A stretch of DNA of 64,000 nt from a virus (Duplodnaviria > Heunggongvirae > Uroviricota > Caudoviricetes): the IMG/VR virus record IMGVR_UViG_3300031555_002005; one strand, given 5' to 3'. The translations under genes and the position numbers were made by a program. The notes below the pieces were generated by a model. That model saw nothing but the letters and a program-made list of their open reading frames with translations. It ran no database searches and was not told where the DNA came from. Every line of letters begins with the position of its first letter. Positions within the stretch are counted from its first letter, which is position 1. Shown one piece after another: positions 1 through 64,000 of this stretch.

Positions 1-2
1 AT

Positions 3-197
3 ATTGAAGATTTCTTTGTTAATTTTGATGACTGTAATGGAAATGATCATGGAATTGGTTGGTGCGCCGACAATGTAAATAGCTCACAGTACAAAGTTAA
101 TATCCTTGACTTGTCTTTTGTAAATGTAGAAACCTATGATGAATATCCAGTATCAAAGGATACAATTAATAGATATAATCATGGGGTGATACAATGA
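3..197 (+). CDS. hypothetical protein, 5'-truncated by window edge
   Basis: Open frame from window start to TGA 195-197; ATGA overlap with next ORF. Confidence 0.4.
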   Translation: MEDFFVNFDDCNGNDHGIGWCADNVNSSQYKVNILDLSFVNVETYDEYPVSKDTINRYNHGVIQ

Positions 198-400
198 GTA
201 AAAAATTTGTATTTGAAATTGAAGCATATGATGGCAATACAATGATGGCTTTTGAAGTCACAGTCAACGGAGACGAGCTTGAAGTAACCAAGACAATGGA
301 TTGTAGTCATGCAGATACAGACGCAGATTATATCTTTGATACAGAAGCAGACCTATATAGAATTCAATCAGACATATTGAGAATGGAGGGGTCTAATTAA
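194..400 (+). CDS. hypothetical protein (68 aa, acidic)
   Basis: ORF track; translationally coupled to neighbours. Confidence 0.6.
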   Translation: MSKKFVFEIEAYDGNTMMAFEVTVNGDELEVTKTMDCSHADTDADYIFDTEADLYRIQSDILRMEGSN

Positions 401-561
401 TGAGAAAAATAACAGAAAAGGAATATAAGAAAATAAAGTCTTTAGAAAATGGTTTCTATAGAGGTGTTGAGAAATATTGCGAAGAACTGGAAGACACATG
501 GGATTTTGAGTATTACTTTCAAAAAATTATTGCGATTATTGATAGCGCAAGGAGGGAGTAA
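400..561 (+). CDS. hypothetical small protein (53 aa)
   Basis: ATG overlaps previous stop (TAATG); read manually, below track cutoff. Confidence 0.5.
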   Translation: MRKITEKEYKKIKSLENGFYRGVEKYCEELEDTWDFEYYFQKIIAIIDSARRE

Positions 562-563
562 GT

Positions 564-953
564 ATGGGAGCATGTTATAGTGTAAAAGTAAAAGTAAATG
601 TGCTTGATATGCCGGGAGCAATTAAGGCATTAAATGAGCATATTGTTAATGATACAAGTGCTGATTATTCTTTAGACGAGTATGCAGAACAAGGAATCAC
701 AACTGAAACATTTGATGGCTTGATGATGATTCTGTTGGCAAATCTTCAACAGGGAATTTTTGTTTACCAGGAAGGCAAGTTTACTATTTATGAAAGTGAC
801 TTTAATGCTTCTTATGGATGGGAGCGTATAATGATGGAGTGGTTTGAAGTGCTTGCGCCATTCCTTGCAAATGGTTCTCAGATGTTAATTTATCCTGATG
901 AAGATTATGATAAACTCGTAATTAGAAACGGGAAATGTGTGCAAATTCATTAG
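564..953 (+). CDS. hypothetical protein (129 aa)
   Basis: RBS AGGAGGGAG upstream; ORF track. Confidence 0.75.
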   Translation: MGACYSVKVKVNVLDMPGAIKALNEHIVNDTSADYSLDEYAEQGITTETFDGLMMILLANLQQGIFVYQEGKFTIYESDFNASYGWERIMMEWFEVLAPFLANGSQMLIYPDEDYDKLVIRNGKCVQIH

Positions 954-968
954 TTTGGAGGTATATGT

Positions 969-1178
969 ATGAAATACGTAGTTGTTGTAACAGAAAAACT
1001 TGAAAGAGGATATATTGTAGAAGCAGACAATCCAAAAGAAGCAGAAAAGAAAGTGTCGGAAGTATATAATAACCAGGAAATTACTCTTGATTATAGCGAC
1101 TATAATGGCTATGAGATTTCATGTGATAGAGAGGCAAGTGAATGTGACCTTGACCTTTATGACGATTTAGAAGATTAA
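969..1178 (+). CDS. hypothetical protein (69 aa, acidic)
   Basis: RBS GGAGG 8 nt upstream. Confidence 0.7.
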   Translation: MKYVVVVTEKLERGYIVEADNPKEAEKKVSEVYNNQEITLDYSDYNGYEISCDREASECDLDLYDDLED

Positions 1179-1195
1179 ACAATACAAAATTAACG
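1179..1195 (+). promoter_or_regulatory. ACAATACAAAATTAAT box copy (leader/gene-end type)
   Basis: acaatacaaaattaacg directly 5' of RBS GGGAGG of the RT gene. Confidence 0.6.
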
Positions 1196-1207
1196 GGAGG
1201 TGTAAAC

Positions 1208-2467
1208 ATGGATATTCTATTGAAGAAGTTCTTTGAAAAAGAACGATGGGAACAGGCACTTGAAACTGGTGTAGATAAGCACATTGACAAGGGAGAATTG
1301 AGAAAGCTTACATCTCCCGAAGTTAGACTTGCTTTGTATAGTGCAATTGTTAACGACAACTATGAGATTGCCCCGCCACATCAAGTACAGATTCCCAAAG
1401 ATAACGGAGACATGAGAATTGTATATGTCAATGAAAATGTTGACCGTATCTTCTTGTCTATTGTGAACAATCTTTTCTTTGAAATGTTCCCTGAGTTTGT
1501 GCATAAAAGCTGTAAGTCATATCAGTCTGGTATTGGCTGTGGCAAGATTGTACAGGAAGTTTCAAGAGAGATGGTTAAGGTAAACAGCAAGATTGTTGGC
1601 TTTAAGGCAGATTTAACTAAATACTTTGATACTGTTCCTATTAAGTACATAGATGAAATCTTTGACAGAATGGAAAGCAAAGTTGGTAAGTCCAAAATCA
1701 TTGATGTTGTGCGCAAGTATTATCATGCTGATTTATGCTTTGACTACAACGGAGAGCTTATTGAACATTATCAGTCTTTAAAGCAAGGTTGTGCAGTAGC
1801 AAGCTTCTTGGCTGATGCAGTGCTCTATCCAATCGATAAGGAAATCAGTGACATGGATGTTTACTATGTAAGATATTCTGATGATTTGCTTGTAGTTGGT
1901 AGGTGTTACGATGAAGCTTTTCAGATTTTAAAGGCAATGCTGAAAGAGATGGACATGACTTTGAATCCCAAGAAAGTAGAAACTGTTTGCAAAGACAGAT
2001 GGGTTAAATTCCTTGGTTTTAATATCAAAGGAAGCCAGATTACGCTTTCCAAGCAGCGTGTTAAGTCTTTCCAAAAGGAGATTGAAGCACGAACTATTAA
2101 GCAGCGCAAAACTTCTATGGAAAGAGCCATCAACCAAGTGAATAACTATCTCTATAAAGGAGATGGAACTTATTCTTGGGCGACATCTGTGTTACCTATT
2201 ATCAATGTAGAAAAAGACATTGATTCTTTGAATGAATTTGTCATGGATGCAATCAGAGCGTGTGCTACTGGTAAGAAAAAGATTGGAGGTCTGGGAAGTG
2301 TAAACAGCAAAGAAGACTATACAATTCTGCGTGGCACTGGCAAGAATGTGAGCGCAAACAGAGACAAGACTGAAAAGGAAATTGACGGTTTCCTAAGCTT
2401 AAGGTGCATGAGAAACGCTATTCTTACAAACCGAAGTGTATATGAGACTTTGGTAAGAAGTATGTAA
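1208..2467 (+). CDS. reverse transcriptase, stand-alone (class unassigned)
   Basis: 419 aa; RT motifs RIVYV, ADLTKYFDTV, LKQGCAVASF, YVRYSDDLLVV (YxDD), LNPKKVE, FLGF; no En/maturase domain seen. Confidence 0.9.
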   Translation: MDILLKKFFEKERWEQALETGVDKHIDKGELRKLTSPEVRLALYSAIVNDNYEIAPPHQVQIPKDNGDMRIVYVNENVDRIFLSIVNNLFFEMFPEFVHKSCKSYQSGIGCGKIVQEVSREMVKVNSKIVGFKADLTKYFDTVPIKYIDEIFDRMESKVGKSKIIDVVRKYYHADLCFDYNGELIEHYQSLKQGCAVASFLADAVLYPIDKEISDMDVYYVRYSDDLLVVGRCYDEAFQILKAMLKEMDMTLNPKKVETVCKDRWVKFLGFNIKGSQITLSKQRVKSFQKEIEARTIKQRKTSMERAINQVNNYLYKGDGTYSWATSVLPIINVEKDIDSLNEFVMDAIRACATGKKKIGGLGSVNSKEDYTILRGTGKNVSANRDKTEKEIDGFLSLRCMRNAILTNRSVYETLVRSM

Positions 2468-2492
2468 TCAAAGTTGTAATGCAGCAATAAAT

Positions 2493-2622
2493 TGCAAGGC
2501 AACCGAATTCAACTATCTTCCGTCCACCGGCATATCAGAGGAGATACCCAGCTCGCTGTCGCTCCGCTGGAGTATCGCCTCGATCATGCAGGCGAACAGA
2601 AGCTAATATGAAGCAAATAAAG
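2493..2622 (+). ncRNA. RT-associated structured RNA unit U1
   Basis: 5' box TGCAAGG-N7-ATTCAA, 3' box ATATGAAGCAAATAAAG; internal helices cttc/gaag, gaggagatac/gtatcgcctc, ccagc/gctgg. Confidence 0.55.
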
Positions 2623-2670
2623 AAATGCATCGTGGTTGTGAGCAATTTAATTGGCAGTGCGGCCATAGAT

Positions 2671-2793
2671 TGCAAGGTAATTAAATTCAATGACGCAGCA
2701 TACAATTCAGAAATTATGATCTTACTTGCGTGCTATCTCACGCCATAAGATCATAATCTTCTGGCCAATGCTGCATATATGAAGCTATTAAAG
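2671..2793 (+). ncRNA. RT-associated structured RNA unit U2
   Basis: Same boxes (TGCAAGG..ATTCAA / ATATGAAGCTATTAAAG); helices gcagcat/atgctgc, attatgatctta/taagatcataat, gcgtg/cacgc. Confidence 0.6.
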
Positions 2794-2843
2794 TAACGCA
2801 CCAATATTATGAGCAATCTACATTTGGAGTATACCAAAAGAAA

Positions 2844-2967
2844 TGCAAGGCAGTTAAATTCAATACCCTGCAATTGATAAGCCCTAATATGAGGCTCCTT
2901 CAGGGTATCCCCTGAAGCTGCCTCATCTGATGGCTTCCAATCTCAGGGTTACATGAAACATCTAAAG
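2844..2967 (+). ncRNA. RT-associated structured RNA unit U3
   Basis: Boxes TGCAAGG..ATTCAA / ACATGAAACATCTAAAG; helices accctg/cagggt, atgaggc/gcctcat, cttcaggg-TATC-ccctgaag. Confidence 0.6.
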
Positions 2968-3018
2968 TTATATACCGAAACTGTTGAGCATCTTATATTT
3001 TATAAAGGAGGTAAATCA

Positions 3019-3480
3019 ATGACTATCTATGAAGAGCTGATTAAGCGAGTTGAAGAGGGTGAGTCATTTTATATTAACTTTAAGAATCAGGCGCTCAAAA
3101 TTGGCAAGGAATTTATTGTTGCTGATGGTTTTTATGACGATGAACGCATTCTTTATACAACTTCTGAATTGGAAATGTCTGAGATTTTGGCATATATTGA
3201 AACGCTGTATGAAAACTACAAGTACTCTTTACCAAGCGAAAGAAGCGACAGTAGGCGCAGACAGTATTTTAAGGCACTGCCAGTGGACAAGCTTACTGAT
3301 AAGCAAATGGCAACTGGGCAAAGACGTGAGGTTGCAAGAGCGAGGCTTGAAGGTTTCATTCTTTGCATGATTGTTGATGGCTTCTTTGTATGGAACGAAG
3401 AAGAAATGGGCAAGTGGTTTTACCAGTCTAATAGAAATCCTGATTTAGTAATTCTGAGAAACTGGATTGAAAATAATTAA
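3019..3480 (+). CDS. hypothetical protein (153 aa) between RT-associated RNA arrays
   Basis: Start moved from 2953 to ATG 3019 with strong RBS AAAGGAGG; 2953 start would lie inside unit U3. Confidence 0.7.
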   Translation: MTIYEELIKRVEEGESFYINFKNQALKIGKEFIVADGFYDDERILYTTSELEMSEILAYIETLYENYKYSLPSERSDSRRRQYFKALPVDKLTDKQMATGQRREVARARLEGFILCMIVDGFFVWNEEEMGKWFYQSNRNPDLVILRNWIENN

Positions 3481-3500
3481 TAGAAAAGGAGAATGATATT

Positions 3501-4424
3501 ATGATGCACAAAGAAAGAATGGAAAAGTTAAATAAGGCAGGTATAAACACTAGTAAGTATTTCACTGTTGATCTCGACAATGGAACTAAGATTCACCTTA
3601 TCATTGACGAGAATGGACAGCCTGTGGTTGTTAACAACAAGAACGATGAAATTGCTGAGCAGATTATTGCTGATGGCTATGTAAGAAACACCAAGCTTCA
3701 TAGAAGATTCGTTATGGCTCAGATGTTCCATATGCTTAACTATGTATCCTATGATGGAAAAGAGTCTGGCTATAATGCATACCTGAAGAATTACTATGGC
3801 TATCACTATACTCTCACCATGATGCTTGAAGAGGTTAGAGTGCTTGCTAAGCTGGAGGGTAGAGACAAGGAAAGTTTTGATGAGAGAAGCCACTTCTTTA
3901 CCAAGAGGGTTGTCATTGCTGTGCTTGAGGACTATGTGGAAAAGTTGAAGAAATATGTGGACAACCTGCCTGACCGCAAGTGCAAGGGTGTTCCTTATAA
4001 GAGAATTAAGGGTCAGGATATCTTTAATGCAGACCTTGACAAGAAGCTGTATGTTCCTTTGAGAAATAAGCTCAACTATGTTCGCTTTGCATCCAATTAT
4101 ACTGAAATCTATAATGCAATGCAGAAGTTTATGAATGATATGATTAAGCTTCCTTATGACACTCCTAAGAGTAAGATTTGGATTGATGCTTACAAGGGAG
4201 AAGGTGCTTACTATACTCTTAAGAATCTGATTATGTTCCATGAATGCAAGATTCTTGCTCGCTATGTGTTTTATACTACTAGTGAAAGTATGGACATTCT
4301 TAAGCAGAAACTTGATGAATACAAGGGAGAAGGCTGGAGAATGTTTGCTCTCATGAAGAAGGTAATTGAGGATAACAATTTTAACTTCAATGACAGAATG
4401 AAAGAAATATATTCTGACAAGTAA
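3501..4424 (+). CDS. hypothetical protein (307 aa) between RT-associated RNA arrays
   Basis: RBS AAAGGAG upstream; long uninterrupted ORF; no motif recognised. Confidence 0.8.
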   Translation: MMHKERMEKLNKAGINTSKYFTVDLDNGTKIHLIIDENGQPVVVNNKNDEIAEQIIADGYVRNTKLHRRFVMAQMFHMLNYVSYDGKESGYNAYLKNYYGYHYTLTMMLEEVRVLAKLEGRDKESFDERSHFFTKRVVIAVLEDYVEKLKKYVDNLPDRKCKGVPYKRIKGQDIFNADLDKKLYVPLRNKLNYVRFASNYTEIYNAMQKFMNDMIKLPYDTPKSKIWIDAYKGEGAYYTLKNLIMFHECKILARYVFYTTSESMDILKQKLDEYKGEGWRMFALMKKVIEDNNFNFNDRMKEIYSDK

Positions 4425-4453
4425 ACAACTGTCAGCAGATAGATACTGTTTAA

Positions 4454-4579
4454 TGCACAAGGTATTTGTACTTCAATTTACCGTCTATTGATAACATCTT
4501 ACCAGCCAATTGGCGGCATATCTGCCGCCAGTTTCGCTGGTAATATGTCACATATACGGTATATATGAAACAGTTAAAG
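4454..4579 (+). ncRNA. RT-associated structured RNA unit U4
   Basis: Boxes TGCACAAGG..CTTCAA / ATATGAAACAGTTAAAG; helices taccgt/acggta, ttaccagc/gctggtaa, ggcggca-TATC-tgccgcc. Confidence 0.6.
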
Positions 4580-4624
4580 TAATATCTACAGAAATACAGA
4601 GTGCATTTGGTATAAGCGCCAATA

Positions 4625-4749
4625 TACACAAGGGAATTGGTTCAATATAACCTGCGTAGACACCTGGTTACAGGATCCTTTATTCTGGATATCTCCCGAA
4701 ACAGGATCCTTTACCAGGTTAACGCAGGTTAAATATGAGACAGTTAAAG
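4625..4749 (+). ncRNA. RT-associated structured RNA unit U5
   Basis: Boxes TACACAAGG..TTCAA / ATATGAGACAGTTAAAG; helices aacctgcgt/acgcaggtt, acctggt/accaggt, apical gga-TATC-tcc. Confidence 0.6.
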
Positions 4750-4803
4750 GGAGCTTGCGCAATTCATGAGTGTATATAATTTTATAAAAATGGAGGTTAA
4801 AAT

Positions 4804-5073
4804 ATGAGCAAAATGGCTTTTATTGAAAAACCAGAAGTTCCTAATTACATAATGAAAGATTTACGCCAGCGCAGAGAACTTGATGAAAATGACACATCTC
4901 AAGATGAAGAGATACTTGGGCTCAGTGGATTTGAGTTCTTTGATGAGTGGTTAAAGTGGAATGGGTTCCTTGGTTACACAAGAGATTTCATTGATGTAAT
5001 CTATTTTGCTTATGGAATTGATTTGACTGAATATCCGTTTTATGAAGAGATTGAAAGAAGCTTGATGGAATAA
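4804..5073 (+). CDS. hypothetical protein (89 aa)
   Basis: RBS GGAGG upstream. Confidence 0.75.
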   Translation: MSKMAFIEKPEVPNYIMKDLRQRRELDENDTSQDEEILGLSGFEFFDEWLKWNGFLGYTRDFIDVIYFAYGIDLTEYPFYEEIERSLME

Positions 5074-5098
5074 AATATAAGATTTGGAGGTAATACAT

Positions 5099-5776
5099 AT
5101 GAAACAAGAAAAAGACTTTACAATGAGCAGACAGGAATACATAGATTTTCTTGCAAACAAAAGCAATGAAATCAATATGGGAAATAAGAACAGCAAGACT
5201 GGCGCAGCTTGTTTGAATCTTGCATTTCCTGTGGCTGTATGTCGTGAAGATGCACCTTGTAAGGCAACTTGCTATGCATGTAAAGGATGTCAGACTATGG
5301 CAAATGTGCAGGCAGCTTACTACAGAAATCTGAGACTGTATCATGATGATCCTGATAATTTCTTTGAACAGGTTTACTGCAAGGTAAAGTTCTCTGGACT
5401 ACCCAAAGTGAGACTGTTTGATAGTGGCGATTTTCCTGATGCAGACTTCTTGGTAAGGCTTGTGGATCTGTGTAAGAAAACTCCTGACACTAAGTATATG
5501 GCATTTACTAAGAAGTATGAGATTGTTAATGATTACATTGACAAGAATGGAGAGCTGCCTGAAAACCTTAACATTATATTCTCTGCATGGGACAAGCTTT
5601 GGGAAGTACCTAATCCTCATGGACTTGGTATGGCCTATGTGGATTTTAATGATAAGAGGTTGAATGCTGAATGGCCTAAAAACGCATTTATATGCCCCGG
5701 CAGAGCATCTACTTGTTCCGCTTGTGGCGCTTGCTGGTCTAAGAGACTTAAGGCAGTTGTGTTTCATCAGCACTAA
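5099..5776 (+). CDS. Cys-rich protein, possible Fe-S/radical-SAM-like (CX3CX2C)
   Basis: Start moved to ATG 5099 (RBS GGAGG); motif C-KAT-C-YA-C plus C-terminal CPGRASTCSACGAC. Confidence 0.7.
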   Translation: MKQEKDFTMSRQEYIDFLANKSNEINMGNKNSKTGAACLNLAFPVAVCREDAPCKATCYACKGCQTMANVQAAYYRNLRLYHDDPDNFFEQVYCKVKFSGLPKVRLFDSGDFPDADFLVRLVDLCKKTPDTKYMAFTKKYEIVNDYIDKNGELPENLNIIFSAWDKLWEVPNPHGLGMAYVDFNDKRLNAEWPKNAFICPGRASTCSACGACWSKRLKAVVFHQH

Positions 5777-5792
5777 CAATACAAAATTAATG
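5776..5792 (+). promoter_or_regulatory. ACAATACAAAATTAAT box copy
   Basis: acaatacaaaattaatg immediately after stop of 5099..5776. Confidence 0.6.
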
Positions 5793-5857
5793 TAAATGTT
5801 TAAGTAGACCGTATCATTTCTTTTATAGTATAATATGAAGGAAATGAGGTGTATGTA

Positions 5858-6043
5858 ATGGGAAATAAAATCATTGAACTAACAAAAGTTAATGATGACC
5901 ATACTTGTCTTATTTGTTGCAAAAATGACGCAACAATTAAAATGAAAATCAATCGACTGGTGCTTGACGATAGTGTTACAAGTTTTTCAATTTGTGATGA
6001 TTGTCTTGCAAAGATGCAAAAGGATATTGAGACCTGCGAGTAA
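5858..6043 (+). CDS. zinc-ribbon small protein
   Basis: CxxC..CxxC pattern; in-frame ATG 5858 after RBS-like GAGGTG. Confidence 0.6.
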   Translation: MGNKIIELTKVNDDHTCLICCKNDATIKMKINRLVLDDSVTSFSICDDCLAKMQKDIETCE

Positions 6044-6065
6044 GTGGGTCTCTTATTTTGTGATT

Positions 6066-6082
6066 ACAATACAAAATTAATG
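6066..6082 (+). promoter_or_regulatory. ACAATACAAAATTAAT box copy
   Basis: acaatacaaaattaatg upstream of RBS of 6109 ORF. Confidence 0.6.
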
Positions 6083-6108
6083 AAATGACGATTTGGTGAG
6101 GTAATAAA

Positions 6109-6309
6109 ATGGAATATAGATATGTGACTTGTCCTAATTGTGGTTTGAGTGATGGTAATGATGATAAGATTTTGTCTAGCAAAGTTATCGACAAATCATA
6201 CAATGGTGGGGAACTCGTGATTCTTGAAGAAAGAAAGTGTGATATCTGCCAAAAGATATACAGAGTGGAGATGCACTATACGCTCAAATACGAAGAGTTG
6301 AGAGTATAA
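6109..6309 (+). CDS. zinc-ribbon small protein
   Basis: CPNC..CDIC; RBS GGTGAGG. Confidence 0.7.
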   Translation: MEYRYVTCPNCGLSDGNDDKILSSKVIDKSYNGGELVILEERKCDICQKIYRVEMHYTLKYEELRV

Positions 6310-6340
6310 AAGAGTGAGTGATTTTAAGTGAGGCAAATAT

Positions 6341-6946
6341 ATGATTATTGAACAGAAACGTTATGAAATTGCAGATGTCTTTGGCCTTTTAGGAGAAGAA
6401 TATCTTTGTAGAAATAATGATGGCGGTCAGTCTGGAAGTGATATTGTTGTAGATGGATTTAATGTACATCCAATTTCTCTTCGATATATGACATTCTATC
6501 AGAAAGGTACAAAGTGTGTTTGTTGTGGAAAAGAAGGAACCCACTTCAAGCTTTGTGGCGATGAAAATACAAATCGAAGACATTTTAATCTGTATGCAGA
6601 AGATGGAACTCTAATGACAAAAGATCATATTTTGCCTAAGAGTAAGGGTGGTCTTAATAGAGTATCTAATATGCAAACAATGTGTACAGACTGTAATAGC
6701 GCAAAAGGCTCTCACTGCCCTGGCTATGAAAAAGAATATATTGTTGGCCGAAATGCAGAGGGAAAAGAAATTGCATTTTCCTCAATTGAAAAGGCAGTTT
6801 ATCACTTGGTAAACAATCATATGAAGAAAAAGAATACCAAAGAGGATTGGGCAAGAAAAGCTATTAATATTACTTTGCAATTACTCAATGTAATTGAAAC
6901 AGGAGAGTGTTATCAAAATAGAATTTGGACAAAGGAAATGAGATAA
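6341..6946 (+). CDS. HNH homing endonuclease
   Basis: KDHILPKSKGG ... CTDCNSAKG (HNH core). Confidence 0.85.
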   Translation: MIIEQKRYEIADVFGLLGEEYLCRNNDGGQSGSDIVVDGFNVHPISLRYMTFYQKGTKCVCCGKEGTHFKLCGDENTNRRHFNLYAEDGTLMTKDHILPKSKGGLNRVSNMQTMCTDCNSAKGSHCPGYEKEYIVGRNAEGKEIAFSSIEKAVYHLVNNHMKKKNTKEDWARKAINITLQLLNVIETGECYQNRIWTKEMR

Positions 6947-6966
6947 ATATAAATGGAGGGATATTA

Positions 6967-7266
6967 ATGAGTAAAATTTCTCTTGAAAATGAATTTAACA
7001 TAAAGGAACTAAATCGTCTAAAGGAATTGGGATATCCAGAGTGTTGTACAACCCCATTAACTGCTGATGAAATTAAAAATTTAAAAATTGGCGCAGTTTG
7101 TTATGTCGCCACGCTGCAGTCCACATTCAAGCTCATGATGTTTACTGGCTATCTACAGAATGTAGATGAATTTAGTTTTTGCTGCTATCAGGGTACATAT
7201 TGGTATAAGGCAAGAAATGTTGCAAAAACATATAATGTATTTAATGCAAATATGAAGGAGGATTAA
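6967..7266 (+). CDS. hypothetical protein (99 aa)
   Basis: Start moved to ATG 6967 after RBS GGAGGG. Confidence 0.7.
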   Translation: MSKISLENEFNIKELNRLKELGYPECCTTPLTADEIKNLKIGAVCYVATLQSTFKLMMFTGYLQNVDEFSFCCYQGTYWYKARNVAKTYNVFNANMKED

Positions 7267-7268
7267 CT

Positions 7269-7502
7269 ATGAAAGCTTTTACTATTAATGAAATGGAAAA
7301 TATTTTCGAGATTGGTCGTGCTATGCAGTGCGCAGCCGATGAAGGAGAAATTGAAATTGAAGATAGCAAGAATGCATTTCTTTTTGCAGCAAAACTTGCA
7401 ATGGAGTTTGAAGAAAAATATCCTGATTCTGAGGATTATTACTATGATCTGGATGAGTTCATTACAGAGAAAATTGTAAAGGAATTCAACAAAGGCAATT
7501 AA
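7269..7502 (+). CDS. hypothetical protein (77 aa, acidic)
   Basis: RBS AAGGAGG. Confidence 0.8.
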   Translation: MKAFTINEMENIFEIGRAMQCAADEGEIEIEDSKNAFLFAAKLAMEFEEKYPDSEDYYYDLDEFITEKIVKEFNKGN

Positions 7503-7513
7503 ATAATAAATAG

Positions 7514-7539
7514 GGCCAGGGGTTTCCCTGGCCTTTTTT
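7514..7539 (+). terminator. rho-independent terminator
   Basis: ggccaggg-gttt-ccctggcc followed by TTTTTT. Confidence 0.85.
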
Positions 7540-7563
7540 GTATTTAGAAAGGAGATTTAAATT

Positions 7564-8085
7564 ATGAGCACAAACTATGGATGGAAATTATTTGAGCAAG
7601 ATCCTGATGGTAACTTATATCCTTTGTTTCTGGACAAGAATACTGTATACCCCATTGATGAGTGGATTAATGCAGAAATTCACTATGGTGCAAAGTTCGC
7701 ACCGAGACCCGGTATTCATTGTGGAATCATTCCTGCGGCTCCTTGGCTCATGTCTGTTGATGCTCTTGGCAATGGATTTTATAAGGGAAGGCGCAAGGGC
7801 TGGAAGCGTGTTTGGGCATACATTGAATATAACTGCACTATCAATTATAACGATGAGGTGTCCAAGCTAAAGAAAAAGTGTTTTGAAGACAGAATTCCTG
7901 AGAATGGTTGGTATTACTTCAAGGAATATGGTAAGGCAACTTGGATTATTACTGATAAAATTAAGATCTTGAGAACTATTACCGAAGAAGAAAGACAGAA
8001 GATTCTTGGTAATGTTGGTTATGACGAAGCCAAGGAATTTATTCCATATAAAAATGCAATTCTGAAACGCAAAAAGATTGCATAA
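7564..8085 (+). CDS. hypothetical protein (173 aa)
   Basis: RBS AAAGGAG. Confidence 0.8.
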   Translation: MSTNYGWKLFEQDPDGNLYPLFLDKNTVYPIDEWINAEIHYGAKFAPRPGIHCGIIPAAPWLMSVDALGNGFYKGRRKGWKRVWAYIEYNCTINYNDEVSKLKKKCFEDRIPENGWYYFKEYGKATWIITDKIKILRTITEEERQKILGNVGYDEAKEFIPYKNAILKRKKIA

Positions 8086-8115
8086 AATTGAACAAATATT
8101 CGAAATTAATTATAC

Positions 8116-8144
8116 TTGACAATCCAAAATTAATGTAGTATAAT
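8116..8144 (+). promoter_or_regulatory. sigma70-type promoter with box in spacer
   Basis: TTGACA-aatccaaaattaatgta(17)-TATAAT. Confidence 0.75.
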
Positions 8145-8164
8145 GCAGAAAGGAAAAATTAAAA

Positions 8165-8410
8165 ATGAAACAGTGCTTATTTAATACTTGTTCTGACAAT
8201 TGCTGTGCATATTGTAAGTTGCATCATTGTTCTATGACAGTAAAGCAGATGAAGGCAAAGAACTGTCTTCAGAAACAGTGCTGGCATTTGGCAAAGAATG
8301 AAGAACATCCGTATTGGCGACAGAGAGACAATACAAAACAGAAGAGAAAGAATAGAAAGCAAGCTATTAATGATTATGTAAATTCTGTAAGTGGAGGTAT
8401 TTCTGTATGA
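8165..8410 (+). CDS. Cys-rich small basic protein
   Basis: ORF track; multiple Cys; downstream of promoter 8116. Confidence 0.65.
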   Translation: MKQCLFNTCSDNCCAYCKLHHCSMTVKQMKAKNCLQKQCWHLAKNEEHPYWRQRDNTKQKRKNRKQAINDYVNSVSGGISV

Positions 8411-8625
8411 ACAAGGCAAGACGTAAGGCAATTCAGGATGCAGTAAGAAAAATTGAAGATCTTGTGCAAAATATTTTAGACGATGAACAGGAAGCATACG
8501 ACAACATGCCCGAAAGTTTGCAAGAATCTGAAAACGGATTGAATTCAGCAGAAGCGCAGGAAAATCTTGAAGCAGCTATTGACGCACTTGAAGAGGCAAT
8601 TTCTTATCTGGAGGATATTTGCTAA
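8407..8625 (+). CDS. hypothetical acidic protein (72 aa)
   Basis: ATGA overlap with previous ORF. Confidence 0.65.
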   Translation: MNKARRKAIQDAVRKIEDLVQNILDDEQEAYDNMPESLQESENGLNSAEAQENLEAAIDALEEAISYLEDIC

Positions 8626-9044
8626 TGAGCGAAAGAGAGAATTTTATTGTCGTCAATGGTCAAAAATATTATACCGGAACTGTTTTTCTGATTGATTTTC
8701 ATGGTAAGGTACAAGAGGCATCTTTTGTCTGCACTGTTGTCAAGACAAATAGAGTTCGATGTAAACTTGCTAACTCTTACTGGTTTATACATGCTGACGA
8801 TTTTCGCAAAAGAATTGTTGAGATCACAGATAAGGTTGATTCCAGTGTGCACATGCCCGTTACCAAAACAATGAAAGACACTGAGATTGGCAGCCTGTTT
8901 ATTGGCTGGCTGTGGTATATTTTTCTTATGGCAATTAGCACGATTTTTAAAAATGCAATTGGACTGTGGTGTTTTATTTCTTGGGTGTTTTTTACTTGGA
9001 GAGCTAAGAAAATAAAAGAGGAGGGGACTTACATTGAGTGGTAG
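8625..9044 (+). CDS. membrane-anchored hypothetical protein
   Basis: ATG overlaps stop (TAATG), RBS GGAGGA; C-terminal hydrophobic helices. Confidence 0.7.
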   Translation: MSERENFIVVNGQKYYTGTVFLIDFHGKVQEASFVCTVVKTNRVRCKLANSYWFIHADDFRKRIVEITDKVDSSVHMPVTKTMKDTEIGSLFIGWLWYIFLMAISTIFKNAIGLWCFISWVFFTWRAKKIKEEGTYIEW

Positions 9045-10008
9045 ACTTGAAAAAGAAAGACAAATCGAACAGCAGGTCATGAAAAAACTTGACTCTATGC
9101 CTTCTATCTTAACAGACTATTATTATAGTTTAATTGGTGCAGGCAAATCATATAGAACTGCAAAAGTATATATAGAAAATGTAATTCAGTTTGTAAAATT
9201 TACATTTGGAAAAAATATTAAAGAAGACTTTTATTCTAGTGTGAACGCAATCCATATCAATAGATATATTGCTTCTCTGAGAACAAAGACTGTAAAAGGA
9301 AAAACGGAGCGCACATCTGATAGTCACAAAACATTAAATTGGTCTTCTTTAAATTCGTTTTTTCAATTCTTGGTTCCAGATTATATTTCCACAAACCCTG
9401 TGGCAAATACAAAAAGACCCAAAATGAAAGATAATCCAAATGTTACATTCTTGGACACGGAAGAAATGGCAAAAATCTTTAAAAATGTTAAAGAAAAAGC
9501 GAATCCACGAATGTTAAATAGAGATATGTGCCTTTTAAAACTTGGGTTTGCTACGGGCTTACGTATTTCTGCAATAGTACAAATTGATATTGATGATTTA
9601 GATTTAAAACGTAATCAAATCAGAATTACAGAAAAGGGAGATCATGACGATTATGTGATTATAGGAGATAATCTTAAAGCGCAAGTTGAACTGTGGCTAA
9701 AAGACAGAGAGGAATATTTTAGTGATGTAAACAGTAATGCTCTGTTTGTTTCGCAAGAAAAGAATAGACTTAGCGCACGATCTGTTAAGGATTTAATGGA
9801 TAAATATACACTTGGCGCAACTGATAAAAAGGTTACACCTCATGTAATGCGTCACTCTTGTGCGACAAATTTGTATGAAAAAACTGGAGATATTTATCTG
9901 TGTGCAAGACAGTTACATCATAAAAATGTATCTACAACACAGAGATATGCTGAGCTGTCTAAAGAGAAACAGAAAAAGGCGGCGAATATTCTTGATGACA
10001 TGATTTGA
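9034..10008 (+). CDS. int: tyrosine recombinase / phage integrase
   Basis: GLRISAI, HVMRHSCATNLY, TTQRYAE (R..HxxR..Y catalytic set); TTG start after GAGGAGGGG. Confidence 0.88.
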   Translation: MSGRLEKERQIEQQVMKKLDSMPSILTDYYYSLIGAGKSYRTAKVYIENVIQFVKFTFGKNIKEDFYSSVNAIHINRYIASLRTKTVKGKTERTSDSHKTLNWSSLNSFFQFLVPDYISTNPVANTKRPKMKDNPNVTFLDTEEMAKIFKNVKEKANPRMLNRDMCLLKLGFATGLRISAIVQIDIDDLDLKRNQIRITEKGDHDDYVIIGDNLKAQVELWLKDREEYFSDVNSNALFVSQEKNRLSARSVKDLMDKYTLGATDKKVTPHVMRHSCATNLYEKTGDIYLCARQLHHKNVSTTQRYAELSKEKQKKAANILDDMI

Positions 10009-10038
10009 CAAGAATATGATTATTCCAACAATTACAAA

Positions 10039-10067
10039 TTGACAAACACGTGTTCGCAATGTATAAT
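10039..10067 (+). promoter_or_regulatory. sigma70-type promoter
   Basis: TTGACA-N17-TATAAT (TG-extended). Confidence 0.75.
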
Positions 10068-10090
10068 ATTCCACGAAGGGGTGGCAAACA

Positions 10091-11005
10091 ATGTATCAAT
10101 CTGAAATGAAAGAGGGTTTTATAAAAGACTATATGAGATCAAGGGTGGTTGCTCGAACGTCTTTATATAGTTTATTCAGAAAAACAGAACCATTTGAAGA
10201 AGAGAATAAAAAGGATTGCAGTCAGTTCAATCAAGATGAAGCTTTATCTATGTACACAAAATTTAAAGCAAAATCAATTTATGTGCTTCTTAATTATAAT
10301 ACAATTTTAAAAGCTTATTGTGCATGGAGACACTATTACCATAAAGAAAAAGTTACGGACTCATATGACAATACTACTATAGAATTACTGAAACCATGTG
10401 TCCCAGAAGATAGTAATAAGTTTTTATCAAGAGAAGAAATAATAGAAATAGAAGATCAATTATATAATTGGACCGACAAGGCAATTGTAGAGTGTTTATG
10501 GGAAGGTATTTCTGGACCAAGTATGATTGACTTGGTGAATATCAATAGATCTATGGTCGATTTTAAGGAAAAGGAAATGTACTTTTCAGACGGAAGAATA
10601 ATTGAATTAACTGATAGGTTATGTGAGCTTTTAAACAAGACATTTGATGAAATTGAGTATATGTGCTACGGAGAATCATTAAGAGTTAAAAAGCTTGTTG
10701 GAATTGGCAATCTATACAAAGAAAGAGATAATGCGCATGCAACAGATTCAAATGATAAATATTTCAGATGGGTGTATAGGAAAGTACAAAATTTTAGAGA
10801 TCATGTTGGTATCCCCGGACTAACCATGAAAAATATACACATATCTGGTATGTATCATTATTTGTGTCAAGGGATGCAAGAAACTGGGCTTGACCTGAAA
10901 AGCTTCTTGAAATCTCAAGATGGTGCGGAATTGGCTTGTAAATATGGTTTTCATTCAGATAGTTACGTAGATAATTTAACACACCGCTTTAAAGATTTTG
11001 TTTAA
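10091..11005 (+). CDS. hypothetical protein (304 aa), possibly integrase-associated DNA-binding
   Basis: RBS GAAGGGG; function guess only from position next to int. Confidence 0.75.
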   Translation: MYQSEMKEGFIKDYMRSRVVARTSLYSLFRKTEPFEEENKKDCSQFNQDEALSMYTKFKAKSIYVLLNYNTILKAYCAWRHYYHKEKVTDSYDNTTIELLKPCVPEDSNKFLSREEIIEIEDQLYNWTDKAIVECLWEGISGPSMIDLVNINRSMVDFKEKEMYFSDGRIIELTDRLCELLNKTFDEIEYMCYGESLRVKKLVGIGNLYKERDNAHATDSNDKYFRWVYRKVQNFRDHVGIPGLTMKNIHISGMYHYLCQGMQETGLDLKSFLKSQDGAELACKYGFHSDSYVDNLTHRFKDFV

Positions 11006-11035
11006 GTTATTGACATTATTAAGGGGGATTTAGAA

Positions 11036-11305
11036 TTGTTTCAGACTATTACTACAGAATTTACGAGAAAATTTAATGAATTGAACGGAAAAAATGCAGA
11101 TGTCCAAATTAAGCATGCTCTTTATGGATCTCAAAAAATTAAAAGATGTGTTCTCCATCCTTTTGTTGATGGGGAACGCATTGGATTAAATATTAATGAG
11201 GAAGATATTTACATTACAACTGAAGAGCTAAGGGAGACTAGGGTGGGGGCAAATCAATATGTTATTAAAGGGGAATTGATGGAATTATATATTAGTTTAT
11301 TATAA
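11036..11305 (+). CDS. hypothetical protein (89 aa)
   Basis: TTG start after RBS AAGGGGG. Confidence 0.6.
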   Translation: MFQTITTEFTRKFNELNGKNADVQIKHALYGSQKIKRCVLHPFVDGERIGLNINEEDIYITTEELRETRVGANQYVIKGELMELYISLL

Positions 11306-11330
11306 GAAAAGTATGGCGGCGAGGGAGGGC

Positions 11331-11359
11331 TTGACAAAATAGAAAAAATATGTTATACT
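11331..11359 (+). promoter_or_regulatory. sigma70-type promoter
   Basis: TTGACA-N17-TATACT; box copy at 11376..11392 downstream. Confidence 0.7.
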
Positions 11360-11375
11360 ATCACTAGCAAAAGAA

Positions 11376-11392
11376 ACAATACAAAATGAATG
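11376..11392 (+). promoter_or_regulatory. ACAATACAAAATTAAT box copy (variant)
   Basis: acaatacaaaatgaatg at about +17 of promoter 11331. Confidence 0.55.
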
Positions 11393-11635
11393 TGTGTTTT
11401 ACAGCTGGTGAAGGGAGGTTACATATGTTTGGAAGGCAGGGGAAAAGAGCGCACGTGGATTCAGTGCCAAAGTTGTGGGCATATATACCAAACAAACAAA
11501 AAAGTTTCTATTGAGAAATCGATAATTGAATCAGTTTGTCCAGAATGTGAGGGACATGTTGGGTTAAACTGCGGAGATAAAGAAGAAGATATTTATGTTT
11601 ATATGAATCCAAATTTAGATAATAGATACTACTAA
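11390..11635 (+). CDS. zinc-ribbon small protein
   Basis: CQSC..CPEC; real start probably in-frame TTG 11429 behind RBS AAGGGAGG. Confidence 0.65.
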   Translation: MCVLQLVKGGYICLEGRGKERTWIQCQSCGHIYQTNKKVSIEKSIIESVCPECEGHVGLNCGDKEEDIYVYMNPNLDNRYY

Positions 11636-11657
11636 GGAAATTATATTTTTATAATTA

Positions 11658-11674
11658 ACAATACAAAATTTATG
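11658..11674 (+). promoter_or_regulatory. ACAATACAAAATTAAT box copy (variant)
   Basis: acaatacaaaatttatg upstream of RBS of 11694 ORF. Confidence 0.55.
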
Positions 11675-11693
11675 ACAAAAAGAGAGGTACTAT

Positions 11694-12047
11694 ATGGTTT
11701 ATTACGGAACTAGTAAAATTGAAACTCTATGGGTTGGGCCAGAGAACGACATGGATGATGTTTGCTGCATTGACATGACTAAGGCATATGATGAGAATAT
11801 GTTTTATGTTAGTACATGCTGTAATACTGATTGGGTGTGGAAGTTCAAGATGGAGGGAGAAACCAACTATGAAATGGTAAAGTACACCATTATTGATGAA
11901 ATTTTTGAATGCGAGAATATGATTGAACTGATGGATCATCTTGATGACATTTTTGGAGAACTTTTTGATGATATTGTTGCGTATGAAGATGAGGCACATG
12001 ATGAGCTGTGTTGTGAAAATTGCAACCATAGAAGTTGCTTGAATTAA
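11694..12047 (+). CDS. hypothetical acidic Cys-containing protein
   Basis: RBS AGAGAGG. Confidence 0.75.
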   Translation: MVYYGTSKIETLWVGPENDMDDVCCIDMTKAYDENMFYVSTCCNTDWVWKFKMEGETNYEMVKYTIIDEIFECENMIELMDHLDDIFGELFDDIVAYEDEAHDELCCENCNHRSCLN

Positions 12048-12071
12048 TAAATAGAAAAGTGTGTTGGTAAA

Positions 12072-12944
12072 ATGGAGGAAATTAATAATGGCGTTTTAAC
12101 AATACAAAAAATTTCAAATGAAAAACAAAATTGGTGTGTTTATTTACATACAAACAAAATAAATGGGAAGAAATATGTTGGTATCACTGGCCAAAATCCA
12201 GAAGATAGATGGAGAAGAGATGGTAAAGGATACAGAACTCAAAAGTATTTTTGGAGAGCAATTCAGAAATATGGATGGAACAACTTTAAACATGAAGTTG
12301 TTTTATATAACGAAACTTTTAAATACGCATGTGCCGTAGAAAAATGTTTAATAAAGCATTATAAATCTAATGATCCAAGGTATGGTTATAATCTTACTGA
12401 TGGTGGCGAAGGCGTTTCTGGTAGAACTCCATGGAATTATGGAATACCAATGTCTGACGAAATGAAAGAAATAATACGGAAAGCAAATACTGGGAGAAAA
12501 ATATCCGAAGAAACACGTAAAAAATTAATTAATGCAAAAAAGGGTAAGCCTCCCAATAACGCAGGGCGTCCAATGTCAGACGAAACAAAAAGAAAATTGT
12601 CAATGTCGCTTATTGGACGAGTGTTTGATGATGAGACAAAACAAAAAATTAGCAATTCCAAAAAAGGAAAATACACAGGCGTAGATAGCTCTAGACATCA
12701 CCCAATTTATTGCGTTGAATTAAATGAAATTTTTTGGGGTGCAAAGGCTGTGAAAGATAAGTATGGTTTTACCACATGTAATATTGGAGCATGTTGTAGA
12801 GGAGAGCGAAATTATGCCAATAAACATCCAGACACCGGAGAGAAGCTTCATTGGATCTATTGTGATGATGCAATAAAAAATGGATATATTACATCATTTC
12901 AACTTGATAATTACTATAAAGGATTAATGGACAAAGGAGATTAA
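12072..12944 (+). CDS. GIY-YIG homing endonuclease with NUMOD-like repeats
   Basis: WCVYLHTN..KKYVGIT..RW..GYNLTDGGEG; three repeats of M/ISDETKxKL. Confidence 0.85.
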   Translation: MEEINNGVLTIQKISNEKQNWCVYLHTNKINGKKYVGITGQNPEDRWRRDGKGYRTQKYFWRAIQKYGWNNFKHEVVLYNETFKYACAVEKCLIKHYKSNDPRYGYNLTDGGEGVSGRTPWNYGIPMSDEMKEIIRKANTGRKISEETRKKLINAKKGKPPNNAGRPMSDETKRKLSMSLIGRVFDDETKQKISNSKKGKYTGVDSSRHHPIYCVELNEIFWGAKAVKDKYGFTTCNIGACCRGERNYANKHPDTGEKLHWIYCDDAIKNGYITSFQLDNYYKGLMDKGD

Positions 12945-12948
12945 CAAA

Positions 12949-14016
12949 ATGAGCAACAGGGTATTTGATTTGCAGGAAACCAAGGGAACCTTTCAGGTGA
13001 GAGGTATTATTAATGGTGTAGAAAAGGATCGCTTCTATACTGATAAGAAGACTAAGACTGGCAAGGATTTTAGAGCAGTAAATTTTGGCTGCGAATATGA
13101 TGATAAGCAGACTATTTATCTAAATCTGAATGGTATGCCCCAGCAGAAGGTTTATTTTTCTAAGAGAAATCAGGCAACTGGCAAGACTGAAACTAAGGAC
13201 GTGCCTTGGGCAAATAGAAACAAGTTTAACGAAGAGGGCTTCCGCATGATTGGCGTTGGTCTTGGACTAACTAAGACTAGAGATAATAGTGGCAAGGAAG
13301 TTAATGACAAGAAGACTATGGCACCCTTTGATGCATGTGAGTATATCAATGCAAATCTAAAGGATGATATGTCTACTTTTATTAAGGGCAATGTCGAATT
13401 TAGCAGCTATACTGATAACGAAGGTAATATTCGTAGAAGTGTAAAGTATATTCCTAGCCAGATTTCTCTGTGTAAGGAAGTAGATTTCAGTAAGTATGAT
13501 GATGCAGATAATAAGCCTGCACATGATTTCACTCAGACCATTGTGTTTATGGGCGTAGATCAGGAAAAGGTAGATGATAAGGCAACTGGTAGATTCATTG
13601 TTTCTGCTAAGATTGTAACTTATTCTGATATTGTTGATACTGAATTCTATATTCTTGATAAGAGCCTAGCGAACCTATTTAAGAAGAATCTAAAGCCCTA
13701 TACTGCTATTACTGTACATGGTAAGATTGAAGTATCTCATAGCGTTCAGGAAGTTGAGGAAGAGGATTCTTGGGGTGAAGCAAATGCAATGAATAGAGTT
13801 TCTAATCCTACTAAGGCTGAAATGATTATTACGGGTGCCACTCCTAGTACTATTGATCGTGAGACTTATAATGAGAAGAATGTTGCAGAGGCGGTTGCAA
13901 AGGTAAAGGCATCTAAGACTGCCGAGCAGAATTTCTCTGGCAAGACAACTGAGAGTTCTGATGATAGTTGGGGCGATAGTTATGATGATACAGACGATGA
14001 GTCTGATCCATGGTAA
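12949..14016 (+). CDS. putative ssDNA-binding protein
   Basis: Position in replication module; acidic tail DDTDDESDPW typical of SSB C-termini; fold not verified. Confidence 0.45.
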   Translation: MSNRVFDLQETKGTFQVRGIINGVEKDRFYTDKKTKTGKDFRAVNFGCEYDDKQTIYLNLNGMPQQKVYFSKRNQATGKTETKDVPWANRNKFNEEGFRMIGVGLGLTKTRDNSGKEVNDKKTMAPFDACEYINANLKDDMSTFIKGNVEFSSYTDNEGNIRRSVKYIPSQISLCKEVDFSKYDDADNKPAHDFTQTIVFMGVDQEKVDDKATGRFIVSAKIVTYSDIVDTEFYILDKSLANLFKKNLKPYTAITVHGKIEVSHSVQEVEEEDSWGEANAMNRVSNPTKAEMIITGATPSTIDRETYNEKNVAEAVAKVKASKTAEQNFSGKTTESSDDSWGDSYDDTDDESDPW

Positions 14017-14049
14017 TTAACATTTGACATAAAAGGAGATTAAAGATAT

Positions 14050-15198
14050 ATGGCAATAGCAAGAAGTGGAAGCACAATTAAACCAAAGCTAAACATGTTA
14101 TTTTATGGTGAGCCAGGTGTTGGTAAGTCAACTATGGCGCTACAGCTGGCTTATTTTAAGAGAGAGGATGGAACTCCTTTTAGATTACTAGTTCTAGATG
14201 CAGAGAGTGGCGGCTGTGAAGAATGCCTAGCTGAACTAGAAGAGAACGGTATTGATTTGAGAAACGTATATATTGTATATAGCCAGTCTCAGAAGGAAAT
14301 TAAGGAATACATTGCAAAGGTAAGAGATCACGAGCCATTCTACGAATTGGATGAAGATGGTAATGAAACTGATGAGATCGTTAAGGATGCTTATGGTGAA
14401 GACTTCTACCCTGATGCGCTAGTTCTAGATGGTACTTCTGTTCTAAAGCTAGTTAGCTCTCAGAGCCTACTGGATCTATCTAGAAAGAGAAATAAGATTA
14501 AGGCTGAAAAGTCTGGCGCAACTGCAGAAGAGAAGTTTGTTGCAGTAAGTAATGCAAACCTAGAGCTAAAGGACTACTCCCAGCTGAATTACTCAGGACA
14601 GGATCTAGTTCTTTCTCTGATGGCATGTGGTGTGCATGTTATTATCACTGCAAGAGAAAAGGACGAGACTGTTTCCGTCAAAGGAGACGATGGTAAGATT
14701 ACTAGCGTTGCTACTGGCAAGCGTGTGTATGATTCCTTTAAGGGAATGGATTACAACACTAAGACTCTAGTCAGATTGTATAGAGATGATCTAGGTCAGG
14801 TGTGTGCCGAAGTTATTAAGGATAGAACTCGTGTTTACTCTGCAGGTGAGATTATTGAGAATCCTTCCTTGCTTGCTTGGGAAAGTGTTATTCAGAAGGG
14901 TAAGGGCAAGGCAGATTTTACTTTGAGAAATGACTTGGACAAGGCAATTGACACCGATCAGGCAATCTTTGAAAAGCAGATGATGGGTAGTAATGCTGCG
15001 GAAGCAGAGGATAAATCTGTAGCTGCTGGTTCAGCTGATAGTTTGAGAGCAACAATCAAGAGTGCTGTTGCAAAGCTAAGTAATGAAGGTAAGCAGGAAA
15101 TGAAAAAGAAGCTGACTGAAGCAAATCTTCCTACGAATTTTACAAAGGTAACTGATGTAAATGTCCTTCAGCAGATTCTAAATATTGTTTCTGAATAA
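14050..15198 (+). CDS. RecA-like AAA ATPase (Sak4/AAA_24-like)
   Basis: Walker A GEPGVGKST; Walker B-like LVLDG. Confidence 0.6.
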   Translation: MAIARSGSTIKPKLNMLFYGEPGVGKSTMALQLAYFKREDGTPFRLLVLDAESGGCEECLAELEENGIDLRNVYIVYSQSQKEIKEYIAKVRDHEPFYELDEDGNETDEIVKDAYGEDFYPDALVLDGTSVLKLVSSQSLLDLSRKRNKIKAEKSGATAEEKFVAVSNANLELKDYSQLNYSGQDLVLSLMACGVHVIITAREKDETVSVKGDDGKITSVATGKRVYDSFKGMDYNTKTLVRLYRDDLGQVCAEVIKDRTRVYSAGEIIENPSLLAWESVIQKGKGKADFTLRNDLDKAIDTDQAIFEKQMMGSNAAEAEDKSVAAGSADSLRATIKSAVAKLSNEGKQEMKKKLTEANLPTNFTKVTDVNVLQQILNIVSE

Positions 15199-15214
15199 CA
15201 GTATGAAATTAATG
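15198..15214 (+). promoter_or_regulatory. ACAATACAAAATTAAT box copy (variant)
   Basis: acagtatgaaattaatg overlapping stop of 14050..15198. Confidence 0.45.
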
Positions 15215-15242
15215 TAGGGAGGCTTAGTCCTCCCTATCTTTA
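15215..15242 (+). terminator. terminator-like hairpin
   Basis: tagggagg-cttagt-cctcccta then TCTTT. Confidence 0.6.
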
Positions 15243-15272
15243 TATATGCATTGGCAGAAATGGAGATCTAAA

Positions 15273-15929
15273 ATGGCTAATTCTACAGTAAGAAAGTGTG
15301 AGCATTGTAAGGACAGTATACTTATTGACAGAAATAATGTTCATGATGTAACACTGTTTAAAAATAAATATTATCATAGCAAGTGCTTTAAAGAACGTGT
15401 AGAACAAAGACTTGCAGGTAAAAATCCACATAAGATGTGGAAGGATGCATTGAGCCACGTGGGCGAGTATGAAAATGACGCAAAGGAAGCAATAGAATTT
15501 TGGTTCAATAGAGATGATATATACAATCACTTGTTAGACAACTATGATATTGTAGAGGTTCCAGGTACAGTATTTACACGTCTTGATGCGGTTATTACTG
15601 GTACATATGGACGTAAGTCAAAGCCAATTGACTATGCAGATTTTGTGTCATGTTGGCGTGATGGTCAAACAACTCTTAATAGGATTAACAGAAATAATAG
15701 GGTGAATGGTAAAAATATCGATGGAGTTCATAGAATAAATTATGACTTGGCAGTTGTTCTCAAGAAGTTTCCGCAGTGGAGAAAGCATCAAGAGAAATTG
15801 AAAGCTGAGCGCATTGAAGCTGAAAGAGCGCAAAGGGAAGCTGTGCGCATTAATTATGATAGCATGATCAGAACAGAAATCAAGCATGAAGGTTTGGATG
15901 ACATTTCTGATTTACTAGATGAATTTTAA
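15273..15929 (+). CDS. hypothetical zinc-finger protein
   Basis: Start moved to ATG 15273 (RBS GGAG); CEHC..HSKC. Confidence 0.7.
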   Translation: MANSTVRKCEHCKDSILIDRNNVHDVTLFKNKYYHSKCFKERVEQRLAGKNPHKMWKDALSHVGEYENDAKEAIEFWFNRDDIYNHLLDNYDIVEVPGTVFTRLDAVITGTYGRKSKPIDYADFVSCWRDGQTTLNRINRNNRVNGKNIDGVHRINYDLAVVLKKFPQWRKHQEKLKAERIEAERAQREAVRINYDSMIRTEIKHEGLDDISDLLDEF

Positions 15930-15933
15930 GTAG

Positions 15934-17490
15934 GTGACAGAATTGCAAAATGAAAATAATGCAGTGAAATTTGATAAAACAAATGTACAGTCGGAGCTAT
16001 TGTTTTGCGGCTGTATGTATAAAGAACCAGATTTATATCTAAGTTATGGTGAATCTACAAAGTCTAAGTATGACTTGTCTGATCCTGCGACAAGATTTTT
16101 TTATGACTTGTTTGAAGATTACTATTTAACTTTCAGTCAGGATATTTCTCAGAACAAAATCAATAATTTTGTAACGCAAAACTCTGAAAGATTGAAGTCA
16201 TACAAGAGTTATGGTGGATGGAAAACCATTCAGAACATGATGGATTTAGCAGATCCTAATGATTTTAAGAACGTATTTAATACGGTCAAGAAGTATTCAT
16301 TGATTCGTGAATATGACAAGCAAGGATTCCCTGCTGAAAAAATGCTGTCAATGAAGAACTTCCAGTACATGACGGCTCATGATGTGTATCGTATGATGCG
16401 CAGTAAGGCAGATAAAATTAATACTAAAATTAATGTTATTGAAGAGCCTGTATTGCTTACTAAGGGAGTTTCTAAAGTTGTTGATTCTTATTTGTTGGCT
16501 CCGCAATTTGGCATTCAGACGCACTGGAAGGGATACAATGAATATTTTAGAGGTCTATTGCCTGGAAATGTTTTATTCCAAGGTTTTCTTTCCAATGAAG
16601 GTAAGTCAAGAAATCTTGTTAATCTAATTGCATATGTTACTCTTGTTAAAAAACAAAAGTTTATGCTGCTAAGTAATGAGATGACTGAAGATGCAATGAA
16701 GAACTGCTTGATTACTACTGTACTAAACTGCAAGGAATTTAAGGAACTTCATGGTGTTGAGCTTATGAAGCCTGAAAAAGAAATCACCATGGGCATGTAC
16801 AGAGATGATGTTACAGGTGAGTTTATAGAAAGAAAAAATGATGGCAAGGGAAACTTCACAGAAAGCGAAGAAGATTTCCTTAACAGAATTAAAAGCACAA
16901 AGGAATATCAGGACGTAATTAAGGTTGCCAACTGGATGGAAGAACAGCTGGAAGGCAAATTCTATTTTAATGATATTACCTCTGATTATAGCGATGAAGC
17001 AATTGAGTTGGAAGTCAGAAGAGCAAAGCTTGTTTATAATTGTAATTGCTTTGCGGTTGATACATTGAAAGCTTGGGGCGCTGAGGACTGGGTTAAGGTT
17101 AAGGCAACTGCTACCAAGATTGTTGAGCTTGGAAAGGAATTGAAGTTATTCGGTATGTGCACATTCCAGCTGACTGACGCAACAGTATTTGATAGTGTGT
17201 TTGATCTGTCGAGTAATAATATTGGTGCGGCTAAGGGCATAAAGCATCCAGTCGATTTATTGACGCTTGGTAAAAGAATTACACCAGAAGAATATCCGTC
17301 GTTGCAATATTTGGCTTATGACGATAATTGGGGCGAAGAGGTAGCACATGACCTTGATCCTCAGAAGCAATATTTTGGCCTGCGAATCGACAAGAACCGT
17401 CTAAATGAGAAGGGTAAGATACTATTGTTTTCCTACGATTTAAATTTCAATTTTTGGTACAACGAGGGAATTTTGATTAAAAAGAAATAA
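15934..17490 (+). CDS. DnaB-like replicative helicase
   Basis: 518 aa; degenerate P-loop SNEGKSR, size and position next to ATPase and primase-type genes. Confidence 0.65.
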   Translation: MTELQNENNAVKFDKTNVQSELLFCGCMYKEPDLYLSYGESTKSKYDLSDPATRFFYDLFEDYYLTFSQDISQNKINNFVTQNSERLKSYKSYGGWKTIQNMMDLADPNDFKNVFNTVKKYSLIREYDKQGFPAEKMLSMKNFQYMTAHDVYRMMRSKADKINTKINVIEEPVLLTKGVSKVVDSYLLAPQFGIQTHWKGYNEYFRGLLPGNVLFQGFLSNEGKSRNLVNLIAYVTLVKKQKFMLLSNEMTEDAMKNCLITTVLNCKEFKELHGVELMKPEKEITMGMYRDDVTGEFIERKNDGKGNFTESEEDFLNRIKSTKEYQDVIKVANWMEEQLEGKFYFNDITSDYSDEAIELEVRRAKLVYNCNCFAVDTLKAWGAEDWVKVKATATKIVELGKELKLFGMCTFQLTDATVFDSVFDLSSNNIGAAKGIKHPVDLLTLGKRITPEEYPSLQYLAYDDNWGEEVAHDLDPQKQYFGLRIDKNRLNEKGKILLFSYDLNFNFWYNEGILIKKK

Positions 17491-17547
17491 AAGCGAAACA
17501 AAAAGCTCAAAAAGAAAGGAATTTGACAACATGGAAGTGACTTAATA

Positions 17548-18603
17548 TTGGAACAAATCAATAATAATTGGTGTGTTTATATGCACACCAATATCATAAA
17601 TAATAAAAAATATATTGGAATTACGTGCAAGAAGCCAGAACATAGGTGGAATGAAGGCAAAGGATATAAACATAATAGATATTTTTGGAATGCAATTCAA
17701 AAATATGGTTGGGAAAATTTTAAACATGAAATTGTTTCATTTAACCTCTCTCACGATGATGCTTGTAAAATGGAAAAATATTTAATCGCTTATTATAGCT
17801 CGAATAATTCGATATATGGTTATAATCTTACAAGTGGTGGAGATAGTGGGTTTTTACATACTGAAGAAACAAAAGAGAGAATAAGACAAGCTAATAGTGG
17901 TATAAGCAATGCAATGTACGGTATTTCTCCAAAAGAACGAATGGATGAAGATACGTACAAACAATGGCTTTATAAGCAACAGACAAATAAACCACACGGT
18001 GAAGATAATCCACAATATGGTGTATCTCCAAAAGAGAGAATGGATGAAACAACATACCAAGAATGGTTGTACAAACAGAAAAATAACAAGCCAAAAGGGA
18101 AAGACCATCCTATGTATGGAGTGTCGCCACAGGAGCGAATGGACGAAGATACATACAAAAATTGGTTGGAAAAAATGAAAAATCCAGCCAAAAGCATATC
18201 TGTTAAGTGCATTGAAACAGATAAAATATATAAAAGTGCAAGAGAAGCAGAAAGAGAAACAGGAATTGCACACAGTTCAATTGTGAAGTCTTGTATGTCA
18301 GAAGATCATTCGGTAATTGCTGGCGGATTTCATTGGTGTTTGGGCAGCGATAATTTTTCTATGGAGGATCTTGGCTTAGAATATAAAGGTAAGAGGTACA
18401 TTAGGTGCATAGAGACTAATCGTATTTATAAAACAGCCAGAGAAGTTAAGAGAGAAACAGGTTTGGATGACTCATCCATTAACAAATGTTGCAAGGGATA
18501 TTATTTCAAAACAGTTGGTGGCCTTCATTGGGAATATATTTATTTGCTTCCAGAACAATACGAAGAATGGTGCAAAACCAACAACTTAACAACACAAAAT
18601 TAA
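17548..18603 (+). CDS. GIY-YIG homing endonuclease with repeats
   Basis: WCVYMHTN..KKYIGIT..RW..GYNLTSGG; three repeats YGxSPKERMDExTY. Confidence 0.85.
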   Translation: MEQINNNWCVYMHTNIINNKKYIGITCKKPEHRWNEGKGYKHNRYFWNAIQKYGWENFKHEIVSFNLSHDDACKMEKYLIAYYSSNNSIYGYNLTSGGDSGFLHTEETKERIRQANSGISNAMYGISPKERMDEDTYKQWLYKQQTNKPHGEDNPQYGVSPKERMDETTYQEWLYKQKNNKPKGKDHPMYGVSPQERMDEDTYKNWLEKMKNPAKSISVKCIETDKIYKSAREAERETGIAHSSIVKSCMSEDHSVIAGGFHWCLGSDNFSMEDLGLEYKGKRYIRCIETNRIYKTAREVKRETGLDDSSINKCCKGYYFKTVGGLHWEYIYLLPEQYEEWCKTNNLTTQN

Positions 18604-18605
18604 TA
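18589..18605 (+). promoter_or_regulatory. ACAATACAAAATTAAT box copy (variant)
   Basis: acaacacaaaattaata encodes C-terminal TQN-stop of the GIY-YIG gene. Confidence 0.5.
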
Positions 18606-18624
18606 AACGAAAGAAGGGAAGTTC

Positions 18625-18885
18625 ATGGCAGTAAACCTACAATTACGTGCCGAACTCCCAGAGGATGCAATAGTCTTTGACAACATGTCATATGATGGTT
18701 CAATAGTGGGAGTAACGACAGATGGTAGAGTAGTTTATGACTACGATAAAATGGTAGAAGAATTAATGCATGATGAAGAATGGAGCTATGAAGAGGCCGC
18801 AGAGTGGATCGACTATAACACAATTAGAGCGCTTCCATATGCAGGCGAGAATGGTCCAATTATTATGTTTAGTATACTAGAATAA
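18625..18885 (+). CDS. hypothetical protein (86 aa)
   Basis: RBS GAAGGGAAG. Confidence 0.75.
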   Translation: MAVNLQLRAELPEDAIVFDNMSYDGSIVGVTTDGRVVYDYDKMVEELMHDEEWSYEEAAEWIDYNTIRALPYAGENGPIIMFSILE

Positions 18886-18889
18886 CCAG

Positions 18890-18922
18890 TTAGGCAGGGT
18901 AAAATTTGTTTATCCTGCCTAA
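18890..18922 (+). terminator. terminator-like hairpin
   Basis: ttaggcagg-N15-cctgcctaa, abuts -35 of next promoter; no T-run. Confidence 0.45.
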
Positions 18923-18950
18923 TTGACATATGGAAAATTTTTGGTATAAT
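18923..18950 (+). promoter_or_regulatory. sigma70-type promoter
   Basis: TTGACA-N16-TGgTATAAT; box at 18952. Confidence 0.75.
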
Positions 18951-18951
18951 A

Positions 18952-18968
18952 ACAATACAAAATTAATA
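18952..18968 (+). promoter_or_regulatory. ACAATACAAAATTAAT box copy
   Basis: acaatacaaaattaata 2 nt after -10. Confidence 0.6.
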
Positions 18969-18980
18969 GGAGTGAATATT

Positions 18981-19118
18981 ATGGTAAATAAAGATAATTG
19001 TGATGCTTACGATAGTGGTTATTGTTATCGTTTAGGCAGACCTTTAACGGATGAAGAAGATGATATGTGCGAACATTGTTGTTGTGAAGATATTAAACAA
19101 ATAAAAGCAGAGTTTTAA
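18981..19118 (+). CDS. Cys-rich small protein (45 aa)
   Basis: Start moved to ATG 18981 after RBS AGGAG. Confidence 0.55.
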   Translation: MVNKDNCDAYDSGYCYRLGRPLTDEEDDMCEHCCCEDIKQIKAEF

Positions 19119-19129
19119 GAGGTAAGAAT

Positions 19130-19486
19130 ATGATTAAAGTTATATATAGTAAAGACGGACAACCTATTTCTGACTTTAAGGTATACGATGCTGTTGACGA
19201 TATGATTGAAGTTTATAACACCCATAGAAACACAATCACACAAGATATTCCTATTAAAACTTCTAGTGAACTTTATCTATCGGTTTTTTCTCTGCGTGTA
19301 ATGGAAGGGAAAATTTCAGCGGACGAAGTAGAGTTTTACTGTGAAGACGAAAAGTTAGAATTCGATATCTATTTCGGAGTTTCAATATCAAAAAATCACG
19401 CTATGGGATTTTTTGCGGAAGTTACTGAGAAAGCCGTTGTAACTGGATATAAAAATATGAAACGAGATAGATGTTACGACATATAA
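19130..19486 (+). CDS. hypothetical protein (118 aa)
   Basis: ORF track; RBS AGAGG. Confidence 0.7.
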   Translation: MIKVIYSKDGQPISDFKVYDAVDDMIEVYNTHRNTITQDIPIKTSSELYLSVFSLRVMEGKISADEVEFYCEDEKLEFDIYFGVSISKNHAMGFFAEVTEKAVVTGYKNMKRDRCYDI

Positions 19487-19517
19487 AAGAAGATTTTTAA
19501 ATGGAGAAGATAAACTA

Positions 19518-19724
19518 ATGGAACAGAATGCAAAGATTAAACCCTTTAAATGGGCAGATCTTACACTAGTTGTGCAATTTGAACATTGCACAAAGTGCAA
19601 ATATTTTTCTAGTTGTTATGATATAAAAGAATTGGCATGTGAATATGATGGACGTTCACGTGTTGTTAAAAAAGTGCCAAATTATATAAGTCAAGATTGT
19701 TTTAAGGAAGGAAGCGAAGATTAG
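19518..19724 (+). CDS. hypothetical Cys-containing protein (68 aa)
   Basis: RBS TGGAGAAG. Confidence 0.65.
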   Translation: MEQNAKIKPFKWADLTLVVQFEHCTKCKYFSSCYDIKELACEYDGRSRVVKKVPNYISQDCFKEGSED

Positions 19725-19726
19725 AA

Positions 19727-20254
19727 ATGAACCTAACAAAAGTAAGTAAATATATTAGTTTAATTTTGCGCCATAAGCCAGAAACAATTGGCATCAGCCT
19801 TGATGAGCATGGCTGGGCCAATGTAAAGGATCTTATTGATGGCGTAAATAAAACTCACAAGCTAGATATGAAAATGCTTGAAGAGATTGTAGCAACAGAT
19901 GATAAGCAGCGCTATTCTTTCAATGAAGATAAGACTATGATTCGTGCCAATCAGGGGCATTCTATTGATGTAGACGTGGAACTTGAAGAAGCTGTGCCTC
20001 CTGAGATGCTTTGGCATGGAACTGGTGTTAAATACATGAAGAGCATTGATACAGAGGGGCTTATTCCTAAGTCCAGATTGTATGTGCATTTGTCTACTGA
20101 TCCTAATACGGCAATGGAGGTCGGTAAGAGACATGGTGCACCTATGATTTACTGCATTGATGCGCTAAGAATGCATGAAGATGGATATAAGTTTTACAAA
20201 TCCAAGAACGGTGTGTGGTTAACTAAACATGTGCCTGCGGAGTATTTTAGGTAA
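19727..20254 (+). CDS. kptA: RNA 2'-phosphotransferase Tpt1/KptA
   Basis: Near full-length collinearity with KptA as I recall it: LRHKPE..GI.LD..GWA, FNED..IRANQGHS, WHGT, YVHLS, NGVWLT. Confidence 0.9.
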   Translation: MNLTKVSKYISLILRHKPETIGISLDEHGWANVKDLIDGVNKTHKLDMKMLEEIVATDDKQRYSFNEDKTMIRANQGHSIDVDVELEEAVPPEMLWHGTGVKYMKSIDTEGLIPKSRLYVHLSTDPNTAMEVGKRHGAPMIYCIDALRMHEDGYKFYKSKNGVWLTKHVPAEYFR

Positions 20255-20265
20255 GGGAAAAGCGA

Positions 20266-20448
20266 ATGAAATGGATACATAAGGAAAATATAATTGGAGA
20301 GACAGTCAGTCATGAATGCTGTTGTTCTAAGTGTGGGTATGTAACCATAAGATACTCGCATTTAATTTATGATTTGAGAGCGGGAAAGCCATATAGTGCG
20401 CCTAAGTATAATTATTGCCCAAATTGTGGAGAGGGAGTGGAAGCATGA
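20266..20448 (+). CDS. zinc-ribbon small protein
   Basis: CSKCG..CPNCG. Confidence 0.65.
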   Translation: MKWIHKENIIGETVSHECCCSKCGYVTIRYSHLIYDLRAGKPYSAPKYNYCPNCGEGVEA

Positions 20449-20702
20449 ATATTAATCAAAAGTGTAACGGTAGAAATAATGTAATGATTGGTAGCTGCAA
20501 TGTAATTAAGGGAAGCAACATTATTAGTGGGTCTGCTATTATTGACGGAACTGTTATTGTTAATGGCGTAGAATTGCCACCGCCTCCTACTAAGTGCCGT
20601 AGCACTACAATTATTAATAATAAAGTATATATTGACGGCTATGAATTTAAGAATGGCAAATGGAAGAAGACGCTACGGGCGTGGTGGCATTTGTGGTTTT
20701 AA
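20445..20702 (+). CDS. beta-helix repeat small protein (bactofilin-like)
   Basis: Start at ATG 20445; repeats GSxNVIKGSNIISGSAIIDGTVIVNG. Confidence 0.55.
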   Translation: MNINQKCNGRNNVMIGSCNVIKGSNIISGSAIIDGTVIVNGVELPPPPTKCRSTTIINNKVYIDGYEFKNGKWKKTLRAWWHLWF

Positions 20703-20714
20703 GGAGGTGTAAGT

Positions 20715-21509
20715 ATGCCCAAATTTTTTGTAAGTTCTGATATTCATAGTGCATATACTCCGTGGATGAAGGCATTAAAAGAAGCGGGTTTTGATGAAAA
20801 CAATCCTAGTCACAAAATTGTCGTATGCGGAGATTTGTTCGATAGACTGGATGAATCTATTCAGGTGTACGATTTTGTTAAGGACATGCTTGAAAAAGAT
20901 AAGTTAATTTACGTAAAAGGAAATCACGAAAGTCTAATGGAAGAATGCCTTGAAAGAGGATACCCTGGAAGGCATGATTGGTCAAATGGTACGGCAAAAT
21001 CTATTATTGACCTCGTTCCCCATGCAGAGAATTTTTATGATGGTTGCGCCGTCGTACGTGAAAAAATGAAATCTTTGTGGGGCAAGACTGTCAATTATTT
21101 TGAGACTAAGAATTATATTTTTGTACATGGCTGGATCCCGGTTATTTGCAAGGATAATTTGCCTAGCTATTATACTAGAAATAGAAAGTTTGAATTTAAC
21201 CCAGAGTGGCGTCATGCGCACTTTTCTGAGTGGGAACAGGCTAGATGGTTAAACGGTATGGATATGGCCAGAAAAGGCTTTGTGGAGCCTGAGAAGACTA
21301 TTGTATGCGGACACTGGCATTGCAGCTATGGTCATATGATGGATGATATGGCTAAGAATGGCCCATTTGATTGTATTGATGAATTTGGAGAAACTGCAAT
21401 TTGGGAACCTTATTATGGAAATGGTATAATTGCAATTGATCGCTGCACTGCACATACTGGAGAGGTTAATGTTCTTGTCATTGAGGATGAACTGTTGGAG
21501 GAATTATGA
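20715..21509 (+). CDS. calcineurin-like metallophosphoesterase
   Basis: SDIHS, GDLFDR, GNHE, GHWH motifs. Confidence 0.85.
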   Translation: MPKFFVSSDIHSAYTPWMKALKEAGFDENNPSHKIVVCGDLFDRLDESIQVYDFVKDMLEKDKLIYVKGNHESLMEECLERGYPGRHDWSNGTAKSIIDLVPHAENFYDGCAVVREKMKSLWGKTVNYFETKNYIFVHGWIPVICKDNLPSYYTRNRKFEFNPEWRHAHFSEWEQARWLNGMDMARKGFVEPEKTIVCGHWHCSYGHMMDDMAKNGPFDCIDEFGETAIWEPYYGNGIIAIDRCTAHTGEVNVLVIEDELLEEL

Positions 21510-21662
21510 AAAAGTTAACAGCAAAGCAATGAGCAAACATACAATGGGCAAAGGGGAAAAATCCAATTCACTTATTTGGTAACGTATATTTGGTACGCTA
21601 TAAGTCTACACAGCTCTCTAAAATCCCATTTTATTTGATCAAAATTTTTAAAGAATACCCTC

Positions 21663-21691
21663 TTGACAAATAGAAATAAATATGCTATAAT
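21663..21691 (+). promoter_or_regulatory. sigma70-type promoter (conserved cassette)
   Basis: cctcTTGACAaat-N17-TATAAT. Confidence 0.8.
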
Positions 21692-21708
21692 ACAGACACT
21701 TCAGAGAT

Positions 21709-21725
21709 ACAATACAAAATTAACG
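21709..21725 (+). promoter_or_regulatory. ACAATACAAAATTAAT box copy
   Basis: acaatacaaaattaacg 17 nt after -10, directly 5' of RBS. Confidence 0.6.
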
Positions 21726-21738
21726 AAGGAGTAAAGAT

Positions 21739-22071
21739 ATGAGCAAGAATTACTTTGCCATTGAAAGAAACGAACAGTGTTGGACTCCCGTAATCCTGGC
21801 GGATAGAAACGGAAATCCCGCATTTGAAGAGTTTTTTGACATGAGCTATGATGAAATGAAGAACAGTGCGCTGCTTGAGGATTTCGTTGTTGCCGCTATG
21901 GAGGCAGCGGATATAGTTTGTGGTGTAGAAGATGATCAGACTATCATGACGCTTGTGGGCAGCGATGATGTTTTCATTTGGAGTATCATTATGGGATATG
22001 AAAATGATGATATTCGATATTGCCTTGTTGACTGGAAGAAAGATGGTCATTCTTACAGATATGCAACTTAA
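21739..22071 (+). CDS. hypothetical protein (110 aa)
   Basis: RBS AAGGAG. Confidence 0.8.
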   Translation: MSKNYFAIERNEQCWTPVILADRNGNPAFEEFFDMSYDEMKNSALLEDFVVAAMEAADIVCGVEDDQTIMTLVGSDDVFIWSIIMGYENDDIRYCLVDWKKDGHSYRYAT

Positions 22072-22079
22072 ATACCCCC

Positions 22080-22108
22080 TTGACAAATAATGGAAAGTGT
22101 GCTATAAT
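22080..22108 (+). promoter_or_regulatory. sigma70-type promoter (first of tandem pair)
   Basis: ccccTTGACAaat-N17-TATAAT. Confidence 0.75.
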
Positions 22109-22158
22109 ACAGATACTTCAAAGGAGAGCGGCCTTGAATCGGGAGATTACAAAGGGGC

Positions 22159-22187
22159 TTGACAAATGAAGAAAGATGTGCTATAAT
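22159..22187 (+). promoter_or_regulatory. sigma70-type promoter (second of tandem pair)
   Basis: ggcTTGACAaat-N17-TATAAT. Confidence 0.75.
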
Positions 22188-22201
22188 ATTTACAGCTTAA
22201 A

Positions 22202-22218
22202 ACAATACAAAATTAATG
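22202..22218 (+). promoter_or_regulatory. ACAATACAAAATTAAT box copy
   Basis: acaatacaaaattaatg. Confidence 0.6.
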
Positions 22219-22233
22219 AGAGGAACAAAAAAT

Positions 22234-22578
22234 ATGGCAATTAAGTATTTTGTAAACGAAGAGAAGCGACAGGTTATTGGTCTGCTGGAAAACACTCGGT
22301 GGGACGCACTGAATAAGATTTGTAAGACTGTTGCGGATACTGATTTTTGTGTAGTGCCCAATGAAAAGTACATGATGCCCTCTGAATTCAGAACTGTTGT
22401 CACCTGTGATCCTAGAGATGAGTTTGATGTAGAGATTGGTAAGAAGATTGCCAAGGAGCGTCTACTAAAGAATTATTACGCATCTCTTGATAAGCGTGTG
22501 AACAAGTTCTTGGACGCTGCGCTGATCTTCAATGGAAAGGTATTCAAGACTCCTGAAACGCTTGAAAATAACACTTGA
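22234..22578 (+). CDS. hypothetical protein (114 aa)
   Basis: Start moved from box-internal ATG 22216 to ATG 22234. Confidence 0.75.
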   Translation: MAIKYFVNEEKRQVIGLLENTRWDALNKICKTVADTDFCVVPNEKYMMPSEFRTVVTCDPRDEFDVEIGKKIAKERLLKNYYASLDKRVNKFLDAALIFNGKVFKTPETLENNT

Positions 22579-22603
22579 CAAAATGTAAGATGTATGATAT
22601 AAT
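22575..22603 (+). promoter_or_regulatory. sigma70-type promoter for tRNA island 1
   Basis: TTGACA-N17-TATAAT overlapping stop of upstream ORF. Confidence 0.8.
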
Positions 22604-22617
22604 ACATACACTTAATC

Positions 22618-22634
22618 ACAATACAAAATTAATG
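22618..22634 (+). promoter_or_regulatory. ACAATACAAAATTAAT box copy
   Basis: acaatacaaaattaatg in the leader of a tRNA operon (no CDS follows). Confidence 0.6.
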
Positions 22635-22697
22635 GAAAGTTACGATTGAATAATGGGTAACGAGTCAGCTGATGAGGTTTAGAGCTGGCATGAATTT

Positions 22698-22774
22698 GGT
22701 TCCGTGGCTCAGTGGTCTAGAGCAGCGGGCTCATAATCCGTCAGACTTCGGTTCGAATCCGAACGGAACCACCA
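22698..22774 (+). tRNA. tRNA-Met/Ile2 (CAT)
   Basis: Manual cloverleaf: acceptor ggttccg/cggaacc, loop ctCATaa, T-loop ttcgaat, encoded CCA. Confidence 0.9.
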
Positions 22775-22777
22775 AAT

Positions 22778-22854
22778 GCTCTAGTAGCTCAGTTGGTTAG
22801 AGTATTCGCCTGATAAGCGAAAGGTCGGCTGTTCAAGTCAGCCCTAGAGCACCA
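22778..22854 (+). tRNA. tRNA-Ile (GAT)
   Basis: acceptor gctctag/ctagagc, loop ctGATaa, CCA. Confidence 0.9.
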
Positions 22855-22857
22855 AAT

Positions 22858-22983
22858 GACGGTGTAGCTCAGTTGGAAGAGCAATAGCCTTTGTCAGATG
22901 CAGGCTTGCACTAATTCAGTTCGATTCTGAAGTTTGGCACCATAAGCTATGGGTCGAGAGTTCGAGCCTCTCCACCGTCACCA
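22858..22983 (+). tRNA. interrupted tRNA: Lys(TTT) after removal of 50-nt nested insert (alternative register Gln TTG)
   Basis: acceptor gacggtg/caccgtc, D arm, anticodon stem atagc/gctat enclosing cttt+50 nt+taa, T arm gagag-ttcgagc-ctctc, CCA. Confidence 0.75.
22893..22942 (+). ncRNA. nested mini tRNA-like element (acceptor + T arm + ACCA)
   Basis: gtcagat/gtttggc 7-bp helix (3 G-U), ttcag-ttcgatt-ctgaa T arm, ends ACCA. Confidence 0.6.
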
Positions 22984-22989
22984 AAAGAA

Positions 22990-23265
22990 ATGGAGTTTAT
23001 TATGTATCATTCTTATTCTTGGAAGAAACATCATGATTGGGTTAAAGCGATAAGGAAAAGAAAAGTTGCAAAAGACATTTTCCCTTTTTATGACGAATGC
23101 CCCGAATTACATAAGCTCCATCATTATTCTAAAAATAAATTTCATTGTGTTTGGACTTATTCTCCGAAAACAAAGCAGAATGGAATTTATAACTACAAAG
23201 TAAGTGACATGCGAAAAATCCAAAGATTATTTGATTCTAAAAAAGAATATGATATGGTCCCTTAG
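22990..23265 (+). CDS. hypothetical His/Lys-rich protein inside tRNA island
   Basis: ORF track; 3' end overlaps tRNA-Asn start. Confidence 0.55.
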   Translation: MEFIMYHSYSWKKHHDWVKAIRKRKVAKDIFPFYDECPELHKLHHYSKNKFHCVWTYSPKTKQNGIYNYKVSDMRKIQRLFDSKKEYDMVP

Positions 23266-23331
23266 CTCAGTTGGCAGAGCAATAGGCTGTTAACCTATGT
23301 GTCGCTGGTTCGAGCCCAGCAGGGATCGCCA
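23256..23331 (+). tRNA. tRNA-Asn (GTT)
   Basis: acceptor ggtccct/agggatc, loop ctGTTaa, CCA. Confidence 0.9.
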
Positions 23332-23450
23332 AGCCTAGTTAGTTATCTGCGCAGATACGGCACATCCCATGGTTAAGGCGGCTGACCTTATAAAAGCCAC
23401 CCTGGTACGGTGATAATGCTTGCTAACGGCAAAACAACCGTACAACATAT

Positions 23451-23604
23451 ATCCCAGTAGCTCAGCTGGATAGAGCAACGGTCTTCGGGGAGTTCGTTAA
23501 AAGGTAAGATACTTTAGGATAAAACCTAAGGAGATTACAGTTCGAGTCTGTTGCTCCCCACCATAAACCGTAGGTCGGGGGTTCGAGTCCCTCCTGGGAT
23601 ACCA
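23451..23604 (+). tRNA. interrupted tRNA: Arg(TCT) after removal of 77-nt nested insert (alternative register Arg TCG)
   Basis: acceptor atcccag/ctgggat, anticodon stem acggt/accgt enclosing cttc+77 nt+taa, T arm ggggg-ttcgagt-ccctc, CCA. Confidence 0.75.
23487..23563 (+). ncRNA. nested full-length tRNA-like element with 6-nt 'anticodon' loop
   Basis: ggggagt/gctcccc acceptor, tttagg-ataaaa-cctaag arm, acag-ttcgagt-ctgt T arm, ends ACCA. Confidence 0.6.
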
Positions 23605-23610
23605 AAATAT

Positions 23611-23745
23611 CGGGAACAGGTGGAATGGTATACACATCGGAACCATAACTGAGTTTTGATAAAAACTTGCCAACAGCAAATACGTGGACGTAAAATCCGA
23701 CGCTTTTGCAAGCATCCTTGGTTCGAATCCAAGGGTTCCCGACCA
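23611..23745 (+). tRNA. tRNA-like gene with ACAGCAA-module insert in anticodon-arm position (anticodon uncertain, possibly CAT)
   Basis: acceptor cgggaac/gttcccg, T arm ccttg-gttcgaatc-caagg, CCA; stem tcgga/tccga encloses hairpin agtttt-gata-aaaact + ACAGCAA (23673..23679). Confidence 0.55.
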
Positions 23746-23748
23746 AAT

Positions 23749-23823
23749 GGTCCCGTCGTCTAGTGGCTAGGACTCAGGATTTTCATTCCTGCAACAGGGT
23801 TTCGAATACCCTCGGGATCACCA
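23749..23823 (+). tRNA. tRNA-Glu (TTC)
   Basis: acceptor ggtcccg/cgggatc, loop ttTTCat, CCA. Confidence 0.9.
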
Positions 23824-23896
23824 ATAAAGTAATTCTTGTCAAACGATACACAAAAGATGCTAAAGAATTACCTAATTTTAAAAGTTAGGTGATAGC

Positions 23897-24541
23897 ATGG
23901 AACAGAAGAAAAAAGATTATTCCAAGTATAGAAAAAAGTATTGGAGAGAACAAATAAAACATAGAGGTGTTCAATTTCTAGGTGGTGTGTGTCGTAATTG
24001 CGGAGGCGCTTTTGAAGATTGTTGCTATGATTTTCATCATTTAAATCCAAAAGAAAAAGACTTCACGATTGGAAATGTACAAACTAACGGAGCAAAAAGT
24101 TGGTTTAAAGTACGTGACGAATTAAAGAAGTGTGTACTATTATGTGCGAACTGTCATCGTCTTGCTCATGCAGGACTAATTGAAACAGATCTTCAGTTAT
24201 ATTTTAATGATGAATACTATGAATGGGATTTGACAAAATTTAAACTAATTGATTCATCAACTGGTTTGCCCAAGGATGCAAATATTACATGTCCTATATG
24301 CGGACAATACAAATCTCCAAATGCAAATAAATGTTCAGAGTGTGCAATGAAAGAGCAAATAAGATTTGAAGTCTCACGAGAAGAATTAAAAGAAATGATA
24401 TACACTATGGCATTTACTGATATTGGTAAAAAATATGGGGTTTCTGATAATTCTATTAGAAAAAGATGTGAAAAATTTGGATTACCATCTTACAAGAAAG
24501 ATATTCTAAAATACTCACCAGAAGAGTGGGCATCTATTTAG
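23897..24541 (+). CDS. HNH homing endonuclease
   Basis: FHHLNPKEKD...LLCANCHRLAH; C-terminal HTH-like tail. Confidence 0.85.
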   Translation: MEQKKKDYSKYRKKYWREQIKHRGVQFLGGVCRNCGGAFEDCCYDFHHLNPKEKDFTIGNVQTNGAKSWFKVRDELKKCVLLCANCHRLAHAGLIETDLQLYFNDEYYEWDLTKFKLIDSSTGLPKDANITCPICGQYKSPNANKCSECAMKEQIRFEVSREELKEMIYTMAFTDIGKKYGVSDNSIRKRCEKFGLPSYKKDILKYSPEEWASI

Positions 24542-24611
24542 ATATTATTCTATAAAACATAGACAATAAGTTTTAAGAATGTATATTCTGTTTTAAAGTT
24601 GTCATTTATAC

Positions 24612-24687
24612 GGTGGTGTAGCATAGTGGCTAATGCGCTGGACTGTCTCTCCAGTTACCGTGGGTTCGAGTCCCATCACCATCGCCA
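24612..24687 (+). tRNA. tRNA-Asp (GTC)
   Basis: acceptor ggtggtg/caccatc, loop ctGTCtc, CCA. Confidence 0.9.
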
Positions 24688-24690
24688 TAT

Positions 24691-24775
24691 CGGTGAGTCG
24701 CCTAGTTGGTTAGGGCAGCAGACTGTAAATCTGCCGGTTTTACCATCGTTGGTTCAAATCCAACCTCACCGACCA
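24691..24775 (+). tRNA. tRNA-Tyr (GTA), class II
   Basis: acceptor cggtgag/ctcaccg, loop ctGTAaa, long variable arm, CCA. Confidence 0.9.
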
Positions 24776-24917
24776 GTCCTCTTGATGCAGCGAGAGTAAG
24801 ATAATTTCAGCCGATGACAAGGCTATACATTGGTACTGCATTACCGATTCACGACGTAAATACGGATATAACAACGTATTTGAAGGACAGTGCCAACTAC
24901 TGGTTAGTTGGAGATCT

Positions 24918-24992
24918 GCGGTAGTAGCTCAATGGTAGAGTTCCAGATTTCCAATCTGGCTGTTGCGAGTTCGAGTCTCGTCTACCGCTCCA
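24918..24992 (+). tRNA. tRNA-Gly (TCC)
   Basis: acceptor gcggtag/ctaccgc, loop ttTCCaa, CCA. Confidence 0.9.
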
Positions 24993-24993
24993 T

Positions 24994-25160
24994 GCTATAT
25001 GGAGTATGCAACTTTAATTAAATGAATTTAGTAATAAAGACTTCGGGCCTTGATGCGTACGACAGGGCTTTATGTAAAGGTGGATTAATAAGCTTAGAAG
25101 TACAAAAAGCTAAATGAGTTTAATTCATTGGGGGTTGTGCATAGCTCCGCTTCATATAGC
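24994..25160 (+). ncRNA. unassigned multi-branched structured RNA candidate
   Basis: Closing helix gctatatg/catatagc, then tatgcaac/gttgtgcata, aatgaatt/aattcatt, ataaag/ctttat, agctt/aagct. Confidence 0.4.
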
Positions 25161-25214
25161 AACCACCTGAACAAATGACATAGTGTTATGTGTGGCTGAC
25201 CAACCTTAAGGTCA

Positions 25215-25700
25215 ATGAATATTGAACAAGTAATTCTTTATAAAAGAATCGAAAAAGTACTTAAGAATTACCTAATAAATGACTTGGGTGATTCACAAAT
25301 GAAGAAAAAGGAAAGCTATTGTTTGAATTGTGGAGTTTCTATACCAAATAGAAATAAATATTGCTCAAACAAATGCCAACTAGATTTCCAATATAAAGAG
25401 TATATACAGAGATGGAAAAATGGGCTTGAAGATGGTATGAGAGGTGAATATCTTATATCAGTACACATTAGAAAATATTTAATGGAAAAGTTTGATAACA
25501 AATGCTCAAAATGTGGATGGGGAGAAATAAATCCTTATACCAAAAATGTACCACTAGAAGTCCATCATAAAGATGGAGATTATACCAATAATTCAGAAGA
25601 CAATCTTGACTTACTATGTCCAAATTGTCACTCATTAACAGAAACATATAAAGCTGCAAATAAAGGCAATGGAAGAAAAGATCGTAAAAAATACACATAA
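25215..25700 (+). CDS. HNH homing endonuclease
   Basis: EVHHKDGDYTNN..LDLLCPNCHSL; start may be internal ATG 25299. Confidence 0.85.
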   Translation: MNIEQVILYKRIEKVLKNYLINDLGDSQMKKKESYCLNCGVSIPNRNKYCSNKCQLDFQYKEYIQRWKNGLEDGMRGEYLISVHIRKYLMEKFDNKCSKCGWGEINPYTKNVPLEVHHKDGDYTNNSEDNLDLLCPNCHSLTETYKAANKGNGRKDRKKYT

Positions 25701-25703
25701 TAT

Positions 25704-25777
25704 GCCCCGATAGTTCAACGGTAAAACGGTGGATTTGTAATCCTCTGTTCTCGGTTCAAGTCCGGGTCGGGGCTCCA
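25704..25777 (+). tRNA. tRNA-Thr (TGT)
   Basis: acceptor gccccga/tcggggc, loop ttTGTaa (one anticodon-stem mismatch), CCA. Confidence 0.8.
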
Positions 25778-25914
25778 TATTAAAAGCACAAGTGGATAAG
25801 TACTTTATAGTCAACTGACTAGTCATGTCACGAAAGGTAAGACGAGTTTGCACAAAAATGGCCATGGACATTTAGTGATGAATCCGCAAATCTACGAAAC
25901 GGAGGATATTGCCT

Positions 25915-25962
25915 ATGATTGTTTGTAGTGAATCCAGTGTGGGGGACACCCCACCCGCTTAG
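25915..25962 (+). CDS. conserved 15-codon uORF, copy 1 (MIVCSESSVGDTPPA)
   Basis: GGAGGA 7 nt upstream; TAG stop sits in loop of hairpin cccac/gtggg; paralog at 30959. Confidence 0.4.
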   Translation: MIVCSESSVGDTPPA

Positions 25963-26017
25963 TAGTGGGTTTCGCCGTTCCCACCAAAAACGGCGAACTT
26001 AATTAAGAGGTAATAAA

Positions 26018-26200
26018 ATGTGTAAACACCAAAACGGAAGTATATCAAGTATGTTTGGCATTCCAGTAGATCCTTGTGTGTACAAGGATATTGAAGCATA
26101 CAAGAATGTAACAGTAATTGTTAGCAAATGTATTCACTGTGGTGCTATTAATATCAGTTGGAAGCGTCAGGAAGATACTGAAGAAATTGAAGTTGAGTAA
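26018..26200 (+). CDS. zinc-ribbon small protein (60 aa)
   Basis: RBS AGAGG; Cys pairs. Confidence 0.6.
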   Translation: MCKHQNGSISSMFGIPVDPCVYKDIEAYKNVTVIVSKCIHCGAINISWKRQEDTEEIEVE

Positions 26201-26208
26201 TTAAATAT

Positions 26209-26299
26209 GGGGAATTGGCCGAGTGGTCGAAGGCAGCTGACTTGAAATCAGTAGACGGTGCTGAGCCGTCCGTGGGTTCGAATCCTACATTCCCCGCCA
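26209..26299 (+). tRNA. tRNA-Ser (TGA), class II
   Basis: acceptor ggggaat/attcccc, loop ctTGAaa, long variable arm, G73, CCA. Confidence 0.9.
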
Positions 26300-26344
26300 C
26301 AAAATGGGCTTACGGCTTCACCCAACCAAAGAAGCCGACGATAT

Positions 26345-26436
26345 GGAGCAGTACCCAAGTGGCTATAAGGGGACGCCCTGCTAAGGCGTTAGACCGAGCA
26401 ATCGGTGCGAGAGTTCGAATCTCTCCTGCTCCGCCA
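26345..26436 (+). tRNA. tRNA-Ser (GCT), class II
   Basis: acceptor ggagcag/ctgctcc, loop ctGCTaa, long variable arm, CCA. Confidence 0.9.
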
Positions 26437-27064
26437 TGCACTCAAGGGCACTACAGATGTTACCGATATTAGAAAACTCATATCGCCCTCGTAAATACTA
26501 AGAATGGTGCGAAGTATTTACACAAATCTCACGCAACACTACTTATTGCAGTAAGTTGATTGAATAAAGGTGTTGCTTATATAGGGGAGTCGTTCAAAGG
26601 AAGGACTGTAGTCTCCAAAACTACCAATGGGATATCGTGATTCTCCTCCCCTGCCAAGTAAGTGATACTTAAATACTGCAGAATAAAGGATTTGCCTTCC
26701 AGGGAACTGTGCCTGCATAGATCCCGTTTACTGGTGTTGATGCCAAAGTACACGGTGCAGTAGCCAGCTGATAAAGCCAACAACAAAGATTGGCCGCTTG
26801 TTTCGTGCGGCATATAAAAGTGAAACTCGCTAGTCACAGTGTGAACCTGAAAAAGATGCTTCGTCAAAAGCTTAAAATGGCATCGCTCTTCAATAATTGG
26901 CGGTTGTTGGAAATCTAAAGAAAGGAAATTATGTATCATGTGGAAGACTTTTAAAAAGAGACTTTTTGATGCTATTGTTGAATACGGTAAGTTTGTTCAG
27001 TTTATGTATTCCTAATAGCGTTATTAAGTGGATCATTGAGCCTAAAAAGCTTAATGATTCCCTC
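26437..27064 (+). ncRNA. 628-nt ORF-free structured region; large ncRNA candidate
   Basis: No supported + strand ORF; helices gcaacac/gtgttgc, ggggag/ctcccc and many local hairpins; flanked by tRNAs. Confidence 0.4.
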
Positions 27065-27093
27065 TTGACAAATCTTAAAACATGTGATATAAT
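27065..27093 (+). promoter_or_regulatory. sigma70-type promoter (conserved cassette)
   Basis: cctcTTGACAaat-N17-TATAAT. Confidence 0.8.
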
Positions 27094-27110
27094 TCCTTCA
27101 GTTCAAAGGA

Positions 27111-27127
27111 ACAATACAAAATTAATA
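27111..27127 (+). promoter_or_regulatory. ACAATACAAAATTAAT box copy
   Basis: acaatacaaaattaata, 2 nt before a tRNA 5' end. Confidence 0.6.
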
Positions 27128-27128
27128 T

Positions 27129-27216
27129 TGGGGATTCGCCTAGAGGCTAAGGGCGGCGGGCTTTGACCCCGTTTGGAGAAATCCTATCGTGTGTTCGAAT
27201 CACACATCCCCAACCA
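27129..27216 (+). tRNA. class II-shaped tRNA with Gln anticodon TTG
   Basis: acceptor tggggat/atcccca, loop ctTTGac, 16-nt variable arm (gga-gaaa-tcc), A73, CCA. Confidence 0.7.
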
Positions 27217-27219
27217 TAT

Positions 27220-27296
27220 AGAGCCGTAGCCAAGCGGTTAAGGCATCAGACTCTGACTCTGACATTTCATTGGTTCAAATCCAATCGGCTCTACCA
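27220..27296 (+). tRNA. tRNA-Gln (CTG)
   Basis: acceptor agagccg/cggctct, loop ctCTGac, CCA. Confidence 0.88.
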
Positions 27297-27322
27297 TTAT
27301 TTATTTGACATTAAAGAAGTGA

Positions 27323-27922
27323 TTGACATTGGCGAAACATGTAACTACAGAAGAAATAGCAACAAGAATAAAAAATACTTTTAAACAAAATGTTTCATTA
27401 GTTGGAGAATATAAGAATAAACGATCAAAATTAACATTACATTGTAATGATTGTGGACATGAATGGGAATCTCCATCAAGTAGTGTTATATATGGAGATA
27501 GACACGAGTGTCCTCGGTGTGGAAGACATGCAAAACAATTGAATGAATTTCAATGTACAAACTGTGGACAAGTTGTGTATCGTAAAGATTCAGACATTAA
27601 AAAGAATCAAACAGGTAATTTCTTTTGTTCTCAACAATGTGGAAATGAGTTTAAAAATCGAATACGAAAAGAAAGTGGAGAATGGGATAACTCGTTAAGC
27701 TATAGACGGAAAGCATTTGAAACTTATGAACATTTATGTTGTGTATGCGGTTGGAATGAAGATGAAAGAATTTTAGAAGTTCATCATAAAGATGAAGATC
27801 GTACAAACAATATGGTAAATAATCTATGTATTCTATGTCCTACATGTCATAGAAAAATAACATTAGGATATTATGAATTAACAGATGATTTCAAGCTAGT
27901 TGATAAAAATCAAAAGAATTAA
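27323..27922 (+). CDS. HNH homing endonuclease with zinc ribbons
   Basis: EVHHKDEDRTNN..CILCPTCHRKI; several CxxC pairs. Confidence 0.85.
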   Translation: MTLAKHVTTEEIATRIKNTFKQNVSLVGEYKNKRSKLTLHCNDCGHEWESPSSSVIYGDRHECPRCGRHAKQLNEFQCTNCGQVVYRKDSDIKKNQTGNFFCSQQCGNEFKNRIRKESGEWDNSLSYRRKAFETYEHLCCVCGWNEDERILEVHHKDEDRTNNMVNNLCILCPTCHRKITLGYYELTDDFKLVDKNQKN

Positions 27923-27924
27923 TA

Positions 27925-28001
27925 TCCGGTAGTGGCCAAATTTGGTAAGGCTCTTGATTTGGGTTCAAGAAATTTGCACGTTCGAGTCGTGTCTACCGGA
28001 C
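27925..28001 (+). tRNA. tRNA-Pro (TGG)
   Basis: acceptor tccggta/taccgga, loop ttTGGgt; CCA not encoded. Confidence 0.85.
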
Positions 28002-28028
28002 CACAAAAAATAACAAAAGGAGATTTTT

Positions 28029-28202
28029 ATGCTAGAATTTGGAACAACTGTAACCGATACCAACACTGGATATTCAGGTAAGATCACCGCACGTGCAGAG
28101 TATAATATTGGTACAATTTTGTATCTGGTCGAAAGCGTTGATACAACTGGTAGACCGATTGAACAGTGGATTAACTCTGAAAGAATTGAAGTAGAAATTT
28201 AA
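28029..28202 (+). CDS. hypothetical small protein (57 aa)
   Basis: RBS AAAGGAG 8 nt upstream; read manually, below track cutoff. Confidence 0.6.
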   Translation: MLEFGTTVTDTNTGYSGKITARAEYNIGTILYLVESVDTTGRPIEQWINSERIEVEI

Positions 28203-28212
28203 AAAATACCCC

Positions 28213-28240
28213 TTGACAAATCAGAATTATATGATATAAT
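28213..28240 (+). promoter_or_regulatory. sigma70-type promoter for the ACAGCAA RNA array
   Basis: ccccTTGACAaat-N16-TATAAT. Confidence 0.8.
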
Positions 28241-28257
28241 ACAAGCAGTTCAAGGGA

Positions 28258-28274
28258 ACAGTACAAAATTAATA
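28258..28274 (+). promoter_or_regulatory. ACAATACAAAATTAAT box copy (variant)
   Basis: acagtacaaaattaata in leader of a non-coding array. Confidence 0.55.
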
Positions 28275-28275
28275 A

Positions 28276-28369
28276 AGGCGCACACAGCAAATTTACTATA
28301 TGGTTAAAATTTTTTATGTTTGTGTTAAAAAATGAGAAGGTTCAAATCCTTTAAAAATTTCATGCGCCT
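28276..28369 (+). ncRNA. ACAGCAA-module RNA unit A
   Basis: outer helix aggcgca/tgcgcct, 5' bulge cACAGCaa (28284..28290), inner helix aaattt/aaattt, cargo with T-arm-like aagg-ttcaaat-cctt. Confidence 0.55.
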
Positions 28370-28379
28370 TGACAAAAAA

Positions 28380-28442
28380 AGACACTAACAGCAACTTTAT
28401 TAACTATACAATTTGGGCTTGTAAATATTGTTAATAGTGTCT
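28380..28442 (+). ncRNA. ACAGCAA-module RNA unit B
   Basis: outer helix agacact/agtgtct, bulge aACAGCAA (28388..28394), inner helix attaac/gttaat. Confidence 0.55.
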
Positions 28443-28449
28443 TGAATAT

Positions 28450-28561
28450 GGGAACGTCCGGTGGCAGTAAATAAGTGCATGGAGTGGGCAGCACACACAG
28501 CAATTTTACTTAACAATTTCTGGAAAAAATTGACTCCTTGGTTCAACTCCGAGGGTTCCCA
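28450..28561 (+). ncRNA. tRNA-like RNA with permuted ACAGCAA module (unit C)
   Basis: acceptor-like gggaac/gttccc, T arm cttgg-ttcaact-ccgag; hairpin gtgc-N12-gcac + ACAGCAA (28497..28503); agtaaa/tttact. Confidence 0.5.
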
Positions 28562-28582
28562 AAAATCCCACTAACTTAATAT

Positions 28583-28712
28583 GCGGAAGTAGCTCAGCTG
28601 GGAGAGCAATAGTATTTATTTAAAAATGTGTTTAGATTAACACTAACAGCAATTTTTATTTAAAGAAGAAGTTGGGGACTATGGGTCGTAGGTTCGAGCC
28701 CTACCTTCCGCA
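28583..28712 (+). tRNA. tRNA-like gene with permuted ACAGCAA module in anticodon loop (unit D; anticodon unassigned)
   Basis: acceptor gcggaag/cttccgc, D and T arms canonical, stem atagt/actat encloses 64 nt: taaaaa-[gtgtt-tagatt-aacac]-tAACAGCAA-ttttta. Confidence 0.6.
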
Positions 28713-28724
28713 TCAACTAAATAT

Positions 28725-28852
28725 GCCAGAGTAGCTCAGTTGGTAGAGCACGTATATATCAACCAACGTGGTATGAAAATTTCACGCACAGCAATTTTAA
28801 TGATTCTTGCCTTTTAAGCACGTTGTCGTGGGTTCGAGTCCCATCTCTGGCA
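28725..28852 (+). tRNA. tRNA-like gene with ACAGCAA module (unit E; anticodon unassigned)
   Basis: acceptor gccagag/ctctggc, D/T arms canonical; insert has hairpin cgtg-N12-cacg + cACAGCAA (28788..28794); flanked by direct repeat agcacgt. Confidence 0.55.
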
Positions 28853-28862
28853 AACTTTATAT

Positions 28863-28981
28863 GGCGCAATGGTGTAATGGTAGCACAACGTAATAATTGA
28901 GGTTTGTTAAAATCTTAAACTGCAATTTTACAATGCATGATCACGCCGTAGGTTGAAGTTCGATTCTTCATTGCGTCTCCA
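28863..28981 (+). tRNA. tRNA-like gene with variant module ACTGCAA (unit F; anticodon unassigned)
   Basis: acceptor ggcgcaa/ttgcgtc, T arm tgaag-ttcgatt-cttca, CCA; hairpin gttt-N11-aaac + TGCAATTTTA. Confidence 0.5.
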
Positions 28982-28998
28982 AATTAACAATTAAATAA

Positions 28999-29118
28999 AG
29001 GCACATACAGCAATTTTAAATTCTGAAGCAGCCATTTTGCTTTGTAGTATAACTGGTTAGTACGCAGGACTGATAATCCTGAAATGCTGGTTCGAGTCCA
29101 GTCTTTAAAAATGTGCCT
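28999..29118 (+). ncRNA. ACAGCAA-module RNA unit G carrying an internal tRNA-like domain
   Basis: outer aggcacat/atgtgcct, bulge ACAGCAA (29007..29013), inner ttttaaa/tttaaaa; cargo has arm cagga-ctGATaa-tcctg and T arm ctgg-ttcgagt-ccag. Confidence 0.6.
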
Positions 29119-29129
29119 TGCAATTAAAA

Positions 29130-29235
29130 GAGAGACGAACAGCAAATTGATTGAATTAAAGAAGATAGAAAACTTATTTACTAATTATTGTTGTTTTATT
29201 TATGTATTAGATTATTTATCACTTTTAAGTCTCTC
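29130..29235 (+). ncRNA. ACAGCAA-module RNA unit H
   Basis: outer gagagac/gtctctc, bulge gAACAGCAA (29139..29145), AT-rich cargo. Confidence 0.5.
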
Positions 29236-29250
29236 GAATAAATAAAATCT

Positions 29251-29313
29251 CCAAAGACGCTAACAGCAATGTACGACTTGACTGCAAATCAATAATCGTA
29301 AAATGCGTCTTGG
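29251..29313 (+). ncRNA. ACAGCAA-module RNA unit I
   Basis: outer ccaaagacgc/gcgtcttgg, bulge tAACAGCAA (29263..29269), inner tacga/tcgta. Confidence 0.55.
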
Positions 29314-29353
29314 ATTTTAGTAATAAAATCAAAACTTTTAGGAGGAACAAAAA

Positions 29354-30907
29354 ATGGAATTTATGAGTGCAGTTAGACAGACTCTCAATAATGAGTACAA
29401 TGTGTCTATCACTGAGAACGGCGCAGTTGGTTATAGAACCACTGGCAAGGAGCTGCTTGACCTGAACTTTGCAGTAGCATCTCTTCGTAAGATGACCGAT
29501 GCAGAAGTCGCAAAGAGATTCAAGAAGGCTTTTTGTGAAGATCAGGTTCTCGCAATGAAGTGGCTGTTCTACGCAAGAGACGTTCGTGGTGGTTTGGGTG
29601 AGCGTAGACTGTTCAGAGTTGTTCTGGCAGATCTGGTACAGTCCAATCCTGAAATGGTTATTCCTGTCATGAATCTGATTCCTGAGTATGGTCGCTACGA
29701 TGACCTGTGGTGTCTGTTAGATGACAAGGAAGCAGCTAATGTGATTTATCAGATTGTTGATAATCAGCTGAAGCGTGACTGGGAAAACATGGCTTCAAAG
29801 AAGCCTATTTCTATTCTGGCAAAGTGGATGCCTTCTATCAATGCATCTTCTGCTAAGACCAAGGAATACGGAAAGAAGCTGTGCAAGGCTCTGAAGATGA
29901 CTGAGCGTGAATACCGCAAGGCTCTGAGCAAGCTTCGTGCATATCTGGATGTTGTTGAAGTTAAGATGTCCGATAAGAACTGGTCTGCAATTAAGTATGA
30001 AGCAGTTCCTTCTCGTGCAAATCTGATTTACAACAGCGCATTCCTGAGAAATGACGAAGCAAGACGTAGAGAATATCTTGGCCAGCTTGAAAAGGGCGAG
30101 ACTAAGATTAACGCATCTACTCTGTTCCCTCACGATATTGCTCATAAGTATACTAACAACTCATGGGGTCGTGGTCTAAAGGCAAAGGATGCAACCATTG
30201 AAGCTCTGTGGAAGGCGCTACCTGACACTGTAAATGGCTGTGGTAATACTATTGTTGTTGCTGACGGCTCTGGTAGTATGACTTGCACTGTTGACAATCA
30301 CTCTCGTGTTACTGCACTTGAAGTTGCAAACGCACTGGCAATTTACTTTGCTGAGCACTCTTCTGGTCAGTTCAAGGATAAGTACATTACTTTCTCTGAA
30401 AGACCTCAGTTTGTTGACTTCAGCAATTGTAAGACTCTGCATGACAAGCTACACACTGCACTAATGCATAATGAAGTTGCAAATACTAACATCGAAAAGG
30501 TGTTTGATTTGATTCTGACTTCTGCGGTCAATAACCATATGCATCAGGAAGATCTTCCTCAGAACATCCTGATCATCTCTGATATGGAGTTTGATAGCTG
30601 TGCAACTTCTGGCAATGTTGATCGTTGGAGCTACCGTAACAGACCTACTCAGAAGCTATTCGATGTTATCGCTCAGAAGTACGCAAGAGCAGGTTACAAG
30701 ATGCCTCGTCTGGTATTCTGGAATGTAAACTCTCGCACTGGTACTATTCCTGTAAAGGAAAATGACCTTGGTGTGGCACTGGTCAGCGGTTTCTCTGTAA
30801 ACGTTGCCAAGATGGTCATGAGTGGCAAGACTGATCCTTTCGAGTGTCTGCTTGAAACTCTGAACTCTGAGAGATATGCTCCTGTTGAGGAAGCTTTAAA
30901 TCAGTAA
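29354..30907 (+). CDS. DUF2828 / TROVE(Ro60)-like protein with C-terminal vWA domain
   Basis: N-terminal ITENGAVGYRTTGKELLDLNF signature as I recall for DUF2828; MIDAS-like VVADGSGSM; strong RBS AGGAGG. Confidence 0.75.
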   Translation: MEFMSAVRQTLNNEYNVSITENGAVGYRTTGKELLDLNFAVASLRKMTDAEVAKRFKKAFCEDQVLAMKWLFYARDVRGGLGERRLFRVVLADLVQSNPEMVIPVMNLIPEYGRYDDLWCLLDDKEAANVIYQIVDNQLKRDWENMASKKPISILAKWMPSINASSAKTKEYGKKLCKALKMTEREYRKALSKLRAYLDVVEVKMSDKNWSAIKYEAVPSRANLIYNSAFLRNDEARRREYLGQLEKGETKINASTLFPHDIAHKYTNNSWGRGLKAKDATIEALWKALPDTVNGCGNTIVVADGSGSMTCTVDNHSRVTALEVANALAIYFAEHSSGQFKDKYITFSERPQFVDFSNCKTLHDKLHTALMHNEVANTNIEKVFDLILTSAVNNHMHQEDLPQNILIISDMEFDSCATSGNVDRWSYRNRPTQKLFDVIAQKYARAGYKMPRLVFWNVNSRTGTIPVKENDLGVALVSGFSVNVAKMVMSGKTDPFECLLETLNSERYAPVEEALNQ

Positions 30908-30958
30908 ACTGGTACACGCAAGTGTCTTGTTTAAATAATCCAAAGGAGGACTTTGCCT

Positions 30959-31006
30959 ATGATTGTATCAGCTAATTCCAACTTGGAGGATTGTCCACCA
31001 GCTTAG
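30959..31006 (+). CDS. conserved 15-codon uORF, copy 2 (MIVSANSNLEDCPPA)
   Basis: GGAGGActTTGCCTATGATTGT shared with copy 1; TAG in loop of hairpin tccacc/ggtgga. Confidence 0.4.
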   Translation: MIVSANSNLEDCPPA

Positions 31007-31041
31007 GTGGAGTCCTGGGTAAGACTTAAAACTGCCCATTC

Positions 31042-31165
31042 AGACATTAACAGCAAACAATAATTACTTGGTTGCGAGGTTAGCTTAGCTGGTCTAAAGC
31101 AATAGATGTGAAAATCTATGATCACTGGTTCGAACCCAGTACCTTGTGTTTAAGTGATAATGTCT
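31042..31165 (+). ncRNA. ACAGCAA-module RNA unit J carrying a tRNA-like domain
   Basis: outer agacatt/aatgtct, bulge aACAGCAA (31049..31056), inner ttactt/aagtga; cargo 31074..31148 cloverleaf-like with 6/8-nt 'anticodon' loop. Confidence 0.6.
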
Positions 31166-31176
31166 AGTTTCTATAT

Positions 31177-31254
31177 TGCGGAGTGGACAAGAGGTCTAAG
31201 TCGCCAGCCTCATAAGCTGGAGGTCGCTGGTTCGAATCCAGCCTCACGCAACCA
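31177..31254 (+). tRNA. tRNA-Met/Ile2 (CAT) with bulged acceptor stem
   Basis: loop ctCATaa, T arm gctgg-ttcgaat-ccagc, CCA; acceptor tgcggag/ctc(a)cgca needs a 1-nt bulge. Confidence 0.6.
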
Positions 31255-31257
31255 TAT

Positions 31258-31344
31258 GCCGCTGTGGTGGAATCGGTAGACACCAGGGACTTAAAATCCC
31301 TTGCTGACAACAGCGTACGAGTTCGAGTCTCGTCAGCGGCACCA
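31258..31344 (+). tRNA. tRNA-Leu (TAA), class II
   Basis: acceptor gccgctg/cagcggc, loop ctTAAaa, long variable arm, CCA. Confidence 0.9.
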
Positions 31345-31379
31345 TAAAAAATATTGGCACTTTGAAAGGAGAAATTAAA

Positions 31380-31538
31380 ATGCCTGTATTTTATATTTTA
31401 GTCATTCTCGCAGCGTGTCTGTTGTGGTTCTTACTAGCTTTTATGTTTAAGCCAATGGGAAAGCTTGGACATAGAATCTGGAAAGATGCAGTAGATGCAA
31501 TGAATGAGGATGATGAAAACGAAAACAAAAAGGAGTAA
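31380..31538 (+). CDS. small membrane protein (52 aa), NfeD-like position
   Basis: RBS AAAGGAG; N-terminal TM helix; precedes SPFH gene. Confidence 0.55.
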   Translation: MPVFYILVILAACLLWFLLAFMFKPMGKLGHRIWKDAVDAMNEDDENENKKE

Positions 31539-31544
31539 AAACAA

Positions 31545-32465
31545 ATGAGAAAAGGTAGTATTGGCGCAATTCTTCTGGCATTTCTGATCTTTGGTGGACT
31601 GCTTCTATGTCTAGCATGCACAGAAAAGATTCCGACTGGTTATGTTGGTGTTGTTTACAACATGAGCGGTGGCGTAGATGGTGAAGTGCTTTCCCAGGGC
31701 TTCCATATCGTAGCACCCACTAAGAAGGTAACCACTTATTCTGTAGGACTAGAGCAGAGTTATCTGTCTTCTGAAGATGTTGGCGACTCCCCGAAGGATG
31801 AAAGTTTCAACATTCCTACTTCTGATGGTAAGACTGTCCGTGTAAATCTAGAATTCTCTTATCGTTTTGATTCCGAGCGTGTTGCAGAAACCTTTACTAT
31901 GTTTAAGGGTAAGTCTGGTGAAAACATTAAGGAAACCTTTATTAAGCCCAAGGTAATGGCATGGACTCAGGAAGTTTCCGCAAAGTATCCTGTTACAGAC
32001 ATTTTTGGTGACAAGCGTACTGCTATCAATGCAGAGCTAGACATTTATCTGCGTGAAAAGTTTGCACCTTATGGCATTATTATTGACACTGTAAACTTTA
32101 CTGACATTTCTGTTGACAATGAAACTGCCGCAGCAATTCAGAAGAAGGTTAATGCACAGCAGGAACTAGAGCTTGCAAACATTGAAGCAGAAACTGCAAA
32201 GATTCAGGCCCAGAAGGACAAAGAGGTTGCACGTGTTCAGGCAGAAAAGGACAAGGAAGTTGCCGCTATTAAGGCAGAGCAGAAGATTATTGCAGCCGAA
32301 GCAGATGCCGAGGCACTAAGAATTGCATCTGAAGCAGAAGCAGAAGCAAACCGTGAGATCGCAGCTTCTCTGACTCCTCAGCTAATCGAGAAGATTAAGT
32401 ATGAGCAGTGGAATGGTCAGATGCCCAAGGTCACTGGTGGCAGTTCTATTGTAAGTATTGATTAA
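31545..32465 (+). CDS. SPFH / band-7 (prohibitin-HflK-like) membrane protein
   Basis: N-terminal TM, SPFH core then Ala/Glu/Lys-rich coiled coil. Confidence 0.8.
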   Translation: MRKGSIGAILLAFLIFGGLLLCLACTEKIPTGYVGVVYNMSGGVDGEVLSQGFHIVAPTKKVTTYSVGLEQSYLSSEDVGDSPKDESFNIPTSDGKTVRVNLEFSYRFDSERVAETFTMFKGKSGENIKETFIKPKVMAWTQEVSAKYPVTDIFGDKRTAINAELDIYLREKFAPYGIIIDTVNFTDISVDNETAAAIQKKVNAQQELELANIEAETAKIQAQKDKEVARVQAEKDKEVAAIKAEQKIIAAEADAEALRIASEAEAEANREIAASLTPQLIEKIKYEQWNGQMPKVTGGSSIVSID

Positions 32466-32485
32466 AACTAAATTGAGGTAACACA

Positions 32486-32749
32486 ATGAAGAAGAACAAG
32501 CAGGATATTCTCACTCTAAAGACTCAGGAATATGCATCTGCGGCAAAGGAAGCAGAAAATGCAGTGTCTATGGTTTCTACTGCTATGAATCGTCTAAAGG
32601 CAGCAAACCATAGAATGGAAAGCAACATGAAGGACATTCGAGAGTATTGTACCAACATGATGGCTATTCATGATCAGATGGGCAAGGATCATGCCCACAA
32701 TGAAGCAGTTATTTCCAACTTTTCTAAGCTGCTATGCATTGAAGAGTAA
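32486..32749 (+). CDS. hypothetical coiled-coil protein (87 aa)
   Basis: RBS TGAGG. Confidence 0.7.
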   Translation: MKKNKQDILTLKTQEYASAAKEAENAVSMVSTAMNRLKAANHRMESNMKDIREYCTNMMAIHDQMGKDHAHNEAVISNFSKLLCIEE

Positions 32750-32757
32750 TTAAATAT

Positions 32758-32776
32758 AGGGGTGTTTTACACCCCT
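32758..32776 (+). terminator. terminator-like hairpin
   Basis: aggggtg-tttta-cacccct; no clear T-run. Confidence 0.45.
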
Positions 32777-32858
32777 AAAATATTAATAACAGGCTCATAT
32801 TATTTACAACAAAATGCAAGTTCGAGTCTTAAATAAATTTTAAGCGGGTGACAAGAAC

Positions 32859-33704
32859 TTGAAAAAATTTCATATCATTTGTGCACTAATATTGATTATT
32901 ACATTAATTATTGGTTGTGCACATGTACCAAATAATAATAACATTTCAAATAATATAATAGAAACAACAGTTGTTGAAACTGAAATTCCAGCAACAACAG
33001 AAGCAGAATACACTTTCTTTAATCCAGATAGCATATTTTCATATGAATATATTTATGATGGAGAAATTATTCCACATATTTTATTTACGCCTTCAATAAG
33101 TGATGAAAGTAGACCAAAGCCATTAATTGTATGGCTACATGGAACTGGCGAAAGAAATGCAAATAAGCTAGATTTTTTACTATCTGGTCTACCTTTAACA
33201 ATCAACATGTGGTTAACTGATGGATTTGATGCTTATGTTCTATGTCCACATCTAACTGGTAAATGGAATATTAGCGTTTGGAATTACATTTATTCAGCAG
33301 ATAATTTAAAATTATTATTGGATAAATTTATCAGTGAACATAATGTAGACACAGGCAATATTGTTATTGTTGGTCACAGCTTAGGCGGTCAAGGCGCACT
33401 ATATATGGCACATCAGTTGCCAGAGTATTTTTCTAAATGCGTTGTTCTTAGTGGATATCCAGCAGGAATAGATATTTCAGAAATCAAAATACCTACTATC
33501 GGATATGTTGGACAATATAACTGTGGAGAAAGCCGTGACAGCATTAATTATATGATGAACTATTTCGCCCCAGTTTTCGGAGAAGAAAATACATTTAGCA
33601 TTCCAACTTCTCATGGTAAATTACCATTTGTAGTTTTCAATCAGGATGTTGATGATAATAATAGATCAGATGTTATTGAATGGATGTTTGATGGCATTGA
33701 TTAA
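32859..33704 (+). CDS. alpha/beta-hydrolase lipoprotein (esterase-like)
   Basis: lipobox LIIGC; WLHGTGE; nucleophile elbow GHSLGG. Confidence 0.75.
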   Translation: MKKFHIICALILIITLIIGCAHVPNNNNISNNIIETTVVETEIPATTEAEYTFFNPDSIFSYEYIYDGEIIPHILFTPSISDESRPKPLIVWLHGTGERNANKLDFLLSGLPLTINMWLTDGFDAYVLCPHLTGKWNISVWNYIYSADNLKLLLDKFISEHNVDTGNIVIVGHSLGGQGALYMAHQLPEYFSKCVVLSGYPAGIDISEIKIPTIGYVGQYNCGESRDSINYMMNYFAPVFGEENTFSIPTSHGKLPFVVFNQDVDDNNRSDVIEWMFDGID

Positions 33705-33707
33705 TAT

Positions 33708-33792
33708 GCAGGTGTGTATGGAATGGTAGACAGGGTAGACTCAAAATCTACTGGCATATGCCGTGTGGGTTCGAATCCCACCACCTGCACCA
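33708..33792 (+). tRNA. tRNA-Leu (CAA), class II
   Basis: acceptor gcaggtg/cacctgc, loop ctCAAaa, variable arm, CCA. Confidence 0.9.
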
Positions 33793-33796
33793 AATC

Positions 33797-33900
33797 CCAA
33801 AGCTGACAGAGCGCAGGGGTGAACTTGATGATCCCGTCAGCAGGGCCCGAGCTAAGCCGGGAAGGAAAGCGGCGCTTTTCGGTGAAGTGCGACGCCAAGG
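33797..33900 (+). ncRNA. GC-rich structured RNA candidate
   Basis: helices gctgac/gtcagc, cccg/cggg, ggcg/cgcc in a locally GC-rich, ORF-free stretch. Confidence 0.3.
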
Positions 33901-33957
33901 ATATATCTGGAGAACTGTGTTCTCAATTTAAGGGTTATATCAAACCGAATTAAATAT

Positions 33958-34049
33958 CCAGCAATGGCGAAAATGGTAAACGCAGTCCGCAGTAGGATTG
34001 CCTGATAGCGCAGTCGGGCATGATAGTTCAAGTCTATCTTGCTGGGCCA
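33958..34049 (+). ncRNA. non-canonical tRNA-like RNA
   Basis: acceptor ccagcaa/ttgctgg+G+CCA, D arm gcg-N11-cgc, T arm gatag-ttcaagt-ctatc; middle is 7-bp hairpin tgcctga/tcgggca with 8-nt loop; direct repeat cgcagtc. Confidence 0.45.
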
Positions 34050-34089
34050 GAATTAAATTAAAAAAAACAAAAAAGGACGGTAACAAATT

Positions 34090-34290
34090 ATGCATTACGA
34101 ACTACCCGCAATGGAGCGACATGCCATGGAAGAACGAATTAATGAGCTTGAATCTATGCTCAAAGCTATGCAGTCTGATTTTGCAAAGAGCGCAAGAGGA
34201 ATTTCTCCGTGTTTCTTCTGTGCCAAAGATGATAGTTGTCAGTGTGTAGACGATAAAAAGTGTGAGTTTGTATGGGAAAAGCATAATTAA
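34090..34290 (+). CDS. hypothetical Cys-containing protein (66 aa)
   Basis: ORF track; weak RBS AAGGA. Confidence 0.6.
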   Translation: MHYELPAMERHAMEERINELESMLKAMQSDFAKSARGISPCFFCAKDDSCQCVDDKKCEFVWEKHN

Positions 34291-34306
34291 TTAGGAGGAA
34301 ACAAAA

Positions 34307-34429
34307 ATGTTTAACACTATTGATTCACTAAAGACTCGTATTCATAATCTGCAGCAGCGTGACCCTGTTGCTAATGCAAAGATTATTGCAAAGCTGAAGC
34401 GAAGAATCCGTGCACTAGAAAATAAGTAA
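34307..34429 (+). CDS. hypothetical small basic protein (40 aa)
   Basis: RBS AGGAGG 7 nt upstream; read manually. Confidence 0.55.
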   Translation: MFNTIDSLKTRIHNLQQRDPVANAKIIAKLKRRIRALENK

Positions 34430-34438
34430 AAAATATAA

Positions 34439-34469
34439 AGCCAGGGGTCTTCCCTGGCTTATTTTTTTT
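34439..34469 (+). terminator. rho-independent terminator
   Basis: agccaggg-gtctt-ccctggct followed by T8. Confidence 0.9.
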
Positions 34470-34474
34470 GTTAC

Positions 34475-34502
34475 TTGACAAAATGGTAAAATGTGTTATA
34501 AT
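34475..34502 (+). promoter_or_regulatory. sigma70-type promoter
   Basis: TTGACA-N16-TATAAT; box starts 2 nt after -10. Confidence 0.8.
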
Positions 34503-34503
34503 A

Positions 34504-34520
34504 ACAATACAAATTTAATG
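34504..34520 (+). promoter_or_regulatory. ACAATACAAAATTAAT box copy (variant)
   Basis: acaatacaaatttaatg. Confidence 0.55.
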
Positions 34521-34535
34521 AAGGGAGTATACATA

Positions 34536-35630
34536 GTGACATATCTTGACTACGCTGCCACAACGCCAATATGTGATGCAGCACAGCAAACAATAATTAA
34601 GTATTTAAATTACTTTGGCAACCCATCAAGTTCTCATGAGTTTGGAAGACAATCCAGACTGTTAATCGAAGATGCACGTGAAAGAATTGCCCAATGTATC
34701 AACGCAGATCCTAGTGAAATTTACTTCACGTCTGGAGGTTCTGAAGCAAATACACTTGCGTTAAACAATAGGAGATATTCAGCGTCTTCAAAATTTGAGC
34801 ATCATTCTGTGGTGTCAAATTGGCCAAAAATTTCTATTACAAAAGATGGATTTATCAAGGTACATAAACTAAATAATATGATCTCAGAATGGTGGGAGGT
34901 TCCATTTGATGTTATGTCTTGCATGTATGTGAACAATGAAATTGGAACAATACAGCCAGTAAAAGAGCTATCTACTGTAGCGCATAGATATGGTATTTTA
35001 CTTCACACTGACGCAGTTCAGGCAATGCCTTATGTACACATAGACGTTAAAGATTTGGGTTGCGATATGTTATCTGCAAGTGGGCATAAGTTTGGTGCAC
35101 CAAAAGGCATAGGATTTTTATATGCAAATTCTCGTTCAAGAATCAAGCCGATCATTAATGGAGGCAAGCAAGAAAACTCTATGCGCCCAGGTACTGAAAA
35201 TATTTTAGGCATTCTGGCCATGGCTTCGGCGCTTGAAGACGCTGTGGAACATATGGATGAACGTAATGAGCGCATTAAATCTTTAAGAGACAGTCTGCTT
35301 GATAAGTTACTTAAAATTGATGGAGCGCATCTTAATGGCTCACTTGAAAATCGCATTCCAGGCAACATCAATATCAGATTTGATGGGGTTTACGGTTCAA
35401 GACTAGTTACATTGTGCAGTTTATATGGAGTTTATATTTCCGCAGGATCTGCATGCAACGAAGGCACCACTGAGCCAAGCCACGTGCTTAAAGCAATTAA
35501 TCTATCAGACGAAGAAGCATTAAGTAGCGTAAGAATTACTTTGGGGCATCAAACTACCGAAGAAGATGTTAACATAGCAGCAGATATTATTACAGCACTA
35601 GTTAAAAGGATTCGTTCAGATGAATCTTAA
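34536..35630 (+). CDS. cysteine desulfurase (NifS/IscS-like, class V aminotransferase)
   Basis: GTG start giving MTYLDYAATTP; PLP lysine SGHKFGAPKG; active-site SAGSACNEG. Confidence 0.88.
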   Translation: MTYLDYAATTPICDAAQQTIIKYLNYFGNPSSSHEFGRQSRLLIEDARERIAQCINADPSEIYFTSGGSEANTLALNNRRYSASSKFEHHSVVSNWPKISITKDGFIKVHKLNNMISEWWEVPFDVMSCMYVNNEIGTIQPVKELSTVAHRYGILLHTDAVQAMPYVHIDVKDLGCDMLSASGHKFGAPKGIGFLYANSRSRIKPIINGGKQENSMRPGTENILGILAMASALEDAVEHMDERNERIKSLRDSLLDKLLKIDGAHLNGSLENRIPGNINIRFDGVYGSRLVTLCSLYGVYISAGSACNEGTTEPSHVLKAINLSDEEALSSVRITLGHQTTEEDVNIAADIITALVKRIRSDES

Positions 35631-35694
35631 GACATTTGTTATAATGTGCGCTATTATGCTTTCAGCAATGTTTATTAGCTGGTGTATAATACTC

Positions 35695-35723
35695 TTGACA
35701 ATACAAAATTAATGTGTTATAAT
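35695..35723 (+). promoter_or_regulatory. sigma70-type promoter with box as -35/spacer
   Basis: TTGACAatacaaaattaatgtgtTATAAT. Confidence 0.85.
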
Positions 35724-35746
35724 GATGGCACATTAAGAACTAACAG

Positions 35747-36790
35747 GTGAGCAGAATGGATATCAGAGATCTGAAAGAAGAAATTTTGAATAGAGAGCTC
35801 ATTTCTGATATCTTGACAGAGCTTGGATGTCATCATGTCAGAGATAAAGGCGATTATATCCAAGCAGGCAATCGTGATGGAGATAACCCAAGCAGTATTG
35901 TAGTTTATAAGAATGAATATATCAGCTGTATCAACTATACAAGACAGATAACTAAAAATGGTAGAACAGCTGATATTTTTGACTTGGTTGCTTATGTAGA
36001 GGATTGTTCCTTCGCTGAGGCAATGAAATTTGTATGCGGAGTTGCAGGAATTGATTATTACGGTGAAAGAGAAGATTTGCCTGAGTCATTGCAAATTCTT
36101 CGTATGCTAAAAGATATGAGCATCAATGATGATGATGAAGATAATAGCCAAGTGAAGCCAATATCTGAAAAAATATTGAGCTACTATCTTCATTGTGGCA
36201 ATAAGATGTTTGAAGATGACAATATCTCTCTTGAAACCCAAAAAGAATTTGAGATTGGGTATGATCCTCAAAGCAATTATATTACTATCCCTATTCGTGA
36301 CAGTCTAGGAACGCTTTGTGGTATCAAGGGGCGCTATTTTGGTGAGCCTGACGAGTCACACACCAAATATACGTATTTGGAAAAGTGCAATAAGTCTAAA
36401 ATTTTATACGGATATTGGCAAAATCGAGAGCATATCAAGCAAAATAAGTATATATATGTGTTAGAAAGCGAAAAGGCAGTTCAGCAATTAGCTACTATTG
36501 GAGTGCGTTCATGCGTATCGACTGGCGGCAAAACTATTTCTAAGTACCAAGTTGAAGAGATTATACGAACTGGATGCACTCCAATTCTTGCACTTGATAA
36601 GGATGTTGATGAAGAAGAGTTAAAAAAAATAGCATCAATGTTTATGGATGGCATCACCGTTTATGCTGTTATAGATAAAGAAAACATTCTTGATGAAAAA
36701 GAAAGCCCATCTGATTGCCCCGAGAAATGGGCAAAGCTTGTTAATAATCATATCTATGATATTAGCAAAGGGGGTGAGTCAGATGGTTAG
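35747..36790 (+). CDS. Toprim-domain DNA primase
   Basis: Toprim E...DxD: YVLESEKAVQQL ... LALDKDVDE; alternative start ATG 35756. Confidence 0.7.
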   Translation: MSRMDIRDLKEEILNRELISDILTELGCHHVRDKGDYIQAGNRDGDNPSSIVVYKNEYISCINYTRQITKNGRTADIFDLVAYVEDCSFAEAMKFVCGVAGIDYYGEREDLPESLQILRMLKDMSINDDDEDNSQVKPISEKILSYYLHCGNKMFEDDNISLETQKEFEIGYDPQSNYITIPIRDSLGTLCGIKGRYFGEPDESHTKYTYLEKCNKSKILYGYWQNREHIKQNKYIYVLESEKAVQQLATIGVRSCVSTGGKTISKYQVEEIIRTGCTPILALDKDVDEEELKKIASMFMDGITVYAVIDKENILDEKESPSDCPEKWAKLVNNHIYDISKGGESDG

Positions 36791-36983
36791 GTTTGAAGAT
36801 GAGTGTGTTGGATGCCCTCCAGAAATTGGATGTATGGGAGAATATTGCCCTTATAAAAACGTCCCTACATTATATTGCGATGAATGCGAGGAAGAGAATC
36901 AACTTTATTGGTTTGATGGCCAACAGCTTTGTCTTGGTTGTATAGAGGCACGATTGGAAAGGGTTGAATACGACGATGATTGA
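36783..36983 (+). CDS. zinc-ribbon small protein (66 aa)
   Basis: Start moved to ATG 36783 (overlaps primase end); CVGC..CDEC..CLGC. Confidence 0.6.
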   Translation: MVRFEDECVGCPPEIGCMGEYCPYKNVPTLYCDECEEENQLYWFDGQQLCLGCIEARLERVEYDDD

Positions 36984-37116
36984 TAAAAATAAGAAAAAAG
37001 AAGAGGCTAAACAGCAGCGCAATCTGTGGCCAATGAGTCCAGTAACAAGAATTGTTGAGAGCCGAAAAAAGTATAACAGGCAAAAAGATCGCAAGAATAA
37101 GAAATTGTATGATTAA
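36976..37116 (+). CDS. small basic protein (46 aa)
   Basis: ATG overlaps upstream end; Lys/Arg-rich; read manually. Confidence 0.4.
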   Translation: MIDKNKKKEEAKQQRNLWPMSPVTRIVESRKKYNRQKDRKNKKLYD

Positions 37117-37133
37117 AAAAGAGGTAGAGTGTT

Positions 37134-37550
37134 GTGGATTTGACAAAGAAAGACAGAGCATATTTTAATATTGCAAAAGAAGTATCTAAGCTGTCTGATT
37201 TTCCTAGAGTTCAAATTGGTGCGTGTGCAGTATACAAGCATAAAGTAATCAGCACAGGTTGTAACTCTATGCGCACAAGCCCTCTTCAGAAGAAATATAA
37301 TCAGTACAGATTTACGGTGGAAACTCCACACACTTGCCACGCCGAAACAAGTTGCCTTAAGCCGCTTATTGGGCGCAAGGATATCGATTTTAGAAATGTA
37401 GATATTTACATATTCAGGTCTTATAAAAACGGCGAACTGGGGCTTGCACGGCCTTGTGAGAGCTGTTTTAACTTGATAAAAGACCTTGGAATCAGAAATA
37501 TTTATTACTCTAATGAGGGCGGGTTCTCTCATGAAGAGATTATATATTAA
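37134..37550 (+). CDS. dCMP / cytidine deaminase family zinc enzyme
   Basis: HAETSCL ... PCESCFNLI (H-A-E, PCxxC). Confidence 0.85.
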   Translation: MDLTKKDRAYFNIAKEVSKLSDFPRVQIGACAVYKHKVISTGCNSMRTSPLQKKYNQYRFTVETPHTCHAETSCLKPLIGRKDIDFRNVDIYIFRSYKNGELGLARPCESCFNLIKDLGIRNIYYSNEGGFSHEEIIY

Positions 37551-37566
37551 CAATACAAAATTAATA
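37550..37566 (+). promoter_or_regulatory. ACAATACAAAATTAAT box copy
   Basis: acaatacaaaattaata overlapping stop of deaminase gene. Confidence 0.6.
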
Positions 37567-37579
37567 AGGAGAGTTATTA

Positions 37580-37741
37580 ATGAGTCAACAGGATATATAC
37601 GAATCTCTTTGTAAGAAGTGTTATATTCGTATTATGAAGCCGACCAAGAAGGAAATTAAGAAGATTGTTATGAGTGACGAAGAGTATCAGTGTGATTGTT
37701 GTAATAAGACTGATTACATTGTTGAGTATGTGGAGGATTAA
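37580..37741 (+). CDS. zinc-ribbon small protein (53 aa)
   Basis: RBS AAGGAGAG; CKKC..CDCC; read manually. Confidence 0.6.
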   Translation: MSQQDIYESLCKKCYIRIMKPTKKEIKKIVMSDEEYQCDCCNKTDYIVEYVED

Positions 37742-37743
37742 CA

Positions 37744-38520
37744 ATGACAGAAGAAAGACTGAAATTCATTCAGCCAATTTTAGACACATTTGAGAATGAA
37801 GATATTAAAGAATTTGCAGTTGTTTTGCTTGGCGATTTGCCTGATTATATTTGGCATGTAGGCGCAAGCTCCACTGGCAAATATCACCCAGCATATTCGC
37901 TTGGAGAAATGGGTTTGATGAGACATCAAGTTGCAGTAGTTAGATTTTTAAATTTCTTTTTGGAGTTAGAACAATATAATAGCAAGTTAACAAGCAGAGA
38001 AAGGGATCTTATTAGACTTTCTGGACTTGTGCACGATGGGCGCAAATCAGGATCTCAGGAAGATTATGAAAAGTCCAAGTACACCAGATTTAATCATCCT
38101 ATTCTGATGGCAGACGTAATTAGAAGTTTTGATGGAAAGTATTTAACTCATGAAGAAATTGAAATGGTAGCCGATACCATTAGCAAACATATGGGACAAT
38201 GGAACGAAGACAAAAAAACTGGTGTTGAGCTTCCTAAGCCTAATAATAAGTTTGCCAGAATGGTTCATGTTGCAGACTATCTTGCATCTAGAAAATGCTT
38301 GACTATGGACTTTGATGGATATTTCATGGTGCAAGAAAATGTTGAATTTGATGAGAATTATACACTACCATTCGGTAAGCATTCAGGTAAACGTCTAATT
38401 GATGTGTATAGATCTGCGCCTGACTATATTGCGTGGATGGAAGAAAACATTAAAAAGCCTGATATTTTGAATATGATTAAGGCAATGAAAGAACATTTGA
38501 ATAAGGAGAATAAAGAATGA
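37744..38520 (+). CDS. HD-domain phosphohydrolase with DUF3820-like C-terminus
   Basis: KYHP, GLVHDGRK (HD), C-terminal LPFGKHSGKRLIDV. Confidence 0.75.
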   Translation: MTEERLKFIQPILDTFENEDIKEFAVVLLGDLPDYIWHVGASSTGKYHPAYSLGEMGLMRHQVAVVRFLNFFLELEQYNSKLTSRERDLIRLSGLVHDGRKSGSQEDYEKSKYTRFNHPILMADVIRSFDGKYLTHEEIEMVADTISKHMGQWNEDKKTGVELPKPNNKFARMVHVADYLASRKCLTMDFDGYFMVQENVEFDENYTLPFGKHSGKRLIDVYRSAPDYIAWMEENIKKPDILNMIKAMKEHLNKENKE

Positions 38521-38939
38521 AGGTTGAAGTGCTAACTGGTGGAGAATTTCGTGATGTCGTAAGTCATCTACATATTGCAGCAAAGCGTACATATAGATGT
38601 CCGCATGATCCATACAATGACCATCCTTATTATGAAGTTTGGAAAGTAGAAAAGTGTGACCTAGGCAATATTGAATCATTCTGTATGAATGAAGAAATTT
38701 TCTGCTGCTTTTCAAATGGCGAGCACAGAGGAACCGCATATGATTTCCTAACCATTAATGGTGTTGGAGTAATTGCTTGGCAAGAGGGAAGCAAGAAAGA
38801 TACATTTAATTGTCTAAGTGATTACTTTAAGGATTGTATTGGTGTAACTGATAGCTATAAGATTGGCGCTTATTCTGTGTATCTGGCAAAGACTAACGGT
38901 TGGTCTTTGAGTGATATGTGGAAGAAATTGGAGGGCTAA
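38517..38939 (+). CDS. hypothetical protein (140 aa)
   Basis: ATGA overlap with upstream gene. Confidence 0.7.
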   Translation: MKVEVLTGGEFRDVVSHLHIAAKRTYRCPHDPYNDHPYYEVWKVEKCDLGNIESFCMNEEIFCCFSNGEHRGTAYDFLTINGVGVIAWQEGSKKDTFNCLSDYFKDCIGVTDSYKIGAYSVYLAKTNGWSLSDMWKKLEG

Positions 38940-38943
38940 GAGA

Positions 38944-39399
38944 ATGACTGTAACAGAGTGCAAGGTAGAAACGATTAAGCACATTGAAAATGTAAGAATG
39001 TATATTAGAATGTTTACAGATGCACTTACAACTCGTGGAGTTAAACATGATGCTTCTAAGCTAGAAAGTCCAGAAGTAGAAGCATTTACTAAATGCACTC
39101 CAAAGTTGGCAAAACTGACTTACGGAACACCAGAATATAACGAGTCACTAAAGGAACTTAATACAGCACTTCAACATCACTATGCGTGTAATCGTCATCA
39201 TCCTGAGCATTTTAGCAAAGGTATTAACGATATGACTCTTGTTGATGTTGTGGAAATGTTATGTGATTGGAAGGCTGCTAGTATGAGGCAACATGATGGC
39301 AATCTGCTCAAATCAATTGAAATTAACGCAACAAGATTTGGATATGATGACCAGCTAAAGCAGATCTTTATTAATACTGCAAAAATGCTTGATGAATAA
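38944..39399 (+). CDS. His-rich conserved phage protein (DUF5662-like?)
   Basis: Start moved to ATG 38944; HDASK ... HHYACNRHHPEHF. Confidence 0.65.
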   Translation: MTVTECKVETIKHIENVRMYIRMFTDALTTRGVKHDASKLESPEVEAFTKCTPKLAKLTYGTPEYNESLKELNTALQHHYACNRHHPEHFSKGINDMTLVDVVEMLCDWKAASMRQHDGNLLKSIEINATRFGYDDQLKQIFINTAKMLDE

Positions 39400-39426
39400 A
39401 TGTTGATTTTATTTGAGGTATGAAAA

Positions 39427-39834
39427 ATGAGTAATGAATGGAAAGATTATCAGCATGATATTCGGACAGATTTTGAATATAACTTTGAATCTTCAATTGA
39501 TGGTATTCCAGATGGCTGGATTAAGTCATTTTTCCCTCAATTAAAAGACGAATTGTTTAAAGCGTGCGGCGCATATGCGGACGAGATAATGTTTTATCAG
39601 ATTAAAGAAAAGTACGGGCAGTTAACTGTGTACTGGAATTTCCCCGATAAAGATTATTATACAGATATAGACAATAAAGATATTGAAGAGATCATTCCGA
39701 CTGTCCAAGATATTATTAAGAGGTATACTGAAATTAGCAGACATACCTGTATAATCTGTGGCAAAGAAACAGCACATATGACGTATGGACATATCATTGT
39801 GCCGCTTTGTGGTAGTTGCGAAGATAAACTTTAA
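39427..39834 (+). CDS. hypothetical protein with C-terminal zinc ribbon
   Basis: RBS TGAGG; CIICG..CGSC. Confidence 0.75.
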   Translation: MSNEWKDYQHDIRTDFEYNFESSIDGIPDGWIKSFFPQLKDELFKACGAYADEIMFYQIKEKYGQLTVYWNFPDKDYYTDIDNKDIEEIIPTVQDIIKRYTEISRHTCIICGKETAHMTYGHIIVPLCGSCEDKL

Positions 39835-39845
39835 CTAAAATAAAC

Positions 39846-39874
39846 AAATGGCCGAAGTGATCTTTGGCCATTTT
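39846..39874 (+). terminator. rho-independent terminator
   Basis: aaatggcc-N12-ggccattt then T-run. Confidence 0.8.
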
Positions 39875-39880
39875 GCCATA

Positions 39881-39908
39881 TTGATTTCTGGAAAATATAT
39901 GATATACT
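39881..39908 (+). promoter_or_regulatory. sigma70-type promoter
   Basis: TTGATT-N16-TATACT. Confidence 0.6.
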
Positions 39909-39909
39909 A

Positions 39910-39926
39910 ACAGTACAAAATGAATG
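39910..39926 (+). promoter_or_regulatory. ACAATACAAAATTAAT box copy (variant)
   Basis: acagtacaaaatgaatg. Confidence 0.5.
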
Positions 39927-39939
39927 GAGGTACAAAACA

Positions 39940-40104
39940 ATGCTTGATCTAAAATATGAACTGAAGAAATGTAAGGAATGTAGCTGCTCTAGATGCAGTC
40001 TAAATGGAACAAATGGATGCTTTATTGAAGTTGCTATTAAAGAGCTTGATAGATATGAGCAGGCTTTTGATTCCATGGAAAAACATAAGAATGATGAAGA
40101 TTAA
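39940..40104 (+). CDS. Cys-rich small protein (54 aa)
   Basis: RBS GGAGG; CKECSCSRC; read manually. Confidence 0.55.
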   Translation: MLDLKYELKKCKECSCSRCSLNGTNGCFIEVAIKELDRYEQAFDSMEKHKNDED

Positions 40105-40123
40105 TTAGAAAGGACAATAAGAA

Positions 40124-41509
40124 ATGGCTTATACAGCATTTATTACAAGAATTAAGAATCTGCGTACACACCCTAAGGCGGATCGACTGCAGATGGGTGA
40201 GTGCTTTGGTAACACTGTAATTGTCTCTCTGGAATACGAGGACAACCAGCTTGGCATTTACTTCCCTTCTGATGGACAGATTAGCACTGCATTTGCAGAA
40301 GCAAATAACCTGCTTCGCAAGAAGGATGAAAACGGCAATAACATTGGCGGTTACATGGATCCCGACAAGCGCAACGTCACTGCTATTAAGCTTCGTGGAG
40401 AAAAGTCTGATGGCCTGTTCCTGCCTCTGAAGTCTCTTGAGCCTTTTGGTGACATTACCACTCTGCGTGAGGGTGACCGAATTGATAACTTTAATGGACA
40501 TGAGATTTGCTGCAAGTATGTACCTTTTAAGCGTGAACGTACTGCCGCAGGTGGAGCAGGAAAGCGCATTAAGCGTAGAGCTAAGAGAAGCATTGCACCT
40601 CTGTTTTATGAGCATATGGACACTGAGCAGCTCGCCTACAATCTGGCAGCTTTTAAGCCCGGTGACGAGATTGAAATCACTCTAAAGATGCATGGCACTT
40701 CTCAGCGAACTGCACACCTACCTGTGTTTAAGGACTACAAGCGCACAATCTGGGACAAACTATTCCGTCGTGAAGGTACTCCTGTTTATGATTGGGGTTA
40801 CGTCTCTGGCACTCGTCGTACTGTTCTAGAGAATTTTGAAGGTGGATATTATGGATCTAACGAGTTCCGTGAAGCACATTCTAAGTTCTTTGAGGGCAAG
40901 CTGTGGAAGGGCGAAGAGGTCTACTACGAGGTGGTTGGTTTCACTCATACTGGCGCACCTATTATGTCTACGGCAGACAATAAGAAGCTGAACGACAAGG
41001 AGTTTGTTAAGCAGTATGGAAAGACTACTACTTTCTCTTATGGTTGTGCCCCTGATGGTGTAAATTCCGCAGATGGAGTTATTCCTCAGTCTGATATCTA
41101 CGTTTACCGTATGACAATGACCAATGAAGATGGTGATGTTGTCGAGTACACTCCTGATTTCATGCGCTATCGTTGTGAGCAGATGGGTGTTAAGACTGTC
41201 CCTGTGATGTGGAAGGGCACTATTCCTTACGCAGATTGGCTTGAAGCTAACACGTGGGAAAGCGCAGGGCATTATGCAATTACTCGTGCAGAAAAGTACT
41301 ATGATGGTCCCGACCCTATTGGCAAGACTCATGTCCGTGAAGGCGTTGTAGTTCGTATTCTGAACCGTCCTAAATTCTGTGCATACAAGCATAAGAACTG
41401 GTCTTTCAAGGCTCTTGAAGGAATTGTTAAGGTTGAAGCTGAGGCTCCTGATATGGAAGAAGCCGATGGCATTAATGAGGAAGTGATGACTGATGAATTT
41501 TCACAGTGA
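40124..41509 (+). CDS. ATP-dependent RNA ligase (Rnl2/Rnl5-like, N-terminal OB-like module)
   Basis: Motif I LKMHGTS (KxHG as in T4 Rnl2/DraRnl per memory); N-terminal ~150 aa extra domain. Confidence 0.7.
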   Translation: MAYTAFITRIKNLRTHPKADRLQMGECFGNTVIVSLEYEDNQLGIYFPSDGQISTAFAEANNLLRKKDENGNNIGGYMDPDKRNVTAIKLRGEKSDGLFLPLKSLEPFGDITTLREGDRIDNFNGHEICCKYVPFKRERTAAGGAGKRIKRRAKRSIAPLFYEHMDTEQLAYNLAAFKPGDEIEITLKMHGTSQRTAHLPVFKDYKRTIWDKLFRREGTPVYDWGYVSGTRRTVLENFEGGYYGSNEFREAHSKFFEGKLWKGEEVYYEVVGFTHTGAPIMSTADNKKLNDKEFVKQYGKTTTFSYGCAPDGVNSADGVIPQSDIYVYRMTMTNEDGDVVEYTPDFMRYRCEQMGVKTVPVMWKGTIPYADWLEANTWESAGHYAITRAEKYYDGPDPIGKTHVREGVVVRILNRPKFCAYKHKNWSFKALEGIVKVEAEAPDMEEADGINEEVMTDEFSQ

Positions 41510-42302
41510 TGAATGGATCATGCGGAATGTTCGAGAGCACTACAACGAGGCTCTCGAACACTTCCCCGAAGATAGAATTGTAGGTATCTTTTATCAGGGC
41601 AGCGGTAACTACGGCCTTGACTATGAAGGTTCTGATGTAGACACCAAGCTGATTGTCACGCCAACCTTTGAAGATATTGCAATGAATAAAAAGGCAGTAA
41701 GTACAACTCATATCAGAGAGAATGAAGAGCACATCGATTTTAAGGATATTAGACTCTATATCCAGACTTTCAGAAAGCAAAACTTGAACTTCCTAGAAAT
41801 CCTGTTTACTAAATATGCAATTATCAATCCTATGTATAAAGATGAATGGGATAGACTTGTAAAGGCTCGTGAGAAAATTGCACGCTATGCACCTGTACAG
41901 GCTATTAAGTCTATGAAGGGCATTGCAAAAGAAAAGTATCATGCAATGGAACATCACTATCCTGCACGAATGGCATGGATTGAGAAGTTTTCTTACGATC
42001 CGAAACAACTGCATCATCTACTGAGAGTTAATGAATATATCAGCAGATACATTGACGGCGAATCATATGAAGATTGCTTGATTTCAAAAATGCCAGACTA
42101 TTTACAGTCAGTAAAACTTGGTTTTCACAACCTGGATGATGCTCGCATGATTGCTAATTGGGCTATTGGCTGTATTGATAAAATGTGCGATAAGTATCTA
42201 GAGACTTGTTCAACTGAAGTTGATAAAGATGTTGATGTTCTACTTGATGATGTGCAGTACAACATTATGAAGATTGCTATTAAGAAAGAAATTGGTGATT
42301 AA
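41493..42302 (+). CDS. Pol-beta superfamily nucleotidyltransferase (RNA-ligase-associated type)
   Basis: GSGNYGLDYEGSDVD (GS..DxD NTase signature); overlaps ligase gene end. Confidence 0.7.
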   Translation: MNFHSDEWIMRNVREHYNEALEHFPEDRIVGIFYQGSGNYGLDYEGSDVDTKLIVTPTFEDIAMNKKAVSTTHIRENEEHIDFKDIRLYIQTFRKQNLNFLEILFTKYAIINPMYKDEWDRLVKAREKIARYAPVQAIKSMKGIAKEKYHAMEHHYPARMAWIEKFSYDPKQLHHLLRVNEYISRYIDGESYEDCLISKMPDYLQSVKLGFHNLDDARMIANWAIGCIDKMCDKYLETCSTEVDKDVDVLLDDVQYNIMKIAIKKEIGD

Positions 42303-42303
42303 A

Positions 42304-43200
42304 ATGAACAGACCTAGTTTAATTTTACTTGTCGGAATTCCCGGCTCAGGCAAAACTACATACGCAGAAAAATATATTAAAGAGAATCCCAATACAGTAC
42401 ATCTTTCCTCCGACAAGATTCGTGAAGAACTTTGGGGTAATGAAGCTACTCAGGGCGACAACAACAAAGTGTTTTCTCTGATGCAGTCTAGAGCAATTGA
42501 AGCACTGAATAACGGACAGTCTGTGGTATATGACGCTACGAACATTACAAGAAAAGACAGATCTTACATTATCACTCTTTGCCCTAAGTTTGCTAAGATT
42601 GAGTGCCATATTATTTGGGCACCTATTGAGACTTGCATCGAGAGAGACGCTGCCAGAGAACGCACTGTTGGCAAGGAAGTCATTGATAGAATGCTTAAGC
42701 GATTCCAGGCACCTTATTATGATGAAGGGTTTGATGGTATCTATATTCGTTATTCTGATGACAATTTTAATGCAAAAGAATACAGTAAAAAGATAGTTAT
42801 GAACATGGATATCCCTCATGATAACCCTCATCACACTTTGAATATTTTAGATCATTGTGCTGAAGCAGGATCATATTTTTATGAAAGAGGTCAGTATGAC
42901 GAAGTGTGGGTGGCAGCTATGTATCATGACATAGGAAAACCATACGTAAAAGCATTTGTTGATAGCAAAGGTAATCCTTGTGAGAATGCTCATTACTACC
43001 AGCATCAATGTTTGGGTTCATATATGTATTATGGAATGACTAGTGAAATTGGTGGTACTAGTGACACATGGGTAAAAATTGCTTGGCTGATTTCCACACA
43101 TATGGATCCTTATCTAAATACGAAATATTACAATAGACTTCCTGCTTATCTAAAGAAACAGGTAGATTTGCTTCACGAGGCGGACAGGAATGCACATTAA
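42304..43200 (+). CDS. polynucleotide kinase (P-loop) fused to HD phosphohydrolase (Pnkp-like)
   Basis: Start ATG 42304; GIPGSGKTT; C-terminal MYHDIGKP ... HMDP. Confidence 0.75.
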   Translation: MNRPSLILLVGIPGSGKTTYAEKYIKENPNTVHLSSDKIREELWGNEATQGDNNKVFSLMQSRAIEALNNGQSVVYDATNITRKDRSYIITLCPKFAKIECHIIWAPIETCIERDAARERTVGKEVIDRMLKRFQAPYYDEGFDGIYIRYSDDNFNAKEYSKKIVMNMDIPHDNPHHTLNILDHCAEAGSYFYERGQYDEVWVAAMYHDIGKPYVKAFVDSKGNPCENAHYYQHQCLGSYMYYGMTSEIGGTSDTWVKIAWLISTHMDPYLNTKYYNRLPAYLKKQVDLLHEADRNAH

Positions 43201-43225
43201 GTAATTAAAAATAAAAGATGCATAG

Positions 43226-43242
43226 ACGATACAAAATTAATG
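43226..43242 (+). promoter_or_regulatory. ACAATACAAAATTAAT box copy (variant)
   Basis: acgatacaaaattaatg upstream of LAGLIDADG gene. Confidence 0.5.
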
Positions 43243-43260
43243 TAAAATTGGAGTGGTTCT

Positions 43261-44049
43261 ATGCCAAATAAAATTGATAAAAAAACAGAAAAAGATATAA
43301 TTGATTTATATAATAATGGATACGGGACTATGGAAATATCACAAAAATGTGAAATTCATAGAGCAACTGTTCAAAGAATTTTAAAAAGAAATAATATAGA
43401 TTTACGTAAACGTACACCTGTACATTATGACATTCATTTCTTTGACGAATACAATGAAAATAGTTGTTATTGGGCAGGGTTTATTGCAGCAGATGGATAT
43501 GTGAGATCCGACAGAGCAGCTGTAACAATACATTTAGCAAGTGTAGATTATGAGCATTTGTTAAAACTTGCCAAATTAACCAATTATGAAGGGAACGTCA
43601 AACTCAATAAGAATGATTGTTATATTACATTTGCTGGCAAATGGTTTCAAGATGCTCTAGATAAAAATTTTAATATACGTCCAAATAAAACATTTGATAT
43701 TACAATTCCAGACAAAATTCCAGAAGATATGGTTAAACATTTTATTCGTGGTTACTTTGATGGCGATGGTAGTGTAACTCATACAAACAATTATTTACGC
43801 ATTAATTTCACTTCTGGATCTGAAACTATGCTTCAACAGATTATGAATTTTGTATATAACAATAATATATTAGTTCGAAATAATACTGGAATGCCACCAA
43901 TCCATCAATATGTAATTAACTATTCTTGTAGTGTTGCATATAAAATTCTAGACATATTATATGGATGTTCATCAGACTTAACAAGACTGGATAGAAAATA
44001 TCAATTATATTTAAGTTATAAAAAATCTAAAAGTCCATTGGCAAATTAA
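43261..44049 (+). CDS. LAGLIDADG homing endonuclease with N-terminal HTH
   Basis: GFIAADGYV and GYFDGDGSV motifs; free-standing between Pnkp-like and Thg1-like genes. Confidence 0.85.
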   Translation: MPNKIDKKTEKDIIDLYNNGYGTMEISQKCEIHRATVQRILKRNNIDLRKRTPVHYDIHFFDEYNENSCYWAGFIAADGYVRSDRAAVTIHLASVDYEHLLKLAKLTNYEGNVKLNKNDCYITFAGKWFQDALDKNFNIRPNKTFDITIPDKIPEDMVKHFIRGYFDGDGSVTHTNNYLRINFTSGSETMLQQIMNFVYNNNILVRNNTGMPPIHQYVINYSCSVAYKILDILYGCSSDLTRLDRKYQLYLSYKKSKSPLAN

Positions 44050-44069
44050 TTTGATTGGAGAATAATATT

Positions 44070-44903
44070 ATGGATACAAGTGAACTAGCAAAAAGAATGA
44101 AAGACTATGAGTCTGTGCCAAAAGCAAGGCTGATGAGGCGTTGTCCCGTGGCATGTCGTATTGACGGAAAGGCTCACCATAGCTTTACAAAAGGATTCAA
44201 AAGACCGTTTGACGAAGTTTATATTAAGTCGATGCAGAAAACAGCAAAATATTTATGTGAAAATGTACAAGGTGTTGTGCTGTCATATCAGCAGTCAGAT
44301 GAAATTACTTTGATTTTAATTGACTATAAAGAATTCAACACATCTCCATATTTTGACTACGAAATTCAAAAGCTGTGTTCAATTCTAGCTTCTATGGCAA
44401 CTATGGCGTTCAATAAGTTTTTTGCAAACGAATGTTGTCAGTGGTTTGAAAATAACATTGATTGGAGTGACCTAGACGTTGTCGCAGCAGATGAAGATAT
44501 CAAGAAGTTGTTTAATGCCTATACCAAGGCTTGTGAAAAAGGTGCAATGTTCGATGCTAGAGTATTTAATATCCCTAAGGAAGAAGTCATGAACCTTCTA
44601 TATTGGAGACAGTTAGATGCTACTAGAAACAGCATTCAAATGGTTGGGCAGGCAAACTTCTCTCATAATCAGCTTCACGGTAAGAACTGTAGCGATATTC
44701 AGGATATGTTAATGTTCGAAAAGGGCATCAACTGGAACGATTATCCGACTCACCTAAAGCGTGGCAGCTGTTGTATTAAGAAACCTTTCAAGATTAATGA
44801 GGGCACCGAGCAGGAAACAGTTCGTAACAAATGGGTAATTGACACTGAGATACCTATTTTCACGCAAGATAAAGATTATGTAAATAAATTGATTTTTATT
44901 TAA
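44070..44903 (+). CDS. tRNA-His guanylyltransferase-like protein (Thg1/TLP, 3'-5' polymerase)
   Basis: ACRIDGKAHHSFTKGFKRPFDE, SYQQSDEITL; start ATG 44070 (track 44055 TTG). Confidence 0.85.
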   Translation: MDTSELAKRMKDYESVPKARLMRRCPVACRIDGKAHHSFTKGFKRPFDEVYIKSMQKTAKYLCENVQGVVLSYQQSDEITLILIDYKEFNTSPYFDYEIQKLCSILASMATMAFNKFFANECCQWFENNIDWSDLDVVAADEDIKKLFNAYTKACEKGAMFDARVFNIPKEEVMNLLYWRQLDATRNSIQMVGQANFSHNQLHGKNCSDIQDMLMFEKGINWNDYPTHLKRGSCCIKKPFKINEGTEQETVRNKWVIDTEIPIFTQDKDYVNKLIFI

Positions 44904-44911
44904 AAAAGTTC

Positions 44912-44939
44912 TTGACAAACAAAGAATATATGATATAAT
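44912..44939 (+). promoter_or_regulatory. sigma70-type promoter
   Basis: TTGACA-N16-TATAAT. Confidence 0.8.
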
Positions 44940-44954
44940 ACACACAGTTAAATA

Positions 44955-44971
44955 ACAACACAAAATTAATT
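44955..44971 (+). promoter_or_regulatory. ACAATACAAAATTAAT box copy (variant)
   Basis: acaacacaaaattaatt then RBS AAGGAG. Confidence 0.5.
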
Positions 44972-44986
44972 AAGGAGAAAAACATT

Positions 44987-45595
44987 GTGGGTAAATATCA
45001 GAAAAAAGTAAATCGCTTTTCTCAAATTCAAAAAGTAGTGATTTACGTAATCATTTTTGCTATTGTGATTATGACTCCCGTTGTAAGTCAACGAGTCAAG
45101 TACGAAAAGCAAATTGCAGAAATTAATGCCAATCACGAAGAAGAGATGGTTGCTCTTCGTGCAGAATTACAGAGTGATTACGAATCCAAAGTCTCTGAAC
45201 TTGAACAATACTATGAATATGGTGGAGATGTTTCTCAGATCGAACGAGAAGCAGAATACATCGCAAAGGTTATTTATGGCACTGCTCGCAATCATGTGGA
45301 TTCCGATAAGAAAGCTGTTGTGTGGTGTATCTTAAATCGAGTTGAACATTATGCCCACCCTGACACTATTGCAGAAGTTTGTGAACAGCCTAAACAGTGG
45401 ATGGGCTACTCTAGTGACAATCCAGTTTTAACTGAGAATTATGATTTAGCTCTAGCTGAATTAAAGACCTGGTATAACGATGGTCATCGCCCTATGAGTA
45501 GTGACTACATCTATTTATCTTGGTCTTCCAAGGAAATTCTGTTGCGAGATACTTTTGAAGAAAACAAGAACACCCATTATTGGCGTATGAGATAA
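44987..45595 (+). CDS. membrane-anchored cell-wall hydrolase (SleB/CwlJ Hydrolase_2-like)
   Basis: N-terminal TM; AKVIYGTARN...VVWCILNRVEH...QPKQW. Confidence 0.7.
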   Translation: MGKYQKKVNRFSQIQKVVIYVIIFAIVIMTPVVSQRVKYEKQIAEINANHEEEMVALRAELQSDYESKVSELEQYYEYGGDVSQIEREAEYIAKVIYGTARNHVDSDKKAVVWCILNRVEHYAHPDTIAEVCEQPKQWMGYSSDNPVLTENYDLALAELKTWYNDGHRPMSSDYIYLSWSSKEILLRDTFEENKNTHYWRMR

Positions 45596-45607
45596 AGGAG
45601 ACTTTAA

Positions 45608-46156
45608 ATGAAGAGTTCAAAGATTGTATTAATTACTATTGCAATTATTATTGCAACTATTCTACTGGGTGTATTTGCATTCCAGGGTGTGCAGAATAAA
45701 GCAATTTCCCTAGAGGAGCAGATTTACACTGCATACTCTGACATTGATGTTCAGCAGAAGCGCAGAGCAGACCTTATTCCCAATCTGGTAGACTGCGTTA
45801 AAGCATATGACAAGCATGAATATCAGACTCTGATGGACGTTGTGAGCGCAAGAGGCACTGATTCTGACCAGTCTGTAGCAGAAATCCAGACTATGATTCA
45901 GGCGGTTGCAGAAGCGTATCCTGACCTGAAGAGCAATGAGAACTATAAGGAGCTTATGAATGAGCTTGCAACCACAGAGAATCTAATTGCAAACTACCGT
46001 AGCAACTATAATAAATGGATCAAGAGCTATAATCAGTATGTTCGCAAGTTCCCTAACAAGCAGATTCTAAGTATGCTTGGCTATGAAGCAGTTGCCTATA
46101 CTTATTTGGACTATAATACGTCTGCCGATGCCCCTACTAATTTGTTTGGTGATTAA
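45608..46156 (+). CDS. lemA: LemA family membrane protein
   Basis: N-terminal TM; QQKRRADLIPNLV...YNxxVRKFPN. Confidence 0.8.
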   Translation: MKSSKIVLITIAIIIATILLGVFAFQGVQNKAISLEEQIYTAYSDIDVQQKRRADLIPNLVDCVKAYDKHEYQTLMDVVSARGTDSDQSVAEIQTMIQAVAEAYPDLKSNENYKELMNELATTENLIANYRSNYNKWIKSYNQYVRKFPNKQILSMLGYEAVAYTYLDYNTSADAPTNLFGD

Positions 46157-46158
46157 TA

Positions 46159-46911
46159 ATGAAAGTTACAAAACGAGAAGTTCTGTTTAGCATTGTTATT
46201 GTTTGTGCCATGCTCATCATTGGTATTGTTATTGCTGGCAATATCAATGATGCAGTTATGGAAAAGCAGCAAGAATATATTACTGCATTGCAAATTAATA
46301 ATGATAAAGACCTATTTGAATATGGTATGAGAACGAACGTTGGTAATGCATTTGTATATGGTGAGCTAAAAGCTGTTGACACCGTGACGTTCGATGAAAT
46401 TGGTGGAGAATATTCATATGTTGAAAAAGTCAAAGAGAGATACACAAGACACACCAGAACCGTAACAAAAACTAGAACTGTTAATGGCAAGACTCAAACA
46501 TATACTGAAACAGAAGTGTATTGGACCTGGGATGAAGTAGATAGTTGGGATAAACATTCTGAGAAAATTACATTTTTAGACGTTGAGTTTGATTATGGTA
46601 AAATTAATTTTCCCAGTGAACGTCATATTGACACACAAGATGGCGGATATCATATTAGATATGTATACTATGGTGCACCAACATACAGCATTGGTACAAT
46701 TTATACAAATTTAAAAGATGATACAATTTCTAACTATACCACTATGTATCATAACTGCACAATTGAAGAAACTCTTGAGATTAAAACAAACGATTTTGGA
46801 ATTATATTCTTTTGGATTTGTTGGGTTTTCCTAACTGGCGTAGTTGTTTATGGATTCTATTATATCGACAATAGGTGGCTCGAAGACAACTATAGAAGAA
46901 GATATTATTAA
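46159..46911 (+). CDS. membrane protein (LemA partner position)
   Basis: TM helices at both ends; ATAATG coupling to lemA. Confidence 0.7.
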   Translation: MKVTKREVLFSIVIVCAMLIIGIVIAGNINDAVMEKQQEYITALQINNDKDLFEYGMRTNVGNAFVYGELKAVDTVTFDEIGGEYSYVEKVKERYTRHTRTVTKTRTVNGKTQTYTETEVYWTWDEVDSWDKHSEKITFLDVEFDYGKINFPSERHIDTQDGGYHIRYVYYGAPTYSIGTIYTNLKDDTISNYTTMYHNCTIEETLEIKTNDFGIIFFWICWVFLTGVVVYGFYYIDNRWLEDNYRRRYY

Positions 46912-46917
46912 TTTATA

Positions 46918-46948
46918 CGGGTCACGGCAAAACTGTGGCCCGTTTTTT
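46918..46948 (+). terminator. rho-independent terminator
   Basis: cgggtcac-N9-gtggcccg then TTTTTT. Confidence 0.85.
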
Positions 46949-46964
46949 GTATATATTGTCAATA

Positions 46965-46993
46965 TTGACAATACAAAATTAATGTGGTATAAT
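46965..46993 (+). promoter_or_regulatory. sigma70-type promoter with box as -35/spacer
   Basis: TTGACAatacaaaattaatgtggTATAAT. Confidence 0.85.
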
Positions 46994-47021
46994 AGCGATG
47001 CTAGAAAGGAGTTGGAATTAT

Positions 47022-48749
47022 TTGAAATATAAACTAATAGGAAGCAATGATACAAATAATATAATTAAAACAATATTAAACAACAGAGGAATAGAAGACT
47101 GGAATGGGTACATTAACCTTAGTAAAGCTCCACGAGACACATATGATAACTTGGATAATATTGCAAAAGCTGTTTTTGCGTTTGATTTGCACTATGTACA
47201 GAAACATCCAATTGCAATTCTTGTGGACAATGACGTTGATGGTGTTTGTAGTAGTACATTAATGTACAGGTTTATTAAGACACTTGATCCAGATTACGAT
47301 GTTAGAATGTATGTTCACAGAAAAAATAAGAGTCATGGACTAGATGGAGACTTCGACATTGACAGTGATATTAAGTTGTTAATTGTGCCAGATGCAGGAT
47401 CCAACGATGTTGCAGAGCATAAAAGACTGTATTACGAGCTTGGAATTGATTGTTTGTGTTTAGACCATCACCAAGTAACTGTTGATACAAGCAAGAGCCC
47501 AGCGATCATTGTTAACAATCAAACAAGTGATAGATATGAAAACAAAGGATGCTGTGGCGCATCAGTGACACTAGAATTCTGCAGAGCACTAGAAGAATTT
47601 TATTGGGAAGACGTATGCGACGATCTGTTAGACCTTGCCGCTGTGGCAAATGTATGTGACATTATGCCAATCACTGAATTTGAAACTAGAGCAGTAATTA
47701 ATGAGGGCTTGTCTAATATAAACAACAAGATGCTACAAGAAATCATTAAAGCTCAAGACTTCTCCATGAAAGGTATTGTGAGTCCACATACAGTAGGTTT
47801 TTATGTTGGCCCTCTAATCAATGCTTTTATTCGCATGGCAACTTTTGAAGAGCGTCAACTACTTGTTCGAGCATTTTGCGAAGATGAGTCTGAAACTTTT
47901 TCGTACACAAAACGTGGAGAATCACTACCAACTGAAGAGAACATTTATGAACATGTTGTTCGACTAATGAAGTCATATAAGGGCAAACAAGACCGACAGA
48001 GACAAAATACTTTACCTACGCTTGTAAACAAGGGTAAAGAGTGTGATGGTAACGTTGCACTTATTGATGCCACTGGCATTATTGACACATCTCTAACAGG
48101 AGTTGTGGCAATCAAGGTTTCAGAATCTTTAAACAAGCCAACATTACTTTTACAACAAAGAAATGACAAAGTGTATGGAGGAAGTGGCAGAGTATTTGAT
48201 AACTGTCCAATAGAAGACTTCAGAGCACTTGTTGATGAATGTCCTTACACCACCTTGGCACAAGGGCACCCAGGTGCATTCGGAATTGAGATTCCAGTTG
48301 AGAATATAGGACTTGCAAGAGATTGGCTTAACGAGCGGCTTGCGAATGTTGATATGGATAAAGTCTACAACGTTGACTTCGAAATCAACGCAGAAAATCT
48401 TTCTATTCCAATGTTCCAAGCGCTTGACCAAAACAAAACACTTTGGGGACATAACGTTAACGAACCTTTGTTCGCAATTAATAATCTACACATATCTTCT
48501 GAGAACTCTAGAATCTGTGGCAAAAGTCAAAATACAATTCAGATTTATGATGAAGTAGCAAACGTAAAGTATGTTATGTTCTTCTGCAATGGAGCAGAGG
48601 AACTGTATCAATGGATTAGTAATAACTGGGGAGATGATAAAGCAGTTATTACTGTTATTGGTACACTTGGATTGAGCTTGTATGAAGGTAAGCTAGATAG
48701 TCAAGTTATTATTAAGGATGCAAGAATAGAAAAAACAATACAAAATTAA
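47022..48749 (+). CDS. RecJ-like DHH-family ssDNA exonuclease
   Basis: DNDVDGVCS, VPDAGSND, LDHHQV (DHH); start likely TTG 47022 (RBS AAAGGAG) because track ATG 46998 lies at the predicted TSS. Confidence 0.8.
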   Translation: MKYKLIGSNDTNNIIKTILNNRGIEDWNGYINLSKAPRDTYDNLDNIAKAVFAFDLHYVQKHPIAILVDNDVDGVCSSTLMYRFIKTLDPDYDVRMYVHRKNKSHGLDGDFDIDSDIKLLIVPDAGSNDVAEHKRLYYELGIDCLCLDHHQVTVDTSKSPAIIVNNQTSDRYENKGCCGASVTLEFCRALEEFYWEDVCDDLLDLAAVANVCDIMPITEFETRAVINEGLSNINNKMLQEIIKAQDFSMKGIVSPHTVGFYVGPLINAFIRMATFEERQLLVRAFCEDESETFSYTKRGESLPTEENIYEHVVRLMKSYKGKQDRQRQNTLPTLVNKGKECDGNVALIDATGIIDTSLTGVVAIKVSESLNKPTLLLQQRNDKVYGGSGRVFDNCPIEDFRALVDECPYTTLAQGHPGAFGIEIPVENIGLARDWLNERLANVDMDKVYNVDFEINAENLSIPMFQALDQNKTLWGHNVNEPLFAINNLHISSENSRICGKSQNTIQIYDEVANVKYVMFFCNGAEELYQWISNNWGDDKAVITVIGTLGLSLYEGKLDSQVIIKDARIEKTIQN

Positions 48750-48751
48750 TA
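48735..48751 (+). promoter_or_regulatory. ACAATACAAAATTAAT box copy
   Basis: acaatacaaaattaata encodes C-terminal TIQN-stop of the RecJ-like gene. Confidence 0.6.
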
Positions 48752-48767
48752 TAAAAGGAGCAATAAA

Positions 48768-49937
48768 ATGATTCATTCTTATCAGAAACCTTTGAGTGGC
48801 AAAAGTGTTGGTGTAGTATTTGGCTCTTTTGCCCCTCTACACCAAGGTCATCTGGACTGCATTATGAGGGCAAAGAAAGAAAATGATGGCGGCGCAATTG
48901 TAATCGTTTGCGGATTCGACGGTGACAAGGGTGGTAAAATGATGCCACTAAAGCGAAGATACAGATATGTTAGAGAGTTCTTCTCTGATGATGATTTGGT
49001 TGCTGTATATGCAATTGATGACGGTGAGATTGGCGCAGAGCCTTATCCTAATGGTTGGGAAAAGTGGCTCGACGAGTTTTGGAATATTTGGGAAAAGGCC
49101 ACTGAGCTATCTTGGAAAGAAACAGATGGTCCAGAAGGTTTTGAAACTAGTGTTAGTTTGGAACGTCCTAAGCGCCACTGGTATGCAGGTGACCCTAATT
49201 ATGTGAGTGACCTCGTTGAACGTGGCGAAGAAGCAACTCTGCTTGACCGTGTAGCAGACAATCCTATTTGTGCAACAATGATTCGTCAGAATCCTATTAA
49301 GCACTGGGATAAAATTACTTTCCCCTTCCGTCGTCTGTTTAGCCACAACATTCTAATTTGTGGCACAGCATCTGAAGGTAAATCAACTCTTACAACGGAT
49401 CTTGGTAAGTATTTCAATGCGCCTTATAGCTATGAATGGGCACGTGACTATATGAGAGAAAGTTGCGTTATTGACTGGGAACTAGATGGCGCAGATTATA
49501 TGGCTTTCCTTGAAGGCCAGTACAACCTAAACAAGCAGATGATTAATTCTCCTGGCAATCATGGCATTTTCTTTGCTGATTCTGACTCTATGGTAACTAG
49601 AATGTATGCAGAGTATTATGCTCAGGATGAAACTTGTGCGCTTACTCAAGAAGAATTTGAACGAGTAGCAGTAATGGCCGATGAAATTACACGTAAATCT
49701 CGTTGGGACAAGATCTTCTTACTGGCACCGCATGGTGTATTTGTTGACGACCATGAAAGATATATGGCTCATTCTGGCATGAAGGAACGGCAAGAGCTAT
49801 TTGAAATCCTATGCAGAAACATTAAGGAATCTGGAAACTGGGACAAGGTTACAATTCTAACTGGAAACTATTACGAAAATTTCATGGCAATTGTAAGTTA
49901 TGTAAAAGATCGAATTGAGAAAGGCATGGCTGATTAA
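48768..49937 (+). CDS. nadR: NadR-type bifunctional NMN adenylyltransferase / ribosylnicotinamide kinase
   Basis: GVVFGSFAPLHQGHLDCIMRA (HxGH) plus P-loop CGTASEGKST. Confidence 0.85.
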   Translation: MIHSYQKPLSGKSVGVVFGSFAPLHQGHLDCIMRAKKENDGGAIVIVCGFDGDKGGKMMPLKRRYRYVREFFSDDDLVAVYAIDDGEIGAEPYPNGWEKWLDEFWNIWEKATELSWKETDGPEGFETSVSLERPKRHWYAGDPNYVSDLVERGEEATLLDRVADNPICATMIRQNPIKHWDKITFPFRRLFSHNILICGTASEGKSTLTTDLGKYFNAPYSYEWARDYMRESCVIDWELDGADYMAFLEGQYNLNKQMINSPGNHGIFFADSDSMVTRMYAEYYAQDETCALTQEEFERVAVMADEITRKSRWDKIFLLAPHGVFVDDHERYMAHSGMKERQELFEILCRNIKESGNWDKVTILTGNYYENFMAIVSYVKDRIEKGMAD

Positions 49938-50429
49938 ATGGCTAAAATGTATTTAATGTGCGGTTGCAGTGGCGCAGGAAAGACAACATTTGCAAAAGAG
50001 TTTGCCAAGAAAAATAGCCTTAAGTATTTAGGTATTGATGATTTCTACGCACTAGTCAATGGTGATGAATGTATACACACTAATTCATTTGAAGTGTGGA
50101 TTGAATTTTATAAAGCAATTCATGAAGCAGAGATTAATAATCTTGACGTAGTTATTGATACAAATGCAATTACTCGTTCTCATCGTGAACAGTTTATTGA
50201 TTGGTTTCCAACTTTTGAACATCATCTAATTTACATTAAAGCTACACATGACCTAAGAAAGCAGAACAATAAATCTCGTCGCAGACAAGTTCCAGACGAT
50301 GTAATGGATAAAATGCGTGACCAATTTCAAATACCTTTGTTGAGTGAAAAGTTTAAAACAATCACAATAATTAGAAACGTTGATAATAATTTTAGAGTAC
50401 CTATTGTATTAAAAGGAGAAGCAAAATGA
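49938..50429 (+). CDS. P-loop kinase/ATPase (AAA_33-like)
   Basis: GCSGAGKTTFA Walker A. Confidence 0.6.
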   Translation: MAKMYLMCGCSGAGKTTFAKEFAKKNSLKYLGIDDFYALVNGDECIHTNSFEVWIEFYKAIHEAEINNLDVVIDTNAITRSHREQFIDWFPTFEHHLIYIKATHDLRKQNNKSRRRQVPDDVMDKMRDQFQIPLLSEKFKTITIIRNVDNNFRVPIVLKGEAK

Positions 50430-51118
50430 AGAATTGGGTATTGAAGAATTTTTGGAATGGATACACTCTTTTCGAGAAGCTGTTTATGCTAGTAGCAGTA
50501 GCAATGCAGGTGATTGTCTTTATGATTACACCTGATAGTTGGCTAAATATCGTAGCTGGCCTTGCTGGTGTAGTGTCTGTTATTATGTGCGCCAAGGGTA
50601 GAACCATGTTCTATTTTATTGGCTTTATTCAGACGGTAACGTATCTGGTTCTTGCATGGCAGAATAGATTTTATGGCGAAGTGCTTGAAAACATTTTCTA
50701 CTTTGTAACTATGATTTTGGGCATTTTTGAGTGGAAGAAGAATGAAGTCACCAATGCTGACGGTACTGAGGATGTTATTGCCAAGAAGTTCAGTCCCACT
50801 CAGTGGATTCTGTCTATTGCTGGCACTGTAATTGCAACGATGGCTATGGGTTACTGGTTAGACGGTATTGGTAGCGCACAGGCATATACAGATGCAGCTA
50901 CTAATGTTATGGCTATCTTTGCTCAGCTTTTAATGGTTTGGAGATTCCGTGAGCAGTGGATTTGGTGGATCGTAATTGATCTGTTCTGCATCAAGATGTG
51001 GTTCGTTGCAGGTAATTGGTCCATGGTTGCAATGTACATTGTTTGGACTGTAAATGCAATTTATGGTTGGATTAATTGGAGTAAGTTGAACAAGATTCAG
51101 AGCGTTAAGGAGGCTTAA
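50426..51118 (+). CDS. pnuC: PnuC nicotinamide riboside transporter
   Basis: 7 predicted TM helices, W/F-rich pattern typical of PnuC; adjacent to nadR. Confidence 0.75.
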   Translation: MKNWVLKNFWNGYTLFEKLFMLVAVAMQVIVFMITPDSWLNIVAGLAGVVSVIMCAKGRTMFYFIGFIQTVTYLVLAWQNRFYGEVLENIFYFVTMILGIFEWKKNEVTNADGTEDVIAKKFSPTQWILSIAGTVIATMAMGYWLDGIGSAQAYTDAATNVMAIFAQLLMVWRFREQWIWWIVIDLFCIKMWFVAGNWSMVAMYIVWTVNAIYGWINWSKLNKIQSVKEA

Positions 51119-51120
51119 AT

Positions 51121-51567
51121 ATGACACTAGAAAAGCTACAGTCTGAAATGGTTCAGGCTATGAAGGACAAAGATAAACTACGCAAGTCCGTACTTTCTGG
51201 ACTTGTGGACGCAGTAAAGAAAGCATCTATGACCAATAATGGTCGTATTGAAATTACAGAGCAGCTTGTTGATGAAGTTCTGTTAAAGTATAAGAAAATG
51301 GTTCAAGAACAGATTGACACTTGTCCTGCAAAGCGCATTGAAACTCTTGAAGAGTATAAGGCGCAGATGGCAGTTGTTACCGAATTTGCACCTACTCTGA
51401 TCACTGATGAAACTGAGATTCATTATCTCATTCTTGACATTGTTAATAATGAACATGAATTCTCAAAATCAAATAGAGGCGTTCTTATGAAGATTCTTGC
51501 TCCTGTACTGAAGGGTAAGGCAGATATGAGTATTGTTAATAAGGTACTTGGAGGAATGTTGCAGTGA
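51121..51567 (+). CDS. GatB/YqeY-domain protein
   Basis: N-terminus LQSEMVQAMKDKDKLRKSVL typical of YqeY. Confidence 0.75.
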   Translation: MTLEKLQSEMVQAMKDKDKLRKSVLSGLVDAVKKASMTNNGRIEITEQLVDEVLLKYKKMVQEQIDTCPAKRIETLEEYKAQMAVVTEFAPTLITDETEIHYLILDIVNNEHEFSKSNRGVLMKILAPVLKGKADMSIVNKVLGGMLQ

Positions 51568-52841
51568 ACACTAATATATTTGTGCCAAAGCAAATCAATG
51601 TTGGTTTTCAAAATCGCAAAGATACATATTCTGGCAAGCTCGCATATGTAATTTACTTTGACGAAAAAGGAAAACTTCGCAAAGAAACTTCATGGAATAG
51701 TTGGAGAGATGAGAACATCCCCAATGAAATCTATGACAATGAGCCAACTGAAGGATTTGTTTTAAACAAAAAGGTTGGCGGTGTGGAAGAATGTTGGGGC
51801 TGGGATCCAAGAAAAACATACACAAGAGTCTATGATCCAAGAGGATTTGAATTTGAAATTACAATTCCTAATCTGCTATGGATTCTAGAAAACGCCAATT
51901 GTATTAAGGGCAAGGGTCTTGAAGGTGAGTTTGTTTATGGTTGGGATGGAAAGGAACTATTGCTAGTTCCTGTAGACTCTGCAGACTATAAAGAAATTGA
52001 AAGAAAGAATAAGATTTTCCACAATAACGAATTTATTAAAGCAAAAGACTTAAAAGTTGGCGCAACATATTTAAGTAAAAACGACGGTAAATACGTATAT
52101 ATGGGAAAGTTTGATAAATATGAACAAGGTTATTGGAAAAATGGTTTGTTCTTTACAACTCGCAAAAAGATGATTAAATATTGTGAAGAAAACAATATTC
52201 CGCCAACAAAAACATATAATGGTTATTGGACTACAAGCTGTTATGAAGCAGATAAGTGGGATTATGGCCCTGTTGGTAAACAGCATTGTTTCTATTACTC
52301 ATGGACAGACAGTAATGGTGCAGAGCGTTCTACATTTGAATGGAAAGCTTCAATTAGTAAATTTTTAATTAATGTAATTGATGAAAATTGTAATGCAAAT
52401 TATGCAACATATTTTGATTCATTGGAGCGCAAGCCAAGCTATTCTATGCCAGATAACGATAAAGTAACATACCACGAAGAGTTACTTGAAGACTTCTCTA
52501 AAAGAGCATATACTCCAAATTATTATTGGCCATATGCAACAGTTTATTTTTATTCAAATATAAATGGCAAAATTGAACGTTTTAAAATTGTTCCTAAAAA
52601 TAGTAATGTTAATGAATATGTGTTATATAAATGCAAAGTAGATAATAATTATGCAGAAAAAGAAGTTCTAGATATTTTTCCTGTAATAAGTGAAGAAAAA
52701 ACTGAATATCGTTGGCCATATAAAAAGTACACAGAACATCACATGATTCCAGCAACATGGCAGGAAATATATAATAAAATGAAACCAATGTACAAGCAAA
52801 CTTATTTAACTAATGGAAAAGAATATACAAAGGGGTATTAA
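51564..52841 (+). CDS. hypothetical protein (425 aa)
   Basis: GTG start overlapping upstream stop; long ORF. Confidence 0.75.
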   Translation: MNTNIFVPKQINVGFQNRKDTYSGKLAYVIYFDEKGKLRKETSWNSWRDENIPNEIYDNEPTEGFVLNKKVGGVEECWGWDPRKTYTRVYDPRGFEFEITIPNLLWILENANCIKGKGLEGEFVYGWDGKELLLVPVDSADYKEIERKNKIFHNNEFIKAKDLKVGATYLSKNDGKYVYMGKFDKYEQGYWKNGLFFTTRKKMIKYCEENNIPPTKTYNGYWTTSCYEADKWDYGPVGKQHCFYYSWTDSNGAERSTFEWKASISKFLINVIDENCNANYATYFDSLERKPSYSMPDNDKVTYHEELLEDFSKRAYTPNYYWPYATVYFYSNINGKIERFKIVPKNSNVNEYVLYKCKVDNNYAEKEVLDIFPVISEEKTEYRWPYKKYTEHHMIPATWQEIYNKMKPMYKQTYLTNGKEYTKGY

Positions 52842-52843
52842 TT

Positions 52844-53257
52844 ATGAGCAAGAATGATGATAGAATTTTAACTCTCAAGAAACAGATTGAAGACAAGAAG
52901 AAGGAGCTAGGTAAGCAGCCTAGATTCACTCCTGTAACCACATGTATGTTTACTTATAACGGCAATAGAGTGAATATTCACACTCTAACATCTGTTAAGG
53001 ATATTAATGCAATGTTAGTTTATTTTAATATCTACGCCATGTCTGCAGAGAACCTTGGCATTAACCTAGAAGATGTTGCTTTTGATGGTTTTTCTGTTGC
53101 TGATTGGATGGAAGACCTACATTCTAAGAAGACAGTTATTGAATATACCGCAAAGAAGTCTCAGCTAACTGTAATGGAAAAGAAGTTGGACAAGCTACTA
53201 TCTGACGATAAGAAGACAGAGCTAGAAATTGATGCAATTGCTGACCTGTTGGGGTGA
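52844..53257 (+). CDS. hypothetical protein (137 aa)
   Basis: RBS AAGGGG. Confidence 0.75.
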   Translation: MSKNDDRILTLKKQIEDKKKELGKQPRFTPVTTCMFTYNGNRVNIHTLTSVKDINAMLVYFNIYAMSAENLGINLEDVAFDGFSVADWMEDLHSKKTVIEYTAKKSQLTVMEKKLDKLLSDDKKTELEIDAIADLLG

Positions 53258-53262
53258 TAAAT

Positions 53263-53616
53263 ATGTTTGGTTTTAACAAAAATAATAGCTTTAGTCGAAT
53301 TGTTATTAATGGAAAATCCATTGACTGTGTTGGTAATAACATTACTGTACAAAACGGCAAAGTCATCGTTGATGGCAAGGTAATTCAGTCCAACATTGGA
53401 TATGATATCAAGGTTGTTGTATATGGTGACGTAAATAAGCTTGATTGCGCTGGCTCTGTTGAAGTGCATGGCAATTGTGGTTCCATTGATTGTAGCGGCA
53501 GCTGTAAAGTAGATGGTAATGTTAATGGTGACATTGACGCAAGTGGATCTGTGACTTGTGGTAATGTCTCAGGTGATATTGATTGCAGTGGAAGTGTAAG
53601 ATGTAGAAGGGGATAA
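53263..53616 (+). CDS. beta-helix repeat protein (bactofilin-like)
   Basis: repeats G(D/N)I(D)xSGSVxC; paralog-like to 20445..20702; track start GTG 53254. Confidence 0.6.
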   Translation: MFGFNKNNSFSRIVINGKSIDCVGNNITVQNGKVIVDGKVIQSNIGYDIKVVVYGDVNKLDCAGSVEVHGNCGSIDCSGSCKVDGNVNGDIDASGSVTCGNVSGDIDCSGSVRCRRG

Positions 53617-53617
53617 A

Positions 53618-55573
53618 GTGAATAAAATTGATAGAATTAAAGAACTCGTAGAGCTGCTAAATCATTATCGAAATGAATATTATAACAACTCTCGCAGTGA
53701 AATCTCAGATTTTGAATATGACCAGTTATTTGACGAACTTGTTAGTCTAGAATCAGAAACTGGTTTTATTATGGCAGTGTCACCAACACAAACAGTTGGT
53801 TATGAGGTTAAGTCAGAACTGAAAAAAGTGAAACATAATCATCCTATGTTGTCACTTGATAAAACCAAAAGCGTAGATGATGTACTTTCATTCCTTGATG
53901 GAAAAGATGGCGCAATTATGGCCAAGATGGATGGGCTGACATGTTCGCTACGATATTTGAATGGAGAGCTTGTTTCTGCTGAAACGAGAGGCAATGGTGA
54001 GGTCGGAGAGGATATTTTGCACTGTGCAAAAACTATTAAAAATATTCCTCTTAAAATTAATTGCACAGAAGAAATCATTATTGATGGCGAAGTGATTATT
54101 ACATATGATGACTTTGAAAAAATCAATTCCACATTACCAGACGATCAAAAATACAAACATCCACGAAACCTTGCGTCAGGATCTATTAGACAGCTTGATA
54201 GCAATATTGCCGCACAAAGAAACATGAAGTTCATTGCGTGGAAAGTTATTAAAGGTTGTAGTAATAATTCTTTTATACGTAGGTTGATGTTTGCAAGTGG
54301 ACTTGGGTTTAGCACTACTCCACTAATTCCACTGCCGACGATTTTTCAAAATAAAGAGCAGATTCAAATTGCGATTGAACAAATTAAGATTTGGTCTAAA
54401 GAAGAAGGATATCCTATTGACGGATGTGTGTTTGGATATGACGATGTAGCTTATGGTAAATCACTTGGTGCAACAGGACACCATCTGCGTAGCCAACTTG
54501 CTTTTAAGTTTTATGATGAGTTATATCCTACAAGATTACAATATATTGATTGGACAATTGGTAAGTCTTCTCAGCTAACACCAACAGCAGTATTTGATAC
54601 TGTAGAAATTGATGGAGCCGATGTGTCACGTGCATCACTACATAATATCAGTATTATTAAAAATCTTGGACTGACTAATGGTTGTACTGTAAATGTATTT
54701 AAGGCCAATCAAATTATCCCACAGATTGACTCTTGTGAAAATGATGGCAGTGGTGATATTGAAATCCCTATGACTTGCCCGATTTGTGGAGGAGCAACTG
54801 CTATTAAAAGAGATAATGAATCTGAGGTGCTAATCTGTACAAATTCTGAGTGTGCGGGCAAGAAGCTTGCGCAGTTTACTCACTTTGTTTCTAAGAAAGG
54901 TATGGATATTAAAAATTTATCTGAGGCAACACTTCAAGATTTGATCTCACATGGATTTATCCACAACTTCAAAGACATTTACCATCTTGCTGACCATAAA
55001 CAGCAACTTATTCGTCTAGATGGATTTGGCAAAAAATCAGTGGAAAATCTGCTAAAATCTATTGAAGATTCGAGGAATGTGAAGCTTGAGAATTTTATTG
55101 CTGCACTAGGCATTCCAAACATTGGACTATCAGCGTCTAAAACTATATCAAAACACTTCAGTGGCAGCTATAAAGAATTAATGAATACATATTTTTACTG
55201 GCGTTTTGATTGGACAGCTCTTGAAGACTTTGGAGATGTTATGGCAGAAAGTATCAATAAGTATTTGTGTAATCATTTTGAAGAAATTAATGAATTGGCC
55301 GATGAAATGAATTTTATACTTCCAGAGGAGCATAATGATAATTCTCTTGAAGGATTAAAGTTTTGCATAACTGGCAGTTTCAGTCAGCCTAGAGATGGCC
55401 TCAAGAAGCAGTTAGAGAGCCGTGGAGCCAAGTTTATCAGCTCCGTGAGCAAGAATCTGGACATTCTTTTCGCAGGAGAGAAGGCTGGCAGCAAGCTTAC
55501 AAAGGCACAACAGCTTGGTGTTAGAGTTGCAAATGAAGAAGAATTAATGAAGATGCTTGGAGAACATATATGA
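53618..55573 (+). CDS. ligA: NAD-dependent DNA ligase
   Basis: adenylation KMDGLT, Zn finger CPICGG..CTNSEC, HhH and C-terminal BRCT-like. Confidence 0.92.
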   Translation: MNKIDRIKELVELLNHYRNEYYNNSRSEISDFEYDQLFDELVSLESETGFIMAVSPTQTVGYEVKSELKKVKHNHPMLSLDKTKSVDDVLSFLDGKDGAIMAKMDGLTCSLRYLNGELVSAETRGNGEVGEDILHCAKTIKNIPLKINCTEEIIIDGEVIITYDDFEKINSTLPDDQKYKHPRNLASGSIRQLDSNIAAQRNMKFIAWKVIKGCSNNSFIRRLMFASGLGFSTTPLIPLPTIFQNKEQIQIAIEQIKIWSKEEGYPIDGCVFGYDDVAYGKSLGATGHHLRSQLAFKFYDELYPTRLQYIDWTIGKSSQLTPTAVFDTVEIDGADVSRASLHNISIIKNLGLTNGCTVNVFKANQIIPQIDSCENDGSGDIEIPMTCPICGGATAIKRDNESEVLICTNSECAGKKLAQFTHFVSKKGMDIKNLSEATLQDLISHGFIHNFKDIYHLADHKQQLIRLDGFGKKSVENLLKSIEDSRNVKLENFIAALGIPNIGLSASKTISKHFSGSYKELMNTYFYWRFDWTALEDFGDVMAESINKYLCNHFEEINELADEMNFILPEEHNDNSLEGLKFCITGSFSQPRDGLKKQLESRGAKFISSVSKNLDILFAGEKAGSKLTKAQQLGVRVANEEELMKMLGEHI

Positions 55574-55893
55574 TAAATATGGCGCCAATAGTATTAAACT
55601 TAATTAACGCATCAAGGCGTCCTACTGCAAGTAAAAGACAGCCTAATCCAAATTACAAGCATCCTGCATCAGTAGCTAATCGAGATATTCTTGATGGTAG
55701 AGGTTTAAAACCACTTGGGCACACAAATATTCCTATGTCACCAGTGAAACCGTCTGTCAAACATAATATACATATCAAAATGACTTATGATAATGTATGG
55801 CATATTTATGTTAATAATAAGCTAACATTTAGTACTACTTCAAACAAGAATTTACTAAAACATTTAGCAACAATTATTAATAATAAAAATTAA
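55570..55893 (+). CDS. hypothetical basic protein (107 aa)
   Basis: ATGA overlap with ligA. Confidence 0.65.
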   Translation: MINMAPIVLNLINASRRPTASKRQPNPNYKHPASVANRDILDGRGLKPLGHTNIPMSPVKPSVKHNIHIKMTYDNVWHIYVNNKLTFSTTSNKNLLKHLATIINNKN

Positions 55894-55900
55894 TTGAAAA

Positions 55901-55931
55901 GGGCACATGGGCTATCTATGTGCCCTTAATT
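55901..55931 (+). terminator. terminator-like hairpin
   Basis: gggcacat-N9-atgtgccc then TTAATTT. Confidence 0.65.
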
Positions 55932-55936
55932 TGCAC

Positions 55937-55964
55937 TTGACAAACTAGAAATTTCTGCTATAAT
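55937..55964 (+). promoter_or_regulatory. sigma70-type promoter
   Basis: TTGACA-N16-TATAAT. Confidence 0.8.
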
Positions 55965-55965
55965 A

Positions 55966-55982
55966 ACAGTACAAAATTAATG
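55966..55982 (+). promoter_or_regulatory. ACAATACAAAATTAAT box copy (variant)
   Basis: acagtacaaaattaatg 2 nt after -10. Confidence 0.55.
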
Positions 55983-55997
55983 AAAGGAATAACCAAT

Positions 55998-56483
55998 ATG
56001 GCAAGTAACAATATTGTCAACAATTACTGTAGCACTCTTATTCAGATTGCAACTGACGTGGTAAAAAAGTACGAAAGCAACGTAGAAATTATCAAGAAGA
56101 CTGAAGATGAGCTGAATGACGTTTATCACGAAATTGAGCTTGGTAAACCTCAGGATCTTTATGGCGGATATAAACTGTATAAACAAGTGAAGGATTTGCG
56201 TATGCAGAGAAGACAGGCCAAGGATGAGAATGATTTGCTCAAAGACATGTATGACTATATTAAGAGTCAGCCAGGACAGTCTTTCAAGAGTAAGATTCAG
56301 TCTATTCAGGGAAGCTCTGCAAAGGTTTATGAAGCACAGAATCGTAGAACTTATAATCCTCGACAAAGAAGTGATTTGACTATTACGAATAAGACTTGTG
56401 AGGTAAATAGACCGTTTGAGGATTTGATGAAGGAATTTAAGCAGACGAAGGTAACAATGCAGGGTGGCAAGTTAAGGAAGTGA
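55998..56483 (+). CDS. hypothetical protein (161 aa)
   Basis: Start moved from box ATG 55980 to ATG 55998. Confidence 0.7.
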   Translation: MASNNIVNNYCSTLIQIATDVVKKYESNVEIIKKTEDELNDVYHEIELGKPQDLYGGYKLYKQVKDLRMQRRQAKDENDLLKDMYDYIKSQPGQSFKSKIQSIQGSSAKVYEAQNRRTYNPRQRSDLTITNKTCEVNRPFEDLMKEFKQTKVTMQGGKLRK

Positions 56484-56487
56484 ATTA

Positions 56488-57627
56488 ATGGTTTTAACTA
56501 ATGGACAAGAAAAAGGATTAAAGATAGCGGTTGAAAGATATAAAAAAGGAAAGCCGTACACAACTATTGTCGGGTACGCTGGAACTGGTAAAACGACACT
56601 TGTTAGATTTATTGTGGATGAACTCAAGCTACATGACTCTAAAGTTGTATACATTGCATACACAGGAAAGGCTGCATTAGTTCTACGTAACAAAGGATGT
56701 ACTAATGCTATGACCGCCCATAGGCTATTATATAAATCAGAAGAGCTTCCAGACGGAACATTTATTCATACGCCAAAAAAGAAGCTGGACAGAAATTATG
56801 ATCTAATTGTTTGTGATGAGGCGTCAATGCTGCCACAGGAGATGATAGACCTATTGTTGTCACACAGTGTTCATGTATTATTTCTTGGTGATAATGCACA
56901 GCTCCCTCCAATTGAAGGCAAGCAGACTATTCTCAATAATCCAAATGTATTTTTAACAGAGGTTACGAGGCAAGCACTTGATAATCCTATTATTCAATTA
57001 TCTATGGATGTGCGAGAAGGAAAACGGCTTGAATATGGCGGTGACAAGCGATGCAGAGTAATGCAGAATGACAAAGTTACAGATGCGTTGTTGCTTGGTG
57101 CAGATCAAATTATTGTTGGTAAAAATATTACCAGACATAAGATTAATGAGTATATGCGTCAATTAAAATGGGGAGAAAAATATTCTAAAGATCCCCTAGA
57201 AGGAGAAAAGTGTATTTGTCTTAAAAATAACTGGAACGAAACCGCATCAAATGGAGATCCATTAATTAATGGGCAAATTGGGCAGTTAACAAACATTCAC
57301 ATAATTGAAATGCCCCCTTATGAGAAAGTTATTGTTGCAGATTTTATATCTGATGATGGTGGAGTTTATGAAGATTTATTAATTGACTATAAGTTAATGG
57401 TTGAGGGAAAATCCACTGTAAATAAAGATAATTGGAAACAATATGCCGGTGCGCCAAAATTGCTTGAATTTGCATATGCATATGCGATCACTTGTCATAA
57501 GAGCCAAGGTTCTGAGTTTAATCGTGTGATTTTATTTGAAGAGTGGCTAGGAGATTATGAACAGCATCAGAAGTGGTTATATACCGGAATCACGAGAGCT
57601 TCAAAACAATTAGTAATTGTTAAATAA
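56488..57627 (+). CDS. RecD/Dda-like SF1 DNA helicase
   Basis: GYAGTGKTT, CDEASML, TCHKSQGSEF, YTGITRA. Confidence 0.88.
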   Translation: MVLTNGQEKGLKIAVERYKKGKPYTTIVGYAGTGKTTLVRFIVDELKLHDSKVVYIAYTGKAALVLRNKGCTNAMTAHRLLYKSEELPDGTFIHTPKKKLDRNYDLIVCDEASMLPQEMIDLLLSHSVHVLFLGDNAQLPPIEGKQTILNNPNVFLTEVTRQALDNPIIQLSMDVREGKRLEYGGDKRCRVMQNDKVTDALLLGADQIIVGKNITRHKINEYMRQLKWGEKYSKDPLEGEKCICLKNNWNETASNGDPLINGQIGQLTNIHIIEMPPYEKVIVADFISDDGGVYEDLLIDYKLMVEGKSTVNKDNWKQYAGAPKLLEFAYAYAITCHKSQGSEFNRVILFEEWLGDYEQHQKWLYTGITRASKQLVIVK

Positions 57628-57644
57628 ACAATACAAAATTAATA
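57628..57644 (+). promoter_or_regulatory. ACAATACAAAATTAAT box copy
   Basis: acaatacaaaattaata directly after helicase stop. Confidence 0.6.
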
Positions 57645-57660
57645 TAAGTGAGGTGAGAGT

Positions 57661-58314
57661 ATGGGAAAAATAATTGATATGACCGGATGGGTTATGAGTG
57701 AACATGGTGTTCCTGATAGCAAATGGAAAGTTATAGAGCGGTCTAAATCTTTAGACGGGAAAAATAGTTTTTGGTTATGCGAATGCTCCTGTGATAATCA
57801 TACAAGAAAAATTATAGCACGGCATAGTCTTGTAAGCGGAAATAGTAAGTCTTGTGGGTGTTTGTCAGCAGAAGAAACAAGTAAGAGAATAAGTACTCAT
57901 AAAATGTCTGGATCTCGCCTTCATAATATATGGAAAAGCATGAAAGAAAGATGCTATAACATTAATCACAACCAATATAAAGACTATGGCGGAAGAGGAA
58001 TTGCTATATGCGAAGAATGGAAAGATGATTTTATTTCTTTTTATAACTGGGCAACAAGTAATGGTTATAGTGACAATTTGACAATAGATAGGATTGATAA
58101 TAATAAAAATTACTGTCCTGAAAATTGTAAATGGAGCACAAGAAAAGAACAAAATAATAATCAGCGAACTAATCATTTGCTTACATATAACAATAAAACA
58201 CAAACAATGGCGCAGTGGGCGGAAGAGATTGGATTGAATCCACGTACATTGCAAACACGTATTTCAAGAGGATGGAATGTACAAGATGCATTGTTCGGAA
58301 AAGCACAAAATTAA
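57661..58314 (+). CDS. HNH-type homing endonuclease with C-terminal DNA-binding repeats
   Basis: DRIDNNKNYCPENCKWSTRKEQ; C-terminus ends AQN-stop inside a partial box copy. Confidence 0.75.
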   Translation: MGKIIDMTGWVMSEHGVPDSKWKVIERSKSLDGKNSFWLCECSCDNHTRKIIARHSLVSGNSKSCGCLSAEETSKRISTHKMSGSRLHNIWKSMKERCYNINHNQYKDYGGRGIAICEEWKDDFISFYNWATSNGYSDNLTIDRIDNNKNYCPENCKWSTRKEQNNNQRTNHLLTYNNKTQTMAQWAEEIGLNPRTLQTRISRGWNVQDALFGKAQN

Positions 58315-58333
58315 TGAGAGGGAGTGATATAAA

Positions 58334-61300
58334 TTGAGTTTTGTGAATCTTCATGTTCACTCAGCACAAGGTTCATTACTAGATTCAATTTTAACTATTG
58401 ACCAAATGGTCAAGTATGCTGTAGATAATAAACAACCAGCTATTGCACTGTCTGACCATGGAACAATGCATGGTTTTGTGGACCAAGTAGAGCTGTGTAA
58501 TAAACATGGCATTAAGCCCATTGTTGCTTGTGAAATTTATGAGGTAGATAACTACCTTGAAAAGCAAGATACTAAAGAATATAAACAGCCAAGATATCAC
58601 TTGCTTCTTATTGTCAAAACACAGCAAGGTCTAAAAAATCTATTTAAAATTGTAAGTGAAGCATCGACGACTGGTTTTTATGGCAAGCCAAGAATTTCAA
58701 TTCCTTGGATAAAAGATAATAATCTTGGTGATGGCATTATTTGCCTTACCGCATGTCAAGCAGGTCGTGTTAGTAGATATCTTGAAGCAGAAAGATATAA
58801 AGAAGCAGAAGAATATGTTAAGCTTCTTAAAGATACTTTCGATTATGTATCTCTTGAAATTCAATCTCACCCCACAGAACAGCAGTTGGCATGCAATACT
58901 TTAATTTTTAATTTTGCAAGATATATGAAAATGCCTTATGTCATTACTACTGATGCACATATGTTAAGCGCCGATCAGCTTGATTCTCATTCCATTTTTG
59001 TTGAAATCGGTGAAGGTCGTGAAGCCGGTGAGATTTATTCAGGATGTCATTTGCAAAATGAAAAAGATGTCTACAAATATTTAGGCAACTGGAATCTAGA
59101 CAGAGTAATTCAGGCGGGAATTGACGAAACAATTAAAATCACAAATATGATTGATGATGGTATTGATTATGGTCTAGGACATGGTAGTATTACTCCTGTA
59201 GTTGATGTTCCTGCAGAATATTCATCTCATGCAGACTATTTGCACTATCTTGTTTTCCAAACGTTTAATGAAAAGTTTGGATGGATGAGTAAAGAAGAGC
59301 AAGAAATTAGACGAGAGAGACTTGAAAGAGAGCTTCCTGTTATTAACGCTCTAGATTACACAGACTATTTTATTATGCTTTATATGATTGCAAAAGAAGC
59401 AGATAAACGTGGACTTCCTAGAGGGTATTCTAGAGGTTCTGGCGCAAACTGCTTGTGTCTATTTATGCTAAATGTCACTCAGGTTGACAGTGTAAGATGG
59501 ACGCTTGATTTTTCTCGTTTTGCTAATATGGGTCGTATTGGTAGTCTAGCAGACTTCGACTGGGATATTTCTAAGCGTAGACGTAAAGAAATTATTGAAA
59601 TTACAGAAGAGTTATTTGGCAAAGAAAACGTGGCACCAATTGCTACATTTAATACATTGTCTACAAAGGTTGCAATCAAAGATATTGGTAAGGTTCTTAA
59701 TGAAAAAGAAAGTAGCCCATATTTTGGTCAGATTCCATATTCAGTACGTGATGAAGTTGCAAAAATGATTCCTACTGTAAAAACATTAAGCGACCTTGGT
59801 GAAGCCGAAGAAAAAGATGTCTTGCTACGAGAACTCGTTGGTAAAAATGAAAAGCTTGACACAATTCACAAACAATTCCCTATGTGGTTTAAGTATGTTA
59901 TGGATCTTGAAGGACTTCCTAAGAGTAGGGGTAGACATGCAAGTGCAACATTGATTACGCCACATCCAGTTATTGAGCATATGCCATTATGTCTTGATAA
60001 CGACAAAAATGTTATGGCTCAGCTTGAAATGCATGCCGCTATGGACAAGCTGGGTTATTGTAAAATGGACTATCTTGGTCTTGAAAATCTTGACATTATT
60101 GATGATGCTTTAAAAAATGCAGGCTTGACATGGGATAATGTTAACATCAACCATCTAAACATTGATGACAAAAAAGTCTTTGATGAAGTATACAATTCTG
60201 GCAATACAATTGGAATTTTCCAGTTTGAATCTGCCGAAGCTAGAGCGATGAGTATTGCTGCGCATGTTGACAATATTGAAGATGTTATTGCAGTGAATGC
60301 AAGTAATCGTCCTGGCACTAAAAATAGTTTTCCTGACTACTGCAAGAATAAGCTACATCCAGAAAGTATAGAAAGCATCCATAAAGACCTTGATACTTTA
60401 TTTAAAACTACTCATAGTATTCTTTTGTACCAAGAAGATGCACTTCATTTATTTGCATATGCAGGTTTTCCCGAGGAAAAACAAGATGTTGCAAGAAGAG
60501 CAATTGGTAAGAAGAAAAAAGATGTCATGGCTTCTTTGTACGAAGAATTTAAAAATGGATTAGTTGCAAAGCAATGGTCAGAAAAGCAGATTCAAGATGT
60601 ATGGGCATTGCTTGCTAAGCAGGCAGAATATTCTTTTAACCGTGGGCATGCAGTTGCATACAGTTTGTTATCTTATTTGACAGCTTGGTTAAAAGTTTAT
60701 TATCCTGTTCAGTTTATGACTGCACTATTGACTGCAAAATCAGACCGTACTGAAAAGCTGAGCGCAATTATTAATGATTGTAATCGAATGGGTATCCAAG
60801 TGCTTCCTCCGAAGATCAATGAATCAAAGCAGTCATTTACGGGCAATGCCGCTAAGCGTGAGATTCTATTTGGATTTGGCGCAGTTAAAGGCATTGGAGA
60901 TTCAGTTATCTCTAAGATTATTGAAAATCAGCCATATAAAAGCTTTGATGATTATGTTGATAAAGTTCAAGATAAAACTGCAACTATTGCTCTCATTAAA
61001 GCAAATGCGTTTCCAACCAAAGATAGAATGAAACTTATGCAGAAATATGCAAAGAGTTTGTATCCTGAAAAAGAATATAAACCAGTTTCTTCTTTGCCCA
61101 CTAAAGCCAGGCTTCTACTTGATTGGGATATTGACACTTCCGATTATATGATTGGCAAAAAGGTCGATAAAGAAAGAGTGCTTAATATTTATAATCAAAA
61201 GCGCAAAGAAATATTTGATGCAGATCAAAAGCAAAAGTTTAAAGCTTTTATGGCAGAGTTTAAATGTAAATATGCGGAAGATGAATTCTTGTGGGAATTC

Positions 61301-61675
61301 CAGAGTCTATCTATGTTTATCACATTTAATCCTTTGAAAGAAGCCTATGATCTTATTGGCACCGAGTGGGATGATGTTCCAAGTGGCAACAAAGCAGTTG
61401 TGCCATGTGTTATTGTAGATATCAAACGTAAAAAGGATAGAAATAATAATCAGTTTGCATATTTAGATTTGTGTATTAATGACCGCATTCTAGAAGCAAC
61501 TATTTGGAGTAAACAGCTTAAAGAATATGCTGAGCTTATCACAAAGGGTAGTTGTATTTGCATTCTTGGTAAAAAAGAAGAAGAACATTTATTTGTTGAG
61601 AAGATTAAGCCGTATCAGGTTTGGCTTAACAAGATCAAAAAGCTTAAAGCAAAAGCTAATATTTATAACTATTAA
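58334..61675 (+). CDS. dnaE: DNA polymerase III alpha subunit (DnaE-type, PHP domain)
   Basis: 1113 aa; FVNLHVHSAQGSLLDS PHP start; RGSGANCL; FNRGHAVAYS; C-terminal OB-like. Confidence 0.92.
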   Translation: MSFVNLHVHSAQGSLLDSILTIDQMVKYAVDNKQPAIALSDHGTMHGFVDQVELCNKHGIKPIVACEIYEVDNYLEKQDTKEYKQPRYHLLLIVKTQQGLKNLFKIVSEASTTGFYGKPRISIPWIKDNNLGDGIICLTACQAGRVSRYLEAERYKEAEEYVKLLKDTFDYVSLEIQSHPTEQQLACNTLIFNFARYMKMPYVITTDAHMLSADQLDSHSIFVEIGEGREAGEIYSGCHLQNEKDVYKYLGNWNLDRVIQAGIDETIKITNMIDDGIDYGLGHGSITPVVDVPAEYSSHADYLHYLVFQTFNEKFGWMSKEEQEIRRERLERELPVINALDYTDYFIMLYMIAKEADKRGLPRGYSRGSGANCLCLFMLNVTQVDSVRWTLDFSRFANMGRIGSLADFDWDISKRRRKEIIEITEELFGKENVAPIATFNTLSTKVAIKDIGKVLNEKESSPYFGQIPYSVRDEVAKMIPTVKTLSDLGEAEEKDVLLRELVGKNEKLDTIHKQFPMWFKYVMDLEGLPKSRGRHASATLITPHPVIEHMPLCLDNDKNVMAQLEMHAAMDKLGYCKMDYLGLENLDIIDDALKNAGLTWDNVNINHLNIDDKKVFDEVYNSGNTIGIFQFESAEARAMSIAAHVDNIEDVIAVNASNRPGTKNSFPDYCKNKLHPESIESIHKDLDTLFKTTHSILLYQEDALHLFAYAGFPEEKQDVARRAIGKKKKDVMASLYEEFKNGLVAKQWSEKQIQDVWALLAKQAEYSFNRGHAVAYSLLSYLTAWLKVYYPVQFMTALLTAKSDRTEKLSAIINDCNRMGIQVLPPKINESKQSFTGNAAKREILFGFGAVKGIGDSVISKIIENQPYKSFDDYVDKVQDKTATIALIKANAFPTKDRMKLMQKYAKSLYPEKEYKPVSSLPTKARLLLDWDIDTSDYMIGKKVDKERVLNIYNQKRKEIFDADQKQKFKAFMAEFKCKYAEDEFLWEFQSLSMFITFNPLKEAYDLIGTEWDDVPSGNKAVVPCVIVDIKRKKDRNNNQFAYLDLCINDRILEATIWSKQLKEYAELITKGSCICILGKKEEEHLFVEKIKPYQVWLNKIKKLKAKANIYNY

Positions 61676-61685
61676 TTGTTAAGTC

Positions 61686-61707
61686 AAGAGGGAATTACCA
61701 CCCTCTT
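61686..61707 (+). terminator. hairpin after dnaE, overlapping next -35
   Basis: aagaggg-N8-ccctctt. Confidence 0.5.
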
Positions 61708-61734
61708 GACAATACAAAATTAATGTGATATAAT
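61706..61734 (+). promoter_or_regulatory. sigma70-type promoter with box as -35/spacer
   Basis: TTGACAatacaaaattaatgtgaTATAAT. Confidence 0.85.
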
Positions 61735-61766
61735 ATATCCGACTACAATGAAAGGAAGGTATTACA

Positions 61767-62090
61767 ATGGAAGATGAAATGAAGACCATTGAAGATCAGG
61801 AAAATGATAAGCCCGTTCTAGACGACGATGCTCTAAAGGGAGCAATTGAGGAACAGCTTTCTAAGATTCGAAGACAGTCTATGATTTTAGGCTTTAGAGT
61901 AAGCTGTCAGACTGTTCTAGACAAGATCACCGCATTTGAAAGATCCCCTGGCAGCAAGTCTAACAATGATCATAAGAGACTTATTAAGGATATTAAAAAG
62001 TTTGTAGAAACTGGACTTGCTCGTAAGATGAATGAGAATGGTGAAATCGAAGTTCCAGAAGAAACTGAATCTGAAACAGTACAAAATTAA
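61767..62090 (+). CDS. hypothetical acidic protein (107 aa)
   Basis: RBS AAAGGAAGG; ends TVQN-stop inside box copy. Confidence 0.75.
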   Translation: MEDEMKTIEDQENDKPVLDDDALKGAIEEQLSKIRRQSMILGFRVSCQTVLDKITAFERSPGSKSNNDHKRLIKDIKKFVETGLARKMNENGEIEVPEETESETVQN

Positions 62091-62092
62091 TG
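62076..62092 (+). promoter_or_regulatory. ACAATACAAAATTAAT box copy (variant)
   Basis: acagtacaaaattaatg spanning stop of 61767 ORF, then RBS GGAGGG. Confidence 0.55.
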
Positions 62093-62104
62093 GAGGGCAA
62101 ATAC

Positions 62105-62818
62105 ATGAAAGTAACAATTTTAAACCCTGAAGAAACTACAAGACTTTTTGAGTATTGGGGAAAAGCAAGCTGTGTATGTTATGATACTGAAACCGACACT
62201 CCTGCAAATGTTGGTAAGCATTGTATGAATAGTGGCCATTTCTCTGGAAGTCGTGGAAGATTTATCTTATTCAAAGTAGAGGGCTGCCCCAGATTTACAA
62301 TTGATCAAGCCGTCAGACATGAAGTTGGCGTAATGAAAAATGTACAGTCATTTAGATACGTAAGTAAAGATGCGTTTGTCTATGAAATCCCTGTAGAAAT
62401 TACTGACAATCATGAGCTATTAGAAAAGTACCATGTACATATGATGGCTGCTAGAGATCTTTACTGTGAAATTCAGGAGTATGTTCTGAATAAAACTGGT
62501 TCTCATGAAAGAGCAAATGAACAGGCGAGACATGTTATTCCTATTTCTACTCATGCAGATTTTGTTATTGGCATGACTGTAGAAGCACTTATTCATTTTG
62601 AAAATTCTAGACTGTGCATCAGAGCAGAAGATAAAATTAGAGAACTGGCTTTAGGATTTAAAAATGCGACACTTGAACTTCTCCCTGAACTAAAAGAAAA
62701 GCTAGTTCCTAACTGTCAGGAGTTGCTGTGGTGCCCTGAGGGCAAAGCATCTTGCGGTGCATATCCTACCAAGAAACAGCTTAAGCAAATGATTGCAGAG
62801 GTGAGGGTTCGTGGATAA
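62105..62818 (+). CDS. thyX: flavin-dependent thymidylate synthase ThyX
   Basis: Start ATG 62105 (MKVTIL); AVRHEVG..QSFRYV resembles the ThyX RHRxxSxxxxSxRY motif. Confidence 0.8.
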   Translation: MKVTILNPEETTRLFEYWGKASCVCYDTETDTPANVGKHCMNSGHFSGSRGRFILFKVEGCPRFTIDQAVRHEVGVMKNVQSFRYVSKDAFVYEIPVEITDNHELLEKYHVHMMAARDLYCEIQEYVLNKTGSHERANEQARHVIPISTHADFVIGMTVEALIHFENSRLCIRAEDKIRELALGFKNATLELLPELKEKLVPNCQELLWCPEGKASCGAYPTKKQLKQMIAEVRVRG

Positions 62819-63374
62819 TACTCTTTATTTATTCGTGGGCAAAAGTGCATCAGGCAAAACAACTGTGGCAAATTTTCTAGAACAAAAACATGGTTTTAAA
62901 CAGGTAAATTCCTACACCACAAGACCTCCTAGATATGAAGGTGAAATTGGTCACATCTTTGTAAGTGATGAAGAGTTTGATGATCTTGGAGAGATGGTGG
63001 CGTATACAGAATACAATGGTCATCGCTACGGCACAACAGCAGAACAGCTAGATCAGTGCCAGATGTATGTAGTTGATGTGCCTGGAGTGGAAACACTACT
63101 AGAAAGATATGAAGCAGATAGGCAAATTGCGATTTTATATTTTAGCACCAATGTTTGCACTCGCATTAATCGAATGATAGATAGAGGTGATAGCGATATG
63201 GCTATTATTTCTAGGCTTTTGCAAGACGAGAAAGAAGATTGGCATGACAAACTAGATGATGTTGTTTGGCGATATAGAGCTTATTATAACCGTCGAATTT
63301 TTTTGTTTGACATGTATGCAGATGATGATCTAGCATCTGTAGTCACTAGAGCTGAGCGCCACATGGGGGTGTAA
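62811..63374 (+). CDS. guanylate kinase-like nucleoside monophosphate kinase
   Basis: GKSASGKTT; SYTTRPPRYGE. Confidence 0.8.
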   Translation: MDNTLYLFVGKSASGKTTVANFLEQKHGFKQVNSYTTRPPRYEGEIGHIFVSDEEFDDLGEMVAYTEYNGHRYGTTAEQLDQCQMYVVDVPGVETLLERYEADRQIAILYFSTNVCTRINRMIDRGDSDMAIISRLLQDEKEDWHDKLDDVVWRYRAYYNRRIFLFDMYADDDLASVVTRAERHMGV

Positions 63375-63376
63375 AC

Positions 63377-63928
63377 ATGGTGATTGTATGTGATGTAGAC
63401 AATGTGATATGTAATCTTCAAGAAGTTGTAGTTAACTTATTTAATGAGCGCAATGGCACACATTATACACTTAATCATTTTACTGAGTATGATGTAATGA
63501 ATGTTTTACCTACATCTGATGCAATTAAAATGCGAGATATATACAGCGAAACAGGCTTATACAATATTGTAAAGCCGCTTATTGGGGCACAAGATTCATT
63601 ACAAAAATTAATTAGTGACGGTCATCAAGTATATTTGGTGACCGACGCAATTCCAAAAACATATGGAGAAAAAGTTGAATTTATTCATCGGTATTTTCCA
63701 TTCATCGATGATGGGCATATTGTTGCCATGAAACACAAGCATTTATTTAGATGTGATGTACTTATTGAAGATAATTTAGCTAATCTTCTTGCGAAGCCTT
63801 ATTATCATCGAATCTGTTTCAACTATCCTTGGAACGAATCAAAAAAGGATTATGTTTACGGCATTCATCGTTGTTACAACTGGGATGATGTTGTTGCAGC
63901 GATTAATAAAATTAATGATTTGGAGTGA
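63377..63928 (+). CDS. 5'(3')-deoxyribonucleotidase (HAD/NT5C-like)
   Basis: N-terminal CDVDNV (DxDxV). Confidence 0.75.
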   Translation: MVIVCDVDNVICNLQEVVVNLFNERNGTHYTLNHFTEYDVMNVLPTSDAIKMRDIYSETGLYNIVKPLIGAQDSLQKLISDGHQVYLVTDAIPKTYGEKVEFIHRYFPFIDDGHIVAMKHKHLFRCDVLIEDNLANLLAKPYYHRICFNYPWNESKKDYVYGIHRCYNWDDVVAAINKINDLE

Positions 63929-63934
63929 TGAATA

Positions 63935-64000
63935 TTGAACGTTCAAGAATGGCTTGGAGAAGATAATCAGTTAGGAATTGATATCTGGGAAAAAAAGTAC
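63935..64000 (+). CDS. ribonucleotide reductase N-terminus (class II-like), 3'-truncated by window
   Basis: TTG start; EWLGEDNQLGIDIWEKKY resembles the N-termini of B12-dependent RNRs as I recall them. Confidence 0.5.
   Translation, partial: MNVQEWLGEDNQLGIDIWEKKY

Follow-up and report, generated by a model that had tools for sequence, protein, structure and literature searches.

The 64,000-nt stretch of DNA analysed here (the window) comes from a large uncultivated phage. It encodes two neighbouring proteins related to tyrosine recombinases, and its genes are interspersed with copies of a 16-base box, ACAATACAAAATTAAT. The two genes and the promoter between them are as follows.

9034..10008, + strand: XerD-like tyrosine recombinase with the catalytic motifs TGLR, HxxR and Y kept, directly upstream of the MrpR-like gene
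10039..10067, + strand: perfect sigma-A promoter without a box, driving the MrpR-like gene
10091..11005, + strand: MrpR/SroF-like protein with a tyrosine-recombinase fold, the candidate box-binding repressor

Twelve copies of the box are exact, against an expectation of 0 from 100 shuffles; the count rises to 26 with up to 2 mismatches (0.41 expected) and to 28 with up to 3, and this enumeration against shuffled sequence bears out the approximately 28 copies claimed in a preliminary description. Every window copy lies on the + strand, the same strand as the genes, and the window's 19 exact 11-nt box cores are all located outside CDS. Conservation has sharp edges at 16 nt, with a weak G/A preference at the next base. 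In most cases 13-20 nt separate the end of the box from a start codon, and the box also precedes tRNAs and an ncRNA array, as noticed earlier (tRNA-Met at 22698, tRNA-Gln at 27129 and the tRNA-like array). Other early observations also hold: four proteins end in QN because the box supplies their last codons, CAA AAT TAA (stops ending at 18603, 48749, 58314 and 62090), and ORF calls start at the box ATG (e.g. 11390, 22216, 55980 and 62090). In 5 further genes, the stop codon abuts the start of the box.

A box is present at 13 of the window's 15 perfect sigma-A promoters, a number that none of 20,000 random placements in intergenic DNA reached (maximum 7). The two exceptions are the promoter of the MrpR-like gene at 10039 and a second one at 22080. 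The boxes found at promoters are listed here, together with the latter exception.

8116..8144, + strand: promoter heading an operon whose last gene is the XerD-like gene
8119..8134, + strand: box (1 mismatch) in the -35 overlap and spacer of perfect promoter 8116-8144
11376..11391, + strand: box (1 mismatch, TGAAT tail), 17 nt past the -10 of promoter 11331-11359 (11/12 matches)
11658..11673, + strand: box (1 mismatch) straight after a TATAAT-like hexamer, without a good -35
18952..18967, + strand: exact box starting 2 nt past the -10 of perfect promoter 18923-18950
21709..21724, + strand: box (1 mismatch), 18 nt past the -10 of perfect promoter 21663-21691
22080..22108, + strand: box-less perfect sigma-A promoter, a tandem duplicate 79 nt upstream of the box-bearing promoter 22159
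22202..22217, + strand: exact box, 15 nt past the -10 of perfect promoter 22159-22187
22618..22633, + strand: exact box, 15 nt past the -10 of perfect promoter 22575-22603, at the head of a tRNA operon
27111..27126, + strand: exact box, 18 nt past the -10 of perfect promoter 27065-27093; tRNA-Gln is 2 nt downstream
28258..28273, + strand: box (1 mismatch), 18 nt past the -10 of perfect promoter 28213-28240, at the head of the tRNA-like array
34504..34519, + strand: box (1 mismatch) starting 2 nt past the -10 of perfect promoter 34475-34502
35698..35713, + strand: exact box in the -35 overlap and spacer of perfect promoter 35695-35723; primase-like gene
39910..39925, + strand: box (2 mismatches, TGAAT tail) straight after the TATACT of a weak promoter
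44955..44970, + strand: box (1 mismatch), 16 nt past the -10 of perfect promoter 44912-44939
46968..46983, + strand: exact box in the -35 overlap and spacer of perfect promoter 46965-46993; RecJ-like gene
55966..55981, + strand: box (1 mismatch) starting 2 nt past the -10 of perfect promoter 55937-55964
61709..61724, + strand: exact box in the -35 overlap and spacer of perfect promoter 61706-61734

At promoters, the box occupies three fixed positions, all within the footprint of RNA polymerase, namely the spacer, -5 to +11, and about +9 to +27. Of the window's 28 boxes, 14 to 16 lie within the footprint of the host sigma-A RNA polymerase. At the spacer-type sites the context first described is correct; the coordinates given for them (8116, 35695, 46965 and 61706) are those of the -35, and the box begins 3 nt later. 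The box 2 nt past the -10 is confirmed at 18952, 34504 and 55966, the promoter at 39910 being weaker, and the placement 15-18 nt past the -10 is found at 21709, 22202, 22618, 27111, 28258 and 44955, and likewise at 11376. The promoter and box at 46965-46993 are preceded by a terminator (46917-46943). The box is conserved among metagenomic phages that form a large family with genomes of 150-170 kb. The window and 80 loci with the large terminase gene (TerL) at their centre contain 72 near-consensus promoters in total; 43 of these bear a box, and its discrete offsets from the end of the -10 are -25/-24 (19 promoters), +2/+3 (8) and +15 to +18 (14).

The other 12 of the 28 window boxes have no recognisable sigma-A promoter, as had been stated for those at 1179, 5776, 6066, 37550, 48735, 57628 and 62076.

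86..101, + strand: box (2 mismatches, ACAGTACAAAGTTAAT), no sigma-A promoter
1179..1194, + strand: box (1 mismatch) abutting the preceding stop codon; a reverse transcriptase starts 13 nt on
5776..5791, + strand: exact box whose first A is common to the preceding TAA stop
6066..6081, + strand: exact box 14 nt past terminator 6029-6052, at the head of gene block 6109-7502
15198..15213, + strand: degenerate box (3 mismatches) sharing the preceding stop codon; terminator 15214-15237 follows immediately
18589..18604, + strand: box (1 mismatch) supplying the stop codon of gene 17581-18603
37550..37565, + strand: exact box sharing the preceding stop codon; the next start is 14 nt on
43226..43241, + strand: box (1 mismatch) ahead of a LAGLIDADG endonuclease gene
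48735..48750, + strand: exact box supplying the stop codon of the RecJ-like gene; a NadR-like gene starts 17 nt on
57628..57643, + strand: exact box abutting a helicase stop codon; an HNH-like gene is next
58300..58315, + strand: box with degenerate 5' part (AAAGCACAAAATTAAT) supplying the stop codon of the HNH-like gene; DnaE starts 18 nt on
62076..62091, + strand: box (1 mismatch) supplying the stop codon of gene 61767-62090; ThyX starts 13 nt on

The gene block 6109-7502 ends at a terminator (7512-7535). The orthologue of the degenerate box 15198 in a relative (L054, 5203) has 1 mismatch, and the orthologues of box 18589 in L012 and L054 are spacer-type promoters. Approximately 10% of the boxes of the family have a stop codon before them and an intrinsic terminator after them.

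It had been proposed that the box may act in RNA, like the RegA-type translational operators, or as a processing signal. In such a reading the box would be a RegA-like translational operator or enhancer, or it would be cleaved so as to part cistrons from one another and to shorten leaders or terminator hairpins. The strict sense orientation and the usual proximity of a start codon are in line with action in RNA, as are the hairpins often found beside the box and its location in the 5' leader, where it lies 15-18 nt past the -10, and between cistrons. The box RNA is unstructured, which can be read either way. However, the boxes embedded in the spacers of 19 distinct promoters are upstream of the start of their own transcripts, and the resulting messages carry no box. 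Moreover, tRNAs lie downstream of some boxes, one at just 2 nt, all 16 nt are conserved even where the adjacent promoter would transcribe the 3' part only, inverted copies exist in a promoter spacer, and the window encodes no complementary RNA. The RNA-level readings are further disfavoured by the terminators that directly follow about 10% of the boxes. Function as an RNA-level site is, on this evidence, very improbable.

Even less credible is a box without function of its own, as a by-product of promoter-cassette duplication or as a PeSL-like micro-homology linker for gene shuffling. One 300-aa gene cassette does have a box on either side (L126/L130, 13640-14670), and several homing-endonuclease genes adjoin boxes, but of 75 large indels only 2 are bounded by a box at each end. 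Furthermore, box copies are near-identical while their flanks diverge to 65% identity, the box variant switches in concert over whole clades, and box 18589 has been retained after loss of its promoter. The functionless by-product is already largely refuted by this pattern of conservation.

The protein encoded at 10091-11005 matches Pfam MrpR_N_CB with 48.6 bits (cut-off 27), and a phmmer search against PDB returns 9rd5 (E 2.8e-11), YopR 8bj6 (5.5e-9) and MrpR 8a0a (1.5e-8); BLASTP against YopR of SPBc2 gives E 2e-11. PF00589 has no match in this protein and matches its XerD-like neighbour. The spacer of its promoter (10039-10067) contains a Cheo/LexA-like CAAAC-N4-GTTCG. A MrpR-like gene is present in 39 loci; these (738 kb) hold 240 forward and 14 reverse boxes, and the reverse ones are located in the spacer of the MrpR-like gene's own promoter. 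This promoter contains in the relatives an inverted, weakened box, whose sequence tracks the box variant of the clade (TTAAT, TGAAT, TGATT). Clades with MrpR-like proteins 45-86% identical have a ..TTAAT box tail. In the clade at 68-71%, the tail is ..TGAAT genome-wide and the MrpR-like promoter holds ATGAAT/ATTCAT, and in the clade at 29-34% the tail is ..TGATT and the promoter holds ATCATTTTGT, which is the inverted ACAAAATGAT.

Taken together, the three footprint positions, the inverted spacer copy, the MrpR/SroF homologue and its exceptional, co-varying promoter favour the earlier suggestion of a DNA operator acting by occlusion or as a roadblock, and the box is probably the operator of the MrpR/SroF-like repressor encoded at 10091-11005. 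We infer that this protein binds the box and represses by binding, and that the system would be used for lysogeny or early shut-off. The MrpR-like protein, which has a catalytically degenerate tyrosine-recombinase fold, would read one asymmetric site as a monomer. Because the box lies within the sigma-A RNA polymerase footprint, the bound repressor would keep the polymerase from initiating at, or escaping from, nearly all strong early promoters. In relatives these include the promoter of the gene for the phage's YonO-like RNA polymerase, where a sigma-A promoter is followed by a box. In the clade of the window the box-less promoter of the repressor gene would escape control, and in other clades its weakened inverted box could provide autoregulation. 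The 12 promoter-less boxes, which border on stop codons, terminators or ribosome-binding sites, may be extra repressor sites that stop read-through transcription, in the style of mycobacteriophage stoperators.

The evidence of position and orientation for a DNA-level site would fit equally the operator of another protein, such as the XerD-like (SroD-like) recombinase, an unrecognised small phage protein or a host factor, with the MrpR-like gene as only one of the targets. Many proteins of the window have no Pfam match, and SPbeta repression reportedly requires SroD and SroE as well, as Brady et al. are said to have found in 2023. This explanation appears unlikely, given that the MrpR-like gene alone has a promoter that is exceptional and tracks the box variant, and that MrpR/SroF homologues are the proteins experimentally shown to bind such elements.

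The family encodes a YonO-like RNA polymerase of ~943 aa with a DFDGD motif (Pfam RdRP PF05183, E 2.4e-14; tblastn hits to SPbeta yonO, E 3e-19, and to phage c-st, 36.5% identity). From this gene arises a serious rival, absent from the preliminary description, in which the box is the promoter of this single-chain two-barrel polymerase. Transcripts would then begin with or close to the invariant A, which is position 13 of the box, or with the first base past the box, and the overlap with sigma-A promoters would give early expression by the host enzyme, later expression by the phage polymerase, and mutual occlusion. The promoter sequence of YonO is still to be defined in the literature (PMC5467207). 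Other phage two-barrel polymerases, those of P23-45 (gp96/gp64), depend on short AT-rich motifs that are strongly conserved and precede the start sites, and the box is similarly compact, strongly conserved, AT-rich, sharply bounded and co-oriented with the genes directly downstream, abutting the ribosome-binding site. The block 6066-7502 lies between two terminators without another promoter, and several clades carry boxes ahead of packaging and structural genes. Since YonO pauses little and lacks a flap domain, a box followed by a terminator could be read through. Against this, most clades have the inverted box in the MrpR-like promoter spacer, tracking the clade variant; the window's nearest relative keeps 1 intact late-region box, the orthologous late sites having decayed; and T often follows the box in relatives. 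There is also no obvious reason why a phage promoter would occupy three fixed positions in the sigma-A footprint. YonO of SPbeta has a single start site, in a region without box-like sequence, and the element repeated in that phage is MrpR's. We consider this possibility rather unlikely.

Several observations do not sit easily with a MrpR-like repressor as the protein that binds the box. At the window's 12 promoter-less boxes there is no sigma-A promoter for it to repress, and a roadblock seems redundant at the ~10% of family boxes placed between stop codon and terminator. The box is nearly invariant, yet the MrpR-like protein diverges down to 45% identity. The LexA-like box at the window-clade promoter is not what one expects of a lysogeny-maintaining repressor, and the family's YonO-like polymerase needs promoters somewhere. 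A temperate lifestyle of the family is unproven, because no integrated or isolate-borne prophage of it was found.

MrpR (YopR, SroF) is the master repressor of Bacillus phage SPbeta, a monomer with a recombinase fold whose multi-copy asymmetric element, SPBRE, is built into promoters. In SPbeta, ~10 promoter regions have a 15-bp SPBRE to which MrpR binds, and PaimR and PyosX are promoters that it represses (PMC10516654). A further study describes SroF as a monomer on a long asymmetric operator with many sites genome-wide (10.1101/2025.11.27.690993). The SPBRE copies that we extracted from SPBc2 include the -35 overlap, a 17-nt spacer and TATAAT at yonP and yorE, lie between the -10 and the ribosome-binding site at yopV, and are all co-oriented with the downstream gene, the minus-strand copy included. 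The box is likewise multi-copy, non-palindromic, co-oriented with the downstream gene and located in the same two promoter intervals, and in both systems the element is found at the promoter of a YonO-type polymerase gene (yonP-yonO in SPbeta). The likeness extends to the homologous MrpR-type protein (Pfam MrpR_N_CB; PDB 8a0a, 8bj6, 9rd5), its location beside a second tyrosine recombinase, as for yopP (sroD) and yopR, and the SPbeta-like replication genes around it (DnaE, RecJ). However, identity to YopR is only ~25%, and the position-weight matrices of box and SPBRE are not significantly similar (633 of 2000 ungapped and 29 of 300 one-gap column shuffles reach the observed score). The box is ~5x denser (28 per 64 kb vs ~12 in the 78 kb of SPBc2 scanned), its conserved length is 16-17 nt vs 15-26 nt, and nearly half of its copies are promoter-less and abut stop codons or terminators. 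The LexA-like box at the repressor promoter of the window's clade is another difference, and the arbitrium genes, Sar antirepressor and lysogeny of SPbeta are not demonstrated for the box phage. Because the box is most likely the site of a MrpR/SroF-related repressor, the system would broaden a class of phage gene switch that was first described only recently, and would not form a class of its own. What is unusual is the very dense spread of sites, promoter-less ones included.

Dispersed asymmetric operators are known from two other systems. Phage P1, like the box phage, has a large genome with a tyrosine recombinase and an AT-rich operator, that of C1, with a 17-bp consensus and 22 copies (PMC8546580). 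P1 is, however, a proven plasmid prophage of Gram-negative hosts, and no C1 homologue was detected in the box phage. The stoperators of Cluster A mycobacteriophages (L5 gp71, TipsytheTRex) are GC-rich, 13 bp long and bound by a repressor with an HTH and a stoperator domain, unlike the recombinase fold of the box candidate, and the elongation block shown for them is only inferred for the box. They resemble it in being asymmetric, in more than 20 copies, read by a monomeric repressor (as proposed for the box), and placed both at promoters and in short intergenic gaps where they overlap stop or start codons. Their orientation correlates strikingly with the direction of transcription, as does that of the box (PMC9283540).

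The box ACAATACAAAATTAAT occurs in the window in 12 exact copies, where none is expected, and in 26 copies at up to two mismatches, against an expectation of 0.41. Allowing three mismatches gives 28 copies, which agrees with the count of about 28 in the preliminary description and lies far above chance. Information content is high over exactly 16 positions and at background on either side; the site in the form used by the window is ACAATACAAAATTAATG, and variants in other clades end in TGAAT or TGATT. Every box lies on the + strand, as does every credible gene, and none of the 19 exact 11-nt box cores of the window falls within a coding sequence. The box is non-palindromic and, as RNA, structureless, and a minus-strand copy, from which an antisense RNA to it could come, is absent from the window. 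No paper containing ACAATACAAAATTAAT was found in the literature. The contexts that had been listed for the box proved correct when the promoters and gene ends of the window were checked, and the same holds for the proteins ending in ..QN-stop at boxes and for the ORFs wrongly begun at the box ATG. The base directly 3' of the box tends to be G or A in the window; a purine at +1 as a start-site signature was rejected, because relatives often show T there.

Fifteen perfect sigma-A promoters were found in the window (TTGACA-16/17-TATAAT, TG-extended in most cases, and without exception on the + strand), and 13 of them have a box. When 28 boxes were placed randomly in the intergenic DNA (12.2 kb), the maximum was 7 promoter overlaps, and 13 was reached in none of 20000 trials. 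The box takes one of three fixed positions: in position (a) the final three bases of the -35 and 13 of the 17 bases in the spacer belong to it (TTGACAATACAAAATTAATGTGnTATAAT), in position (b) it starts 2 nt past the -10, and in position (c) it starts 15-18 nt past the -10. A bacterial RNA polymerase bound at a promoter covers all three. When the window was combined with 80 related loci that had been fetched independently, 72 distinct near-consensus promoters were counted, and 43 carry the box, at offsets from the -10 end of -25/-24 (19), +2/+3 (8) and +15 to +18 (14). The same pattern of many promoter-located copies is seen in more than 100 related loci. In promoters of the 15-18 nt type, the bases between -10 and box (21691-21708, 27093-27110 and 28240-28257) are semi-conserved, ..ACAnnCAGTTCAAAGGA, and this leader can pair with the first box bases as a 4-bp hairpin (z = -2.15). 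The promoter at 22080 (region 22080-22187) is a tandem duplicate that has kept the leader ..ACAnnCAGTTCAAAGGA and lost the box.

Action in RNA, as a RegA-type translational operator or a processing site, was an option of the preliminary description and fits these positions poorly. Such a site would be expected in the regulated mRNA by the start codon; boxes embedded in a spacer are not transcribed from their own promoter and so are missing from its transcripts, tRNAs and terminators stand 3' of some others, and an inverted copy exists.

Twelve boxes of the window are without a sigma-A promoter. In nine of them the box and the upstream stop codon are in contact: the box either begins with the last base of the stop or contains the stop as the TAA of its positions 12-14. 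Most of the twelve end 13-20 nt 5' of the next start codon, gene starts being those given by a simple ribosome-binding-site rule made for this analysis. In abutting stop codons or ribosome-binding sites they resemble the stoperators of Cluster A mycobacteriophages, which, like the box, are asymmetric, lie in short intergenic gaps and keep one orientation to transcription. The stoperator repressor is of the gp71 type, whereas the candidate binder of the box has a recombinase fold; Pfam and PDB searches among the window proteins gave no gp71-type repressor (HTH plus stoperator domain). The 22 asymmetric 17-bp C1 operators of phage P1 are also reminiscent of the box (PMC8546580).

An exact-match scan of IMG/VR with the box returned 119 loci, many of them on contigs of 150-170 kb that match parts of the window at 64-87% identity. 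Among loci fetched with the large terminase subunit TerL, a choice independent of the box, the gene strand has 229 boxes over 1.37 Mb and the opposite strand a single one. The box stays constant while the flanking sequence diverges freely among relatives. At 18589 the window has kept a box whose orthologues in two related loci (L012 and L054) are spacer-type promoters, the -10 having been deleted in the window. Differences between clades are confined to the 3' end of the box (..TTAAT, ..TGAAT, ..TGATT and ..TTATA/TTATT); they switch in concert throughout the genome, which speaks for a reader of the box sequence that acts in trans. A linker for recombination or shuffling, or a by-product of duplication, was rejected, given that only 2 of 75 large indels are box-ended on both sides and that the conservation pattern is contrary.

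The best candidate for this putative reader is encoded in the window, in the following arrangement:
9034-10008, + strand, bona fide XerD-like recombinase gene
10039-10067, + strand, promoter of the MrpR-like gene
10091-11005, + strand, MrpR-like gene

On the evidence of its matches, gene 10091-11005 is a homologue of MrpR/YopR/SroF with a tyrosine-recombinase fold: the protein matches PF22822 at 48.6 bits (cut-off 27), PDB entries 9rd5 (E 2.8e-11), 8bj6 (5.5e-9) and 8a0a (1.5e-8), and YopR of SPBc2, the SPbeta genome scanned (BLASTP, E 2e-11). It may have lost the recombinase catalytic set: in comparisons at low identity, it has no match to PF00589, reads LWEGISG where its XerD-like neighbour has TGLR, and HxxR was not seen in it. 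The pair, with the recombinase gene directly 5', is much like the adjoining yopP and yopR of SPbeta.

What tells most for an MrpR-like reader is the promoter of the gene itself. Of the two perfect promoters that lack a box in the window's clade, it is one. In a clade whose MrpR-like protein is 45-48% identical to that of the window, the promoter spacer is AAATTAATATTGTA(T/C)TGT, an inverted box weakened at positions 9-10; the clade in which all boxes end in TGAAT has ATATGAATATTCATA in this spacer, and the one with TGATT throughout has ATCATTTTGT, the inverted ACAAAATGAT. This co-variation covers the clades other than TTATA/TTATT, whose MrpR-like gene was not retrieved. The 738 kb surrounding MrpR-like genes contain 240 boxes in forward and 14 in reverse orientation, the reverse ones being the sites in MrpR-like promoters. 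A repressor promoter that alone escapes the common operator, or holds a weaker copy of it, is a classical signature of autoregulation. In the window's clade, the spacer of the MrpR-like promoter includes (at 10044-10057 of the window) CAAACACGTGTTCG, CAAAC-N4-GTTCG, with arms conserved and the central 4 nt variable across relatives, as in the Cheo/LexA box, and by its sequence it looks like a LexA box. A perfect CGAAC-N4-GTTCG also occurs at 48461-48474, inside the RecJ-like gene. As for other regulators, Pfam gave no sigma factor, RNA polymerase or HTH repressor in the window, in a scan that took in 50 small proteins concatenated, where the sole matches were linker artefacts; PDB searches with three large window proteins lacking an assignment gave nothing.

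MrpR is the master repressor of SPbeta and the owner of the repeated element SPBRE (PMC10516654). Its phi3T orthologue SroF acts as a monomer on an asymmetric operator, of which it reads 24/26 bp, and has many operator sites across the genome (10.1101/2025.11.27.690993). Twelve SPBRE copies were extracted from SPBc2 and set against the box positions of the window. At yonP, yorE, yorZ and yosX the sequence is TAGACA + 17 nt + TATAAT, with the element forming the -35 overlap and spacer, which corresponds to position (a); at yopV and yopM it lies between the sigma-A -10 and the ribosome-binding site, corresponding to position (b)/(c). All copies are co-oriented with the gene, including one minus-strand copy at yonP, at the promoter of the yonP-yonO polymerase operon, and likewise the YonO-like gene of the present family is preceded by a sigma-A promoter and then a box. 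The approximately 12 copies (in two pieces of SPBc2, L204 = SPBc2 62001-112000 and L205) give an extended consensus ACAAATACAAAWAATATGTATATA, and most of them make up a promoter's -35 overlap, spacer and -10, a promoter-embedded architecture that the published passages covered do not describe explicitly. Box and SPBRE have ACAA(A)TACAAA in common. Homology between the two sequences was rejected, since column shuffles matched the matrix similarity in 633/2000 ungapped and 29/300 gapped cases, and the shared architecture alone was therefore used as evidence. By protein homology, the box system belongs with MrpR/SroF-SPBRE and probably works like it. Compared with SPBRE, the box has no significant similarity in operator sequence, its copy density is about five-fold higher, nearly half of its sites are promoter-less and stoperator-like in distribution, and the autoregulatory arrangement varies among clades.

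From the site statistics, the three positions, the family conservation and the concerted variants, together with the protein homology, the SPBRE-like architecture and the co-variation of the MrpR-like promoter, we infer that the MrpR-like protein binds the box and represses. It would bind each box as a monomer and, on positions (a)-(c), would block initiation or escape by the host RNA polymerase. Almost all strong early promoters would thus be silenced, and the late programme too, via the YonO-like gene. Promoter-less boxes may be polar roadblocks or provide further sites of occupancy, by analogy with Cluster A stoperators (PMC9283540). The repression may serve to maintain lysogeny or to switch early genes off in the lytic cycle.

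A serious rival, although a rather improbable one, is that the box is the promoter of the family's YonO-like RNA polymerase, a single-chain two-barrel enzyme. Its gene, like most of the comparative evidence, comes from related contigs outside the window, and encodes the motif NGFDFDGD; examples are:
L130, 1468-4299, YonO-like gene
L137, 1388-4162, YonO-like gene
L185, 2831-5653, YonO-like gene

The protein has approximately 943 aa, and in relatives its gene lies some 8 kb 5' of TerL (Pfam RdRP E 2.4e-14; tblastn of SPbeta yonO E 3e-19); it shows 26% identity to SPbeta YonO and 36.5% to phage c-st, and about 1571 homologues are present in the protein collection. The YonO promoter is undefined in the SPbeta literature (PMC5467207), conserved AT-rich motifs serve other phage two-barrel polymerases, and the box is a compact element directly next to ribosome-binding sites. 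Moreover, the gene block 6066-7502 is bounded by two terminators and has no promoter candidate other than the box. Against this reading, 29 of 275 family boxes would fire straight into a terminator that directly follows them, although a polymerase that pauses little, without a flap, might read through. T is frequent directly after the box, and in L164, the window's nearest relative, the boxes of the late region are decayed. An inverted copy that co-varies with the clade lies inside the MrpR-like promoter. Thus, the box is not always gene-directed and kept before late operons, as a polymerase promoter would be. In SPbeta, it is the repressor that uses the repeated element, and the YonO start region (about 60355-60550 of SPBc2, from the primers) is single, unrelated, and has no box-like sequence. 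A box-like site just 5' of yonK, TAAATAGAAAATTATT, was discarded, as its 4 mismatches are at chance level.

It is somewhat less probable still that the box is used twice, being read by the MrpR-like repressor and serving as promoter or loading site of the YonO-like polymerase. The repressor, the YonO-like polymerase and the host sigma-A polymerase would then compete on 16 bp, timing early, late and silent states. If so, no consensus for the promoter of a YonO-type polymerase would have preceded the box. In any case, the boxes are candidate sites for direct testing of YonO-type promoter specificity.

It was only in 2023-2025 that monomeric repressors with a recombinase fold (MrpR/SroF) were described, all of them in SPbeta-like prophages of Bacillus. 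A box read by the MrpR-like protein suggests that the same logic extends to a large and abundant family of uncultivated animal-gut phages of 150-170 kb, and that the operator has spread well past promoters to become a stoperator-like punctuation of the genome. The co-variation of the operator 3' end with repressor clade and autoregulatory site suggests ready-made specificity determinants.

By gene content, the window is assigned to an early/middle region. It encodes a DnaE-type polymerase, RecJ, NAD-dependent ligase, a primase-like protein, helicase, ThyX and NadR/PnuC, and also an RNA-repair set, more than 21 tRNAs, homing endonucleases and a reverse transcriptase. Two genes, the YonO-like one (outside the window) and the MrpR-like one (in the window), tie the family to SPbeta-like phages of Firmicutes. 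No cultured relative was found at DNA level by megablast, and INPHARED contained no box-bearing phage; Clostridium phage Amboise was dismissed as a relative, as it shares DnaE alone and differs in architecture. In a search for an extension beyond the window, the end gene was found only on contigs of 1.2-1.3 kb. No prophage copy was present in 185,579 representative genomes, bar one contig of a metagenome-assembled genome. This family contig (L245, JAFUOX010000026.1, 94 kb) was binned in 'Kiritimatiellae' from roe-deer rectum; the placement is probably a binning artefact, and hints at a ruminant-gut source and not at host identity.

The RNA-repair set (19727-20254, 40124-43200 and 44070-44903) lies beside tRNA arrays and comprises Tpt1/KptA, RNA ligase, an RlaP-like nucleotidyltransferase, a kinase with HD phosphatase, and a Thg1-like protein, which suggests a counter-measure to tRNA-cleaving host defences. 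A tRNA-like array is found at 28270-29330, with further units at 22858-22980, 23451-23601, 28583-28712 and 28725-28852. Units and tRNAs have insertions of about 50 nt (Rfam tRNA matches of 123-151 nt; odd 2-nt anticodons in ARAGORN), and have in common a repeated motif of roughly CAC(A/T)AACAGCAATTTTA. The array is directly 5' of a DUF2828/DUF7788 gene (29354-30907), which we take to be TROVE/Ro60-like, and the units could therefore be Y-RNA-like partners of its product. A reverse transcriptase gene (1208-2467, RVT_1, E 9e-22) has a box on its 5' side and, on its 3' side, 550 nt without a convincing ORF (2468-3018), which could be the RNA region of a retron or diversity-generating element.

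Free-standing homing endonucleases (HNH, GIY-YIG, LAGLIDADG) are numerous in the window, and several are flanked by boxes:
6341-6946, + strand, homing-endonuclease gene
12072-12944, + strand, homing-endonuclease gene
17581-18603, + strand, homing-endonuclease gene
25215-25700, + strand, homing-endonuclease gene
27323-27922, + strand, homing-endonuclease gene
43261-44049, + strand, homing-endonuclease gene
57661-58314, + strand, homing-endonuclease gene

In relatives (L130, about 17050-18330), insertions of approximately 1.25 kb in a late gene, with their own spacer-type promoter, look like mobile introns.

Follow-up and report, generated by a model that had tools for sequence, protein, structure and literature searches.

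UG27 reverse transcriptases (RTs) were described by Mestre et al. 2022 (NAR, PMC9226505) together with proteins of clusters 346 and 337 in about 1,447 gut-phage genomes, and the same study predicted that the interval from the RT gene to the cluster 346 gene encodes a noncoding RNA (ncRNA) of "three long stem-loops". We found no published function for UG27. Counts of terms in a September 2026 preprint (10.64898/2026.09.22.753630) give 74 occurrences of UG27, 33 of 'hairpin' and 24 of 'cDNA', and those for its abstract suggest that both 'multiple hairpins' and 'reverse transcriptase' appear there. Few UG/Abi RTs are, like UG27, carried by phages rather than directed against them, and in phages of the human gut UG27 is encountered very frequently.

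Here, we analyze a UG27 locus in a 64-kb stretch of phage DNA (referred to as the window). The RT, both accessory families, the gene order and the phage genome are the same as in the system of Mestre et al. (PMC9226505), and their three stem-loops match three units here (2492-2967), with no difference in kind. Because UG27, its partners and a hairpin ncRNA have already been published, the locus is a further example of a known system. We estimate a probability of roughly 80% that it is a complete UG27 system with a modular ncRNA, the modules of which we propose to be RT templates for hairpin cDNAs.

Several known RT systems resemble this locus. As in retrons, the RT gene lies beside an ncRNA in which a small stem-loop precedes a long hairpin that can fold both as RNA and as cDNA, and the likely product here would also be a hairpin single-stranded DNA (ssDNA). 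In contrast to the single ncRNA of retrons, a UG27 locus has 5-10 different units; moreover, phages carry UG27, and defence islands show no enrichment for it (PMC9226505). DRT2 (UG2), DRT9 (UG28) and DRT3 (UG3+UG8) belong, like UG27, to the UG/Abi superfamily and rely on a structured ncRNA encoded next to the RT. This ncRNA is single in each case; it precedes the RT in UG2 and UG28 and closes the system on its 3' side in UG3+UG8 (PMC9226505). The UG27 locus differs from these in that the structured RNA is located downstream of the RT and consists of multiple tandem hairpins of diverse sequence that a phage encodes, whereas DRT2, DRT9 and DRT3 are host defence systems. The products of the latter three are concatemeric or homopolymeric cDNA.

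Genes of the UG27 locus

The RT has a YSDD catalytic motif at residues 223-226 (nt 1874-1885). In PADLOC, the RT_UG27 profile spans residues 2-419 of 419 (E 2.6e-206), the runner-up is RT_UG26 (1.8e-38), and the weaker matches include UG17, Drt9 (7.4e-25) and the best retron RT model (2.9e-10). The Pfam matches are RVT_1 (9.4e-22), an overlapping one to RdRP_1 and a sub-threshold one to DUF5442. By sequence, the closest solved structure in the PDB is the GsI-IIC group II RT (9.5e-15), and the second is a 'retron-type' RT (7.7e-13). Judging from these profiles, it is very unlikely that the RT falls outside UG27 in a phylogeny. A DRT9/DRT2-type RT was rejected based on the scores for Drt9 versus UG27 and the location of the RNA in downstream multi-copy arrays. 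A group II intron was also rejected; there was no Rfam group II match, and Pfam returned neither a maturase nor an endonuclease domain.

The initial annotation described the RT as an orphan followed by two ORFs with no recognisable motifs. Rather, the RT has partners, because both downstream ORFs match accessory families catalogued in PADLOC, RTas346 and RTas337 (Table 1). They lie directly 3' of the RT gene on the same strand, and all three proteins are matched over their full length. For RTas346, 3019 is the right start, and the longer alternative start at 2953 falls within the 3' box of U3. Neither accessory protein had a significant match in Pfam or PHROGs, and profile-profile comparison indicated that the two are unrelated. 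We found 1760 homologues of RTas337; its AF2 model (pLDDT 82.6) had only generic helical structural matches and no match to viral structures in Foldseek at E up to 0.001. Altogether, profile and structure searches, for which both proteins were AlphaFold-modelled, gave no fold or domain clue for either of them.

The phage setting is evident from the remainder of the window, which contains a 22-tRNA array, two integrases, and HNH and GIY-YIG homing endonucleases; related loci sit on IMG/VR contigs of 100-170 kb. By sequence criteria, we conclude that the locus is a complete UG27 system, i.e., one with a class 2 UG/Abi RT of gut-bacterial phages. The suggestion that such an arrangement had not been described for phage RTs does not hold, as Mestre et al. 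2022 (PMC9226505) report both the system and its ncRNA in gut phages.

Table 1. Features of the UG27 locus in window coordinates; SL0, small hairpin of a module; U1-U5, units; R1, covariance model of the unit.
Feature	Coordinates	Strand	Evidence
UG27-class reverse transcriptase, 419 aa	1208..2467	+	PADLOC RT_UG27, E 2.6e-206
SL0 of module 1, GTTGT / loop AATGCA / GCAAT, just past the RT stop codon	2473..2488	+	
U1: 5' box, long hairpin, 3' box	2492..2622	+	R1 27.9 bits, E 0.0025; -39.4 kcal/mol, z -3.05
SL0 of module 2, TGGC / AGTGCG / GCCA	2652..2665	+	
U2, class B (P2 GCAGC, P3 CAGA/TCTGG)	2670..2793	+	R1 74.6 bits; z -5.27
SL0 of module 3, TTTGG / AGTATA / CCAAA	2823..2838	+	
U3, class C	2843..2967	+	R1 59.7 bits; z -5.29
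RTas346 accessory protein, 153 aa	3019..3480	+	PADLOC RTas346, 2.2e-55
RTas337 accessory protein, 307 aa, mostly helical	3501..4424	+	PADLOC RTas337, 3.9e-113
SL0 of module 4, AGCAG / ATAGATA / CTGTT; class D-specific loop	4434..4450	+	
U4, class D	4455..4579	+	R1 75.0 bits; z -7.17
SL0 of module 5, TTGGT / ATAAGC / GCCAA; class E-specific loop	4607..4622	+	
U5, class E	4626..4749	+	R1 43.3 bits; z -8.12

Structure and covariation of the ncRNA modules

As read from the DNA, the ncRNA is a tandem array of ~172-nt modules encoded on the RT strand rather than a single molecule with three hairpins. In each module, a small hairpin (SL0) is followed by a single-stranded CAAGG box, a 45-bp hairpin of five helices and a single-stranded AUGARRC-N3-UAAAG box; the hairpin starts with P1 (UUCA/UGAA), continues with P2-P5 and ends in a YUAUC apical loop. 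The initial annotation listed five units, and these are reproduced at the same positions by both the covariance model R1 and a strict two-box regex, each of which finds exactly five in the window; the five R1 matches are all on the + strand, and otherwise R1 gave only a weak reverse-strand echo of U2. The spacers between units (48, 50 and 45 nt) have the lengths originally claimed, the stems quoted at the time (attatgatctta/taagatcataat and others) are present in the folds, and four of the five units have the TATC apical loop, i.e., UAUC in U2-U5, with the variant CUGUC in U1, the most divergent of the five in the window. For each unit, none of 200 shuffles folded as well (0/200). The small hairpin ahead of each unit and the partial sequence conservation of the spacers are features absent from the initial annotation. 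An outer helix of SL0 (GYAAU/AUURC) is tentative and has partial support (26/80 versus 9.5 in shuffles); in module 1, it could correspond to GTAAT/ATTGC.

All 66 of the 66 distinct strict units adopt the common P1-P5 hairpin. Among 96 distinct units aligned with the covariance model, which was seeded with three close orthologues, 90.1% of the pair cells are paired compared with 54% in shuffles and 28-43% with slid partners, compensatory changes occur at 31/33 pairs, and the covariation score is 0.746 versus 0.16 in shuffles; the alignment behind these counts was fitted to the structure of the model, and pairing is therefore somewhat inflated. MAFFT with RNAalifold, applied to all 66 units or to single classes, recovered hairpin fragments only, because the hairpin bodies are too divergent for sequence alignment. 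The covariation over 96 units, their occurrence only beside a UG27-family RT and their orientation on the RT strand support the original proposal that the units are an RT-associated family of structured ncRNA.

The pairing in the hairpin body is almost purely Watson-Crick. G:U accounts for 21 of about 2,110 cells (1.1%) in P2-P5, which is below the number of A:C mismatches (48), and for 5.5% in P1. The near absence of G:U in P2-P5 argues that the body is constrained to pair on both strands, which is the expectation if its complement must also fold. A protein that reads perfect-duplex RNA, a function as a DNA hairpin and arm-to-arm gene conversion are other causes by which G:U can be depleted.

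It would also fit a DNA-level palindrome that G:U is no commoner than A:C in these bodies and that copies are rapidly gained and lost in the arrays, as would be the case if the elements served replication, recombination or packaging as hairpin or cruciform sites and lay in the RT locus by chance. We consider this highly improbable, because the orientation of the elements strictly follows the RT strand, the conserved boxes on either side are unpaired and asymmetric, P1 tolerates G:U, and the elements are confined to UG27 loci.

Conservation and turnover of the arrays

Wherever a locus is long enough to be informative, the order is RT-array-346-337-array, with RT identities as low as 55%, and the units are on the RT strand in all strong matches across loci. 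Three modules follow the RT gene here and 2-8 elsewhere, while two follow RTas337 here and 2-3 elsewhere. Based on classes that were assigned from the unit listing and that a crude regex classification did not reproduce, a class C unit is invariably the final one ahead of RTas346, a class D unit is invariably the first past RTas337, and a class E unit is invariably the final one of the locus. A DNA-pattern scan that is independent of the RT matched 14 viral contigs, each of which carries the RT, 346 and 337. In the most distant loci (L049, RT 51%), units were not clearly detectable, and the locus had no megablast match among 50,697 phage records.

Conservation across RTs with 55-92% identity extends to the single-stranded boxes, the apical YUAUC loop and the class-specific loops of SL0. 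Between the window and locus L001, body identity is 50-73% and RT gene identity is 86%, and copy number also differs. In these sequence comparisons, the RT gene changes more slowly than the hairpin bodies.

Similar-sized phage RTs with ~100-130 nt repeats nearby are also found in diversity-generating retroelements (DGRs). A DGR was rejected, as searches of the five bodies against the window (blastn-short) returned only self matches and chance matches of 11-15 nt. In contrast to DGRs, the locus has no copy of a unit in a target gene, no adenine-specific mismatch pattern and no Avd, and its repeats are intergenic hairpins.

The position of the units between co-directional genes of an operon raises the question of whether they are cis-acting elements for processing or expression, such as RNase III-type sites, stabilisers or attenuators through which the amounts of RTas346 and RTas337 are adjusted, rather than RT substrates. 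Long near-perfect duplexes are typical RNase III substrates, and a scan of the spacers for sigma-70 promoters and terminators revealed no convincing site. However, a copy number of 2 to 8 is more than regulation needs, a second array lies past the last gene of the module, and both the conservation of boxes and loops over such a range of RT identity and the restriction of the units to UG27 speak against this explanation, to which we give little credence.

Compared with the text of Mestre et al. 2022, our analysis adds the tandem single-module arrays of variable copy number (2-8), the second array past RTas337 with its own classes D and E, the upstream small hairpin of each module, and the almost purely Watson-Crick bodies that evolve faster than the RT gene. 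These points may already stand in Supplementary Figure S6 of that paper or in the 2026 preprint. Little is added as discovery; both the family and the hairpin ncRNA have been in print since 2022, and work on them appears to be ongoing.

Modules as proposed templates for hairpin cDNAs

We suggest that the operon transcript would be the source of the modules and that their conserved boxes and loops would be recognised by the RT, with or without its two partners. The RT would then copy the variable hairpin body to cDNA, which would refold as the same hairpin, because the body is almost purely Watson-Crick. By such copying and folding, the phage would make a small repertoire of hairpin ssDNAs. It is likely that the modules are RT-bound templates that yield hairpin cDNAs, and the one new piece of evidence for this is the near absence of G:U in the body.

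A related possibility is that the modules are true retron-like msr/msd elements, in which the 2'-OH of a conserved G in the CAAGG box primes branched multicopy msDNA, one species per unit. The layout is reminiscent of msr followed by msd, with a small stem-loop, conserved G residues and a long hairpin that is Watson-Crick on both strands, and a 'retron-type' RT is the second-best PDB match by sequence. Nevertheless, the RT is outside the retron clade, as the profile scores for UG27 and the retron model differ widely (2.6e-206 versus 2.9e-10), and the locus has no retron effector gene. No Rfam family was matched at gathering thresholds or at E up to 5. No a1/a2-type duplex or inverted repeat surrounds any unit, the 5' and 3' tails show no covariation (MI at most 0.2), and a priming feature was not found in the units; the conserved GG falls outside P1, the closing helix, and not within a terminal duplex. 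The retron-like membership that was originally suggested is not supported, and we regard priming of this type as unlikely.

The hairpins could also work as RNAs, e.g., as decoys, sponges or scaffolds that engage host or phage proteins, with an RT that polymerises without copying them, either by untemplated or protein-primed synthesis, as for AbiK and DRT4, or from a short template, as for DRT9. According to published work on DRT9, DRT4 and AbiK, the ncRNA of several UG/Abi relatives serves as a scaffold or is copied over no more than a few nucleotides, and Drt9 is among the better PADLOC matches of the RT. By contrast, the units have no homopolymer or short-repeat template tract, the two-strand pairing constraint would be unexplained if the body were never copied, and the term counts of the 2026 preprint pair UG27 with 'cDNA' and 'hairpin'. 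We find it improbable that the hairpins act in this way.

As to the downstream role, a function on the side of the phage, for instance in counter-defence or DNA metabolism, is more probable than one in host defence. We speculate that a single RT generates 5-10 different hairpin ssDNAs from a fast-evolving, copy-variable array, that the ancient classes D and E have roles other than that of the array past the RT, and that the DNAs act on the host, e.g., by decoying or inhibiting proteins that function in defence or repair; as a whole, we hold this extended scenario to be doubtful. If true, it would make UG27 a multi-product phage-side counterpart of retrons. It may be partly or wholly contained in the 2026 preprint.

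With 3 + 2 modules and three intact genes, the locus is a clean and complete example of the system, and its anatomy defines experimental constructs through the module boundaries, the conserved boxes and loops, the Watson-Crick-only body and the two arrays with distinct classes. In the second of these arrays, the body of U5 is 87% identical to positions 8712-8835 of a related locus (L002).

Identity of the RT locus

The RT matches the PADLOC profile RT_UG27 over its full length (E = 2.6e-206; the runner-up group, UG26, has 1.8e-38), and each of the ORFs lying between the arrays has a PADLOC match to a UG27-associated cluster, RTas346 (2.2e-55) and RTas337 (3.9e-113), respectively. Mestre et al. 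(2022, PMC9226505) found that 1,447 dereplicated predicted viral genomes, the majority of human-gut origin, carry the complete UG27 system, without enrichment in defence islands. They placed a putative ncRNA "with three long stem-loops" in the intergenic stretch downstream of the RT. Four defining features of this system were tested and all were found, i.e. the UG27 RT profile, co-located RTas346 and RTas337, a phage genome, and an ncRNA between the RT and RTas346. We conclude that the locus belongs to the UG27 system and is a clear instance of this published system, and that the three units at 2492-2967 are the ncRNA reported by Mestre et al. Based on the PADLOC matches and this earlier work, the initial annotation of an orphan RT beside two unknown ORFs, in an arrangement not described for phage RTs, has to be revised: the RT has catalogued partners, both ORFs fall into known clusters, and the system has been described in viral genomes.

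The UG27 modules would have some functional resemblance to a retron, in that a small stem-loop precedes a long hairpin template. A retron is not supported because the RT lies in the wrong clade and both the terminal a1/a2 duplex and an Rfam match are missing. Likewise, a DGR is ruled out by the lack of a variable-repeat copy of the units in the window, a group II intron by Rfam and Pfam searches, and a DRT2- or DRT9-type system by the RT scores and the position and number of the ncRNAs.

Structure and modular organization of the ncRNA units

The initial annotation claimed five units downstream of the RT. A strict search for the 5' box (CAAGG-N7-UUCAA) and the 3' box (AUGARRC-N3-UAAAG) gave exactly five matches in the 64 kb window, and R1, a covariance model of the unit, recovered exactly five units on the + strand; the sole further R1 match in the window was a weak reverse-strand echo of U2. 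The spacers have the lengths originally described, and the quoted stems and UAUC apical loops are present as well, except that U1 has the variant loop CUGUC. Each unit forms one long hairpin (fold-energy z = −3.1 to −8.1; 0/200 shuffles as stable). Thus, the five-unit feature is real and strongly supported.

Coordinates of the RT gene, the five units, and the SL0 hairpins in the window
Feature	Coordinates	Strand	Remark
RT ORF	1208..2467	+	419 aa; YSDD at residues 223-226
SL0 of module 1	2473-2488		
U1	2492-2622	+	R1 match
SL0 of module 2	2652-2665		
U2	2670-2793	+	R1 match
SL0 of module 3	2823-2838		
U3	2843-2967	+	R1 match
SL0 of module 4	4434-4450		
U4	4455-4579	+	R1 match
SL0 of module 5	4607-4622		
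U5	4626-4749	+	R1 match

For comparison, we used 29 related IMG/VR loci found by RT search (51-92% identity) and seven added later from genome assemblies. All 99 strict units (66 distinct) share one fold, consisting of P1 (UUCA/UGAA), P2, P3, P4, and P5 with an apical loop that is mostly YUAUCN. Because a sequence alignment did not capture this shared hairpin, R1 was seeded from three close orthologues, and 137 matches were aligned to it. Among the 96 distinct aligned rows, 90.1% of cells were standard pairs, compared with 54.0% in shuffles and 28-43% when partners were slid by 1-3 columns, the covariation score was 0.746 (shuffles, 0.16; slid partners, <0.08), and compensatory changes were present at 31 of the 33 pairs; fitting the alignment to R1 flatters these pair counts, but the margin over the controls is nevertheless very large. 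The structure of the units is, therefore, conserved far beyond chance.

The link between the units and UG27 was exclusive in the sample scanned. An RT-independent DNA-pattern scan of IMG/VR matched 14 contigs, of which 12 had already been found by the RT search and the remaining two likewise carry the RT, RTas346, and RTas337; units in RT-less phages, which the initial annotation had named as a finding that would speak against its proposal, did not occur among these 14 contigs. All strong R1 matches lie on the strand of the RT. No sigma-70 promoter or intrinsic terminator stood out in a scan between the units; the simplest reading is that the arrays would be co-transcribed with the operon.

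The UG27 ncRNA is modular, with a repeat period of ~172 nt and spacers that are conserved in part. In the related loci, the number of units varies between 2 and 8 in array 1 (RT to RTas346) and between 2 and 3 in array 2 (after RTas337), as in L012 (6 + 2), L014 (2 + 3), and L044 (8 + 2), and the order RT-array-346-337-array is kept in all loci long enough to show it. Moreover, the positions of the unit classes are constant across phages down to 57% RT identity: class C adjoins RTas346, class D is the first after RTas337, and class E is the last. A locus with an RT of just 55% identity has approximately seven long hairpins in tandem, with diverged boxes. We found no pairing between the 5' and 3' boxes of a unit; the boxes probably serve as single-stranded recognition sites. 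In L042 (RT 67% identical), the distance from the RT to RTas346 is 4.5 kb (L042:5719-10199) compared with the usual 0.4-1.5 kb, and R1 matches just two units, at 9671 and 10015, at the far end; the intervening DNA must contain either inserted genes or units that have diverged.

A small hairpin with a 4-6 bp stem, SL0, precedes every unit and ends 6-7 nt upstream of CAAGG. Stems of ≥4 bp were present in 64 of 80 distinct upstream segments (~29 of 80 when shuffled), with 46 different stem sequences, and pairing in a fixed register reached 66.8% in array 1 (48% shuffled). The SL0 loops differ by class: array 1 has AGYRYA, and array 2 has AUAGAUA in its first unit and AUAAGC in its last. In addition, the linker motif GAG(C/T)AAT (2640-2646 and 2811-2817 in the window) can pair with AUU(G/A)C directly before AAGG, with a compensatory switch from C/T to G/A between phages. 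This outer helix, which would make SL0 the inner part of a longer hairpin, is supported in part (26/80 versus 9.5 shuffled).

Hairpin bodies and a possible role in cDNA synthesis

G:U pairs occupy only 21 of ~2,110 cells in P2-P5 (1.1%) and are rarer than A:C mismatches (48), while they make up 5.5% in P1. A G:U pair in RNA becomes a C:A mismatch in cDNA, so a body that folds in both forms must stay Watson-Crick; the depletion, therefore, fits copying of the body into cDNA. It could instead derive from a protein that reads the duplex, from a function at the DNA level, or from arm-to-arm conversion. We propose that the RT, perhaps together with RTas346 and RTas337, would bind the conserved boxes and loops and copy the variable hairpin body. 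A search for a priming feature in the UG27 units found none. RTas346 and RTas337 are unrelated to each other, and neither Pfam and PHROGs, which returned nothing significant for either protein, nor the AF2 models (pLDDT of 73.3 and 82.6, respectively) gave a mechanistic clue.

Compared with L001, a related locus, the RT gene has 86% nucleotide identity, while the best-matching bodies have 50-73%, and array 1 has three copies in the window and five in L001. By this comparison, the hairpin bodies are evolving more rapidly than the genes.

The tandem modules, the second array, SL0, the Watson-Crick-only bodies, and the fast turnover may be partly new. A preprint of September 2026 (bioRxiv 10.64898/2026.09.22.753630), in which term counts give UG27 74, "hairpin" 33, and "cDNA" 24, may already report these anatomical details; judging from term-in-abstract counts, its abstract appears to include both "reverse transcriptase" and "multiple hairpins".

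Genome context

The window, a large phage genome, has 36.8% G+C and strong Shine-Dalgarno sites. Its relatives occur in bins from gut metagenomes that carry the labels Faecalimonas, Prevotella, Eubacteriales, and Bacilli, such labels being weak evidence for the host, and also on a Heminiphilus faecis AM35 contig with high coverage.

A few kb 3' of the RT module, a recombinase-like gene with a Phage_integrase match (9034-10008, +) adjoins a second one with a match to the MrpR N-terminal core-binding domain (10091-11005, +). The early region contains three genes of the homing-endonuclease type (6341-6946, 12072-12944, and 17548-18603, +), of which one is HNH and two are GIY-YIG/NUMOD3.

Four + strand genes of the phage tRNA array apparently have anticodon-loop inserts of 50-80 nt, of which those of 53 nt (22858-22980) and 80 nt (23451-23601) were seen directly and those at 28583-28712 and 28725-28852 are deduced because these genes measure 130 and 128 nt. 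Rfam reports a tRNA for all four (48-56 bits), while ARAGORN gave no clean call; a group I intron would be longer than these inserts of 50-80 nt. ARAGORN also reports three "tRNA-???" genes with the two-base anticodons aa, ga, and ag (23487-23563, inside 23451-23601; 31073-31149; and 33958-34049, +), which may have odd anticodon loops or be miscalled intron-bearing tRNAs. Midway through the tRNA array, 29354-30907 (+) encodes a 517-aa protein with DUF2828 (2.5e-35) and DUF7788 (3.4e-45).
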